64,000 bases of DNA from Octopus sinensis (taxonomy: Eukaryota): assembly GCF_006345805.1 (NCBI RefSeq), contig NC_043007.1:28954001-29018000 (forward strand). Reading direction: 5' to 3'. Made by a program: the position numbers and the translations under genes. Positions 1-64,000 of this stretch are shown piece by piece. How positions within the stretch are numbered: position 1 is the first letter of the stretch; every line of letters starts with the position of its first letter. The notes under the pieces are model-generated. The model saw only the letters and a list, made by a program, of their open reading frames with translations. It searched no databases and had not been told where the DNA came from.

Positions 1-179
1 GTAGCTATATATACTATATGAAATATACTGCATCATTTATGGACAGTGTTCCGGCTTTATACATCAGTTACCAACTATATGACACAATATATCATCTATA
101 CACACAGTATTACATCAGTCATATACACACACACAAAAAGAAGCACATTCAACTAAAGGGCAAAGAAGGAATCACTGGT

Positions 180-530
180 TCATAGGTTTGCTGTGTCATC
201 TCAATGTCATTTCTATCCTCTACTACAATGGTCTATGCTCCACTAAATTAATTACCCAATATATAATCATTCATTAGATACATTCAGATCTCCGAGCCCC
301 ATCACTTCATGAAACACAATATCATTCCTTCCCAGAACTACTTTGCCAGCAGCAGACATCAACACCTAAACCTTGTGACATTGTTAATTACCAGCATGAA
401 AGGAGAGCCTAAAAAGGTTAGTGCTACTCCTTCTCTTACAAATTAAGAATATCCCAGATAGAGATTTATACTGTAAACTTATTTTTTACATCAGTCAGTT
501 TACAATCTTGAGCTTGTAGTAAATGTTATG
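180..530 (+). mobile_element. possible highly degraded Helitron helicase C-terminal fragment
   Basis: Broken frames give FLPRTTL (Helitron-like FLPRI.L), C*LP and a weak IFYISQF match to VFSHGQLY, in the expected order; many stops and frameshifts. Confidence 0.25.
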
Positions 531-1908
531 ATTACTGGACAACATCAAAATAGATCAAAGTAATCTCTCTTGGTGAAATAATTGAAGTTCACTATGTAGT
601 TCACTGACTTAGTTTCATTCACATTCCATTCCTCTCTATCTCCTGTTAGGCACAACTTTCCAACTACACATCAGTACCACAATATTTTCAATATGCATAA
701 CATTTAGGTAAGCTATTCTAACCAAGAAACTGTAACTTACAGCATCACACACAACATCCACGTAGTCTCCATATAAGCAATCCGTCTGCACTATGAAAAT
801 CAAGTCACGTAGGAAATTCTGTTCTTCAAAAGCTGTGGTATTAGCCTGACACTCATTACACTGGAGGATATCCACAAAAACCATATGGAGATTATCAGTA
901 ATGCCTACCAAAATTCAATAAAAATTTGTATTCCTTTAGGTCTAGGGAGAGAGCAACTCCACTTCAGTGATTTGTTTTAGGGAACTTCAGAGACACAAGG
1001 ACGCAATCAAGATACTATGAATTAATATGTATATGAGTGTGTGTATATGTATGTGTGAGTATGTGCATGTGTGTGTATGTCTGTGTGTGTGAGTGGACAG
1101 TTTTTGATTCAAGCAACAATTGCTCAGAGTCATCTACACATATAAAACATCCAATTTTTTTAGATATTTGCTATGAGTGATGTTTACCTGAAAGTAACTC
1201 ATAATAAAACCCTTTTTAATAAATTTGATTGCCTTTAGGCCAGGCAGATCAATAGGGGCAAATTGTTACAAGCAAAACACACACACATATCAGTCGTGAA
1301 ACATCAAAATTACTGACAAACTTCTCTCTGTAAACAAACAAATGCTATATTTTGCATCTATGTATTGTATTGCTTTTTCAATAAATGTTTGAATGCTTTT
1401 ATGTATGATTATACATAAAACCCACACATTAATGTATATCATCATCACCATCATCATTACCACCAGTCGTTTTCACATCTACTTTTCTGTGCCTTCATGA
1501 ATCAAGAAAAATTTCATGAGACAGATTTGCTACAGCTTTCCTGTTTCAAATTAGCATGTGATCTCTTATGATAAAAGGCAGATTTTCTCTGCCTGTTCCC
1601 ATGTTCCTTTTTAATACAATTCTACAATATAGAATTTCTTCAATTGGAATTTACCTATGATTTTTCGAAGTAGATTCGATTGGGTCATGGCATATAAAGT
1701 TTTTTCAATTTGACCCCCAATTAAGCAAAAATTCGAGAAAACTCAATATTTTCCGATTTGCCTCTCTCATTTCAAGTGGTTTACTCCTGCTATTACCACC
1801 ACACTTTCTCCTACTTTCTCTTTGCAAGTGTGAAACTATTAAAGTGAAAGTATTATATAACAGGGACGAGCCATTAACATTAAATATTGACATACTTGAC
1901 ATTAAGCC

Positions 1909-2315
1909 TCTCTCTTTCTCTTTTACTTGTTTCAGTCATTTGACTGTGGCCATGCTGGAGCACCGCCTTTAGTCGAGCAAATCGACCCCGGGACTTATTC
2001 TTTGTAAGCCCAGTACTTATTCTATCGGTCTCTTTTGCCGAACCGCTAAGTGACGGGGACGTAAACACACCAGCATCGGTTGTCAAGCAATGCTAGGGGG
2101 ACAAACATACACACAAACACACACACATATATATATATATATACATATATACGATAGGCTTCTTTCAGTTTCCGTCTACCAAATCCACTCACAAGGCATT
2201 GGTCGGCCCAGGGCTATAGCAGAAGACACTTGCCCAAGATGCCATGCAGTGGGACTGAACCCGGAACCATGTGGTTGGTTAGCAAGCTACTTACCACACA
2301 GCCACTCCTGCGCCT
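1909..2315 (-). mobile_element. tRNA-derived SINE (head type A) with internal CA/TA microsatellite and GA-rich tail
   Basis: Minus strand starts aggcgcaggagtggctgtgtggtaag...ggttccgggttcagtccc (A/B-box-like), then a CORE-like cttgggcaagtg motif; the same head recurs at 22063, 23275, 32340, 42210. Confidence 0.75.
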
Positions 2316-2528
2316 TTGAACATTTTTCTCATCCTTTTTCTCTTTCACTCTCGCTCTCTCTCTCTCTCTCTCTGTCCACCCCATGAGGAAATGGGAAAAA
2401 TGGACTTTAAAAAAAAATGAAAAAGAAGTCCATAGCACTTCAACCCAAGGCCATTTTTCTGTTGTTAATTGTGCAGCTGTTAATTGTGTTTGCACTTCTC
2501 TGCATTTATTGTGTAAGTGTTGCAATTA

Positions 2529-2565
<37 letters not shown>

Positions 2566-3024
2566 GTTATTAATTGTAGAATTGCTGTGCATGTGATTCT
2601 AAAGTTGCCTTTAATGGTGTTTGCAATTCAGTTGAGGGCAAATAGGGGGGGGGGGAAATAAAACAATAAAACTCTCACCGAATGCTGTTCCTTGTGAGCT
2701 GTGAAACTTTATTTTGAAAAGAAAAAAGAGTAAAATGTTAACATCCTGTCCCATTCGAGATCTGCGCTTTCATCAGCCATTTTGATATCCAGCCAAATCT
2801 TGGTTTGTAGTCGGATCTGATTGAATGTAAAATAAGAGTTGGTTCACTCAACTAGTAAGAAACCCTGAGTATCAGTATGGCAACATGGCTGTAATTTTCA
2901 CAATAAATAATAATTTATACTCCATCTCCTGGCATTAAGTACTCTTTACTTTGTTCATCATCACTCTGTGTGTGTGCATGTGTGTCTATCCAACAGGGGG
3001 CCTTTTGCTATCCAAAAGGTCCAT

Positions 3025-3500
3025 TTTGCCTTTCATCCTTTCAAGATCAATAAAATAAGTACCAGTTGAGCACTGGGGAGTACTATAATTGCATAACACC
3101 CCACCCCCCAAAAAATTGCTGGCCTTGCGTGAAAATTAGAAAGTATTATTTTGGATAACTCTGTGTTAGACTTGTATTTAAGCTTGTAGGTGTCGACTCT
3201 CATGTAAAAAAAAAAGACGAACTTCATACATATTGAAGTATAATTATTCTGGTTTTATAGATATTTGATAAATATATATGGAGACGAATCGGTATTTCGT
3301 TAGGATCATTTATTATTAGGATTGACAGAATTGGTAAGGCGTTGGGTAAGACGTCCTCTGCTGTTTCCTTTCAGTCATACATTCTGAGTTCAAATCCTGC
3401 TGAGTACAACTTTGCCATCACTTCCCCAGGGTTGCAAATAAAGTACCAGTCAAATCAAATATGGGGGTGGGGGTCAGTATAATCAAAATGATTGGCCTTG
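3025..3500 (+). mobile_element. two partial type-D SINE copies
   Basis: tttcatccttt..gatcaataaaataagtaccag core at ~3030 and ctgagttcaaatcctgctgag..aaagtaccag at ~3385 match copies at 23488, 29245, 34850, 54515, 60825. Confidence 0.6.
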
Positions 3501-4384
3501 AGTCTAAGTCAGGATGGTGGGGCAGGGGAAAAAATGGCCAGGGGCATTTATTTATCAGTCTCTACATACTGAGATCTACAAACTGAGACACACTTCTCTT
3601 TTCAGCATCCATCTACTTTCACTCTCGCCTTCCTCCCTTCATAGTCACCCCAACTCTTTCTAAAAAGCTACTCTTATATTCTTATCGTTCTATTTATAAA
3701 ACATTAGGCTTTTTTTTTTTGGCCTGGAGCTTCTCTAGTGTAAAGATAAGGACAACCACACACACACGTGTGTACATACACACAACATGTGTATATATCA
3801 AAAAATATACATATATATATATGCATACGTGTACACAAACATGGCAAATGTTCCATCTTCACGAACGATTGCTGTCTCCTTGTATTTCCTCATTATCAAT
3901 GGCATTTTTGATGTTCCATCCATGACTTCTTGGAAGACTATTCGGTCCTGCTGCAGTCTGAATGGTTTCAAGCACAGCTGAGAGACAAAGGTTTTTAACT
4001 TGCTGTGCACTTCCAACTGGTTAGGTCTACACGTGTCACCACTCATCCATCACCCATAGACTTTCAGTAAATGGGAGAATAAATGAGGTCACCATAAAGA
4101 GACATCTGTACGTCATTGGATTATAGTGATATGTGCCTGTATAACATGAGAACCACTCTCTGAGTTCCTATCCCCAGGGTTTGGTGCTCTGATTCAGGAG
4201 TCGCAGGGTTCTGAGTGGTGTGGAACCACTTCTTGGCTACTATTGTTGCCACGACTCACTCTGACCTAAAGTAGTTAGGGTTCCAGTGATGGTTTCACTA
4301 GCATACATGATGACAACTCCTCTGAGCATGTGCATGCTGAGACACCCTTCGTTGGTGTCAGGATATGCAGTAAAACTTGCAGAA

Positions 4385-5192
4385 TAAAGTTGGTACAAGT
4401 TATGCAATTAGAGCAGCCACAGCTTTTACCTGTTGGAATTGAGTCTGCAGTTGGTGGTTTTGCACAGGTAAGTAGGTTTTTTTAGGGATATTGGTTGTCT
4501 TTTGCATTTGATTATTTTGTATGATTCAGGTGCTTTTTCATTCATGGGTCTTGGCTCAATAATAATATTTTCTGATGGATAATGTTGAATATTTCAGTGT
4601 TTCTTGGGTTGTGTGTTGTAATTAAAGATAGTGTTTTGGGGTGTATTTGAACCGTTTTTGGCTTTTCATAATTCTTCAAAGTATTTTGCTTTGGTGCCTT
4701 CTGTTTCTTTTTCTATTAGAGTAGATGGCTACTTTTTTCAAGTAGTGCCTGTTTTAATTCTAGGAGTCTTTTATTCTGAATTTCAGGATTGGAGACAATT
4801 GTTCAGAGTCTTCTGGTTAAGTTAAATGGAATATTTGTTCTGATATGTTTTGGGAAGCATGAAATAAACAGCAGGTACTGTTTAGTGTCCATTGGTTTGT
4901 AGTGGATGTCATTTCCTAAGTTCGTGACATTCTTTAACATCAAAACGTCTAGGAAGGGTAGTTGGTTTTGGCTACATTCCATTGTGAAGTGAATTTTGTT
5001 ATTGATGTTACTGAGTAGAGATTTTAAATTATTGAGTTCATCTAGATGTTCACAGAATGAGGTAGTCATCTAAGTATCATTTCCAATTTTCCACCAGATA
5101 TATTTGAAAGTTGATGCCATACTTTGTTTTGGCTTGTTCATACAGTTGGACTTTTAGTTATGCCATGTCTAAGTTGGCATATGTTGGCATTC
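4385..5192 (-). mobile_element. Penelope-like retroelement fragment (RT core, thumb, linker)
   Basis: Minus strand encodes M.TYANL, WK*YLDD (YLDD at 5065-5076), IHFTMECSQNQLPFLDVLM..IHYKPMDTKQYLLF.SC.PKH...NIPFNL.RR and a C.CSNC.TC linker; multiple stops. Confidence 0.8.
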
Positions 5193-5619
5193 ACACATCC
5201 CACCATCTCAACAATACTTCAAAATATGTTCCACCACTTTGCTTTTTCAGCATTACACCATTGTGTGTGTGTGTGTGTGTGTGTGTGATCATAACTTCAC
5301 ATGAGTTGGATGATGCAACAGGATCCAGTAAGTTGGACGACCAGTACTTCTGGTACAGTCTATGGAATTTCTACCAACACCTTTTCTCCATATCAAACAG
5401 CCATTTTCCTGAAGGGATTAGCATTCTGGTCTCTGTTATTGCCAGGAGGAATATGATTGGATACAAGCCACCTGAGAACCAAGAACTGGTAAACCCATGA
5501 CTGCACACCAAATGTGTTGTTCTACTCGTTGCTAACTCACAGCTTGCTTAAAGCACCCCTGTACATGACATGAATGGCTTTCATTAGCCTTTCATTTACT
5601 CTTGGCGACCATATATATC

Positions 5620-5830
5620 ATTTTAAGGGGCAACCAATTCATTGAGGCAGGTTTTCTACAAATGGATGCCCTTCTTGTCACAACCTTCAACTGTTTCCAA
5701 GCAAAGTGATATTTCTCCATTGCCAGACAAGTTTTCACAGAAGACTGCAAATAGACACACTTTACAAGATGGTGACACTTGTTTACAACTATCGTACAAT
5801 GTCATGACGCATACACACACACACACACAC
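5620..5830 (-). mobile_element. SINE body with RTE-type tail (type E), partial
   Basis: ggatgcccttcttgtcacaacc..tttccaagcaaagtgatatttctccattgccagac..ggtgacacttgtttacaactatc matches 31680-31975 and 43650-43915. Confidence 0.6.
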
Positions 5831-5897
5831 ATGTATATGTAATGATACTTTTATAAGAAGGTTGATGATGACTTCAAAGCTTCAGCCTGCTAACCTT

Positions 5898-5939
5898 CAG
5901 TCTGATGAAGGCTAACAAGTCTAAACTTCAAAATCACTG
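5898..5939 (+). ncRNA. degenerate type I hammerhead-ribozyme-like motif
   Basis: cagt-CTGATGA-aggct aac aagtct-AAAC ttcaaa ATC-actg: stem I cagt/actg and the CUGAUGA core are intact; GAAAC and GUC are each one substitution from consensus. Confidence 0.35.
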
Positions 5940-6049
5940 TCACCCCACTTCTCATAAAAGAATGTATTGAGCAATTCTTCAGTTTAATGTTAAATTACTT
6001 TTATGTGTAATTTTACATGAAAACAAACATTAATATAAATTGTTGATGT

Positions 6050-6170
6050 TAAGAGGAGAAGATGGCATGGTGGGCGAGATGCTCAGCATTTCAATTGTCT
6101 CTACATTCTGAGTTCAAATTCTGCTGATGTCAGCTTTGCCTTTCATCCTTTGGGGACAATATCAATGCTT
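6050..6170 (+). mobile_element. partial type-D SINE
   Basis: ctacattctgagttcaaattctgctgatgtcagctttgcctttcatcctttgggg matches the type-D core. Confidence 0.6.
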
Positions 6171-6742
6171 CATTAACTTTCACATAAGTATAATCAATCT
6201 ATATCCCAATTTTGGTAATGATGGGTTCCATGGAAGGAATTTCAGACAAAGCTGAACTTTCTGCATTCCTATGCATGTGCCAATAACTTTGAAACCTCTC
6301 CTACCCCATTCGTTAATATACCAAATTCTGTTCCACAATGGTGACATACAATTAATCTGGGTTACACACTCTTGAAGTAACACAGTTTATAAAATATAAT
6401 CTTAAAATAATTTATTTAGGTTTTCTTTGAACTTGGAGAAATTTTTGACAAAATTTCCAGTCTGAGTCCACAAGGAGAATCTTGGACTTTGCTGCCAGTC
6501 TTGTTGAATAATGACAATGAAAAAAGCTGTTTGTGTATTTGTCTGGTTTCTTGAATGAAGCTGCAGGATAGTGAAATTTAATAATGAAGCTAAGATTTCT
6601 TAAATTGTTGATTAAAAGCCAGGACCTGGTTTCTGTCAAACTAAGAAGAATGGGGGTTACTTTTAAGTATCTGATTAGAGTTTTAGGCTGTTTCTCATTG
6701 TTGCCTAAGAAACTTGCCTCATCTCTGTTTTACTTTTTCTAC

Positions 6743-8760
6743 TCCCATTCATGCACTCACTCACTCTCCCACTCACTCATTCACCCACTCAGAATCCCCA
6801 TTCACGCACTCACTCATTCTCCCACTCACTCATTCACCCACTCAGAATCCCCATTCACACACTCACTCACTCTCCCACTGACTCATTCACCCACTCAGAA
6901 TCCCCATTCACGCACTCACTTACTCTCCCACTCACTCATTCACCCACTCAGAATTCCCATTCACACACTCACTCACTCTCCCACTCACTCATTCACCCAC
7001 TCAGAATCCCCATTCACGCACTCACTCATTCACCCACTCAGAATCCCCATTCACGCACTCACTCATTCACCCACTCAGAATCCCCATTCACACACTCACT
7101 CACTCTCCCACTCACTCATTCACCCACTCAGAATCCCCATTCACGTACTCACTCACTCTCCCACTCACTCATTCACCCACTCAGAATCCCCATTCACACA
7201 CTCACTCACTCTCCCACTGACTCATTCACCCACTCAGAATCCCCATTCACGCACTCACTCACTCTCCCACTCACTCATTCACCCACTCAGAATCCCCATT
7301 CACGCACTCACTCATTCACCCACTCAGAATCCCCATTCACGCACTCACTCACTCTCCCACTCACTCATTCACCCACTCAGAATCCCCATTCACGCACTCA
7401 CTCATTCACCCACTCAGAATCCCCATTCACACACTCACTCACTCTCCCACTCACTCATTCACCCACTCAGAATCCCCATTCACACACTCACTCACTCTCT
7501 CACTCACTCATTCACCCACTCAGAATCCCCATTCACACACTCACTCACTCTCCCACTCACTCATTCACCCACTCAGAATCCCCATTCACACACTCACTCA
7601 CTCTCCCACTCACTCATTCACCCACTCAGAATCCCCATTCACGCACTCACTCATTCACCCACTCAGAATCCCCATTCACGCACTCACTCACTCCCACTCA
7701 CTCATTCACCCACTCAGAATCCCCATTCACGCACTCACTCATTCACCCACTCAGAATCCCCATTCACACACTCACTCACTCTCCCACTCACTCATTCACC
7801 ACTCAGAATCCCCATTCACACACTCACTCACTCTCTCACTCACTCATTCACCCACTCAGAATCCCCATTCACACACTCACTCACTCTCCCACTCACTCAT
7901 TCACCCACTCAGAATCCCCATTCACACACTCACTCACTCTCCCACTCACTCATTCACCCACTCAGAATCCCCATTCATGCACTCACTCACTCTCCCACTC
8001 ACTCATTCACCCACTCAGAATCCCCATTCACGCACTCACTCATTCACCCACTCAGAATCCCCATTCACGCACTCACTCATTCACCCACTCAGAATCCCCA
8101 TTCACACACTCACTCACTCTCCCACTCACTCATTCACCCACTCAGAATCCCCATTCACACACTCACTCACTCTCCCACTCACTCATTCACCCACTCAGAA
8201 TCCCCATTCATGCACTCACTCACTCTCCCACTCACTCATTCACCCACTCAGAATCCCCATTCACGCACTCACTCATTCACCCACTCAGAATCCCCATTCA
8301 ACACACTCACTCACTCTCCCACTCACTCATTCACCCACTCAGAATCCCCATTCACGCACTCACTCATTCACCCACTCAGAATCCCCATTCACACACTCAC
8401 TCACTCTCCCACTCACTCATTCACCCACTCAGAATCCCCATTCACACACTCACTCACTCTCCCACTCACTCATTCACCCACTCAGAATCCCCATTCACGC
8501 ACTCACTCACTCTCCCACTCACTCATTCACCCACTCAGAATCCCCATTCACGCACTCACTCATTCACCCACTCAGAATCCCCATTCACACACTCACTCAC
8601 TCTCCCACTCACTCATTCACCCACTCAGAATCCCCATTCACGTACTCACTCACTCTCCCACTCACTCATTCACCCACTCAGAATCCCCATTCACACACTC
8701 ACTCACTCTCCCACTCAGAATCCCCATTCATGCACTCACTCACCCAACCACCCACTCAAT
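6743..8760. repeat. ~2-kb minisatellite of interleaved 53-bp and 37-bp units
   Basis: Unit cactcactcactctcc(+/-)cactcactcattcacccactcagaatccccattca(c/t)(a/g). The agaat marker falls at 6791, 6844, 6897, 6950, 7003 (53 bp apart), then 7040, 7077 (37 bp apart); about 40 units. Confidence 0.97.
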
Positions 8761-9332
8761 GCATTCACTTTGTCTTTATTGCTTGACAACCTCCTAAACT
8801 ATATCCAGACTATTTCCTTAGCAAGAAATTGATCAAAACCATATTGCTAATTCTTATGAAGATAATAATGCCTAGCATATTAGATTCCTCACATAATTTC
8901 AGTCCAGTTTCACAAGTCATTGATCCTAAACTTTTGAAAAAAACAAACTTGAAGGGCCATTTATTGCCAAATAGTTAAAGGAAGTTCATTAAGGTCTTTG
9001 AGTTGCTTTTAAACATGGTTCATCCCCACCAAAATTTCATTCAAATATTCCTAGACCAAGAAATTAAAAATAAAAGTTGGTTCAACACCTGTCTTATCTC
9101 TTGTAACAAGATCTTTGTTCTAACAACCATGGCATCAAAGTTTTTGGAAATAAGTTTCAAATCCAGATTTAACAACAATTAATTATATATTATTTTCAGC
9201 ATTTGCTAACGATATTCATACAGCAGAGAAACAGTCAATAAAGCAACCAAATTGCTTCCCCCACCAAAATAAAAAGTACATTGCTATTGTATGCATTCAC
9301 CAGTTGTTGATACAACAGAAAAATTATCTGAT

Positions 9333-9512
9333 ATCATCATCGTTTAACATCCGCTTTCCATGCTAGCATGGGTTGAACAAATGACTGAGGGCTGGCGAAC
9401 CAGATGGCTGCACCAGGCTTCAATCTTGATCTGGCAGAGTTTCTACAGCTGGATGCCCTTTCTAATACCAACCACTCCGAGAGTGTAGTGGGTGCTTTTT
9501 ACATGCCACCAG
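9333..9512 (-). mobile_element. RTE-LINE 3' tail copy (family B)
   Basis: (cat)n cgtttaacatccgctttccatgctagcatgggttg..ggatgcccttt..accactccgagagtgtagtgggtgc; the same tail is attached to RTE ORF ends at 20524 and 38395. Confidence 0.85.
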
Positions 9513-9514
9513 TA

Positions 9515-10160
9515 TTGGGTTGGCAAGAAAGTAATTTCATTGCCATTTTTTTTAATGATTTTGTTCCTTTTGACATTTGATAGCCGTTACTTTTAGCTTA
9601 CTTTAGAAGCAAATTGTGTGTAAATTTGTTTACAGCTGTTAATTCAGTGTCAGTTTTAACATGGAGTGCAAAAGGAACCTTTTCGCCATATTTTGCTTTT
9701 TTTATTTCCATAAAGGCAAGAAAGCTGCTGAGGCTCACAAAGTGATATGTGAAGTTTATGGTGTTGATTGCTTAACAGAACGTACATGGTCAGAAATGGT
9801 TTTAAAAATTCTGTTCTGGAGATTTTTCACTCAAAGATGACCTTCGCAAGTTCATGATGAGCAAATCAAAGCCATAATTGAATCTGATTGTCATATAACT
9901 GTGCGAGAGATTGCAGAGAGGTTAAATGTATCACACACAACAACTGAAAATCACTTAAAATGTCTTGAACACATTCAGAAGCTTGATATTTGGATTCCAC
10001 AAGAATTGGAAGAGATTCACTTAACACAACGATATGCATCACAAATGCTAATGAAAAATGGATTGTCTACAATAACACCAATTGAAAATGATCATAGTCC
10101 AAACATAATGAACCAGCACAAAACTACATCAAAAGCTGAATTGCACAAAAAAAAAAACAC
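9515..10160 (+). mobile_element. decayed mariner (Hsmar1/SETMAR-like) transposon, 5' part
   Basis: TA followed by TIR-like ttgggttggcaagaaagtaatt. ATG at 9661 gives MECK..FRHI..FYFHKGKKAAEAHKVICEVYGVDCLTERT; later VREIAERLNVSHTT..KLDIWIPQEL (WVPHEL-like) and a frameshifted DEKW. Rest of the catalytic domain and the right TIR are not clear. Confidence 0.85.
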
Positions 10161-10744
10161 GTAGAGTTTCTGTGGAACTGAAAATCCAGAAAATCTAAGC
10201 AATGAAATTATTTCATGAAGCGTATATAAAAATGTAAAACTAGGAGTTATGAGAAGTGAATGTATATTTATTTGTGTGACTTCAATAAAATTACACCCAT
10301 TTTGCAACCTTCATGTAACATTAATTTTGGTAAGAAAGAAATTATGATTACATGCTTGCATTAATATGTCTGCTCAGTATTATAAAATACAACTGTATAT
10401 TCACAAATTAATGTAAATAAAGACACTGAACTCATCAGATGACTTGAACATCATGGTTACACCAACAATTCAACTTTAAATATACTCACAACATTTCTTC
10501 TTTATAGATAGTGCAACAATATGCAATGATTATCACATAAATTATCAGAACTCACTGGTGAAACCTGTGTAAGATTAATTCAAGAGATAACTAAAGCAGT
10601 TAAAATAATTCTCCTATTTTATTCTCTCATATACATAGGGATACATACATACATACATGCTGCATGTCTAGATATGCAATTATACACATGAGAATACATA
10701 CATAAAACATACAAATCTGCACATACATACATACACACACACTA

Positions 10745-10860
10745 ACAAAAATACTCTGTTGTTGATGTTGAAATTCCGATGAAGAAGCCTTGGATTTAGG
10801 TTAGAAACCGGTTCTTTCTCTATTGGCAAAAGAAATCTTGATATAACTGAATAATGACAT
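10745..10860. repeat. short interspersed repeat end with weak hammerhead-like CCGATGA...GAAACCGGTT
   Basis: aagaaatcttga.ataactga.taatga tail recurs at ~52305; CCGATGA (10776), hairpin agcct/aggtt, GAAAC-CG-GTT (10804). Confidence 0.3.
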
Positions 10861-11779
10861 ACATAAATTGTAGTGGGGTCTTTTAGTGCAACAGAGCATA
10901 AATCAGAAGAACCGAAATAATTTAAACATTAGAAAACCACACTGTGGGTTAAATAACAATGTAAACATAATCTTTCTGTATAAGTGGGATGCAAAAACCG
11001 GAGGGAGTCTCCTGATGGGCCATTTCACAATTTGTTGACTGCTCCTCAGAAAAGACATACCTGTCTTCTTTTAATTTACATTGGGTTCTACATTAAATAG
11101 AATTCATTTGATGAAGAATTGTCAAAAGCACCAAAGATGATGATGGCAGTGGTGGTGATGATGATGATGATGCTGTGGCAGATAAAAAGGAAAATATTCA
11201 GATAATGACATTGGGGTTTGTGATAATGATGATAACTGTGATTGTGGCTATACGACAAGGTTGGTGGCAATGGTGGCTATGATGATGATGACGATTGTTA
11301 AGATGATGGAGATGATGAGGGTAGTGATAAAGTTTGCTGTTTTGGAGCTGAATTTAGAAGAAATATTTGGAAGAGAAATTATTGCCGAATATATCTGCCT
11401 TATGTAATATCAGAATTTTAAATATGAGATTATGTGTGTGCATGTGTGTGTGTGGAAGTGTGTGGAAGTGTGTATGTGCATGCACATGTGTGGGAGTGTG
11501 TAAATGTGGAGGGTGGGAAGCAGTACACATGTAGATATGTTGGTGGCATTGGTGAGGGGCTTGGTGGTAATGGGGATGGTGGGGGTGGTGGCATACACAT
11601 AGTTATATGTATACATACATGCACATATGGTCTACATACACATGCATCCATCAATATGTATATATACACACACACACATCCATACACAATGTTCATACAC
11701 ATACACAAACATACATTCACTCATACCTACACATACCCCCCACACACAAAGTGAAAGGATACCCACATGTAGAAGCTGT

Positions 11780-11786
<7 letters not shown>

Positions 11787-11825
<39 letters not shown>

Positions 11826-12075
11826 AGTGTAAGAAGAGGGAGAGCTGAAAATGAGGGAGGGGACACGTGAATAAATGAAAGAGTAAAAGAGGCAAGAGGG
11901 TAGAGGAGTGATGAGGAGGAGAAGGATGATGTTGAAGTGGAAGGCTGACATCAACCAATGAGAAATCAGTCTGGAAACTGATGAAGGAAAATGTAAATGC
12001 TGGTCCTTCTGCCCCCTCTCTCTCTCTCTTCGTCTCTCTCTCTCTCTTCATCTCTCTCTCTCTTTCTCTCTCCCT
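11787..12075. repeat. (GA)n and (CT)n tracts upstream of the putative first exon
   Basis: Direct reading: (GA)n at 11787-11821 and interrupted (CT)n at ~12015-12075. Confidence 0.9.
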
Positions 12076-12339
12076 CTGTTTAGTTAAGGTTATCATGCAT
12101 AAAGACCTCACATAATAAATAGGAGGGGAAACAAAATAAACAACAAGAAACAAAATAAAAACAAAAAAAGATCTTACAACTGAACTGGAAACTGTAAAAT
12201 AGTAGAGAAGAGGATAGTGAGAGGAGAGTGATGGTGTAAGTGTTGTGGTTGCAGGAGTGAGGGGTGGATGACAAGTGTTTCTTTTCTTTTTTTTTTGGGA
12301 AAGTTAAAGTGTTAAAGTTAAAGAGCCGCTGGTTGTACA

Positions 12340-12722
12340 AGTGGAAGGAAGGAGATTATTACTGGTGAGGAGGGAGACCTGCCTTCTTAGAACAACACAC
12401 ACTTTGGTAATTTACTTCAAGAGCAGCTGGCAGCAGCAGCGGTATATAGTTCTACTTCTACAGCAGTTTGCTTCACACACTACAACAGTTGAGAAAAAAA
12501 AAAAAAAGAGAGAAAAACAGATTCTAAAGGAGAAAAAATGTTTATTTAACAGAAGCAAAATATGTTATTAAAAAAAAATTGAAAAAAAAAAAGGAAAAAG
12601 TTAATTTCATTCTGGGAGAAACTAAGGAAAAAGATTTTTGTGTGTGAATATTTGGTGTTTTATAGAAACTATTCTGTGGATATATAACATGGTTTAATGA
12701 AAGAACCAAACAGGTTGGACAT
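12340..12722 (+). other. putative 5'-UTR exon of the secreted coiled-coil gene (start uncertain)
   Basis: Strong donor CAT|GTAAGA at 12723 and acceptor tttatttctgcAG at 12985-12986 define a 264-bp intron. An alternative donor TTG|GTAATT lies at 12407. No transcript evidence. Confidence 0.4.
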
Positions 12723-13144
12723 GTAAGATTCTTTATCCGTTTATTCTCAACGTTTTTCCTATTGTTTTAAAGTCAGCTCATACAAATTAATAATTATTTA
12801 TACGTTGGTTAATTTTAAAAAAACTTTTCTGCAAATTCTTTTCACAAAATCTCATTCCTTTCATTGACTGACTTTAAATAAAACAAAACAAAAACGAAAC
12901 AAAAAAAAAAAAATAAGCACCCCACTTCCTTCCCCAACCTCATAAATAATAATTATTCTCTGTAATGAAGATGTTTATTTCTGCAGGAGACCATAGTGAT
13001 CTAACAGGTGCTAGTCACACCTAACAGAGTCAGTAACTTTCAGAACAGAATTAAGAAAAAAGAAGACAAGCGATTAGAACGCAAAACAAAACTGGTGACA
13101 CATTGTGAAATCTAAGATTGTTTAATAATTCCTCATCATTCATC

Positions 13145-14942
13145 ATGCATTTGTCAGTGTTATTGGGTTTAATATTCTTGTTATCAAATGTGATTGTATC
13201 TGTTGTGGTATCAGCAGCTTCAGACGAATGTGTACTCAGTATGGTGATTCCAAGGAATAAAATTAAGAGTTCTTGTAGCGATGTTGAAAGCTTGTCAAAA
13301 TTAGTTGATAAAAACAGAGAGGACATGTATGATTTCGATAAAAAAATGAAGTCATTAAAACATATGTTACTGTCTCATATTCAAAGCAGTACGGGGAAAA
13401 GGATGAGTGTAACTTCTCGAATAAATCGTCTTGAAAAGATTATTAACCAGCTGATTGGAAATCCTGATAGCAGTAGGACTGGAGAAGAGCATGGTCACCG
13501 TAAAACAGATACAACTTCTCATCCATATTACTATGGGAGATCATCAATAAACAATCACCAAGTGAAAGACGAAGCTTTAGCTGATGTGCCACAGTTAGAG
13601 ACTATTGTTGAGAAATACACGTTGAATGCCTTTCGCAATGTCAACAACACCATATCGCAAGAGGTTGATAAACGTTTTAAAGCATATGAAAATAATTTCA
13701 ATGAAGACCTGCAGAGAAGTCTAGATGACAGCATCCCTAGAGATGATATTGTTCAAAAACTTGATGATGGAGTAAGAGCTGAACAACCAGTATCAAGTGC
13801 TCGTATTATGTCGACGGTCCTTTCTGCAGAACTTAAAGAGTTGAGGAAAAATATTCGAGAACTGACAAGAAAATATCAGGAAATGCATAAAAATTATTAT
13901 TCTCTTGAAGAAAGACTGAGGATTGAAAGTAACAGCATTCAAGGACAACTTAATGCAACCAAGGGAGTAACCCTCCAAGTCAAGAGAAAAGTTCAAACGA
14001 TTGAAAGAACTGCAAATAAAACCATAGCTGAGGTAAAGATGTTGAATAAAAAAATCCCAAACCTAGAAGACTGGCGTTATGAGATCAATAACTCTGTACA
14101 CAGGGCAAATATTTCAGCAATGAAGAACATTCATAGAATGTCAAATCAAATTAATTCAAGTTTGTATGAATACATAGATGAGATTATGGGTCCTTTGGAT
14201 TCCAAGATCCAAGAAATTGTAATTGGTTCCCAGAAGCTTGAGGAACTCATTTATGACTTGAAACATGATCTTAATGATACACAAGAAAAACATGCTGGAT
14301 CTCTGGACCAGGTCCAGTCCAAGATCAGACAGATTGATGATGGAATGAAATTGCACTTCCTGAATATTTCACAAATTCTATTCACAGCAATCAGTGCTCT
14401 CAAAGGCACAGACAACCAAACCATGGAGAAATTACAGAAATACAATGAAAGCATTAATATCATGAAAGGCAATCTACTGGGTAAAATACAACATGTAAAC
14501 TTCACAATGCAACTGCTAAAGAGTCATACAAAGAACCAAAGTGAAGAGATGCAGAAACAAGCCAATGTTATAAGACATTTGAATGAAATTCTGAATTCAA
14601 CGTCTTTGAGAATGAATGCCATGAAGAAGGAACTGCTACAGTTTCGAACTGAGGTGCTTGTTAATTCTGGGAAATGGGCACCCTATAATTTCTCATTCCA
14701 TGATATCACAAGTGATTGTTATGGTACACGATATATAAAGAAAATTCCGTACCATGTTGGAAGGTATGTTGGTGTGATACTTTGTGGTCAGCCTGAAAGA
14801 TATAAAATTCTTCTCAGTAACAGAATGTTTTCAGGGTATTTGGATATAGCAGACAATTTTGGATCAGGAGATGACCACTGTGAATTTGTAGGATCCAGCC
14901 GAAGAACATTTAATTGCAAAGGCTCAATCGAAACAAAAGAAG
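13145..14942 (+). CDS. coding exon A of a secreted coiled-coil protein with an ABI3BP(TARSH)/FNDC1-like C-terminal domain (632 aa spliced)
   Basis: Uninterrupted 599 codons. In-frame TGA at 13106 precedes ATG 13145. Signal peptide MHLSVLLGLIFLLSNVIVSVVVSA. C-terminal WAPYNF..DCYGTRYIKK..YVGVILC..RYKILLS..YLDIADNFGSGDDHCEFV parallels the ABI3BP C-terminus as I recall it (C.GKQYVKR..FVGVQLCNSLRYKIYLS..IGDQRGHGEDHCQFV). Phase-1 donor AAG|GTTTGT at 14943. Confidence 0.92.
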
Positions 14943-16035
14943 GTTTGTACATTCTTTTCTTTATCTACTTTAATCTGATGTTAAAACTTTAAAAAAAAAA
15001 AGAATAATCTAGAATTTCTACACTATCACCTTCCCCCCCACACACCTTACTTCTCAACGTTACATTTCAGTATTTCATGCTTTGTGGCATTGTTTTATTC
15101 TACACTTCCTCCCCAAAAAATTTCTGTTGATTAATTTTGAAATCAGAAATCTTAATTTTCAGACTAAAGTTCCAATAGTGCTAAAAAACCGTTTCTATTT
15201 GACCAAGATTTCTTCTTATTTTATAAACAGTCGATCATATAACGGCATACCTGCTGTTGTTTTAATAATCCTGACTACAACTGAAAGCAGAATCAAAATA
15301 ACTTTACTTTTAACTCACTCATATTGACAACACTGATATAATAACAGGGCTACTACATGGTCACTTGATCTACTGGAAATAGAAACCAAATCACCCTCAA
15401 ATCACTTCTTACTGTTCTTAAAAAGGAAGTACACCTTAGATAAATATAGTCCTAAATGCATTATATCTCAGCAAATGACATGATGGTCATAGCTATGACC
15501 ACAGTTGGGCTGGATCAGGCTTGACCAAGGGTCACACAACAACAGTTCATTCAAACATAGATTTCTAATCTATTTAGTGAGTGTGGTGGTGGTGGTGGGG
15601 AGGTTATACCTGTTTATAGGTTAACCCGAGTATATGACTAGTTATATTATATTTTATATGAATACTGCTGGAAGGAAAGTAAAAGTGGAACTTAGAAATA
15701 AAAAAAAATTATATTTGACATTGAGAAATACCCATGCTTAGAAAGGTAGAGAGATGGGGGGGGAGCAGGTGTTGATGAGCCGTCTTCATGTGGGTGGGCA
15801 TGGATGGATGTTTATGCATATGGCTGTATATATATATAAATGTGTGCACTTGTTTGTTTATGTAAGTATGTGCATGTGTGTTTGTATGTGTTATGTGTTT
15901 GTAGGTTAATGCGTGTATATCATTGCATATGTGTGTGTATGTAATTGCATGAGTATGTATGCATTCGTACTAAATCTAAAACCTAAAATATAAGATAAAC
16001 TTTCATTCATTTTGAATTACTGTAAAAATTATATA

Positions 16036-17338
16036 CAGGGCTTCCCAGAAAGATTCACCCATTGATAATTCTTAATTATTCAAAATAAACTTAAGGTAGG
16101 ATAATGAAATTTGGCACACCTGTTCTAATGTAAATTGTCAATTCACTGAATTAATTACATTTCAGAATAATCCCCTTTTGCCTTGATCATAGCCTGCAAG
16201 TGAGAGGCCACTACTGAGTTGCATGAGCTCCATACCACCTCTTTATCCAACTGGACCCATGAAGACAGAAGGGATTTCTTCAGGTCTGACACATTTGAAG
16301 AGGAATGAGCAGAAACTTTCATTACTCTCTAAGATGGACCAGATAGCAAAGTCCATGGGATTGATGTCTGGACTTGAGGGAGGCCATATCGTCTTGTCGC
16401 AAAAACCACCAAAATGCTCAGTGTTAAATTGGACATGTGGGCTGCAGCCCCATCTTGAGTGAAGATGTAATGGTCACCAAAAGTTTCTGCGACCCAGGGT
16501 AACTCTTTGTTATCTGACATTTCCACATTTGATTTTGACATCACTGCTGACCTTAACACCAGTACTGATGAAGAGTAAGAGAGACTTGAACCCATCAGAT
16601 GCAACTGTGGCCCAATCCACAAGTGAAGCTGGCTTCTGATGGCATAAATGACTCCTGCTACCTTCAGGCAAGTCTCCTGCATTATGTGCATAAAGCTTGT
16701 CATTCTGCCTGTTGGTAACTGCCTCCAAGGTGAAGATCTTCGCATTGGACCAGATCAACTCTTTGTTAGTGGTGTGCTTCATCTCAGCTAACATGGTTTT
16801 ACCCCAGTTGAGCTGTTTCTTCTTGGAAGCTGCTAAAACTGATTGCCAGGATTGTTTCTTGTATGCAGTTAGCTTTAAATCCTCTTTAGAAATCCCGGGC
16901 CTTGACAATTCTGAAATACCAAGAGCTTTTGCAGTTTTTCTTGCACTCCTGCAGTGACCACAGTTCATTCACTTCTTCATAGCTTCAACAGTTTTTTTGG
17001 GGGGTACAAACTGATTGTTTCCTACCAGGAATTGGTTTGCTAGAGGTAGTAGCAGACTTCATATATTGTTTCCAGGAATTGAACATTGTTTTACAGCACA
17101 CATTCAACTGTTTTGTTATGTCCTTGTTGCTCACTCCAGCTGTTTTCAAAGCAACAATCTGGTCACGTTTTGCTTTAGATGCCATGCTTGTTTACAAACC
17201 TGTTATGGACGAATGAAACAATAGACATATGGACTAAAGACAGGTGCGAATCTTTATGTAAAATGTAGATAATATTATCTGAACCAATATTCTTTAGGAA
17301 GAGTTTTAAACAGGGGTAAATCTTTCTGGGACACCCTG
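16036..17338 (-). mobile_element. full-length decayed Tc1/mariner element, maT/DD37D-like
   Basis: TA on both sides (16034-35, 17339-40). 25-bp TIR caggg(ct/tg)tcccagaaagatt(c/t)accc. Transposase MASKAKRDQIVAL..WSNAKIFTLEAVTNRQND..QDGAAAH..(frameshift)..WPPSSPDINPMDFAIWSILES; the third catalytic residue is D (NPMD), not E. Confidence 0.92.
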
Positions 17339-17388
17339 TATACATATGTACATGCATACATATATACATACATATTTTGTGTGTGTAT

Positions 17389-17940
17389 CATCATCATCAT
17401 CACTTAACGTCTGTTTTCCATGCTAGCATGGGTTGGACGGTTTTGACTGGGGGCTGGCAACCAGATGGCTGCACCAGGCTCCAGTCTTGATCTGGCAGAG
17501 TTTCTATAGCTGGATGCCCTTCCTAATGCCAACCACTCCGAGAGTGTAGTTGGTGCTTTTTACGTGTCACCTGCACAGGGGCCAGTCAGGCAGTACTGGC
17601 AATGACCTTGCTTGAATCTTTTTACACGTGCCACCAACACAGGTACCAGTGAAGCGACGTTGGTAACGATCACACTCGGATGGTGTTCTTGGCACCCTAC
17701 TAGTACAGGCATAAGTGCCAGTAAGGCGATGCTGGTAGCGATCATACTCGAATAGCCTCTCTGTCAACGATAACACTCGTATGGTGCTCTTTGCACCCCG
17801 CTAGCATGGATGCCAGTCATCGAAATGATTTTGATTTTGATTTTACTTGCCTCAACAGGTCTTCGCAAGCAAAGTTTAGTGACCAAAGAATGGAGAAGCT
17901 ACGCAGAAGTGGGTTGGTTATGCTCCTGGCATAGGCCATG
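17389..17940 (-). mobile_element. RTE-LINE 3' UTR/tail copy (family B) with internal modules
   Basis: (cat)n tail plus ggatgcccttcctaatgccaaccactccgagagtg and repeated gccagtaaggcgatgctggta.cgatca.actcg modules. Confidence 0.85.
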
Positions 17941-18310
17941 TTTATATGCATATATGTTTATGTATAAGACTGGATGTATATGCATATATGCTTTTATGAA
18001 TATATATGTGTGTGTGTGAATATAAGGCAGATGGAAGATGGAATATACGAGAATTTATTATTAATCACCAATTATTGAGTGTCTCGCCCATGAGGAATTG
18101 ATGCTAAATGAAATGAAACAATTGTTGGGATTAATAACAAATTCTCATATTCCATCTTCCATATACCTAATCATCACTGTGAAAGTGACCATGCTTTCCC
18201 AGTAAGCTGCCAGGTGTAACCCACTCATTTTATTATCCATTATATATATATATATATATATTTATATATGTACAGTTATATGTGTGTATGTGAGTATGTA
18301 TAGTATGTAT

Positions 18311-18900
18311 TTCTCTCATCATCATCTTTTAGTGTCCATCTGTCTTCTATCCTGGCATGAGTTGAATGGCTTGACAAGGTCCAACAGATCCGAAAACTGC
18401 ATCATGCTCCGTTTGCCATGGCACGGTTTCTACAGCCAGAGGAACCGCTTAATGCCAACCACTTTACAACATGTATTGGGTGCTTTATTCTCATGGCACT
18501 GGTCATTGCAAGGTCCCCATGTAGCTTTAAAGACTAAGATCCCCTTTGACTAATTGAGACTGCAGTAGAAAAAGGGGTAGTTTTAAGTGGAGAGATGAGA
18601 GACGAAAGAAGAAGCTAGAATAGAACAGATGTCCTGTTGTAGATGAAACACATTGCTATTTGGAAGATACAAGTGTGGGTGGGAGTAACTAGGGTGAAGC
18701 TAGAGAGAGAGGGAGAGATGAAATAGTAATGATGAAGCATCAGGGTATACCCTTCAGGTATAAGGTGGATAAGAGTGGGGACAGAAGAGCATGGAGTGTG
18801 GGTGGGTAGGGGCTGCAAATGTTGTGGGGAGAGTGGGAGGGAGAGAGTGAGTGAGGGTAGATATAATGAATGAAGAATAAGTGTTGATCAATATATGTTA
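18311..18900 (-). mobile_element. older RTE-type 3' UTR with long purine/pyrimidine-skewed tract
   Basis: Diverged family-B tail followed by a G/A-rich + strand; same layout at 42325, 52360, 59518. Confidence 0.5.
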
Positions 18901-18933
18901 GAGGGAAGATAGGGAAGAGTGTGTGTACGCATA

Positions 18934-18964
<31 letters not shown>

Positions 18965-18969
<5 letters not shown>

Positions 18970-19900
18970 AGGTGCTTCCAAGACCTCAATTTCACTGAGC
19001 TGGAATGGTCTCCCTGAGCACTGCATATCGACAATCACTCTGGTTCTTTGTCATCTTAGCCTCCCTACTTCATTCCACATCTTCCTGGGCCTTCCTCTTC
19101 CACAGGTTCCTTACATGTATAAGGATCAGCACCTCTTTATACAGCTGTCCTCCTCCATGTGTACCACATGTCTGTAGCAGTGCAGTCTTCTTTCTTGCAC
19201 ACAACATCTAATTCCTCTGATAAACAGATTTCCACTTGACACATTTGTACTTAATCATTCAAACACACACACTGCACATCCAATACGCCATGATAGCTTC
19301 ATTTCTTTCCAGTGTTTTCAAGTCCTCTGCTGGCATTCAGAGCCCATACATCGATCGCTACCCTACAGTTTCACACTTCTAATACAAGTGCCATGTAAAC
19401 TGTTCGTCATTCTCAGGAAAGAGACCTTTGTTGCCAGCACTGACAGCAGCTCCCTGAACTTTCTCCAACCTGTTTTTACCCTGGCTACAATACTTTCAGA
19501 GCAACCAAATCCTTTGTGAATTACATCCCCTAGCTAACAAAAGCTGTTGAGTGCTTTTGGTGAGCCAACTGAGCATTTAAGAGAATCTGTTTCTGGAGTG
19601 CTCTTAGTACCTATGTATCTATCACATATGAAGCTTACTTCTTGTATTAGTCTACCTATGATTCCACCACACCTCTTGTGTATCCATGGCTCACATTGAG
19701 ATCATACCTACTCCTTTTCTACATATTGAACAAAGTTATTTCTCTGAAGATACTAAGGTTCTGTCTTCTTCTTACTAAAACTTTTGTCTGTGCTACAGAT
19801 GCGCTGCATATAAACCCATTACTATTGAAATTGGGACACCAATTTGCATATACGAAACATCCTTGTCCACTAGTGGGATAAATAAATTGCTAGTACATTA
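18965..19900 (-). mobile_element. decayed RTE-LINE ORF C-terminal fragment
   Basis: + strand cttcctgggccttcctcttccacaggttcc (GTCGRGRPRK on minus) aligns with 21045 and 38920. Confidence 0.7.
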
Positions 19901-20523
19901 ACATTGTTTTGTTTCAAGGCAATACTTTACTGCAGAATATATCTACAGATTGTAGCCAAACAATGTATGTAAATACTCGGTCTATATGCAATATCTTCAT
20001 AGGACCAATTTCTGGATTAACCTCAAAGGTTTTCCTTTTAGGTTATTCCAGAAATTGGTCTGATCCACAGATAACTCAATTTTATGAATTTCTTTTAGCC
20101 TGCTCCCTCATTTTGACATGGGTATCATCATAATTATAATAATAATGATAATGATGATGATAATAATAATAATAATAATAATAATGAGGATATTTAATGT
20201 GGTTTGACTATTTAGCATCTCTTTTAAGCATAAAGGCAGGAAAATAATTTTTTCTATGCCCTTAATTATAATTGTATTGATGATTTCACCTTAATAGGTC
20301 TTTTTTTTATATATTGGCCACTGATAAAATTTTTAACAATTTTATCTTTTATATATATATATATATATATTATATTAAATTAGAGATAAAACCACTATTA
20401 GGCAAATCAAACAATGAAAAACTTAAGCCAATACATAAAATTAATTAATTTATATTATTTTAAATATATATCAAAATTATTAAAAGTTTAATAAAAGATA
20501 ATGAGTAAAACACTATTTATATA

Positions 20524-22062
20524 TCATCATCATCATCGTTTAACATCCACTTTCCATGCTAGTATGGGTTGGATGATTTGACTGAGGACTGGTGAACCAG
20601 ATGGCTGCACCAGGCTCCAATCTTGATCTGGCAGAGTTTCTACAGCTGGATGCCCTTCCTTACGCCAACCACTCTGAGAGTGTAGTGGGTGCTTTTACGT
20701 GCCACTAACACATGAGCCAGTCCATTGCGACTGGCATCGACCATGCTCAAATGGTGCTTTTATGTGCCACTAGCACAGGTGCCAGTCAGGCAGTGCTAGC
20801 ATTGACCATGTCAATGATTTCACTTGACTCAACAGGTCTTCTAAAGCACAGTATATTGCCCAATGATTGAAGGGTTCTCTTCAAATGAGCCGGTTATGCT
20901 ACACTGGCATAGGCCACGGTTACAGTCTCACTTGGTTTTCCGGGTCTTCTCAAGCACAGCATATCTCCAAAGGTCTCAGTCACTTGTCAATGCTTTAGTG
21001 AGGCCCAACATTCAAAGGTCGTGCTTCACCACCTCATCCCAGGTCTTCCTGGGTCTACCTCTTCCACAGGTTCCCTCTACTGTTAGGTGTGACACTTCTT
21101 CTATCTAGGGTGTGACACTTCTTCACACAGCTGTCCTCATCCATACGCAACACACGACCATACCAGCAGTCATCCCTCTTGCACACCACATCTGATGCTT
21201 CTTATGTCCAACTTTTCCCTCAGGGCGCTTACACTCTGTCATGTCTGCACAAGGACATTACACATCCAGTGGAGCATACCGGCTTCATCCCTTGCAAGCC
21301 TACGCATGTTCTCAGCAGTCACAGTCCATGTTTCACTGCTGTGTAGCATGGTTCTTCGCACATATGCATCATACCTTTCACTCTGAGTGAGAGGCTCTTT
21401 GTTACCAGCAGAAGCAGGAGCTTTCTGAACTTTGCCCAGGTTATTCTTATTCTAACAGCTAAGCTCTCAGAGCATCCGCATCCCACTACTGACTTGGTCA
21501 CCTTGGTAACAGAAGCTATCAACTGCTTCTAGTTTTTCTCCGTAGCATGATATTGCTGCACCTCTTATGTGTCTATAACTTACACAGGGTACATCTTATG
21601 GAGTTTCTACCTATGCCTTTCTACAGATTTAGTAGGGATATCTACCTGAAGGGATTTGTGATTTGTCTGCCTTTCTACTTAATAAGACTTTGGTTTTAAC
21701 TAGATTGACTCTAAGGCCCTTTGATTCTAGACCTTGCTTCCACACCTGAAACTTCTCTTGTTCTGGTAGTGACTCAGCTATTAGAGCAAGGTCATCAGCA
21801 TAGAGGAGATCCTAGGGGCATCTTGACTTGAATTTCTCTGTTATTGCCTGGAGGACTATGATAAACAAGAAGGGGCTGAAAACTGATCCTTGGTGGACCC
21901 CTACTCCTACCCAGAATTCTTCACCATACTCGTTGTCAACCCCCACCTTACTGACAGCATCCCTGTACATGGCTTGTACAGCTCTCACTAACCACTCATC
22001 GATTCTGAGTTTCTGCATTGACCACCAGATAAGGGATTGGGGGACCCTGTTAAAGGCTTTTG
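20524..22062 (-). mobile_element. 5'-truncated RTE-clade LINE (RT domain to 3' tail)
   Basis: Minus strand: KAFNRVP..WLVRAVQAMY..GVGVHQGSVFSPFLFIIVL..LLYADDLAL (YADD at 21791-21802), C-terminal GRGRP..W motif, and (gat)n tail at 20524. Confidence 0.92.
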
Positions 22063-22225
22063 CCAGGCATGGTTGTGAGGTAAGAAGTTTGCTTCTCAAC
22101 CACATGGTTCCATGTTTAGTCCCACAGCATGGCACCTAGGGCAAGTGTCTTCTACTACAACCCCAGGCTGATCAAAGCCTTACGAGTGGATTTGGTGGAC
22201 AGAAACTGAAAGAGGGTCATTGTAA
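22063..22225 (+). mobile_element. type-A SINE head
   Basis: gtaagaagtttgcttctcaaccacatggttcc..gtcccacagcatggcacctagggcaagtgtcttc matches the reverse complement of 2150-2315. Confidence 0.7.
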
Positions 22226-22463
22226 ACACACAGACATATATACACAATATGTAAATGTAAGATCCAAAGATCAAGATGTAGAAAGTTAGTAAGCTTTGAT
22301 AAGTCCACAGAAGTTATAAAAAAGAACTCTCAGGAACAACAGGGGTTTATTGACGTAGAAGGTTATAAATTTTTTTCATATTGAAGTCTGATAAGCTGAA
22401 AAAAGTTATTTTATGGTTCACGGTTAGCAAATGGGGTTGCTGTGTGTGCAAATAGAAAAAGAA

Positions 22464-22819
22464 ATCCAGATTGAGGGAATGGGGCAGCAGGTAAAAGCCA
22501 GGCTACATGTCTTTCGTAGCTAGCAGAACCTCAGAAGTAGTAATTACTCAACAAGGAGTACTCCACTAGCTACTCATCAGGCTGAAGATACCTTAGTTAA
22601 ACTAAGGCTACATTATCATCAAGGGATTCCAATTTAACTCACTGGAGAAGTAATTTAAAATCCCTTGATGACAATACAGCCTTCATTGAACTAAGGTGTT
22701 GTTGGTCTAATGAGTAGCTAGTGGAGTACCCCTCGTTGAGTAATTACTACTTCTGAGGTTCTGCTATGAAACCTATGTAGCCTGGATTTTACCTGCTGCT
22801 CTGTTCCCTCAATTCGGAT
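22464..22819. repeat. 356-bp imperfect palindrome whose arms each carry a hammerhead-like motif
   Basis: Left atccagattgagggaatggggcagcaggtaaaagccaggctacat matches the reverse complement of the right end; complementarity runs to a ~25-nt centre near 22630-22655. Confidence 0.9.
22501..22584 (-). ncRNA. type I hammerhead-ribozyme-like motif (left arm of the palindrome)
   Basis: CTGATGA (22580-74), perfect 8-bp stem II GTAGCTAG/CTAGCTAC closed by G-C, GAAA (22515-12), GTA (22506-04), gcc. Stem III has a G.G mismatch and stem I is short. Confidence 0.55.
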
Positions 22820-22849
22820 AGATTCATTAGAATGTTGCACAGAATCCTT

Positions 22850-23205
22850 TTCATCTTTTACTTGTTTCCCTCATGGGACTGTGACCATGCAGCAGTGCTG
22901 TCTTGAAGGGTTCAGTCAAACAAATCTGTGTCAGTATTACGTGGGTTCTCAGGGAGATTCAGCATGACAGTGTGTGACAAGGCTGGCCACTTGAAATACA
23001 GGTACAACAGAAAGAGGAAGAAAGAATGAGAGAAAGTTGTGGTGAAAGAGTACAGCAGGGATCACCACCATCCCCTGCCAGAGCCTCACGGAGCTTTAGG
23101 TATTTTCACTCAATAAACACTTGCAACGCCTGGTCTGGGAATCAAAACCGTGATCCCATAACCGCGAGTCTGCTGTCCTAACCACTAGGCCATTGTGCCT
23201 CCATT
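22850..23205 (-). mobile_element. tRNA-derived SINE (head type C)
   Basis: Minus head ggaggcacaatggcctagtggttaggacagcagactcgcgg..cacggttttgattcccagacc; same head at 30329-30630 and 31990-32325. Confidence 0.8.
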
Positions 23206-23487
23206 GTCATGTGGTGGTGGGGAACAGACATAAGCACAGACACACACACACATATGCTTACACACACACACACACATACAGTTGGTTTCTACATAGCTGC
23301 CTTCTTCCAAATCCACTTACCAATCATTGGTCAGCTACGGTTATAGTAGAAGATACTTGCGTAAGTTACTACACTGTGGGACTGAACCCAAAATCCCATG
23401 GTTGCAAAGCGAACATCTTAATACAGATACACCTCTGTTTGTGTGTGTGTGTGTGTGTAAATATATACATTAATATATGAACATTAT

Positions 23488-23940
23488 TAAGGCAGCGAGC
23501 TGGCAGAACCATTAGCACCTCAAGCAAAATACTTAGTGGCATTTTGTCTGCCTTTACATTCTGAGTTCAAATTCTGCTGGGGCTGGCTTTGCTTTCATCC
23601 TTTTGGGGTTGATGAAATAAGTACTAGTTGAATAGTGGGGGTCGATGTAATAATCTTAGCCCTTTGCACAAAATTTCAGGTTTTGTGCCTACAGTAGAAA
23701 GGATTATTTAATTGATTAAGGTGGAAAGCTGGCAGAATCGTTAGCACGCTGGACGAAATATTTAGTGATATTTCACCTGTCACTACATTCTGAATTCAAA
23801 TTGCACCAAGGTCAACTTTATCTTTCATCCTTTTGAAGTCGATAAAATAAGTACCAGCTGGACACTGGGGTTGATGTAATTTACTCATCCCCTCCCCCAA
23901 AACTGCTGTCTTTTGTGGCAAAATTTGAAACTGTTAATAA
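23488..23940 (+). mobile_element. two head-to-tail type-D SINE copies
   Basis: aaggcagcgagctggcagaa.c.ttagcac..ctgagttcaaatt..tttcatcctttt.gggt.gat.aaataagtac..gaaaggattatt occurs twice. Confidence 0.85.
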
Positions 23941-24827
23941 AGTCCTGTTGTGTGGTTGTTTTTTTAATTTTTTCAGTAATTAAATTCATTATGCTAAAAA
24001 GTCCTTCCTGTTTGAATAGCTTTTTTCTTTTGTTTTTTAATGAGATTTGTAAATTTATCTGATAACAGTAATAGAGACGGTATATCTGACCTTGTTGACT
24101 GATAATGGAGGCAATATGAACTGTTTGTGCTTGTCATAATATACACAACGTTGTTTAATGAAGCTGCAGATTCAATTTCATTGGTGCTGCTGCTGGGGCG
24201 GCAGTTAACTTGTAATGTTACCTTTCTTTTACACACATTCTCATATCCATTTCAAGCATTGCATTGTGGCCACTCAGAGGTCCTGCCTTTAAGAGGCTTT
24301 AGTTAAATTTAGACCCTAGTTTTATTCATATATATATATATTATATATATATATATCTACACACACACACACACACATATGCATGCACACACACACATAT
24401 GTATGCACACACACACACACACATATATATCTATATTCATATATAGTAGATGAGTTCAGTAACAATTTAGATTCAGATGAATATGGTACTTAAGTTGAGG
24501 AACCAGAATTTAGTATGGTATTATCCATACAATTTCAAAGTAAGGTGATTATAATCAAAATAAGCAACAAGGATGTCCAGAGGTAATGCAGTATGATCGT
24601 TTCATGCAACTCCCTTTAATTGAACATTACAAACATTACATCAATTTAAAATGCAGAGCAATCTTCAGCTGCGCAAAGGCATATAATTTAATTAAATTAG
24701 AACAGAGAGACACGTTAGTATAATTATACCTAAAATCTCCAAGAGATAGACATATCCTTATCCTTTTGGAGATTTTAGGTAAAATTATACTAATGTGTCC
24801 TTCTAATTTAATTAAATTCTATGTCTT

Positions 24828-24859
<32 letters not shown>

Positions 24860-24864
24860 ATATA

Positions 24865-25270
24865 TCATCATCATTTAGTGTTCGTTGTCTATGCTGGCAT
24901 GGGTTGGCAAGTTAGAAGGCTACACCAGACTCCAGTCTGATTTGGTATGGGTTTTACAGCTGGATGCCCTTCCTAATGCCAACCACCTTGAGAGTGCTTT
25001 TATGTGCCACCAGCACAGGTGCCACTTGTGTGACACCAATATCTGTCACAAATGTGATTTTACTTGGCTTGATGGGTTTTCTTCTCAAGCACATAATGCT
25101 AAAGGTTTCGGTTATTGCTTCCATGGGGCCCACACTCAAAAGAAGCTCAGTTACAACTACGATTCACTTAGCTTGATGGGTCTTCTCAAGCACAGCATAT
25201 TGCCAAAGGTCTCAGTCACTACTCATCACCTCTGTGAGGCCCAACGTTCAAAGATCATGCTTCACCACCT

Positions 25271-25320
<50 letters not shown>

Positions 25321-25525
25321 TCATCATCATCATCGTCGTTTAGCATCCGTTTTCCATGCTAGCATGGGTTGGACGGTTCTACTGGGGTCTGTGAAGCCAG
25401 AAGGCTTCATCAGGCCCAGTCAAATCTGGCAGTGTTTCTACGGTTGGATGCCCTTCCTAACGCCAACCACTCCGTGAGTGTAGTGGGTGCTTTTTACGTG
25501 CCACCCGCACAGGTGCCAGACAGAG
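24865..25525 (-). mobile_element. two RTE-LINE tail copies (family B) separated by (TA)n
   Basis: (cat)n tails at ~24865 and ~25318, each followed by ggatgcccttcctaa.gccaaccac. Confidence 0.8.
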
Positions 25526-25534
25526 CTGTATAGT

Positions 25535-26470
25535 GCTCACATGCACTACAACTCACCAAAGAGTTATGTACAAAAGCCAGGAAAGTGAACAGTGCATGAG
25601 TCATGATATGTATGTGTGTGCATGCATATGGAGGGGGGATATCAGGTGTAGTGTTGGCGAATTTCAGGAAGCATGGAGGTTTTAAAGGATGCAATATCTT
25701 AGCAGCTAACAACTGATGCAGATAGTTTGTTCAGCAACTCTGAGGGTGAAAAAAATGTTTCTGAAAGTCATGGGAGCTGTGCTGTTTTCTAACTTTGTAG
25801 GCATGCCCACATGGAGCCCAAAGAGGTGCTCAAGATGGTTGTTGGCATGACGGTTAATAATTTTTGTGGGTGTTTACCAAGTCAGTTGCCAGACATCGGA
25901 GCTTCAATATATCTAAGCCCAGGGAAGCAAGGTGTTCAAAGTAAGGTAGATGCCTGATGGAGGGGATTTGCTTGGTTGCACATCTCTGAACAGTTTCTAG
26001 GAGATCAATGTCTTGAGCAAGATAGGGGTTCCAGACTGGTGATGCAAATTCCAAGTGTGGCTGCACCATAGCCATATACAGTCTTAAATAGATAGCTGGA
26101 GAGCAGCTGACAAAGGTCTTGCTGAGTGACGCCAAGAAACCCTCAGGCTTCTTGACAATTTTAGAGATGTGCTTTGTCCAGTGCAAATCACCACTGACAG
26201 TAAAGCCCAGGTCATGTTCACAAGAAGACATCTTGATATTAGTGTTATGGAGAGAGTATGTGGACGCTGGGTATTTCCTCCCAAAATGCATGGTGGTATG
26301 CTTGTTCACAGCCAGCTTGAGTTGCCAGTCCATGATCCATTGTTGCATTGTGTCCAAGTCTGATTGCAGGAAAGATCTGTAGTGTTCAGGATCTGTCCTT
26401 TTTATTTCAAGGTACAGCTTGATGTCATCTGCAAGCAATAACTTACAGGGCTCAATACAAATGTAGAGTA
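25535..26470 (-). mobile_element. 5'-truncated CR1-clade LINE (RT C-terminal region)
   Basis: LLADDIKLY..LQSDLD..W..WQLKLA..K..MHFG..DLG..V..DL.W..HI..PHLEFASPVWNPY..DIDLLETVQR.ATK. Confidence 0.9.
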
Positions 26471-27329
26471 TTCTTTGGTACATAGTGACTCAAAGGCTCT
26501 AATTTCCCATAATCCGAGTTGCTCGTTTTTGATCAGCAGCTGGTAAACGAGGCTTAGATTTCTTTTGACTATTCACTGTGCAAATATTTTTTTGAAATAT
26601 TGAGTGAAAGCTTGAAGGAAATGCTTATTGTTCTGTGCTTTTGTTGAGAAACCTTTGTGAACGACATGTGCAAAAATGACTGCTTCAAGCTCACATTTTT
26701 TTTTTTTCATTTCTGCTTGTCGTAGGAATATCATTATAAATGTTGTAAACTCTATAGAATCAAACTCGTGAAACTGTGTTGCTGTGTAAGCAATGTTCTG
26801 ATATAATACTTTTAAGTAATATGTTTATTTAATGCTTTCAATTAAAATTTAAAAAGAACTATGAGTATGCATGTGGGTGTTCATTTTGCATGCACCTCTG
26901 CAGACGCATAGATACAGACATATGTACACTCATAGATTCACATGTATACACAAAATTATACATACATGTACACACAATTATACATGAATGTACACATATG
27001 CTAATATACATATACTCACACATAGACATGCACACACACACACATATTAAAGTTTATATTAATAAAACTTGTTAATTAAACATTTCAAGCTCCCCACTGC
27101 ATTCCTGTAAGGTTGCACATTAATTTTAAATTCATGAGGACTTGTCTGATGCAAAATCCATTTAAACTTCAATAAAACCCTAATATATTTTCTGTTGGGG
27201 CTCATAAATGAATCTTTATGCTTATAATAATGGTTTTTTTTAATGTGACTTCCAGTGCCCCTTCCCCCCCCCCCCCCCCGATATGTTTTAGGTTGGTCAA
27301 ATCTTTTCTAAATATGTCTAACTTACAAC

Positions 27330-27720
27330 CATTACAATTTTTTGATAAAAATTTTATTCTCAGTAAATTCAGCATATATATTTCTTAATAAATCTAGAAT
27401 ATATAGCTCGATTATTTCATTTACCCAGGTGCCATCATTTGCTCCCATAGACACGTCAAATAATTTGTCTCTGCTTTCTTTAACCCATGTGTTGTTATTA
27501 AAAGACAGGTGTGATTTTTTTCTGAGGTGCCTAATCACATCAGTGTCCAACTCACAAATATCAATGATTGTTTGATTGTTTTTGCAAAACCTAAGGATTT
27601 CATTAACAGAGTTTTGGGTATTGAGGGATAAAAGTCAGCAATGTCAAAGAGCCTGACACTATAGTTCCCCCATCTCTTTTATCTGTTGTTCTTTTTCTTC
27701 AACCGAAATTGTTTTGAATG
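27330..27720 (-). mobile_element. Penelope-like RT fragment
   Basis: Minus strand FDIADF.PSIP..LL and LSFNNNTWVK..LFDVSMGANDG...EIIELYIL, matching the PLE FDVTMGSYDGAE.CELVGLY motif. Confidence 0.75.
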
Positions 27721-27734
27721 AATCATGACACATT

Positions 27735-27890
27735 TTATCCCATGCAGATCAATCTTGGCAACGACTCTCCCAAGATGTCAGTTTAAGCTGTAGAGATTTT
27801 AGGGATTGCTTCAACCTATCCTTATACCAAAGGAGAGGTCTTCCTTTGCCACAATATCCCTCCACTTGTTGGCCATACACAAGAATTTTT
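27735..27890 (-). mobile_element. RTE (BovB-like) ORF end fragment
   Basis: Minus strand LPKILVYGQQVEGYCGKGRPLLWYKDRLKQSLK...WESRCQD*SAW. Confidence 0.6.
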
Positions 27891-28580
27891 GGTAGTAATT
27901 ATCAATATACATATATGTTATACACACCTGTGGAGTTTGTAATTAGAGACTGACATAATTTACACATGCTTAGCTTTGCCACTTCCTCTAACTAACCCCA
28001 CACACTCTCTCTCTCTCTTTCTTTCTTTCTCTCTATGCCTTTATAAATAGTAATGATAGAGAGATTTTTGGGTAGCTTCCAATTCTTAGCTGTATTCCCA
28101 CACATACCCTAGAGAATAAAAGCACTTGCAAACATGCACGCATAAAGACTAACATAACACACATGCAAACACACTTGTAGACATATTTAGATACCACTGC
28201 ACATGCACAAATCTGTTTCTGACGGGAAGTTTAACATGTGAGCATGGCACCAAATTTTGGTAAAAGTTCAATACAAGTCTTCAGTTGTAATAAATCTTTG
28301 TGTCTTGTGTCCATCATAGAAGTGAAATGTCATAAAGGTCATCATGTGTTGCAAATAAATATCAACTGGCCAGAATTTTGTAAGATTATAGTTGAAGAAA
28401 AAATAAATGGTTGCAAGGTCAATGTACTTCAGTTTTGAAAACTTTGGTCAAGAGTTCAATTCTTAGTACCACAACCATTCTGTTGTGTCCCAGACTAGCA
28501 CATCGCATAACTTATTCCAGTTTATTTGGCTAGAATCGTTAAATGATATTCACCCAATCGTTTGACTCTTTAGTATATAA

Positions 28581-28786
28581 CCCTTTATCCATATCTGGTC
28601 AAAATATTCTACTTGTCTTATGTTCAAATGAGCCAGATGTGGCCCCTCACACCAACCCTACAATGTCATTCTAAAACTTTGCAGTTACCTCATCAAAATC
28701 TCAAAGGTACAAGAAAATTCATGATTAATTAAAGGCATATGAATAAATAAGCATTCCTTTGATAAAATAATCTGAATGCTAAAGGA
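28581..28786. mobile_element. TTAA-type (piggyBac-like) MITE, degraded
   Basis: (ta)taa-CCCTTTA at the left and gaatgctAAAGGA-TTAA at the right; same terminal signature as 30900-31110. Confidence 0.55.
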
Positions 28787-28798
28787 TTAAGGGACCAA

Positions 28799-29000
28799 GG
28801 CTATCATTCCAGCTGTCAGAGGTACTGAGGCAATCTACCCAGCTGTCAAAGGTACCAAGGCTATCTAATCGAGCTGTCAGAGGTACCAAGACTATCTAAT
28901 CGAGCTGTCAGAGGTACCAAGGCTATCTAATCGAGCTGTCAGAGGTACCAAGGCTATCTAATCGAGCTGTCAGAGGTACCAAGGCTATCTACCCAGCTGT
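28799..29000. repeat. 30/31-bp tandem repeat, about 6.5 units
   Basis: Unit ctatctaatcgagctgtcagaggtaccaagg starts at 28801, 28831, 28861, 28892, 28923, 28954, 28985. Confidence 0.95.
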
Positions 29001-29244
29001 TAGGATGTAACAATAGAAAAACAGCTATGTTCGCAGGTGATGACCATTGTTTGCCCTTGGTTTGGAATGGACAGTCTCTTCAAGCTGAAAGACTATTGAT
29101 TATAGTTTCTTCATAATTATTGCTTCATATCAATAAGAGATTTCAAAATTTAGACAATCATCTTTTCACCTTGATTTTATAATTTTCCATTAAAAAATCA
29201 ATGAGCTTTTGACATCCCTGAAATTCAGTAGGTTTTCTCCCATT

Positions 29245-29480
29245 CTCCCATGAGCTGGAAGAATCATTAGCACATCAACCAAAATGCTTTGACAGCATTT
29301 CCTCCAGCTCTTTATGTTCTGAGTTCAAATTCCTTCAAGGTCAACTTTGCTTTCCATCTTTTTTTTTTGGGAGGGTGTCAATAAAATAAGCACCAGTTGA
29401 GCACTGGTACTCATATAATTGATTAGTCCTCTCCCTCAAAATTTCAGGTTTTGTGCCTTTACTAGATAAATTTATTATTA
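29245..29480 (+). mobile_element. type-D SINE
   Basis: gagctggaagaatcattagcac..ctgagttcaaatt..aataaaataagcaccagttgagcactgg..aaaatttcaggttttgtgcc. Confidence 0.75.
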
Positions 29481-29544
29481 TTTAACTCTTGCAGTGTGAA
29501 GATGTTTCTTTTGCTTCCGTGTTTGAAATATGATCAATTCATGT

Positions 29545-29595
<51 letters not shown>

Positions 29596-30271
29596 TCACT
29601 CCAAAACATTCTTCCCTCTCTGCATCTGGTACTTCATCATTATGTCTTCCAACCCCAACTAATTTTACAAATACTCTCTTCTGATTATTTTAAAACAACC
29701 TGTTTTGCTAAAACTGGTCTATTCTATTCTCTTATCATTTTACCTAATCTAACTCTTTGCATCAGTTCTTCAATTACAACCTTTTTTCCTTTCATTTCCT
29801 TCTTTGCTTTCTATTTTCCTTCCAGTGCTTTCATGGCACCCCCCCCCACCTTTCTTTAAAGAGCTGTCATTGACTCATATCCTATATCAACCTCTTGAAG
29901 CTCTCTTTTAGCAGTTTTTTTTTCTCTTCATTAAAATATTTGTCCAACCAGTCTCTGTTTACCTGTCTTTTGTTACCATTCCTGCTACAGCCATGTAGAG
30001 GTTATTTACTGCCAGGAGAGGAGTGGAACATATCCTATCAAACCTTTAGCTTTATTTTTCTCTCTTCTTTATAGTCTCCCTATCTCTCATAACTCCTAAT
30101 GTTAGCAAGCTTTTTATTATCATTATTATTTCATTAGAGTTGAACTAATATCTCATCCATTAATGCAATTTCATTGTCATTCCCACCATCTTGCCACATT
30201 TTCAACTTTATTTCCTCTCTATCCAACTGCAAGAGTTTAACTCTCTGCCCCTGCTCCCTCCTACTTTCTCT

Positions 30272-30328
<57 letters not shown>

Positions 30329-30332
<4 letters not shown>

Positions 30333-30630
30333 CGTGACCGACCAGGCTATCAGATGTTGCTACACATTGCTGGTCACAATGCGCTTCACATTGTTTTAGC
30401 CTTCAAATCACGCCAACCTGCTGGCTTAGTGAGCAGACTAACAGAAGAAAGAGTGAGAGAAAGTTGTGACGAAAGAGTACAGCAGGGATTGCCACCACCC
30501 CCTGCTGGAGCCTCATGGAGCTTCGGGTGTTTTTGCTCAATAAACACTCACAATGCCTGGTCTGGGAATCGAAACCGCGATCCTCCGACCGCAAGTCCGC
30601 TGCCCTAACCACTGGGCCATTGCCCCTCCA
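30329..30630 (-). mobile_element. tRNA-derived SINE (head type C, alternative tail)
   Basis: Minus head ggaggggcaatggcccagtggttagggcagcggacttgcggtcggaggatcgcggtttcgattcccagacc; ends in (TA)n at 30276-30328. Confidence 0.8.
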
Positions 30631-30899
30631 TATATATATACTTTCTCTCCATATCTATATATCTCCATCGTTCACATTACTTTTATCTCTATGTAATATA
30701 CGCCTTTCATTTTATGTTTATCTCCATTGTTGTTCTCTACTCGGTTTTCTATTTCTTGTTTAATTTCTCATATTCCAGGCTTGATAGGAAGCCACAATGC
30801 TTTTATAAAGCATGCATGTCCCACCAGTTTCTGTTCTGTCATTAGAAACCTCTACCTTGTTCCAAACCGTTAACATTCCTCACCTATACCTGCTCTTAA

Positions 30900-31110
30900 C
30901 CCTTTCGTTACCATATTGCTCTGTGTTTCTTTTAATTAATTTTAAATATAACAAAGAATTTAGTAAAATAACTTAGTTATCATTCAGCTAGTGTTAGGAA
31001 CATAAATTATGACTAAGGTTTGGTGGAAGATTTTAATTCAGAACTTATGGAAACAAGACATCTGTACTACAGAGCCAGAGCTGGTTTCAGATGGGTTGGT
31101 ATCGAAAGGG
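30900..31110. mobile_element. 211-bp piggyBac-like MITE with TTAA target-site duplication
   Basis: TTAA at 30896-99 and 31111-14; TIR CCCTTTCG(T/A)TACCA, 13/14 identical. Confidence 0.9.
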
Positions 31111-31526
31111 TTAAGTGGTTCACTCATAAACAGACATTTTATTACTTTGTTATTCAGTTCTGTCATGTGAGTGGTTCTAGTTGGTTCCTCTTGTCTTTGT
31201 AGCTCATTAAGCTTCCGCATCAGTGTAGCAGACAATGGAACATAATGCGGTCTTCAAAACTGTCGGATTTTGTCAAATCATTCAGTTGATGCCAACATGG
31301 AAGATGGACATTAGAATATGATGCTGATGTATAAACATACATGCATGCATCATTTAACATGTGTGTTCCATTCTGAGACGTGGTTTATTGGTCAAAAAGT
31401 CTGTCTCACAATCACGATGTCCATGTAAATAGAAACGACATCGAAGCTTATCAGATTGACTGAACTCTGGAATTCAAAAGGTCTGGCTTTGTCACACCAA
31501 TTCTCCTTGAGAATTACATTAAGGCT

Positions 31527-31562
<36 letters not shown>

Positions 31563-31679
31563 GTGTAATACTCAACTACTTTACACACTAATTCAATGAC
31601 TAAGTCATTTAGCTGATTCAGCAACTTTTGATGGATGCTCATGTGTCATTTGTGTGTGTGTGTGTGTGTGTAAATGAAA

Positions 31680-31975
31680 TCCATTTACCGTCCACTTTCC
31701 CTTGCTTGCATGGGTTGGAAGGAATTTGTTGATGTGGATTTTCTACAGCTGGATGCCCTTGCTGTACCCAACCTCACCCCTTTCCAAGTAAGGTAATATT
31801 TCCCCCCTCATGGCCAGACAGGTTTTTCACAGAAGAATGGAAATGAAGGACACCACTTGTATGGTGGTGACACTTGTTTACAACTATCACATAATGATGT
31901 CAGGACAAAGAGACAATAACACTCATACACACACACACGCGTGTGGTGTGATGGGCTTTTTTTAGTTTCCATTCA
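31680..31975 (-). mobile_element. SINE with RTE-type tail (type E)
   Basis: RTE tail (ttctacagctggatgccctt) joined to the type-E body and a CA tract. Confidence 0.7.
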
Positions 31976-31989
31976 CAATTCTGCTCATA

Positions 31990-32325
31990 CGAGGGTTCCA
32001 GTTGAAACAATCAACGGAACAGCCTGCTCGAGAAATTAACATGCAAGTGGCTGAGCACTCCACAGACATGTGTACCCTTAATGTAGTTCTCAGGGAGATT
32101 CAGCGTGACACAAAGTGTGACAATGCCGACCCTTTGAAATACAGGTACAAGAGAAACAGGAAGAAAGAGAGAAGGTTGTGGTGAAAGAATACAGCAGGGT
32201 TCGTCACCTCGTGGAGCTTTAGATGTTTTCACTCAATAAACATTCACAACACCTGGTCTTGGAATTGAAACCACAATCCTACGACAGCAAATCCATTGCC
32301 CTAACCACTGGGCCATTGCGCCTCC
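31990..32325 (-). mobile_element. tRNA-derived SINE (head type C)
   Basis: ccctaaccactgggccattgcgcctcc head (reverse complement) and ttctcagggagattcagc.tgac body shared with 22850. Confidence 0.8.
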
Positions 32326-34016
32326 ACAGTCTGTGAATATAATAGAAGAGATTCCACTTGCCAAAGGTGCCATGGGACGAACTGAACCCCAAAACAACAG
32401 GACTAAGAAGTGAATCTCTCAACCAGACAGCCATACATACAAACACACATGTACATATATATATATTCATTTATATATATTTATCCACATACATTGTCCC
32501 CCAGCCACACTTTCCTACACCCACACACACAGCCACACTCACAAATATCATGTTGCTTTAAAACATCGTTAAGTGTTGATTAAAACTGCCCTTCTGGAAT
32601 GTCTAACTACTTGAAAATGTACTGATTTTATGGAATTTTCTCTCCCACAAATGAAAATTAATTTTTAAATATTTACAAAATATACATTCATTTTTGCTAG
32701 TACAGAACCCATGATGGCTAAGTTAATTACTACTTTATTAATTTGGATTTCATGTTGAATTTAATTATTAAGACCCTGTTAAAGTACTTTTTCAACACTA
32801 CTTGAATTTCACTTAATTTCCCAAGTCTAAATTATCAAGTTATTCAAATTTTGGGTTTTTAGGGTCAGTTGTAAGATTTTCTAAAGACCCCTGCCTCTTT
32901 TCATTCTGCTGTGTGAGTGCACAAGTTTAAAGATATACAATATTTCAAATTGAAATTCTAGAAGTTTAATTTTGCTTAAAAATCATTTTTCTAATCAGCA
33001 AATGAAATAGAACAAATTTTCAAAAACATTTGATAATGAGGTGTTGCAATAATTTTAAGAACGACTTTTTATAATTAAAACACAGATATATGTAATGTTC
33101 TATTTGTTCTAATTAAAATTTTTGTCCATAAATTCTTCTCTGATAGGAAATAAAATCAAGCTTCAAGTGCAGAGGGAAATTTGAACTTAAAAAAACACCT
33201 GCTACAAAGATTATCTGTTAGCCACGCAGAAATACACTTGTATCAATTTCTATAAATGATAGACAAAACCCTCAACTTAATCTCTCTCAGTTTAATGTAC
33301 AGTTATGGAAGTTAGAAATGGGGATTTTAAATTTCTCAGAAATTTCAAATTGTTTTCATCTATAATTTTCAAACCATTTTTTCCTAAGTTATTGTAAGTT
33401 GGACTAAACATTTGTACATCAAATGTTGAGGCATTAAAATAATTTTTACAGCAAAATAGATTCCTGTCCAAGAATCAACCCTTTAATCAGAAATTTAAGT
33501 GGTCCCATATTTGTTCTTGTTTTATAACAATAACTCTTAACAGAAACTATCCTACAATTCCATCCCTCCCCATTACTCACACTACTACTTACAGTTACTC
33601 TTACAGTATTTTTTTCCCTTAAATTTCATTAATTCAAACACTGAACAATACATAAACAGTCCCTTATTCTAAAGAACCTTATCTTAAAGAATTCATTTCT
33701 GTCTGAGGGATCTTGTGAAGCATTAAACCCACCAGGGTCCCAAATGTTGAATTTCACTTATTTCATTCCTGTCTTATTCTCCGGGCTCTGGAAATATCCT
33801 TCTTTCTCAGATGCACTGATATTGGAAATTAAATGAATTTTGGAATATGCTAGACATTATTTCCTCATTCAGGTCAATACCAAACCTCTCAGCCACCACC
33901 ATTCTCCATTAATTTCTTATAAAATGGGAAGATGGACGTTAATTGTCGAAAGATGTGAGTGCCTGACAACACATCAGGTGCCAATCCCCATTCTTGGAAT
34001 AATATTATTATTATTA

Positions 34017-34405
34017 TCTATATATATAAAGCTGAAGTTGTCTGTATATGGCAGGTTTGATAGCCTTCAACTAACACTATCTCCTCCGAGACCCTGCGGA
34101 GCAAGTTGACCAAAATTGAGAATATGATAGAAGAAGGCTTGCTCTTCCTTCCGTAGAAGATAAAATTCAAATTGGACCATGTTAACACCAAAAATTATTT
34201 ACATCAAAAAGGTACTTTTTTTCTATGAAAATCCCTATTTTTACGATTTTCTGACAGCTGTGTCACCATTTTTCGGTGTATTTCAACCAGAAAAATGTTC
34301 ACTTAAAGAGAATAACAAGCTACATAATGCAAAATTTTTACTTTTCAAAAATTCCAATTCTAAAGGGTCGAAACAAACCCAAGTAACGCTGGGCGATACT
34401 GCTAG
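34017..34405 (+). mobile_element. 389-bp non-autonomous Helitron
   Basis: 5' TC(TATATATATAAAG), 3' CTAG preceded by the imperfect hairpin cccaagtaacgctggg; inserted between A (34016) and T (34406) in an (att)n tract; no TSD. Confidence 0.85.
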
Positions 34406-34411
34406 TTATTA

Positions 34412-35078
34412 ATAATTCTTCCTACTATAAACACAACGCCTGCAATTTTAATGGCAGTGCTAGCAGATTACATTGACCCCAGTGCTCAACTTGTACTTAT
34501 TTTATCAGCTCTGAGAAGATGAAAAGCAAACTCGACCTCAGCAGAATTTGAACTCAGAATGCAAGAAAGGCTGCTAAGCATCTTCTCTGGCATACTAAAA
34601 TTTCTGTCAGCTAATTGCCTTTTAATAATAATAATAATTGACACAAGGCCAGCAATTTCAGGGTGGGCCATAAGGTGATTATATTGACCCCAGTGTATAA
34701 CTGGTACTTATTTTATTGACTCTGAAAGGATGAAAGGCAATTTCAACCCCGGAGGAATTTCAACTTAGAACACAGAGATGGACAAAATGCTGCTAAGTAT
34801 TTTGTCTGGTGTGCTAATGGTTCAGTCAGCTCACCGCTTTTTAATAATAATAATAATGATAATAATCCTTTCTACTAAAGTCACAAGGCCTGAAATTTGT
34901 GTGGAGGGGACTAGTCAATTACATCGACCCCAGTGTTTCACTGGTACTTGATTTATCGACCCCAAAAGGGTGAAAGGCAAAGTTGACCTCAGCGGAATTT
35001 GAACTCAGAATGTAAAGACAGGCAAAATACCGCTAAGCATTTTGCCTGATGTACTAACAATTCTGCCAGCTCACTGCT

Positions 35079-35127
<49 letters not shown>

Positions 35128-35900
35128 TAACAATAATCATTGTTTAATGTCCATTTTCCATGCTGGCATGGATTGGACAGTTTGACAGGGGACTGGCAAG
35201 CCAGGAGGCTGCACCAGGCTCCAATCTGATCTGGCAACGTTTCTACAGTTGAATGTCCTTCGTAATGCCAACCACTTGAAGAGTGTAGTGGGTGCTATAA
35301 TAATAAACAGAAGAAGAAGAAGGAGGGTTTCTAATTTAGGCCGATGGTCAGCAATTTTGATGGGAGGGGGTTGATACCATGGAACCAAGTATTTATTTAA
35401 ATGGTACTTTTTTTCTCTCATTACCCTCAGGGTTATGAAAAATAAAGAAGAAACTCAGAATTTTGACTCAGAATATAAAGGGACCAGAAGAAAAATTTGC
35501 ATGACATCATTTTCAGATTCACTAACAACTCTGACCATTCACTGCTCTAATAATAATTCCTCCTAATTTTGGCACAGCACCAGCAATTTTGAGGGGAGGG
35601 GCAAGTCAGTTCTATCAACCTCAGCGTTTGACTGGTTCTTTTATTTTATTAATCACCAAAGCATGAAAGGCAGAGTTACCCTTGGTGAGATTTGAGCTGA
35701 AAGCATAAAAAGAGCTGCAAGAAATGCTGCCAAGCATTTTGTCTGATACGGAATGGTTTATTTGACTAACTCAACCCTAGTATGCAGCAGGTATTTATTC
35801 TATCAATGCTGAAATGATGAAAGGTAAGGTTGACATCAGTAGGATTTCATCTGAGAATCATGTATTGATACACAACTAACTCACTGTGCATTTCCTTTTT
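34412..35900 (-). mobile_element. cluster of about 5-6 type-D SINE copies separated by (aat)n, with one RTE tail at 35137-35300
   Basis: gaccccagtg..tacttattttat..gaaaggcaaa.tcgacctc.gc.gaatttgaactcagaa recurs near 34480, 34690, 34930, 35400, 35620, 35780 with increasing decay. Confidence 0.75.
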
Positions 35901-37149
35901 TCTACATTTTCTCAAAATAATTTGTCACCAAAGTGTTCGAAGGGAGTGGATTACGTGCGCAGAAAACTTATCTACATTGAAAAAGCTATAAATTTGCAGA
36001 AAGAAGTAGCATCCAATAAACCTCAATGCATGACTGGTACTTATTTTAGACCCCATAAAAATGAAAAGCAATGTCAACCTCTGTGTGTTTTGATCTCATA
36101 AAATAAATAAATACTGCCAGGGATGAGGTGCAGGGCTCCACCAATTCTGTCAATCACAGTTCATCATAAGTGTCTCTTTATTTTTGCCACAAAAGTGATG
36201 GATGGAGGAACATTATGGAGACGGATTACAAATTATGCAAGGATTTTACACAGCTCACACTTCCATAGCGTGGAAAGTCCAAAGAGAGAATGACCAATCA
36301 AAAAAGCCCACTAATTCAATATTGCCTGGGATGCCAAAAGGTCAGTATTCCAGTGGTCAGTTCTTAAATAGGTCCACTCACTTGAGTAATGTTTGCTCTT
36401 CTCATTCACCTTTTAAAATATTTATATTGAAGTGCTCCAACCTCAGAAAATTGAGCCAAAACTGGTTGCACTGAGGACAGCTGCCCAGTTGTGATGGTCA
36501 ATTCTGTCAAAACTTTTTGAATCACATCAATTAGAGCCCAACCTAAATCAAATTTCTCACCCAAAAAAGCATCAAGTGAGGTGGGTTGGATCTATTATTA
36601 CAGGAAATAATAAATATTTCTCACAGAGAAGCCAGATCTTATGTTTGTGGAAAAGAAGTTTAGTTAAGTTAACTGAGTATATTACTGGTACATATTTGAT
36701 GACATGAAAAGAGAGAAAAATGAACTCTGATAGAAAACTAAGAATTACATCATTTTGGTAAAAATTTACAAATTCTCTTCCGGTATTTTATTTATATTCC
36801 TTCAAGTCATTTGTTTAACCTCCATAAAATATCTTATAAATGACTTCTGAAGAACCTTTCACCCATCAGGGGATCATTGCTAAGCAGAAATATCACTCAT
36901 CCTCACCTTCCCCCTCAAACATGTGGAATTATCACTTAGGTTAGAAATGAATTTATAAAAGAGAAAATATTAAGAATTTGAAGAAATCCTTTCTAGAATT
37001 TAGTTATAGTCTATAAGATTTAGTTTATTAAGAACATTTGATAAAAGAGGTTAGTGGTGGAGGAGGTGATGCTAGTAGGGTTAATGTTATGGGTTTTTTG
37101 TCTTTTTAGGGTAAACCAATAAACAAACTGATTGTACATTACCAAATAA

Positions 37150-37187
<38 letters not shown>

Positions 37188-37709
37188 TCAAGAATAGAGC
37201 CCAGCATCTCTGCCAAACATTTTCTAGTATTTCATCATTAAGATACTTCAAAAATCATTTCTTTTTTTTTTGTTTGTTTTGTTTGCTCTTCATCTGTTAG
37301 AAATGTGATAGGATCCATGGGGTATGCGAGGTACATGTAGTACACTGGGTATGTAGGGTAGATAGAGCAGGTAAGGTATGTAGAGCATGGTGGTGCTGGT
37401 GGAGGAAGGAAGCAAAGACTTAGAGAGAAATCAGTAGAAGAGGAAGAAACTTGAGAGACACACAGACAGACTGAATGTGAATAAGATGGTTTATGGAGTG
37501 TCTGTGAGTACATTGGAAAGTAGAGAAAGAGGGGGAGGAATCAGAGAAGCAGTGTATGTGTGTGTGCACATTTATATGTATATATAGGTATGTAGATATG
37601 TGTGTGTGTGTGTGTGTGTGCATGTGACAGAAGTATACCCCATACATAAACTGGAGTTAATAACAATAAAAGCAGATGGTGTAAATTCAGTCAAAATTAC
37701 TGATTTACA

Positions 37710-37744
<35 letters not shown>

Positions 37745-37907
37745 CATTATTATGGTTATTATTGGCTGATGCCAACTTTGCCTTCCATTATTCAATAGAA
37801 TAAAGCACCAGTTAAGTACAGAAGTCGACATAATTCTTAGCCCCAAAATTACAGGCCTTGTGCTTATGTTAGAAACAATAGTAGTAGTAGTAGTAATAAT
37901 AATGATG

Positions 37908-37945
<38 letters not shown>

Positions 37946-38394
37946 CATTATTATTATTATTATATGTCTTTGTGAGTGTGTGTGCATGTGTATGCATGTA
38001 TGTGTACATTCCGATTGCTGCTTCCTTCATCACGCTCTTTCTCATCTTGCACCTCTTTTCTACCTTCTCTTTTGGTCATAATGCCCACAACATAACAGAG
38101 ACAATGTGAAGGGAGTGAGGACGTTTTCTTGCCTTGCAGGATAAAAACAAACTCTCTAGTGTGGGTGCCACAATAAAATGCATTCAAGTTATTCTGGGAA
38201 GTGGTTGGCATTGGGAAGGATACCAGTTGTGCCAAAATAGAATACACATGTGAGATGTGACTTTTTAACACCTCTCAGTGGTCAATAACAGCAAATATGA
38301 CCTGACCCACATAGTGAGCACTCATCCAACACATGTCAGCATGGAAAACAGACAAAATAATAATGATGATATGTGTATATATATATATATATAT

Positions 38395-39115
38395 CATCAC
38401 ATCATTATCATTTAACATCTGCTTTCCATGTTGGCATGTGTTGGACAGTTTGACTGAGGACTGGCAAGCCAAGAAGCTGCACCAGGCTCCAGTCCGATCT
38501 GGCAAGGTTTCTATGGCAGGATGCCCTTCCTAACACCAACCACTCCGAGAGTGTAGTGGGTGATTTTGATGTGCCACCAGCATGGGGGCCAGTCAGGTAG
38601 CACTGGCATCAACCATGCTCAAATGGTGCTCTTTACATGCCACCAGCATGGGAGCCAGCCAAGTGTCACTGGCATCGGCCATGACTATGATTTCAGTTGA
38701 CTCAACACAACTTCTCAAGCACGACATATTGCCCAACAATTAAAGGGTACTTATAAATAGGCTGGTTATGTGACACTGGCATCAGCCACGGCTACGATCT
38801 CATTTGGCTTGCTGGGTCTTCTTAAGAACAGCACATCTCCAAAGGTCTTGGTCACTTGTCATTACCTCTGTGAGGCCTGACGTTTGAAGGTTGTGCTTCA
38901 CTATCTCATCCCAGATCTTCCTGGGTCTACCTCTTCCACAGGTTCCCTCCACTGTTAGGGTGTAACACTTCTTCACACAGTTGTCCTCATCCATATGCAA
39001 CACATGACCATACCAGCATAGTCGTCTCTCTTGCACATCACATCTGATGCTTCTTATGTCCAACTTTTCTCTCAGGATGCTTACACTCTGTCATTACACA
39101 TCCAGTGGAGCGTAA
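38395..39115 (-). mobile_element. 5'-truncated RTE LINE (ORF end plus 3' UTR)
   Basis: RRLCWYGHVLHMDEDNCVKKC...VEGTCGRGRPRKIWDEIVK..DQDLWR (38800-39063) runs straight into the family-B tail. Confidence 0.9.
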
Positions 39116-39754
39116 TGTCAGTGTGCAGAAACACACAAAATGTATCATCATTTTTGATGTTTACTTTTCCGTGCTGGCATGGATCAGACAAAATTTGTTG
39201 AGGCAGGTTATTTTTACAGTTTAATGCCTTTCTTGTAATCTTTCCTGTTTCCAATCTGCACCATTTGCAAGTCAGATAATATTTCCCCAAGTTCATCAAA
39301 CACGCCCAGATTCATGATCAAACAGGTTTTCATAGAGGATTTCAAATGAAAATCACTGTATGATGATAACCTTTGCTTACAATTAGTGTAAAGTCAAGAC
39401 CAGGTGACATGAAACCACATACATACATATATGGACTATTATTACCACGTTATATCGGCACAGCTCAATACAACCCCATAAAACTGCTATTACAGGTTGG
39501 TGTCATTGGGCCAGAGCCATATATATATATATACATATAAGTGTGAGTGTACTTAGCCATTTTGATATCAAACTGTGAAAGATCAGCCCTAGTTCTATGA
39601 AACTTCCAGTTGTAAAACTTTCCTTACAGTATTTCTGTTGAAATAAACTGCTTTGTTTTAAAATAATGAAGAACTTATTAAAACATCTCTTTTCCTCTCT
39701 ATTCTTTTTTTCCCATTTATTTATCTATTTGATTTTGATTTTTGCTGGCCAGTG

Positions 39755-40005
39755 TCACGTGAATGGTACCTGTGAAATTGTAGTGGTGGCTGCTGCCGGT
39801 GTCATGTGAATGGCACCTTCTGCCGGTGACACAAATAAAGCATCCATCACACTCTTGGAGTGGTTGACATTAGGAAGGGGCATCCAGCCATAGAAACCAA
39901 GCCAGATCAGATTGGAACCTGGTGCAGCTCTCTCTGGCTTACCAGTTCCAGTCAAACTGTCTAACCCATCATGTCAGCATGGGAAGCAGACGCTAAATGA
40001 TGATG
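39755..40005 (+). mobile_element. RTE-LINE tail copy in sense orientation
   Basis: cactcttggagtggttgacattaggaaggggcatccagc..cagcatgggaagcagacgctaaatgatgatga. Confidence 0.8.
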
Positions 40006-40371
40006 ATTACACCTGATGCCTGAGGCTGTGATTAGACTGTCAGGTGTTAGTCAGTCACTCAACTGTGAGTTAACCACCTGCCGTAGAGGAAAGAGTTGTA
40101 GGCTGGTGAACTTCATAAAATAACTGTTTTATTACTTCATCATCTCGTTTCTTATCTCCATTCTGTGTACTCCACTATTGCTTTATTCAGAAACATACAA
40201 GTACTGAGTTCTACATCTTATTATTACTATCACAATGCAGTGGAATATTAAAACATATATATATATATATAATATATATATATATATATTATTGATATAG
40301 TAAATAGGAATAAGTGGTTTTTGACTGCTATTTCTAAATTTTAGGTATGTGGCTAAGTAACTTGTTGCTTA

Positions 40372-40421
<50 letters not shown>

Positions 40422-40599
40422 TAGATAGATAGATGGACGGAGGGACTTTTTTTTTCAGTCTCCATCCATCAAATTAGCTGACAAAGCTTTGGTCCGGCTA
40501 GGGATTTGATAGAAGATATTTACTCAAAGTATAGTCCAATAGGACTCAACCTGGAATCACCTAGCCATCCGCACACACACACACACACACACATCTTTT

Positions 40600-41000
40600 A
40601 CCAAAGCCAAAGCAGGCAATTCACTGCATATTTAATGTAAAGAGTGAGAAAGAATGTCTGTTTACTTGGCCTTGAAAGCCTGTCCTGCTTCAACCAAGAC
40701 AACTCCAGTGACAGTTTCTGGGAGTTTGTCCCAAACGCTCCTAACCAAAGTATGCAGTTTGTGGTGCACTGTGGTTGCAACTTGTCTCCTGTATTAAAAG
40801 CGTGTGTGTTTTTTCCCCAGCAAACTTGTATAATCATAAGAGCTTTCTTTCAAACTGTAATGAGGTGGCTGCGTATACCTTATAAGTCCAACATAGACAG
40901 GCATACTGTAGAACACTTCTGATTATTGCTTGGGAAATGGTAGTTACTTCCTCTCCTCCTCCAACTTGCCTACAATTTCACACAAGTACCCCAAGCAGTT
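40600..41000 (-). mobile_element. degraded CR1/L2-like LINE 3' fragment
   Basis: Minus strand IRSVLQYACLCW and RSVWDKLPETV resemble the RP.LEYAS.VW and R.WN.LP..V motifs. Confidence 0.4.
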
Positions 41001-41276
41001 CTGTTACATAGAGTGGTGACATATTCTACCTAAACCAGTTTGCTGCTTCGGTTACACCCAACATCTCAGGTTGCTGTTTCATAGACAGCCTGCAATTCCC
41101 AAATGCAACACAAGGTTTGATGAGATTCTTTCCCATGCTGGAACCAATACTTTAATATTTCCATGGCTCAGATTTTGCTTTCCAATTCTCTGCTCAACTT
41201 CTGATCAGGATAAAACCCCTGTTTCAGCCAATGGCTGCCTCACTGCTTTCTCTTGCTGATCTTACTGCCGTAAACT

Positions 41277-41277
<1 letters not shown>

Positions 41278-41357
<80 letters not shown>
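41278..41357. repeat. long (TA)n microsatellite
   Basis: About 40 uninterrupted TA units. Other large tracts: (TG)-rich 41615-41815, (GATA)n ~45767-45808, (GA)n ~47877-47930, (CATA)n ~48205-48285, (AAT)n ~35080-35135. Confidence 0.97.
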
Positions 41358-41363
<6 letters not shown>

Positions 41364-41636
41364 TATATACACATATATACATACATGCATAGAAGCATAA
41401 ACCATTACATGTTTATACATCTACATAGATATGCATATACATGTACAAATATATATATGTATATATATATACACATCAACGTATTTTCATAAATACACAC
41501 ACACAGTATGCAAGAAGGAAAGCTGCTGGTATGCACATGTAATGAAGATAATTGTTGATGTGCACTTCTTCAGAAACCCACTCAAATTGGCAAAAGTATG
41601 TTCTAGAAGCACAGTGTATGTGAGTGTGTGTGTGTA

Positions 41637-41676
<40 letters not shown>

Positions 41677-42324
41677 TGTGTGAGTGTGTGTGTGTGAGTG
41701 AGTGCGTAAGTGTATGTGTGTGTGAGTGTGTGAGTGCATGTGTGAGTGTGCATGTGTGTGAGTGTATGTGTCTGTGTGTGTGTCTGTGTGAGTGTGAGTG
41801 AGTGTGTGTGAGTGCAACTGGGTCCCGCACCCAATTTCCTCCATAAGGCTCCCCTACAACTCATCATCTCTCTATTTGCAGCTTTTCTTTCATACCATTA
41901 TTCTTTTTCACTGCTCAAAACCATTTCACTTGATATCTCCCCCACCCCACCCACCATACATCTCTCACTCCCCCATACACTCTTGCCACCTTCACGCACT
42001 CACACTCACTTCCTGTCCCTACTCACCCCAAAGTTGAGGGTCAAGTCAGGCACCGCTTTTACCTCTTCCCAGCTCCACCTTGGTCACTCTCTCTCCATCT
42101 CTTCTAAACATGTGACCAATCATATATAACACCTTACAGCAAGAAACCTGTTTTGTCCTAGTTTTTTTTCTTCCTTCAAACCCTCATCTTCTAGCACAAA
42201 GCCCCACTGTTCAGTCCCACTGTGTGGCACCTTGGGGAAGTGTCTTCTATTATAGCCTGTGAGTAGATTTGGTTGATGGAAACTGAAAGAAGCTCATCAT
42301 ATGTATGTATATATCTATATATAA

Positions 42325-43370
42325 TCATTCATCATCATCCTTTAACGTTCCTTTTTCATGTTGGCATGGATCGGATGATTTAACAAAATCCAGCAAGCCA
42401 TAGGATTGTATCAAGCTCCAATATCAGCTTTGGTTTGGCATAGTTTCTATGGTTGGGTACCCTTCTTAATACCAAACACTTTACAGTGTGCACTGGATGC
42501 TTTTTTTTTTCATACAGCGGACACCAGTGAGGTCACCAAGTAACACCTAACACAGGGAAAGAGAAGGAAAAAGCCCACTCCCCTCTGACCAAGTGGTGGT
42601 GGTGAGTATTTAAGAGGGAGAAGTGACTTTATAGCAGGTAGTAAAAGGCTAAAGCATGATGGAAGGATAAGAGCAGCTGTCTTGCTGTAGATGTGGTACA
42701 TGACTATGATATAAGGATGGGAATGGCTGGGGAGATGACAAAGGAAACACTTGAAGTACAAGAAAGTGGAGTGGAGGAGAAGAGGAGATGGGGTTATTTT
42801 GTAAGTGTGTGAGAGGAAAGGATTAGAGATGGGGTTAGGGGGTTGAATGTAGTGAGGGAGTAGGAAAACAAGTATGGAGAGTGGGGTGAGGTAAGAGAGA
42901 GCCGTGACTCGAGGAAGGAGGATGGATCAGAGAGTAAGGGGTTGACATGGGGAGTGAGATATAGTGAGAGGGGCTTGATGGCAGATGTGAGAAGGTGCTG
43001 AGAATGATAGCTAACAAGAGAGGGAGTGATAACTGAAGACACAGAAAGGCAGTTGATGGGTGAAAATAGGGGGTAGGTAAGATAAGAAATGAAGTTGGTC
43101 CCAGGGGGGAAGAGGAGGAAGGGGGTAAGTGGATACACAAAGAATGGATGTAATGGATGTCAATTCTGCTCTCTAGTGATTACAGCTGTTGAGTGGTGCT
43201 ACAGATAGAAGTGTGATAGAGGGATGAGCAGGGCCCAGCATGCAGAAGCAAACACAAAATGCTCTTAGGGCCTCATTTTTTGCTATGATGGAAGGGTTTG
43301 TCAAGCACAACGAACCACCAGTCATCTTGGTCCTTTGTCATCTCCTCTGCGAGGTTCAACACCTTAGGAT
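42325..43370 (-). mobile_element. older RTE LINE 3' end with ~700-nt skewed 3' UTR
   Basis: Family-B-like tail at 42325, G/A-rich + strand at 42550-43230, then caagcacaac..gtcatctcctctgcgagg..aacac, which matches the RTE ORF end at ~20950. Confidence 0.6.
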
Positions 43371-43649
43371 TAGCTTTTATTACTTTAACTCATGTCTTCC
43401 TGAGTCTCTCTCTTCTATAAGTTTCATCCACTTGAAACAACAGGCAATTCCTCATACAGCTTTCAAATGAGTGACAAGAGCCCTCCCTCCCTCCCTCCCT
43501 CCCTCCCTCTCTTTCTCTTGCACACCACACCTGACACACCTACGCTTAATTTTTCTCTTAATAATTCACATTTTATCAAATATGTACTCTGACACTGAGT
43601 AAATGTATGTGTGTGGTTGTGTGTGTAAGTATGTGGTTGTGTGTGTAAG

Positions 43650-43915
43650 TATGTGGTGTGTGTGTAAGTATGTGTGTGGTTGTGTCTCCTTGTCTTGACA
43701 TTACATGATTGTTGTAAATGAATGTGTTTCATTTCCAATATTCTGCAAAAAACATGTCTGGCCACAGGAAGATATAACCTTGCCTGGAAACCAGTAAAGG
43801 TTGGCAACAAGAAGGACATTAGGCCATAGAAATCCTGCCTCAGTAAACTGTGCAACTCATGCAAGCACGAAAAAATAGACACTGAAATGATGATGATGAT
43901 GATGATGAAGACGAT
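43650..43915 (+). mobile_element. SINE with RTE-type tail (type E), sense
   Basis: gtctccttgtcttgacat..catgtctggccac..ggttggcaacaagaaggacat..(gat)n tail. Confidence 0.7.
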
Positions 43916-45579
43916 GACATGCCAAATACAAGCATACACACCTACACCAGCATCAATGTGTTTGTCTGTGTGTTTCAGTGCAAATATGTATGTGTGTGAC
44001 TGAATATATTAATGTTTTATTAAACAATATCAAACACTATTACACAAACCACACACACCCACACCCACACACAGCATATTGCTTTCACTTCATTCAACAT
44101 CAGTTCGGCTCAATTACACATCAAGTCATTGAGTAAATCACAAATCCTCAACCTCTTCATTTCGAAGAGATTCATTTCAATAAACTTTGCCCAGAAAATG
44201 CCAGAAAATTCTAGAAAAATTAAGAAACAATTTTACAAAATTGCTGCACATAATTACAATAATTAATTATCCTCTCTGCTGAAATAGGATGTGATTATAA
44301 TCCTTAAATTCCATGAAAGAGACTTATTAGATGTGGACTCAGGATTAGATTCTGTGAAGGCCTCTTAGTTCTTCCGTGTTAGCCAAGTTCACATATAATG
44401 GCACCTCAAGCACTAAATGGAATGCACCTGATGCTGACTACAGCATTCCAAACTTTTGTAGTGCAGCACTTGGTAAACATTTAGGACTGTTAGGCTGTAA
44501 TTGTAGCTTGGTTGTTAAGAGAGGGTTCTAAGTATAGAAGTCAACAAAGTGAACCATTACATGATCACTCAAATGGCTAGAAATAGTTGACAAATTTCCC
44601 TCAAATCATAACAGTACTGTCATATACAGAAGAGAAATTGTATACACACACAAACACACTGTTTAGATGGTCATGGGCATGAAGAAGTTTTACTGGCAAG
44701 ATCAGGAGTAATATGAAGTTTAAATAACAGCAAGAACAACAAGGACAGTGAAGAAAAATTAGACAATGAAACCTAAGAGATCTTTCACTGTTGATATTCT
44801 CTTGATGAAAGGTCGCTGGATTAGACCTTGCCCCCCCTCTCTCCAGCTCCTTTCGGTTATGATACCTTTGAATAAGAACTGATTCAGACCTACAATTCAT
44901 CCAACCCATGCCAGCACAGTAAGCAGACATAAAATGATGATGATGCAGAGGAGGAGGAGGATGAGGACAATGTAATGTCTGTACATTCCTCTGCAGATCA
45001 AAGCTGGATATGAAGTTGATATGAAGTCAATAAATATAAATATTTACACACACACAGACATGTGTGTGTGTGTGTGCACATGACTGTTGACTGTCCAGGT
45101 CTTTACTTATCACTCACTGAGTGAAACGATGACGTGATATTTACTTTCCTACTTGGTATTACGACCCTTTGCTCTACACTTTCAAATATCAATGGGATAA
45201 AGAAAAACAGATAAGGGTGAATTACTTGAAAAACAGATAAGGGTGAATCACAAGAAAGTTTCCCAGTTACAAAATGCTGTCCTACCCCAAAGTTACAGTT
45301 TAACCCATGCTAACATGGTAGAAACATGAATGTAAATGACTGAATAAATGATAAATTGTTGCTAACTGGTAAACTTACAGATTTTTGCACGTTGCAAGCT
45401 TTTGGAGTGCAACAGAAAGTAAACAGGTTCATTCCGGTTAGTGCTTGCGGTACAGTATTAATTGCACTTGGCAAACAGAGAGGAACTAAGGGGCTTTAAT
45501 AAAACCTTTGACAGTCCATATTTAATACTTTTAGTGGAATTTAGGGATTATAATCATATTCCATTTCAGAGGAAGGAGA

Positions 45580-45616
<37 letters not shown>

Positions 45617-45764
45617 TATCGTAATAAAATATATAATAAATATTTGTTAAGATTATAATTTTATCTCTAGCTAATTTTGTGGTACTGCACTCATAAATTT
45701 AATGAAAAGTATCATTTGTATATACAAGCAAGCATGAGTGTGTGTGTGTGTGTGCGTGCATGCG

Positions 45765-45808
<44 letters not shown>

Positions 45809-47376
45809 CAGGCTGGTAAGTAGATAGGTAGACAGACACATAGATAAGTATACATAAATATATGTGTGTACATGCACGCATGCAAACACACACACAGAGG
45901 AACATAACACCAAATATATATGTGTATGTGTGTGTGTGTGTTTACATAATTGTTTTGCTAATCTAATAACAACAATACTAAGTATGTAGGCCTTAAAACG
46001 TTTTTTGTGCATTTGCAGAGAATTCCGAACTGTCTTACACAGGATCTTGTTTTTAGGAACTTCCAATAAGTTATGAATACTCAAATTGTGAAGTCAGTTA
46101 TGTAATAACATGAAATTAGTTACCAAATAATTTAGGAAAATGAATGGGTTAGTTCCCTTGGCTATAATAAGGATCCTTTCCAGGGGCAAATGGGTTATTT
46201 CCCTTGGTTTTTAAAATAAAAAATATTAGATATATATAAGGATCCCTTCCAGGAGCCCTATTGTCAATTTTTTTTCAACAATCTGAGTATGCCATGAAGT
46301 TTCCAGACATAAGTTCTACTCACGTGTCATGTTTCATCAAAATTGATAAAACGATGTAGGAGGAGTTAGCTAACAACTCCACAAACACAACCACAGACAG
46401 AATTTCCCACATATGTAGATTATCACTGCTTTGTAGCTTGTAAGGTGAAAGAGAGCCCTTATAACTAAAAGAGCAAGGAACACTTAGGGGTAGTAATGGA
46501 GAAAACGGTGGGGGGAGGAGACAGAATAAAGTCAGTGCAAAAGGGGGGGATGTACAATGTGGTAAGGGGTGGATGAACAAGAGGAGATACATGTTACTCC
46601 ATGTTATATATGGTGGTTAGAGAGATGCATGGAGATAAGATGATGATGAGAAGGAGGAGTGAGAACATATCCTCAAGTGTAATGTGTCCAAGAGAGCATG
46701 GGGACAGAACAATCAGAGAGGGTGAACAGAGACTGCCAGAGTAATCCCTCCTCTTTATATATATATATATATGCAGAGAGAAAGAGAGAGACACATATCT
46801 ATATATGTAGTTTTTTAATTTCTTTTATTTATCAAATGGCAAAAACTAGAGTGACCCAAGAGCCAGGAGTTTCATGCATTGGTGCTTATCAAACCTGTAC
46901 ATACACACACACATGCGCGTGCAGTTTTATTTCAAGACTTCTTGCTAATAGAGAAAGAGCCAGTTTCCAACCTAGATCCAAGGCTCCTTTATTGGAATTT
47001 CAACATCAACAGGGTAATTGTGCATGTATGCGTACATGTGGAGTATTTGGAGTCAATGCATATACACATTTGTTTTATGTATATATTCTCATGCATATAG
47101 TTGCATATATATTTTTACATATCCCAGACAATATCAACAAGGGGCCATATATACATTCACTCAACCAGCTAGAAATAGCAGCTAAGATTTCATCATCTCA
47201 CACTGTAATTCTCAATAAAGAAGAGACAGATATATAACAGTCTTCAATACACACTATTTCTGAATAAAAAGATGTGTTAGTCATGGATGTGAACATCATT
47301 GTCAGCATTATTCCAGGATCAATAAAATAGGTAACAGTAATGTATTTGGATCCAAATCAGCTCCTCTCTCTCTCTT

Positions 47377-47417
<41 letters not shown>

Positions 47418-47873
47418 TTCTCTCTTTCAAATGTCAAAGTGAGACCAATTGTGGATCTAATCCCTGGTGTTGTGCATAAAATCTTGAACTATTTCAGGCT
47501 CTAAAAATATATTTAAAACCATACACTGTTATATCTATTTGCCTTTCATCCCCTTGGGGCCAGTAAAGTAACAGTCACATACTGGGGTCAATATCATCAA
47601 CAACCAGCCTCTCCTGTTATCCTTGTTTCAAAATTTAAAAGAATTATTATTATTGTCATTATTATTACTATAACAATTATTGTTGTCATTATTTCTATTG
47701 TTATTATTTTTCTCAGGGCTGTTGCTAAAATATTGTGCAAAATATAAACCAGCCTTGCCTCTTATTCTACAACAAACATTTCATGCACAACCACACAGTA
47801 GCATATCACTTCTTAAATATTATCTCAATGACACCCGCACCTCCACAGATTGCGAAACAAGATAGAAAGACAG

Positions 47874-47932
<59 letters not shown>

Positions 47933-48255
47933 GGGTGTTAGTGAGAGGTGATACAGCTGTACATGTAATTTTATTTTTTCAAGATGTTTCATTTTGCTAT
48001 TATTTCTGTGAGCTCTGTGATGTGAATTCTGAAAGATTGTCTCATATTTTGTGTAAGATGAAGTACATGTTGACATGAAGCACAGTTTTATTACTGCTGT
48101 ACATTAAACTACTCGAAACAATTTCCAGTCTTCATAATGTAATTGATTCCAGGTTTCCGTTGTCATCTAAGACATTGTGCACATACTCACATGCATGCAT
48201 ACATATACACATACATACATACATACATACATACATACATACATACATACATACA

Positions 48256-48286
<31 letters not shown>

Positions 48287-48544
48287 GTACGTACGTACAT
48301 ACATAATGTACACACATACATATATAAAACTCTGTCTTTTTTTATGCATGTGAGTGTGTGTGTGTATACATACACACATACATGCAATACACACACACAA
48401 ATCATCATCATCATCATCATTTAACGTTATATACACAAATATACTAACAAATATCTATGTATATACACATATATAATACATATCTATTTATATATATACA
48501 TATTTATATATTATATATATATTTATTTATCATACATCTCAATG

Positions 48545-49510
48545 GATCAAGAAGACCATAACTGAAGGAGTACTTTTTGTTGTAGTGGCTGGGTTAATGG
48601 TGTACGAACAAAGACTCACCACCGACCAGGAGATCTTTTTCTTTTACAATCAGATAATATTACCCAATGCATTCAGGATATTAGCATTGGTACCAACATT
48701 TGGGATATTTGACTAATCTACAGAGGAAATCTGGTGCATTGGTATTAAAACCCATGAGATTCTGACATCAGCTGGAAGCTTCTACTGAAGCAATGATACT
48801 GAGAGTTAGTATGTTGGAAGGAGACAAGAGGGAAGAGGTTTAAAGTAAGTGCAAACAGCCTTTGCATGTTGTATGGTAACACTCAACAGCTATGAAACCA
48901 CAACATCAACAAAGAAAACAAATGCACACAGCAGGATTTCAAAAGTGGCATGAAGAACATTTTAAAGTTTGGTAGTAAACATCTGAAGTAGTCAGCCATT
49001 GGTGATTGCGACTTTGTAATTGCTGGACTAACTGACCACGGAGGAACTACGCTTTCTCATTATCAAAGATATGCAAAAGTAACTTTCTTGTGAACAAACA
49101 GCAAGAGAAAGTTCAACCTGTTTGGGACTTAGAACCAGTGCAGCATTTTAAAGGTTATACTTGTACAACTTAGTTGCAACTAAATAGACACAGAATACTT
49201 GTTGAACAAACGAAGCAGTAAAGTGTTTACTTAAACCTCAGGATGAGATAAACAATGTTGATTCTATCACATGTAATCAGTAGTTGCCCCAAAGTGTCAT
49301 TAAGGTACTATTTTTTAATGGTGTCTGCAGGAAAGACTGCCCTGGAACAAACATAGAAAATAATGCTCTTATTGAGTATAAACATATGTTTAAAAAGTGG
49401 GGAATACTGATGGGACCATTTCTAATGAAATGCCTGCAAACACAGATGTTAGAAACAGCAAGCAAAGATTCTGTAGTGTTGAGGAGATCAACTGTACATG
49501 TAGACGTGTA
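48545..49510 (+). mobile_element. degraded RLE-type non-LTR retrotransposon fragment (zinc-knuckle region)
   Basis: HVISSCPKVSLRYY at ~49270-49310 fits the H(I/V)..SCP.M..RYY..RH knuckle of NeSL/R4/CRE-like elements; flanking DNA is unique and frameshifted. Confidence 0.45.
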
Positions 49511-50108
49511 GGGTTAGGGTTGTTTGAAGTCTACAGTTTTCCTGTCAGATTATAAATTTATTTATGTTTATGTTTCTAATCATTTGGCAATTTAAAACAT
49601 TACTAAATGTTTATTCTCTGGAAACTCTGATGTTTCCAGCCAAAGTCACCAGCTAACACATCATCATCATCCTTATCATATAAATTCCATATTCCATGCT
49701 GGCATGGATTGAACAGTCTAACAGGATCCAATGAACCAGACGACCGTGACGAGTTCTAATGACTGCTTTGATAAGGTTTCTATGGCTGAGTGTCCTTCCG
49801 AGCACCAACAACTTTCCAGAGGGAACTGAGTGCTTTATACTTTGCAAATTCAAATTGCAAGAAGAACAGTTTTGTCATTACTGTCCAGCAATGGAACTTT
49901 GAGTCCATTAGAAACCAGCTTCTTATTACAAAAACCCTAATAATGTTTATACACGTGTGTGTCTGGATGCATACAGAGAGTTATATATAACTACATACAG
50001 CCATAAATCCATACACAATATACATGCAAACATACAAATATTCTTACAATATTTATCATCTTTTTCAGTCTGTTTTTTCCTTTATAATGTGTGTGTGTGT
50101 GTGTGTGT

Positions 50109-50150
<42 letters not shown>

Positions 50151-51671
50151 TGTGTGTGAGTGTGTGTGTGTGTGTGTGTAATTATAGATGCCTCCTTAAA
50201 CTCTTAGAATTCTCAAATTCTTGTATAAAGAGATTGTATAATGCAAGATGCAATGGATAAAATTCATGCACATTAAAAACTGAATTCTAGCAAAAGTATC
50301 CATATATTAATATATTTTATTCTACCAAAGAATTTCCATGAGTTTAGCCAGTTTATTATATTACAGTTAATTGTTGGCACAGATTGGTTCCCATCAGACT
50401 TTCAAGTAATTCACCATGAAGCCAAAATGATATTTAAAAATGATGAACAGCAGGGAAATAAAAACTTCTGTCTGTTAGTCAGGAATTGTAATAGTTTAGA
50501 GTTATACACTGGCATGGGGTGTCAATTGGGGTATGGTATATGCTGGGCGGGGCGTATAGAGGGGTGGGGACATATAGAGAGGGCTAGGATGGCTACTGAC
50601 CTACTACTTTGATGAAAGGATTCTTGCTAGAGTAAGATCATTCATAAAGTTTACATTCTCCCAGTGTGTATGAGTGAGTGTGTGCGATTATGTAAACATT
50701 CATAACAACGTGTATGTATATCAACTGAACATAAATTTAAAATATAAAGATGCTAGTAAGTCTTAGGGCATTTTTAAAAACATATACACCTGTAGCTGTG
50801 TGTGTGTGTGTGCATACACATATGTGAATGGGTGAACTAATGAAGCATTCGGCACATGTGAGGAGAGTACATCTCATGGAGGGGACGACAATGGACCCTA
50901 TCACAATGGTAGTGAGTAATACATGCATATATATATATGTGTGAATGTATATACTTGTGGGTGTGTATATACACACACACACCTTATTGCCCCCAACTGT
51001 ACATCCCTCCGCCAAGACTCCCATCTCTCTCAGATTACCTTGTTTACCACCCAACTCCTTAATCTTTATCTCAATAGTTGCCCTTAAACCTCTAGGATGC
51101 TTATCCCCTACAATGTTAGGTTGCTTTATATAGAAATTATAAATATTGGAAATGCTTGATGATGGAGAATGTACTCTAGTAGAGTTTTTCTTTAATTTTC
51201 CTTAAAATAATAGCATTTAATTGGATTAGTTTCGGGTGGACATGGATATACTTCTGAACTGTTTACACACATACCCCTGTACATATACACATGACCATAA
51301 TTTAATGCCTGTTTTCCATGTTGGCAGGATCCACTGAGCCAAAAAGCTGGATGCCCTGCCTAAAGCCAACCAATCCATTCATAATTTGGCTACTACATTT
51401 TCAGACACTCACTCACCGTGTGTGTATATGGTGGATATTTCACGTATGAAGTACAGACTACAAGTGTCTGTACTTCGTACATTTTACACATTTTGACACC
51501 TTTTTACATATGAAATGCATGTTTGTTCATGCGTTTCATACGTCTATGTGAATGTATGTGTATGTCTGACCCAGGAAATTTGCTTGTGGAGTGGGGAAGG
51601 TCTATGGAGTATTTTACATGTGGTTTTCATATGTTTAACCTGGAAAACTCACATGGAGAATCTCTGAAATC

Positions 51672-52165
51672 ATCGTTTAATGTCTGCTTTCCATGCTAGC
51701 ATGGGCTGGACGATTTTGACTAAGGGCTGGCGAACCAGATGGCTGCACCAGGCGCCAATCTTGATCTGGCAGAGTTTCTACAGCTGAATGCCCTTCCTAA
51801 CGCTAACCACTCTGAGAGTGTAGTGGGTGCTTTTTACGTACCACCGGCATGGGGGCCAGTTAGGCAGTACTGGCAATGACCTCGCTTGAATCTTTTTACA
51901 CATCCCACCGGCACAGGTGCCAGTAAGGTGACACTGGTAATGATCACGCTCGAATAGTGCCTTTTTATGTGTCACTGGCACGGAAGCCAGTTGGCTGCTC
52001 TGGCAATGATCATGCTCGGATGGTGCTCTTGGGACCCTACTAGCATGGGCACAAGTGCCAGTAACGCGATGCTGGTAATGATCACATTCGAATGGTGCCT
52101 TTTATGTGCCACTGGCCCGGAAGCCGGCTAGCCACTCTGTCAACAATCACACTGCGAATTTTACC
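51672..52165 (-). mobile_element. RTE-LINE 3' UTR/tail copy (family B) with internal modules
   Basis: atcgtttaatgtctgctttccatgctagcatggg.. plus three gccagt..gctggtaatgatca..ctcg modules. Confidence 0.85.
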
Positions 52166-52258
52166 TGACATTGATTCATTGTTTTTTGGATTCATTTTGT
52201 TTTTGTTAGTTTGGTTCATTCCTTTACATACATACATGAATGCATACACATATGCATG

Positions 52259-52289
<31 letters not shown>

Positions 52290-53448
52290 GGATTTTCTAT
52301 AGATAAGAAATCTTGAAATAAAACTGACTAATGATAGACATGCATACATATTACATAAATCATCATAATCCTTTAATGTTCTGGGCTGGCATGGGTTGGA
52401 CAGTTTTTCTGGGATCTGATGGGTGCAAGGCCTGCGTTGTACTCTAATGTCTGCATTAGCATTGTTTCTACAATGTGACTCCCTTCCTGATGCCAACCAT
52501 TTTACTGTGTATATTGAGTGGGTTTCTCATGCCAACCACTCTTGTAAGGTCATCATGCACCTTGCAAGACTAGAAACCCTGAAAGGAGATGAGGGGTTGA
52601 ATGAAAGGATCAGGACAGAAGAGATTTTTTGCTGTAGATGTGCTACATTTTAGAAGATAGGGGAGAGAGGGATCAGGGTGGAGGTGGGAAGAGATTAAAA
52701 TTGAGGTGACGAGGGGACTGGGTGGATCTTCAATGTATGAGGTGAGTAGAAGTGAGAGGGGAAAGAGGAAGTAAGTGTGGATGGGTGGGAGAGGCATACT
52801 GTCATATACACAAATACATATACACACATGCATATGTATATACATACACACACTCATACATATTATATACTTGTGCATCTATATACTCAGACATATACAT
52901 ATACTCATACACATAGATATATGTGCATACACACATGCACATACATGTACACTCACGCATAAACATAAACATACATACACAAACGCATTCACACACATAC
53001 ATACACATTCATACATATACCCACATGTGCACATACATACATGCACATGCATACATATACACATACATAAACATAGATACACATGCATATACATGCATAC
53101 GTACACATATATACATGCATTTTTATAAACAAAGACAGGTCTATCAAATACCATACAACACAAATCCTTCATTTATTAAAATTTATCTCCACTTCTCGGG
53201 GATGTATTACCATGGTCAAATGGTAAATAAAACCAGCTCCATGTGAGCAAGGGAGATAATCTCAAGAATGAAGAATTCTGCAAAGTTGACAGGACAGTAA
53301 TTCTAACATGTCCTTGAGATGTGGAGAGAATTTTAATAAACCAAGAATTCATGTTGGATACTATTTAATATGCCCATATTTGTCTGTGGTCATCAAATAC
53401 ATGTCACTGGCCAATCAGAAGCATTTCTCTGGGCTCACTTTTCTTTGG

Positions 53449-53496
<48 letters not shown>

Positions 53497-54514
53497 AGCA
53501 CGCACGTACAGCATCAACATATAGCAGCTAACACATTTACTCATCCTTGTATTGTTTGTCAGAATGTCCTGTAACCAACTGGCACAGATTTTCTTATATG
53601 TAAACAAATATTTTGCCAACTGTTATATATGAATATGTAAACACGCTGCTGTATTAACAAGCCTACTACACATATCCGTTACCCTGTTGAGGTATTCTAG
53701 TTAACAAAACTCTCTGAAGATAATCATATTTTCACACTTCTGAAAATAGCTCAGCAGGATTTGAGACAAAGCAAATTGATGTAGAAGCAGGACACACAAC
53801 CATGGGGTCACTTTGTAGTGGTTTCTACATGAACACATGGTCTACTTACCATTCTCATAATAACAGACAAGTCATTACTGACATATTTTGGAGATGGAGC
53901 ATTAAATAGCAAATTAGAAATATATGTGACGAGATAAATAGACAGACAGAAGGATTGGTAAAAAGGAAATTTAATGTAAACATTTTTAATATATGGCATA
54001 TTAAACATCTAACTAGAAATAAATATCTGGCAAGACAGGTAGATAAATGCTAAATTAGATACATACATCCATACACACATCTATAGTTATAGCACTATCT
54101 ATCTCTATACACACACACACACAACAAGCATTCATCCATCCATCTATCTACCTGTGGTAATGAAAAGTGAAACTGACAGCCAATATTTGCTATGCCTATG
54201 TATTTACACATGAGCTTTTCTTTGGATTTTTGCATCTACTGTCTCTTTTTCTCTTTCACTTCCTTTGTGTCCCTCTTCTCTCCTGCTTTTGATTTAATAA
54301 TGTGTATATGTATCTATGTATCTACTTCTCTTGCAATGTGATAAACATTTAAAAACACAAAACGAACGCCGTCACCAGTCACTCTCTTTCACTCTCTGTT
54401 TCTCTCTCTCTCGCTTTGCCACTTCTTTTATGTAAGTGTGATGCACACAACAGGTATGTACAAAAACAAAAAGTTAGCATATTAATATTATTGATAATAA
54501 TAATAATAATGATG

Positions 54515-54745
54515 ATGATGATGATCCTTTCTACTGTAGGAATAAGGCCTGAAATTTGGTGGGAGAGAATAGTCGGTTACATCGACCCCAGTACTGAACT
54601 GGTACTTATTTTATCGACCCTGAAAGGATGAAAGGCAAAGTCAACTATGGTAGAATATGACCTCAGAACGTAAAGCAGGACAAAATGCTGTTAAGCATTT
54701 TGCCCAGCATGCTAACGATTCTGCCAGTTTGCTGCCTTAATAATA
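54515..54745 (-). mobile_element. near-complete type-D SINE
   Basis: atcctttctactgtagg..acatcgaccccagtactgaactggtacttattttatcgaccctgaaaggatgaaaggcaaag..gctaacgattctgccag.tgctgcctt. Confidence 0.85.
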
Positions 54746-54949
54746 CTAGTAATAATAATAGCAATAATAATATTGAAGATTTCTTACATTTGTCACAGGG
54801 TAGTCCTGTGAGGGGAGCATTACAAGGATCAGTTACAACTGGTGAGATGGTTTACATAAAAACAACGAGGGGATTTTATGTAAAAAAGAAAAGGAAGTGG
54901 GATACATGAGACGAAAGTGTATATAGTGTACAAAATATATGAAAAATAT

Positions 54950-55500
54950 GTATAATGTACAATATACATGGATACATGGATGATGCAGTCCTCCTGATAG
55001 AGGAGAGCCTCCAATTAGAGCCAATCAAGGAACTCCACACATCCAGGATCATCCTGTTACCAAGAGCATGACTCCTCCATCCTTCTGTTGCTCTCCAATT
55101 TACAGACACATGCCTAGAGTAGCTCCATTTATTCCTAACTATTTTTTCCACAGTCACCCACCTTTTCCCAAATCAAGTGGAGGAGAGCACTTCCATCTCC
55201 ATCCTCACTCTCCTTTCCAAATGCAGCTTAGAGTCAATGAGGGCTTGACGAGAAGGAAAGGTGTTTGACATCAATATTTTCAGTCTCACCCATCTCACAA
55301 CCTTTTCCACTATAGTTACCAGATAGAAGAACACTGCCTCTTCTGCTTTGTTAAAGGAGGGTGATAGAGTAATCCTCACAATGAACTCAGTCAATTGTCT
55401 GACTCTCTGAAGAAATTAAAGTGACTCCATTCATTTAAGCAATTCTCAAATTGTAGTTGAGTGCAACCAACTGTGCCAATAAGCATTTTTTGAAATATTA
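54950..55500 (-). mobile_element. L1/Tx1-like LINE 3' fragment
   Basis: Minus strand EFIVRITLSPSFNKAEEAVFFYLVTIV..LHLERRVRMEMEVLS; homologous to 61160-61560. Confidence 0.5.
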
Positions 55501-55689
55501 GATATTGAAAAGCACCAACATTTTCAGGGAATTTTTTTTTTATAAAGTTAAAAATGATCTTTGAATTTTAATTTTATTAGCAGTCTATCTTTTGCATGTT
55601 GTTTATGTTCCGAACTACTTTTATGTTACTTTAATACCTTCAGAAAACCTGTGATACCAAATACAAATAATATTATCCATTAATTGTTC

Positions 55690-56470
55690 ATTGGATTTCC
55701 AAAGAATGGTGAATCTTGGTTCATTTCCTTCTTCTGCATCTCCTCATTTAGAAATTCTTCCTCCTCATTTATATCCATTGCCTTTTATCTTTGATGATTT
55801 TGTTTTTTCTGTTTGTATTTTCGTCTGTAATTATTTTTCTCTTACCCTGTGATGAAGATGCAATGCTACAGGTTAGTAGCATTATGGAATGAGGTATTTG
55901 CTAATCTATTTGTGATACTGGATCTAAAGATATTTCCATTGCTACTCTCAGAGTTTTGGCTGGTGGTACTCTGGAAACTGAGACTTCTTGTTCTTTTTGT
56001 TGTTTTTACTTATTTTCATTATTTTCGTGTTCCTTGTTTTTGCTGAATCTTCCTAGTATTTCAGGGAATTCATCTCTAAGGTGTATTTTACTCCTACAAA
56101 TATAAGAACCAGGTTTTCAATCCAATATTACCAAATCTCATATCCTTTGACTTCTACTGGGCACACTTCCAGCCTTTGAGCCCTTCTAGCCTTTGTAGCC
56201 TTTGAGTCTATTCTGACCATAGGTCAGCTTTTGTTAAGCCTGCTTTGACAACTCTCCCATACTGTGACACATTAATCATTAAGCTTTGTGCCCAATCATT
56301 AAGCTTAATCATTAAGCTTAGTGTCCAATGTCTCTTATTGTAACATTTGTGTTTGTTTGAGCCATGAGGCAAAAATGCGTAGTCAGAGGTATATCTGACA
56401 ATTTCAGCCAGTCTCAAACGGATAGTAAATAGTGCTAAAGATTTTGCCGTATTCAGTTGAGTTAATTTCT
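55690..56470 (-). mobile_element. possible Penelope-like N-terminal ORF fragment
   Basis: IRLRLAEIVRYTSDYAFL resembles the PLE N-terminal ..RY.SH..FL..C motif; followed by Lys/Glu/Asn-rich decayed coding-like DNA. Confidence 0.3.
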
Positions 56471-56734
56471 CTTGATATGATTTGGAAGGCTTGATGTACT
56501 ACTTAACACAAGGAGAAATTAATCTGCTTCTATCTTTTCTTAAGCAGAGATATATAATTTTTCTCTTCTCTCTCTCTCCGGATTATTTAGAGTAGCAGAG
56601 AAATGCTTTTAGGTTTTAGAAAATTCTCTCTTTACATCTCTTTTCTTGTAATTGTGGCAGATTAAAACAGATTTTGTCTGTTCATTTAGTGTTGAGAGAA
56701 GGTTTGTCTTCACCCAGCATCAACAGACCACAGC

Positions 56735-56798
56735 GCTTCAAGTTGTGGAAGACAGTAACACTATCGCTGTTACTGTCTTCCAAATTATTTCTTGAAGT
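56735..56798. other. 64-nt hairpin with a perfect 15-bp inner stem
   Basis: tggaagacagtaaca (56746-60) / tgttactgtcttcca (56768-82), 7-nt loop, outer gcttcaag/cttgaagt stem. Confidence 0.8.
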
Positions 56799-59517
56799 AT
56801 TTGGGGCAGTTTCTTCTATTAATTGTTCTCTAACCCATTCATTTTCTTTTTTGCTTTTGTATAATTAGTTCTGTTTATATTTTGCCTTGTTTTTAAGCCA
56901 TTGTAGCATTTTGTTGCGTGGCAAAAATATGTTTAGGCAGCCATTTTGGATGTGAAAATTTAAAGTATGAAAATAAATTTTTCAAAATTTGTGAATCAAA
57001 ACTATTTTTTGTTGTCTACTCCTGGGTAATGAGGGCAGCCTTTCCTTAACCAATTGTAGTTCTTTTTACAAATACTCGAAAAGAATTGCATTTGGTAATA
57101 CTTGAAGTAAAACATGTTTTGAAAAGAGAAGCAAAGACACGGAACAGACTATGAGACAGTAATAATAATAATGGCAACATTAGTAATAATAATAATAATA
57201 ATAATTGCTTCAAATTTTGGCACAAGGTCAGCAAATAGGGAGGAGGTAGTTGATTACATCAACCCCAATAATATTAATAGATGAGGGAATGATGGTGGTG
57301 GTGGCAGGGATGATGGCAGTGACAATGATGATGATGATGATGTTAAGTAGAAATTTAGTAAGAAGCAAACTAAAAAAAGGTTTTATCTGTAAATGATGTC
57401 TTGTTTGAAAATACACAAACTGTTGTTGTACATGAGAGTATGTGTGTTTGTATTTGTGCATATTATGTGTGAGTGAGCATGCATCTACGCATGAGTGTGT
57501 ATGCATAAATGCATGTGTACATTGTGTGTGTGTGTGTGTGGAGACCAGTAAGTCAATTGCAGTGTTTATATACCAATAATTATGCCATAGTGTTAATGAC
57601 TTTAGTAATTAACAAAGCTAATTTCTGTGAAGAAATAAACAGATTCTTTTTCAAGAATTGGATACATTTTGCCTGAGAGGAGGTTCCATTACAGCTGGAG
57701 GTGGCTGTTATTTAGGCATCCCTTGAAGATGGCAAAAGACTTTATACAAAGGGACAGGTTACTGGATTGTTACAGGTGTGGAATTACAGGTGAGAAGCAG
57801 CAATAATGAGATGTTACCAGATTCATGCCTTTTGCCACATTAATTAGAAGCATTAATGAAAGGAAACTCAATCAACTAGAAGCAGACATGGTCGTGCAGT
57901 TAAGGAGTTTGCTTTGCCATTTCATGATCCTGGGTTCAATACCAATGAGTAGCCCCTTGGTAGTTGTCCTCTCCCCTGGCTTTGGATCAACTGAGTGGAA
58001 GAAAACTGTGTGGAAACCTGTTTGCAGAAGTTTTCCTTCTTTTGGGTGGTTCATTTAGCCCCTATCATTTGGTCTCTTTATTAAGGTCCACTCTGTTTCC
58101 ACTATTGAGACTAAGGGACCAATCAAAGAATAACCTCCCCTGTCAATAGGACAGCCTTTATTCTTCTGGATAAAACAGAATGTACCAAGAGCTCATGCGT
58201 TAAGGGCTTAGTGCATTTGTTTTAAGGGAAAAGAGACAAAGAAGACATGCTATGTCTGTGGTTGGTGAGTGAGACACTGTAGTAGTAGTAGTAGTAGTAA
58301 CACCAAATATGCAAGCAGTGTGTCAATATGGGCCACATCTGACACCTCTGAAATTTAGTGTTGTTCTCTAAACCGCAATGCTTGTGACGTTGGTTTGGTA
58401 ATATCATTATTATTATTATGATGTCATCGCAAGATTATGAAGTGTGGTGATTGTAGTGACCTTGAAAAGAAGGAGTTATGTGGAATTTAAGTGGCCTTAA
58501 GAGGGGTTTGTTAGATAGTATTTAAAGGTAATGACCTAGTAAATGGGGTGGGTTGGTGGTCTTAAATTATCTGGTGGCATTGGTTCAAAATTGCTTTTTA
58601 GATGAGCCAACAAGGAAGCTTCTATGTGGTTGATTGACCTACTGAAAATAATAGTCAAACGTTCTTCCTGTTACACTTAGATGTCCTACAGTGGACAAGG
58701 TAGTCCTAGATATACTATATCTAAAAATAAGGGCAAATGGTTAAAATGTTATTGATCATAATTCTTATTGTTCAGGGCTGACCTGTGATTAAACACCAAC
58801 AGTATCACTGATATACATTGTGTGTCCTGATATTAATGAAGTTAGGTGTTGATCACAAGATCTTCCTGGAACTTTCTTAACCAAAGAGTCAAGTAAAATA
58901 GTCACAATAAAACAGTAAAGGTGGGGAACATTCCTGTTGTTCTGTTGTTTCTAATATAGTTACTCTTATCTTGGATTTCATTACACTTTTCCTAGACATT
59001 ATGCTGCAGTAAAATATTCCTTTTATTTACAAATAATTCACCAAAACATACTTTTAGTGCGATTTCTGCATTGAATCATATTATTGTATTCACACTCTAT
59101 GAAACAAAAAAATTATTATTTTCGTCTCCAATGCTTTGGGTGGGGTTGTGTTGCCCAAATACTGAAATGTCAGCACTGTACTCCCTGTAGTAGATGCATC
59201 AGCCAGTTGTTGTTCATTTATTCAGGATACCGGCTACACAAAGGGCTGGATTTCATTTTAATTGTGTCTGCTGCTGATACAAACTTGTCATTTATCTGAC
59301 ATTCAAGACTGCACTGTCAGCCCACCTAACTTCAGCAACAAAGTTAAATTATGTCAACATTTTTTTTTTACTATAGAAAAATCCTCCAGTTTTAAAGTGG
59401 ATTGATAATTAACAGAAGACTTTATTGGGTTAGAAATACACAACCATCAAAATCAAACTGATGGTAATATTTCTAAATAATCAAAAATATACATATTCTA
59501 GGCTTACACAAACACAT

Positions 59518-60260
59518 CATCATCATCATTTAATGTCCATTTTCCATGCTGGCATGGATTGGACAGTTTGACAGGAGCTGGACAATGCCAGAGAGCTGCA
59601 CCAGGCTCCACTTGTCTGCTGTGCCATGGTTTCTATGGTTGGATGCCCTTCCTAATGCCAACCACTTCACAGAGTGGCACTGGGTGCTTTTCTATGAAGG
59701 ACCAGTATTGGTGCTTTTTACATGGGACCAGCACCAGTGGGGTCACCAAGTAACTTACACAACAAAAATCTCTCAGCTCAGAGAGGGGGTAGTACTGAGG
59801 GAGGCGGTATTGTGCCAGTTGCAAGGTTAAAGTATGATAGAGAGAGATAGGGGTCTTACTAGAAGAAGAAATAGCTGACCATTCCAGTAGGTGTGAGAAA
59901 GCTCAAGAGAGAGAGAGGGAGAGAGATGATGCTGGAGATGCATTGGGACCTGCCCACAGGGTACAGTGGTGTGGGGAGGCTGTAAGTGATAGAGAGGGAG
60001 GGGACAGTGGAGAATGTTTCATAAGAATGTGAGGGGAGATGTTTAAAGACAGGGAAGAAGTGATGGGAGCAAGTGATGGTAAGAGAAATTGAAGTGGCTG
60101 CAGGTGTATGGTAGCAATGAGAGGGCATGGAGAGTGTACAGGTAGGCATGTGAGGGGGAGTGGAGGGTACTGCTGTGATTGGTGATCATGGGTAATGGGA
60201 AGGGAGGTGTTGGGAAGATGGGTTGTGAGGGGAGACTTGTCAGAAGAGAGATCATGTGTG
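59518..60260 (-). mobile_element. RTE-type tail with G/A-rich 3' UTR
   Basis: (cat)n ttaatgtccattttccatgctggcatgg..ggatgcccttcctaatgccaaccac..ggtcaccaagtaact, then a purine-rich tract as at 42325. Confidence 0.65.
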
Positions 60261-60779
60261 TGTGTGTGGGGGGGGGGGCTCTACTGAAAGTATCCAGAGA
60301 CCAGGTAGTGGCAGTGATGTGTATTAAACAATAATGGAATGAACTCTGCTAAAGGTATCCAAAGGCCAAGTGGTGCTTGTTTTCCACCTTTTCGATATAA
60401 CTTGAGGGAGATTTGACTGGTATTTCTTGTAGATCAAATAACCATATGGAAGGAATCCCTGCTATCATGAGGATTTTGCTTCTGCACTGTCCCACTGTAC
60501 CTCTTCCTGTATTATCATTGCGTTTCTATATTCTCCCATTATCCATCTACTGACCTGGTATCCTGCTATTGTCTCTGCATATTGTATGTTCCTACATTAC
60601 TCTTATATTTCTAATATAGGTCGTTGTGTACCAATATTCATAAATATTCTTCAGATATGAGTACAGAACTAAAACAAAGTAATTTTTAAATAACCCAACC
60701 ATAATTGCATTGAAGGCAAATAATAACCATCATTCACTATTCAGTGATACAATAGTGTTTAGTAGTGATGATGATGATG

Positions 60780-60816
<37 letters not shown>

Positions 60817-60824
60817 TAATAATA

Positions 60825-61150
60825 ATCCTTTCTGCTATGGGCACGGGGCCTGAAATTTGGGGAAGGATGAAAGGCAAAGTCAACCTCAGCAGAATTTGAA
60901 TTCAGAACGTAATGAAGGACAAAATGCTGCTAAGCATTTTGCCCGGCATTCTAATGATTCTGTCAGCTTGCCACCTAATAATAATAACAATAATAGTAAT
61001 AATAATAGTAATAATAATAATAACAACATTCCCGTTTACCAAATTTTGGGGGAGGGGACAAGCCAATTACACCAGCCCCAGTATTTCACTGGTACTTAAT
61101 TTATCAACCCCAAAAGAATGAAAGGCAAAGTCAACCTCGGCGGAATTTGA
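60825..61150 (-). mobile_element. two type-D SINE copies separated by (aat)n
   Basis: gaaaggcaaagtcaacctc.gc.gaatttgaa at ~60870 and ~61120. Confidence 0.75.
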
Positions 61151-61159
61151 ACTAATAAT

Positions 61160-61560
61160 AATAATATCTTTTAATGCAACAGAACAATGAGTGAGAGATG
61201 TTTCACATTTAGTAAAATTGAAGGATGTCAACTGGGAATAAAACTACGAAAATGTGTAAATGATAAAGTAAAAAACGAAATAGTGAAAGAGTCAGTCAAA
61301 ATAAACTCTCACAAAAGCCTAATTGTCCCAATTGCCAAAGACAAATGCTCTCTTCCAAATTCTGCACAAAAGTTATAGGTGCATATTTAAATTCATTCAT
61401 CCTGGCTTTGCTCATCACTCTTACCCATCTTTCAACAAGAGGAGAGCACTTCCAGTTCTGCCTCACCTTTTTCTTCCAGTCCCAGAAGTTGGTGAGGGTT
61501 TCACCAGAAAATAACAGCCTACAGAAGAAAACTTGTCTGCCTTTTGCAGCCAGAGGAAAT
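61160..61560 (-). mobile_element. L1/Tx1-like LINE 3' end with (att)n tail
   Basis: tcacccacctttt/ttacccatctttc..gaggagagcacttcca is shared with 55160-55200. Confidence 0.5.
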
Positions 61561-61697
61561 TAGTGGGGCATCTTTATGATAAACTATACTGACAAATACA
61601 TTCTTCTTACACACAGCACCCAAACATTTTAAAATTGAGTGAAAATATTTCTATTGATTTATCACTGATTTAACACTCATTTTTTTTACTATTTCAG

Positions 61698-61798
61698 CAT
61701 TCGGAAGATCCAAATGGGGAGAAGAACCAAAAAGACAGAAAGTAGGATTCCTTAATCCTACATGTTCATGGTATGAATGTGGAATTACCATACCCTAA
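61698..61798 (+). CDS. terminal coding exon B of the secreted coiled-coil/TARSH-like gene
   Basis: After tttcAG, phase 1 gives (A)FGRSKWGEEPKRQKVGFLNPTCSWYECGITIP*, matching the recalled ABI3BP end WYECGTTIP at nearly the same spacing from KE (24 vs about 26 residues). Confidence 0.88.
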
Positions 61799-61909
61799 AA
61801 TTCAACAAAAATACTGTAATGAAATCAAATTTAAGTGAAATTTGAAATTTGATGCAGCACAAGGCTAAATTACTCTGATGGTATCACAAAACAGCTTTTT
61901 AATTCCAAT

Positions 61910-61915
61910 AATAAA
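61910..61915 (+). promoter_or_regulatory. candidate polyadenylation signal
   Basis: AATAAA 112 nt after the stop codon; further AATAAA occur downstream (e.g. ~63115, ~63278). Confidence 0.35.
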
Positions 61916-62191
61916 ACAAATGAATTAACAATGAATAGCCAACTAACGGAACATTACCAAAAAAAGACAGCATATAGTATACATGTGTATATGAAAAGTG
62001 CTTGTGTAGTTATGTATATAATTACTCTAAGTGTATATGTATATATACATATATATACACGCAGTATATGTGGACAGTGGAATGAAAGATTATGTGTATA
62101 TATGTACAAAATTATGCTTTTATACATGAGTTTATATAAACATAGATATGCATTTATGTATAGAAATATTACAATATAATGAAGTCATTAG

Positions 62192-62226
<35 letters not shown>

Positions 62227-62416
62227 ATATATATACATATGTCTGTGTGTATATATATATATATACATATACAAAGTATGCATGTATATATATATATATA
62301 TGCATATGTGTATATATATATATGTGTGTGTGTGTGTATATATATATATATACATATATATACATGCATACTTTATATATGTATATATATACACACAGAC
62401 ATATATATATATCTGT

Positions 62417-62652
62417 ATAATATAAAAGTTAGAATAGGCCGGTTTATGGGATTACTTTTGGTTTCACATCCATAAATCGCTTAGCCTTATGGCATATCAT
62501 CAGATTCCAAAATCCGTTGGCTTGAGGCCTCTCTTGCAAGTGGCCGATCTAGAATATAAAGGAGGATATGACCTCGCTACTCAATGTCAACATCAGGGGA
62601 TTGTCTCCCAAAGGTAATCCCATAAACTGATCGATTCTAACTTTTATATTGT
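62417..62652. mobile_element. ~235-bp element with ~45-bp terminal inverted repeats and an internal hammerhead-like motif
   Basis: Left aatataaaagttagaataggccggtttatgggattacttttgg vs right reverse complement aatataaaagttagaatcgatcagtttatgggattacctttgg. Confidence 0.8.
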
Positions 62653-62839
62653 TTACTGCTCTATAACTTAGAGTGAGCTTCTTTTCTGGATTTATGTTCT
62701 ACCGACAGTATATCTGTATATACATATATGCATGAGTACGTATATGTAAATATACATGTGTATGCACACACACACACACACATATATATCTGTGTATGCA
62801 TATACATGTATGTACATACATATGTATCAGTATGTATAT

Positions 62840-63010
62840 GCATATATATAAATATATATATATTTACATACATACCTATATATATACATATATATATGTA
62901 TCTATGTATGTATGTATAAACATATCATCATCATCATCATCGTTTAGCGTCCGTTTTAAACGATGATGATGATGATGATATGCTTATACATACATACATA
63001 GATACATATA

Positions 63011-63063
<53 letters not shown>

Positions 63064-63866
63064 ACCAACCTCTTAATATGTTTGTGCTCTTTTGAAACAA
63101 AATTCTTTAAAAAAATAAACAAATGAAAATAAGAAAACCAATGAAAGTTTCAGAAAAACCAGCAGAGGAGGGACAAGAAATGGGAATAAGATTCTATGGA
63201 TTTCACCTCAACAAACCAACTGAACCCAATCAGAAGAGAACCACTGGAAAAATATTTACTTGGATTGTCAAATCACAATAAAATAAATGAAAACTCATTT
63301 TTACTGCCATTTATTTTTCAAATTATTTGACCATTATATTACACACACACACACACACATTTAAATGCCTATATCATTTGTTCAACATTAAATAATATAA
63401 TTTTATATATATATATATATATAAGTAGCAACATTCTAAACACTACTTCCCCTGCACAATGCTTGTTCTGCTGAACATTTTAGATACATCAAAATTCCAT
63501 GATATCTTGACCAATATCAAATGTTAAAGAATACGAGTTCTGTAAAACTATAACAAATCTGTCTCACTCCCAAATATCTAGTGTTATAAACCTTACAGTA
63601 ACATACAAAAGAAAAAGGCAAACACACATATTTGGTTAAGTGGCTGATACAAGAATTTAATATTGTATTTTATACGTGTGTGTATGTATGTGTGCATATA
63701 TATAATATATATATATTTACATACATACCTATATATATACATATATATATGTATCTATGTATGTATGTATAAACATATCATCATCATCATCATCGTTTAG
63801 CGTCCGTTTTAAACGATGATGATGATGATGATGATATGCTTATACATACATACATAGATACATATA

Positions 63867-63921
<55 letters not shown>

Positions 63922-64000
63922 ACCAACCTCTTAATATGTTTGTGCTCTTTTGAAACAAAATTCTTTAAAAAAATAAACAAATGAAAATAAGAAAACCAAT
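62840..64000 (+). repeat. direct duplication, period ~855 bp (second copy cut by the window end)
   Basis: 62840-63141 is repeated at ~63694-64000 and differs mainly in microsatellite length. Confidence 0.9.
62877..63026. repeat. 150-bp foldback palindrome centred on an RTE-tail stub
   Basis: 70-nt arms (62877-62946 / 62957-63026) with one mismatch; loop gcgtccgttt. Confidence 0.9.

What the first reader, a model, noticed from the sequence alone, without database searches (positions are those of the whole stretch)
13145..61798. Secreted protein with signal peptide + coiled-coil stalk + TARSH/FNDC1-like C-terminal domain, with no FN3 domains
Seen: a 632-aa spliced ORF with a signal peptide, a two-Cys cap (ECVLSMVIP...SSC), about 450 aa of heptad-rich helix and a Cys-containing C-terminal domain. 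Established: vertebrate ABI3BP and FNDC1 carry this domain behind FN3 repeats and low-complexity linkers. Angiopoietins, fibrinogen-related proteins and olfactomedins use a Cys cap + coiled coil + globular head layout. Inference: this may be an angiopoietin-like oligomeric ligand or matrix protein with a TARSH-type head, an architecture I do not recognise as characterised.
Basis: partly seen in the sequence, partly recalled or inferred. Interest (0 to 1): 0.75.

Follow-up and report, generated by a model that had tools for sequence, protein, structure and literature searches.

The report
Octopus secreted coiled-coil protein, TARSH head
This is a real two-exon octopus gene for a secreted glycoprotein with a two-cysteine cap, a long helical stalk and the C-terminal domain otherwise known from vertebrate ABI3BP/FNDC1; it belongs to an unstudied family found across molluscs, so it is a modest lead to what that domain does.

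Summary
Exon 1 (13145-14942) and exon 2 (61698-61798), joined across a 46.8-kb GT-AG intron, encode 632 aa. Pfam TARSH_C matches residues 511-632 end to end (E=1.3e-35), so the distant exon is needed to complete the domain. No FN3 is present.

The protein is 98% identical to an Octopus vulgaris "hypothetical protein". A spliced decapodiform transcript contig carries the orthologue.

The layout is signal peptide, cap C-x14-C, about 390 aa of helix in four segments, then TARSH_C. It recurs in gastropods, bivalves and cephalopods; 18 of 18 aligned family members have TARSH_C and none has fn3. Shorter cap/coiled-coil/TARSH_C proteins occur in amphioxus and hemichordates, and one amphioxus protein has a Noelin-type N-terminus.

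The domain model is confident (pLDDT 94.8) but has no analogue in the PDB. N-glycosylation sequons are enriched and conserved.

Oligomerisation and ligand binding are inferred, not shown. No paper on the family was found.

Verdict: a new architectural variant of known kinds, of moderate interest.

The parts
13145..13222 (+). Start codon and predicted signal peptide (aa 1-26, MHLSVLLGLIFLLSNVIVSVVVSAAS)
   Evidence: First ATG after an in-frame TGA at 13106-13108. Hydrophobic N-terminus, modelled as helix 2-23. Equivalent hydrophobic N-termini occur in most family members. Cleavage itself is inferred; no SignalP was available.
13223..13276 (+). Two-cysteine cap (aa 27-44, DECVLSMVIPRNKIKSSC; C29, C44)
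   Evidence: Motif C-x-[LIVMY]-[ST]-x-x-[VI]-P-x(3-9)-C found in about 30 cluster representatives that also carry TARSH_C. C and P are invariant in alignment A3.
13283..13456 (+). Stalk helix 1 (aa 47-104), heptad coiled-coil segment directly after the cap
   Evidence: AF2 helix. 3.5-residue periodicity z=5.3. The profile of this region matches GCN4, CoilSer and Lpp coiled-coil peptides in the PDB.
13457..13561 (+). Disordered linker 1 (aa 105-139, Gly/Ser/His/Tyr-rich)
   Evidence: pLDDT about 30, no secondary structure.
13562..13726 (+). Stalk helix 2 (aa 140-194), helical but without heptad periodicity
   Evidence: AF2 helix. Periodicity z=-1.0. 80% identical to Argonauta.
13727..13816 (+). 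Disordered linker 2 (aa 195-224)
   Evidence: pLDDT below 50.
13817..14398 (+). Stalk helix 3 (aa 225-418). Includes the mollusc-wide motif KLEELI..L.H.LNDT (aa 365-379) with the conserved sequon N377
   Evidence: AF2 helix of 194 aa. Periodicity z=9.4 for 225-320, with register shifts afterwards. N377 is conserved in 14 of 18 family members.
14414..14665 (+). Stalk helix 4 (aa 424-507), the most conserved part of the protein within cephalopods
   Evidence: AF2 helix. Residues 421-505 are 97.6% identical to Argonauta and 81% to the decapodiform orthologue, against 84% and 56% for the head. Periodicity z=3.6.
14675..14942 (+). TARSH_C domain, first part (aa 511 to the first base of codon 600), end of exon 1
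   Evidence: Pfam PF21731. Invariant W511, C525, C547, Y553, K554, D570, D577, C579.
14943..61697 (+). Phase-1 GT-AG intron of 46,755 bp, filled with microsatellites and decayed retroelement fragments
   Evidence: Donor and acceptor read directly. RVT_1 fragments at 21812-22135(-) and 25854-26483(-). The same intron position is seen as read-through ending at a Gly in 18 or more mollusc gene models.
61698..61798 (+). Exon 2: TARSH_C domain, last 33 aa (AFGRSKWGEEPKRQKVGFLNPTCSWYECGITIP) plus stop
   Evidence: Completes the Pfam profile to position 127/127. Holds invariant R603 and C627 and the family C-terminus WYECG-x-IP. tblastn hits from gastropod and decapodiform homologues.
61910..61915 (+). 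AATAAA polyadenylation signal, 112 nt after the stop
   Evidence: Pattern search; sequence read. Use of the site is inferred.

Best explanation
The locus is a two-exon Octopus gene for a secreted, heavily N-glycosylated protein of 632 aa.

Shown here:
- The gene model.
- The complete TARSH_C domain at the C-terminus and the absence of FN3.
- The cap C29/C44.
- A mostly helical, partly heptad-periodic stalk.
- Conservation of the whole layout across Mollusca, with related short forms in amphioxus and hemichordates.

Inferred mechanism:
- After signal-peptide cleavage, the chains associate in parallel through the heptad segments.
- They are covalently fixed or further clustered by the N-terminal cysteine pair, as in angiopoietins, noelins and other 'bouquet' proteins.
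- Two or more TARSH_C heads are therefore held together at the far end of a stalk a few tens of nanometres long (a rough estimate from helix length).
- The heads are compact beta-rich modules with two invariant disulfides, plus a third, octopod-specific one.
- An invariant or near-invariant polar set (Y553, K554, D570, D577, H578, R603) would bind a matrix or cell-surface partner with avidity.
- The exceptionally conserved distal stalk (aa 421-505) and the mid-stalk motif with N377 probably form a second functional surface or an assembly trigger.
For: - Gene model. A spliced 3,036-nt transcript contig carries the 648-aa decapodiform orthologue. The phase-1 intron position is conserved.
- Identity: 98% to an O. 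vulgaris hypothetical protein, 76% to Argonauta.
- Domain: TARSH_C E=1.3e-35. 18 of 18 aligned family members have TARSH_C and 0 of 18 have fn3.
- Secretory features: hydrophobic N-terminus. 14 N-x-S/T sequons against 6.1 expected (P=0.0012), 11 of them conserved to the decapodiform orthologue. All Cys lie in the cap or the head.
- Stalk: AF2 helices, heptad periodicity, coiled-coil peptide matches right after the cap.
- Head: pLDDT 94.8; invariant residues.
- Chassis analogy: an amphioxus protein combines a Pfam Noelin-1 N-terminus with TARSH_C. Amphioxus and hemichordate proteins have a CAYTF.VP...C cap, a short coiled coil and TARSH_C.
Against: - No oligomer was modelled or measured. The AF2 monomer has low confidence for the cap (pLDDT below 50) and moderate confidence for the stalk.
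- Helix 140-194 shows no heptad signal and 321-418 has register shifts, so the stalk may fold back into bundles rather than form one rod.
- The two cap cysteines, 15 residues apart, could equally form an intrachain loop.
- The 20-residue hydrophobic N-terminus without a charged n-region could be a signal anchor.
- No binding partner of any TARSH_C domain is established. A 2019 review calls ABI3BP's functions largely unknown (PMC6426741).
- No expression data for the octopus gene were available.
Confidence: 0.55

Rival explanations
1. It is a structural extracellular fibre or matrix building block. The coiled-coil stalks assemble laterally or end to end, and the cap cysteines and the TARSH_C knobs serve as cross-linking ends. 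On this reading it is not a soluble multivalent ligand.
For: Long helical stalk with disordered Gly/Ser/Tyr/His linkers. The vertebrate TARSH_C proteins are extracellular matrix components (PMC6426741; FNDC1 in the valve ECM study listed). Gastropod and bivalve members carry long low-complexity inserts.
Against: It is a single-copy gene of modest size, without the repetitive sequence typical of structural silks or capsule proteins. The strongest conservation is in a specific 85-aa stalk segment and in the head, which suggests specific recognition rather than bulk material.
Confidence: 0.2
2. It is a type II membrane protein. The N-terminal hydrophobic segment is an uncleaved signal anchor, and the stalk displays the TARSH_C head from the cell surface, as in colmedins or class A scavenger receptors.
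For: The hydrophobic stretch is about 20 residues long, with almost no charged n-region, and AF2 models it as helix 2-23.
Against: There is essentially no cytoplasmic tail: only Met-His precedes the hydrophobic segment. Orthologues have shorter, typical signal-peptide cores followed within 5-12 residues by the cap (Argonauta, Biomphalaria, Patella). A small-residue motif (SAA/S) fits a cleavage site.
Confidence: 0.1
3. It is an intracellular coiled-coil (cytoskeletal or scaffold) protein, as the automatic names of some orthologues suggest ('cytospin-A-like', 'leucine-rich repeat-containing protein DDB_G0290503').
For: Only the automatic names. These come from coiled-coil compositional similarity.
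Against: Hydrophobic N-terminus, conserved paired cysteines, sequon enrichment and conservation. The head domain is otherwise found with WAP, Ig, PAN, CUB, Sushi, trypsin and FN3, which are all extracellular modules. No cytoskeletal Pfam domain is present.
Confidence: 0.03

Closest known systems
Vertebrate ABI3BP (target of Nesh-SH3, TARSH) and FNDC1
   Same: They have the same C-terminal domain (Pfam TARSH_C). It is 31-39% identical, shares four invariant Cys, W, YK, D..G.G[ED]DHC, R and WYECG.xIP, and sits at the very C-terminus of a secretory-type protein.
   Different: The vertebrate proteins are 1,000-2,300 aa with FN3 repeats and no coiled coil, and they end in ...IPGKW. The octopus protein has no FN3. 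It has a Cys cap and a helical stalk, ends at ...IP, and has an extra Cys pair, C591/C622.
Angiopoietins and other coiled-coil fibrinogen-related proteins
   Same: The order of parts is the same: signal peptide, short N-terminal segment with two Cys flanking a hydrophobic-x-x-V-P core, coiled coil, C-terminal globular head. Amphioxus TARSH_C proteins have caps reading QCAYTFIVPE...C. From my own knowledge, this resembles the angiopoietin superclustering segment.
   Different: The head is TARSH_C, not a fibrinogen-related domain (no PF00147 hit). Cap homology could not be demonstrated. The stalk is about twice as long and is interrupted by two disordered linkers.
Olfactomedin-1 / noelin family
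   Same: It has a Cys-containing N-terminal oligomerisation module, a parallel coiled coil and a C-terminal head. One amphioxus protein (P0081) joins a Pfam Noelin-1 N-terminus directly to TARSH_C.
   Different: The window protein has neither a Noelin-1 nor an OLF Pfam match. Its cap motif differs from the noelin CxC pattern.
Unnamed molluscan orthogroup (e.g. Biomphalaria LOC106054374, Aplysia LOC101847785, Patella LOC126824439, Lymnaea CAL1540468, Pecten XP_033751257, Sinanodonta KAL3842213, Argonauta 'LOC115217293')
   Same: These share the cap motif C-[VIL]-[LIM]-S-x-V-[VI]-P-[RK]-x-x-[IMV]-K-x-x-C, the long helical stalk with the motif KLE.L...L.H..N[ED][ST], a terminal TARSH_C, and the same phase-1 intron.
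   Different: Gastropod and bivalve members are 660-850 aa with long low-complexity inserts in mid-stalk. Cephalopod members are shorter (631-648 aa) and have a very conserved distal stalk. Octopods add a third disulfide pair in the head.

Membership tests
TARSH_C domain family (Pfam PF21731) | Full-length match to the profile above the gathering score | tested here: met
   123.3 bits against a cut-off of 27, E=1.3e-35, residues 511-632 matching profile 1-127/127.
TARSH_C domain family (Pfam PF21731) | Invariant residues of the domain: W, 4 Cys, YK, D, D-H-C, R, C-terminal WYECG.xIP | tested here: met
   W511, C525, C547, Y553, K554, D570, D577, C579, R603 and C627 are all present. These columns are invariant in 53 diverse domains.
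ABI3BP/FNDC1 proteins (vertebrate type) | Fibronectin type III repeats N-terminal to TARSH_C | tested here: not met
   No fn3 hit at E<=1 in the window protein, and 0 of 18 in the family. Control vertebrate FNDC1 and TARSH proteins show fn3 at E from 1e-13 to 1e-49.
ABI3BP/FNDC1 proteins (vertebrate type) | Three-residue tail (GKW or similar) after ...IP | tested here: not met
   The window protein ends at IP. The vertebrate hits all have 3 residues after the domain.
Angiopoietin / fibrinogen-related proteins | C-terminal fibrinogen-related domain (PF00147) | tested here: not met
   No such Pfam hit.
Angiopoietin / fibrinogen-related proteins | Homologous N-terminal clustering segment followed by a coiled coil | tested here: inconclusive
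   Pattern resemblance only. The PDB profile search hit only generic coiled coils. The database search with the cap profile returned nothing.
Olfactomedin / noelin family | Noelin-1 N-terminal domain (PF12308) and OLF domain (PF02191) | tested here: not met
   Neither is found in the window protein. PF12308 is found only in the amphioxus relative P0081.
Molluscan cap / coiled-coil / TARSH_C orthogroup (unnamed) | Signal-type N-terminus followed within about 10 residues by C-x14-C with the core S-x-V-[VI]-P | tested here: met
   C29-C44, ECVLSMVIPRNKIKSSC. The same motif occurs in about 30 cluster representatives.
Molluscan cap / coiled-coil / TARSH_C orthogroup (unnamed) | Long helical stalk with the conserved motif KLE.L...L.H..N[ED][ST] | tested here: met
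   KLEELIYDLKHDLNDT at aa 365-380. L368, L372, H374 and N377 are each conserved in 11-14 of 18 members.
Molluscan cap / coiled-coil / TARSH_C orthogroup (unnamed) | Phase-1 intron inside TARSH_C at the Gly about 25 residues after DHC | tested here: met
   Window donor at 14942/14943. Read-through models in 18 or more members end their similarity at that Gly. Paired spliced and unspliced models: P0017/P0162, P0036/P0169, P0004/P0005.
Disulfide-linked parallel coiled-coil oligomers ('bouquet' proteins) as a functional class | Demonstrated oligomeric state and interchain disulfides | not testable with these tools
   Only monomer AlphaFold2 was available. This needs multimer modelling or biochemistry.

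The most novel reading that the evidence does not exclude
TARSH_C is a recognition head with a fold not yet seen in any solved structure. Animals mount it on interchangeable oligomerising chassis: a Cys cap plus coiled coil in molluscs, amphioxus and hemichordates, a noelin-type N-terminus in amphioxus, and FN3 arrays in vertebrates. On this reading the molluscan family is a functional counterpart of angiopoietin- or olfactomedin-like multivalent ligands, with a second conserved binding surface on the distal stalk. It would offer a compact, tractable system to discover the still unknown partner of the ABI3BP/FNDC1 C-terminal domain.
Probability: 0.35. Interest if true: 0.55.

Novelty: new variant of a known kind. 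Interest (0 to 1): 0.35.

Why it matters
The C-terminal domain of ABI3BP and FNDC1 is the most conserved part of two vertebrate matrix proteins. Cardiovascular and cancer studies of ABI3BP and FNDC1 appear among the papers found. Yet the domain has no solved structure, no structural analogue and no established partner.

This family presents the same domain in a much simpler protein. The rest of that protein looks built for oligomeric display, and the layout has been kept across molluscs. It therefore gives a clean construct for structure determination and partner hunting.

It also documents head swapping on cap-plus-coiled-coil chassis outside the fibrinogen, olfactomedin and C1q heads. The gain is incremental rather than field-changing, because domain shuffling among secreted proteins is common and the gene is already catalogued as hypothetical.

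Tried and rejected
1. Cap homology. A database search with the cap profile A3 gave only 43 word candidates and none scored at E<=10. A PDB profile search matched only generic coiled-coil peptides after the cap. Homology of the cap to angiopoietin or noelin caps is therefore untested.

2. Structural analogues of TARSH_C. Foldseek against the PDB gave a best E of 1.0 with TM no higher than 0.28. Foldseek against BFVD gave a best E of 1.1. hmmsearch of the domain profile against PDB sequences found nothing meaningful.

3. Literature. Searches for TARSH/ABI3BP/FNDC1 C-terminal domain, PF21731/IPR049109, 'Target of Nesh-SH3' with mollusc or shell-matrix terms, and the orthologues' gene IDs all returned nothing relevant.

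4. Exact look-ups. No gene with exactly the O. vulgaris product P0001 is on record. So there is no neighbouring-gene context and no octopus transcript evidence.

5. Other coding exons or paralogous copies in the window. tblastn finds only the two exons. ORFs inside the intron are retroelement debris or repeat-driven.

6. An older amphioxus model (P0171) is named 'Fibrinogen C-terminal domain-containing protein'. On inspection it is only a truncated cap/coiled-coil/TARSH_C model with no fibrinogen domain. It was rejected as evidence of a fibrinogen link.

Full report
**Gene model.** The window is AT-rich (31-42% GC) eukaryotic DNA full of microsatellites.
- One long ORF (13118-14992, +) contains an ATG at 13145 that is preceded by an in-frame TGA at 13106-13108.
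- Reading from that ATG, the frame is open to a consensus donor (AAG|GTTTGT) at 14942/14943. A polypyrimidine tract and AG precede 61698, and the joined frame runs to TAA at 61796-61798.
An AATAAA lies 112 nt downstream.

The 46.8-kb intron is not a guess.
- Pfam TARSH_C matches residues 511-632 over profile positions 1-127 of 127 (123 bits, cut-off 27, E=1.3e-35). The last 33 residues, encoded by the distant exon, are needed to complete the domain.
- tblastn with gastropod, amphioxus and decapodiform homologues hits both exons and nothing else in the window.
- The orthologue of a decapodiform cephalopod lies as one uninterrupted 648-codon ORF on a 3,036-nt transcript-like contig.
- Related models that read through the junction end their similarity at the same glycine. 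This holds in 18 or more mollusc gene models, including three spliced/unspliced pairs, so the phase-1 intron is old.

**Identity.** The protein is 98% identical to an Octopus vulgaris 'hypothetical predicted protein' of 632 aa, 76% to an Argonauta hians protein and 48-49% to decapodiform proteins. The window therefore comes from an Octopus species close to O. vulgaris.

**Anatomy.**
- Residues 1-26 are hydrophobic and end in small residues (SAAS).
- Residues 27-44 hold the cap, DECVLSMVIPRNKIKSSC.
- All other cysteines (525, 547, 579, 591, 622, 627) lie in the head.
- An AlphaFold2 monomer model built on 18 family members gives helices 47-104, 140-194, 225-418 and 424-507. Linkers 105-139 and 195-224 are disordered, and the head is beta-rich. 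Mean pLDDT is 64.7, and below 50 for the cap.
- Hydrophobic 3.5-residue periodicity exceeds shuffles for 47-104 (z=5.3), 225-320 (z=9.4) and 424-507 (z=3.6). It does not for 140-194, and 321-418 shows several register shifts.
- A profile of the cap plus the next 30 residues matches classical coiled-coil peptides (GCN4, CoilSer trimers, Lpp) from the residue after the second cysteine onward.
- There are 14 N-x-S/T sequons where 6.1 are expected (P=0.0012). Thirteen are shared with Argonauta and 11 with the decapodiform orthologue.

These features fit a secretory glycoprotein and contradict the automatic names 'cytospin-A-like' or 'leucine-rich repeat-containing protein DDB_G0290503' given to some orthologues.

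**The head.** An exhaustive HMMER search with the last 135 residues found 262 proteins at E<=0.001.
- In an alignment of 53 diverse domains, W, four Cys, Y-K, two Asp, Arg and the C-terminal Cys are invariant. G.G[ED]DHCE and WYECG.xIP are nearly so.
- Octopods (the window and Argonauta) have an extra cysteine pair, C591/C622, that decapodiforms lack. This is presumably a third disulfide.
- The AlphaFold2 model of the domain is confident (pLDDT 94.8, pTM 0.89).
- Foldseek finds no analogue in the PDB (best E=1.0, TM no higher than 0.28) or among viral models. A sequence profile finds no solved relative.
- The fold is therefore experimentally uncharted.

**The family.** About 30 cluster representatives share the window's full layout: a hydrophobic N-terminus, the cap motif C-[VIL]-[LIM]-S-x-V-[VI]-P-[RK]-x-x-[IMV]-K-x-x-C, a long helical region and a terminal TARSH_C.
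- Named members come from Biomphalaria, Lymnaea, Aplysia, Patella, Haliotis, Sinanodonta, Mactra and Pecten. A chiton protein has the same layout without a recognisable cap. All are 'uncharacterized' or misnamed.
- Of 18 aligned members, 18 have TARSH_C and none has fn3 or any other real domain.
- Besides the cap and head, a mid-stalk motif is shared across molluscs: KLE.L...L.H..N[ED][ST], including sequon N377 in 14 of 18 members.
- Within cephalopods the distal stalk (421-505) is the most conserved part of the protein, at 97.6% and 81% identity against 84% and 56% for the head. The stalk is therefore more than a spacer.

**Wider context.**
- Long hits named FNDC1 or target of Nesh-SH3 from lizard, bat and skate carry fn3 plus TARSH_C, as do unnamed FN3-domain proteins from perch and elephant shark.
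- Other animals combine TARSH_C with Ig and PAN (six copies in a nemertean), WAP (hemichordate), trypsin (sea urchin), and CUB/Sushi/MAM (amphioxus).
So TARSH_C has been placed repeatedly behind Cys-containing coiled-coil modules.
- The domain also occurs in bacteria, mainly Myxococcota. One example is a Chondromyces apiculatus lipoprotein-like ORF with two copies.

**Mechanism.**
- Shown: the parts and their conservation.
- Inferred from the anatomy and from established knowledge of angiopoietins, noelins and similar proteins: parallel chain association through the heptad segments, covalent fixing or higher-order clustering through the cap cysteines, and multivalent presentation of TARSH_C heads to a matrix or cell-surface partner.
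- No partner of any TARSH_C domain is established. A 2019 review states that ABI3BP's functions are largely unknown (PMC6426741).
- Rivals are a structural matrix fibre, a type II membrane-anchored form and an intracellular coiled-coil protein. The last is contradicted by several features.

**Novelty.** No paper on the domain, the architecture or the orthologues' gene IDs was found. However, the proteins are in public databases and are labelled by InterPro-derived names. This is a new architectural variant of known kinds (TARSH_C proteins; cap/coiled-coil/head oligomers), conserved across a phylum and of moderate interest. Its main value is as a route to the function and structure of the ABI3BP/FNDC1 C-terminal domain.

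Noticed in passing
window 6744-8758: A 2-kb tandem array (periods 37, 53 and 90 nt; CACTCA-rich; 71-84% matches). It produces spurious ORFs of up to 737 aa on the + strand (6584-8797, 6751-8832). It lies 4.4 kb upstream of the gene.
   Followed up: partly
window 21812-22135 (-) and 25854-26483 (-): Decayed reverse-transcriptase fragments inside the 46.8-kb intron (Pfam RVT_1: E=3.7e-7, and a weaker match at 0.0036, below the gathering score). Other intron ORFs that look like LINE tails or transposase pieces (38800-39063, 16329-16968) gave no Pfam hit.
   Followed up: partly
window 28790-28991: A 31-nt tandem repeat, 6.6 copies, 89% matches, inside the intron.
   Followed up: no
window 12975-12990: A polypyrimidine tract plus CAG (tttatttctgcag|gag) lies about 155 nt upstream of the ATG and looks like a splice acceptor. 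The coding exon may therefore be preceded by an untranslated 5' exon. The decapodiform transcript L001 has a 728-nt 5' UTR.
   Followed up: no
L002-L031; L007 3356-4426: TARSH_C is not confined to animals. Thirty bacterial loci encode it, mostly in Myxococcota (Chondromyces, Vitiosangium, Hyalangium, Haliangium, Labilithrix, Polyangiaceae), with others in Silvanigrellaceae/Oligoflexia and a few other groups. The bacterial form has an extra Cys-containing insert (..DDD[VI]TSGGC..). In Chondromyces apiculatus a 356-aa lipoprotein-like ORF carries two copies.
   Followed up: partly
window 14915-14917 and 61761-61763 (C591, C622): Octopods (the window, O. vulgaris, Argonauta) have an additional cysteine pair in TARSH_C that is absent from decapodiform and all other family members. 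This is probably a lineage-specific third disulfide.
   Followed up: partly
window 14943-14992; proteins P0002, P0005, P0046 and others: Many public models of this family are truncated because the gene caller read through the conserved phase-1 donor into the intron. They end ...G plus 5-45 unrelated residues. In the window the read-through frame stops at 14990-14992. Whether a truncated isoform is ever made is unknown.
   Followed up: partly
P0171 (Branchiostoma floridae, UniRef C3ZG03): An old amphioxus model of a cap/coiled-coil/TARSH_C gene is named 'Fibrinogen C-terminal domain-containing protein', although the 223-aa sequence holds no such domain. This looks like a naming artefact.
   Followed up: yes
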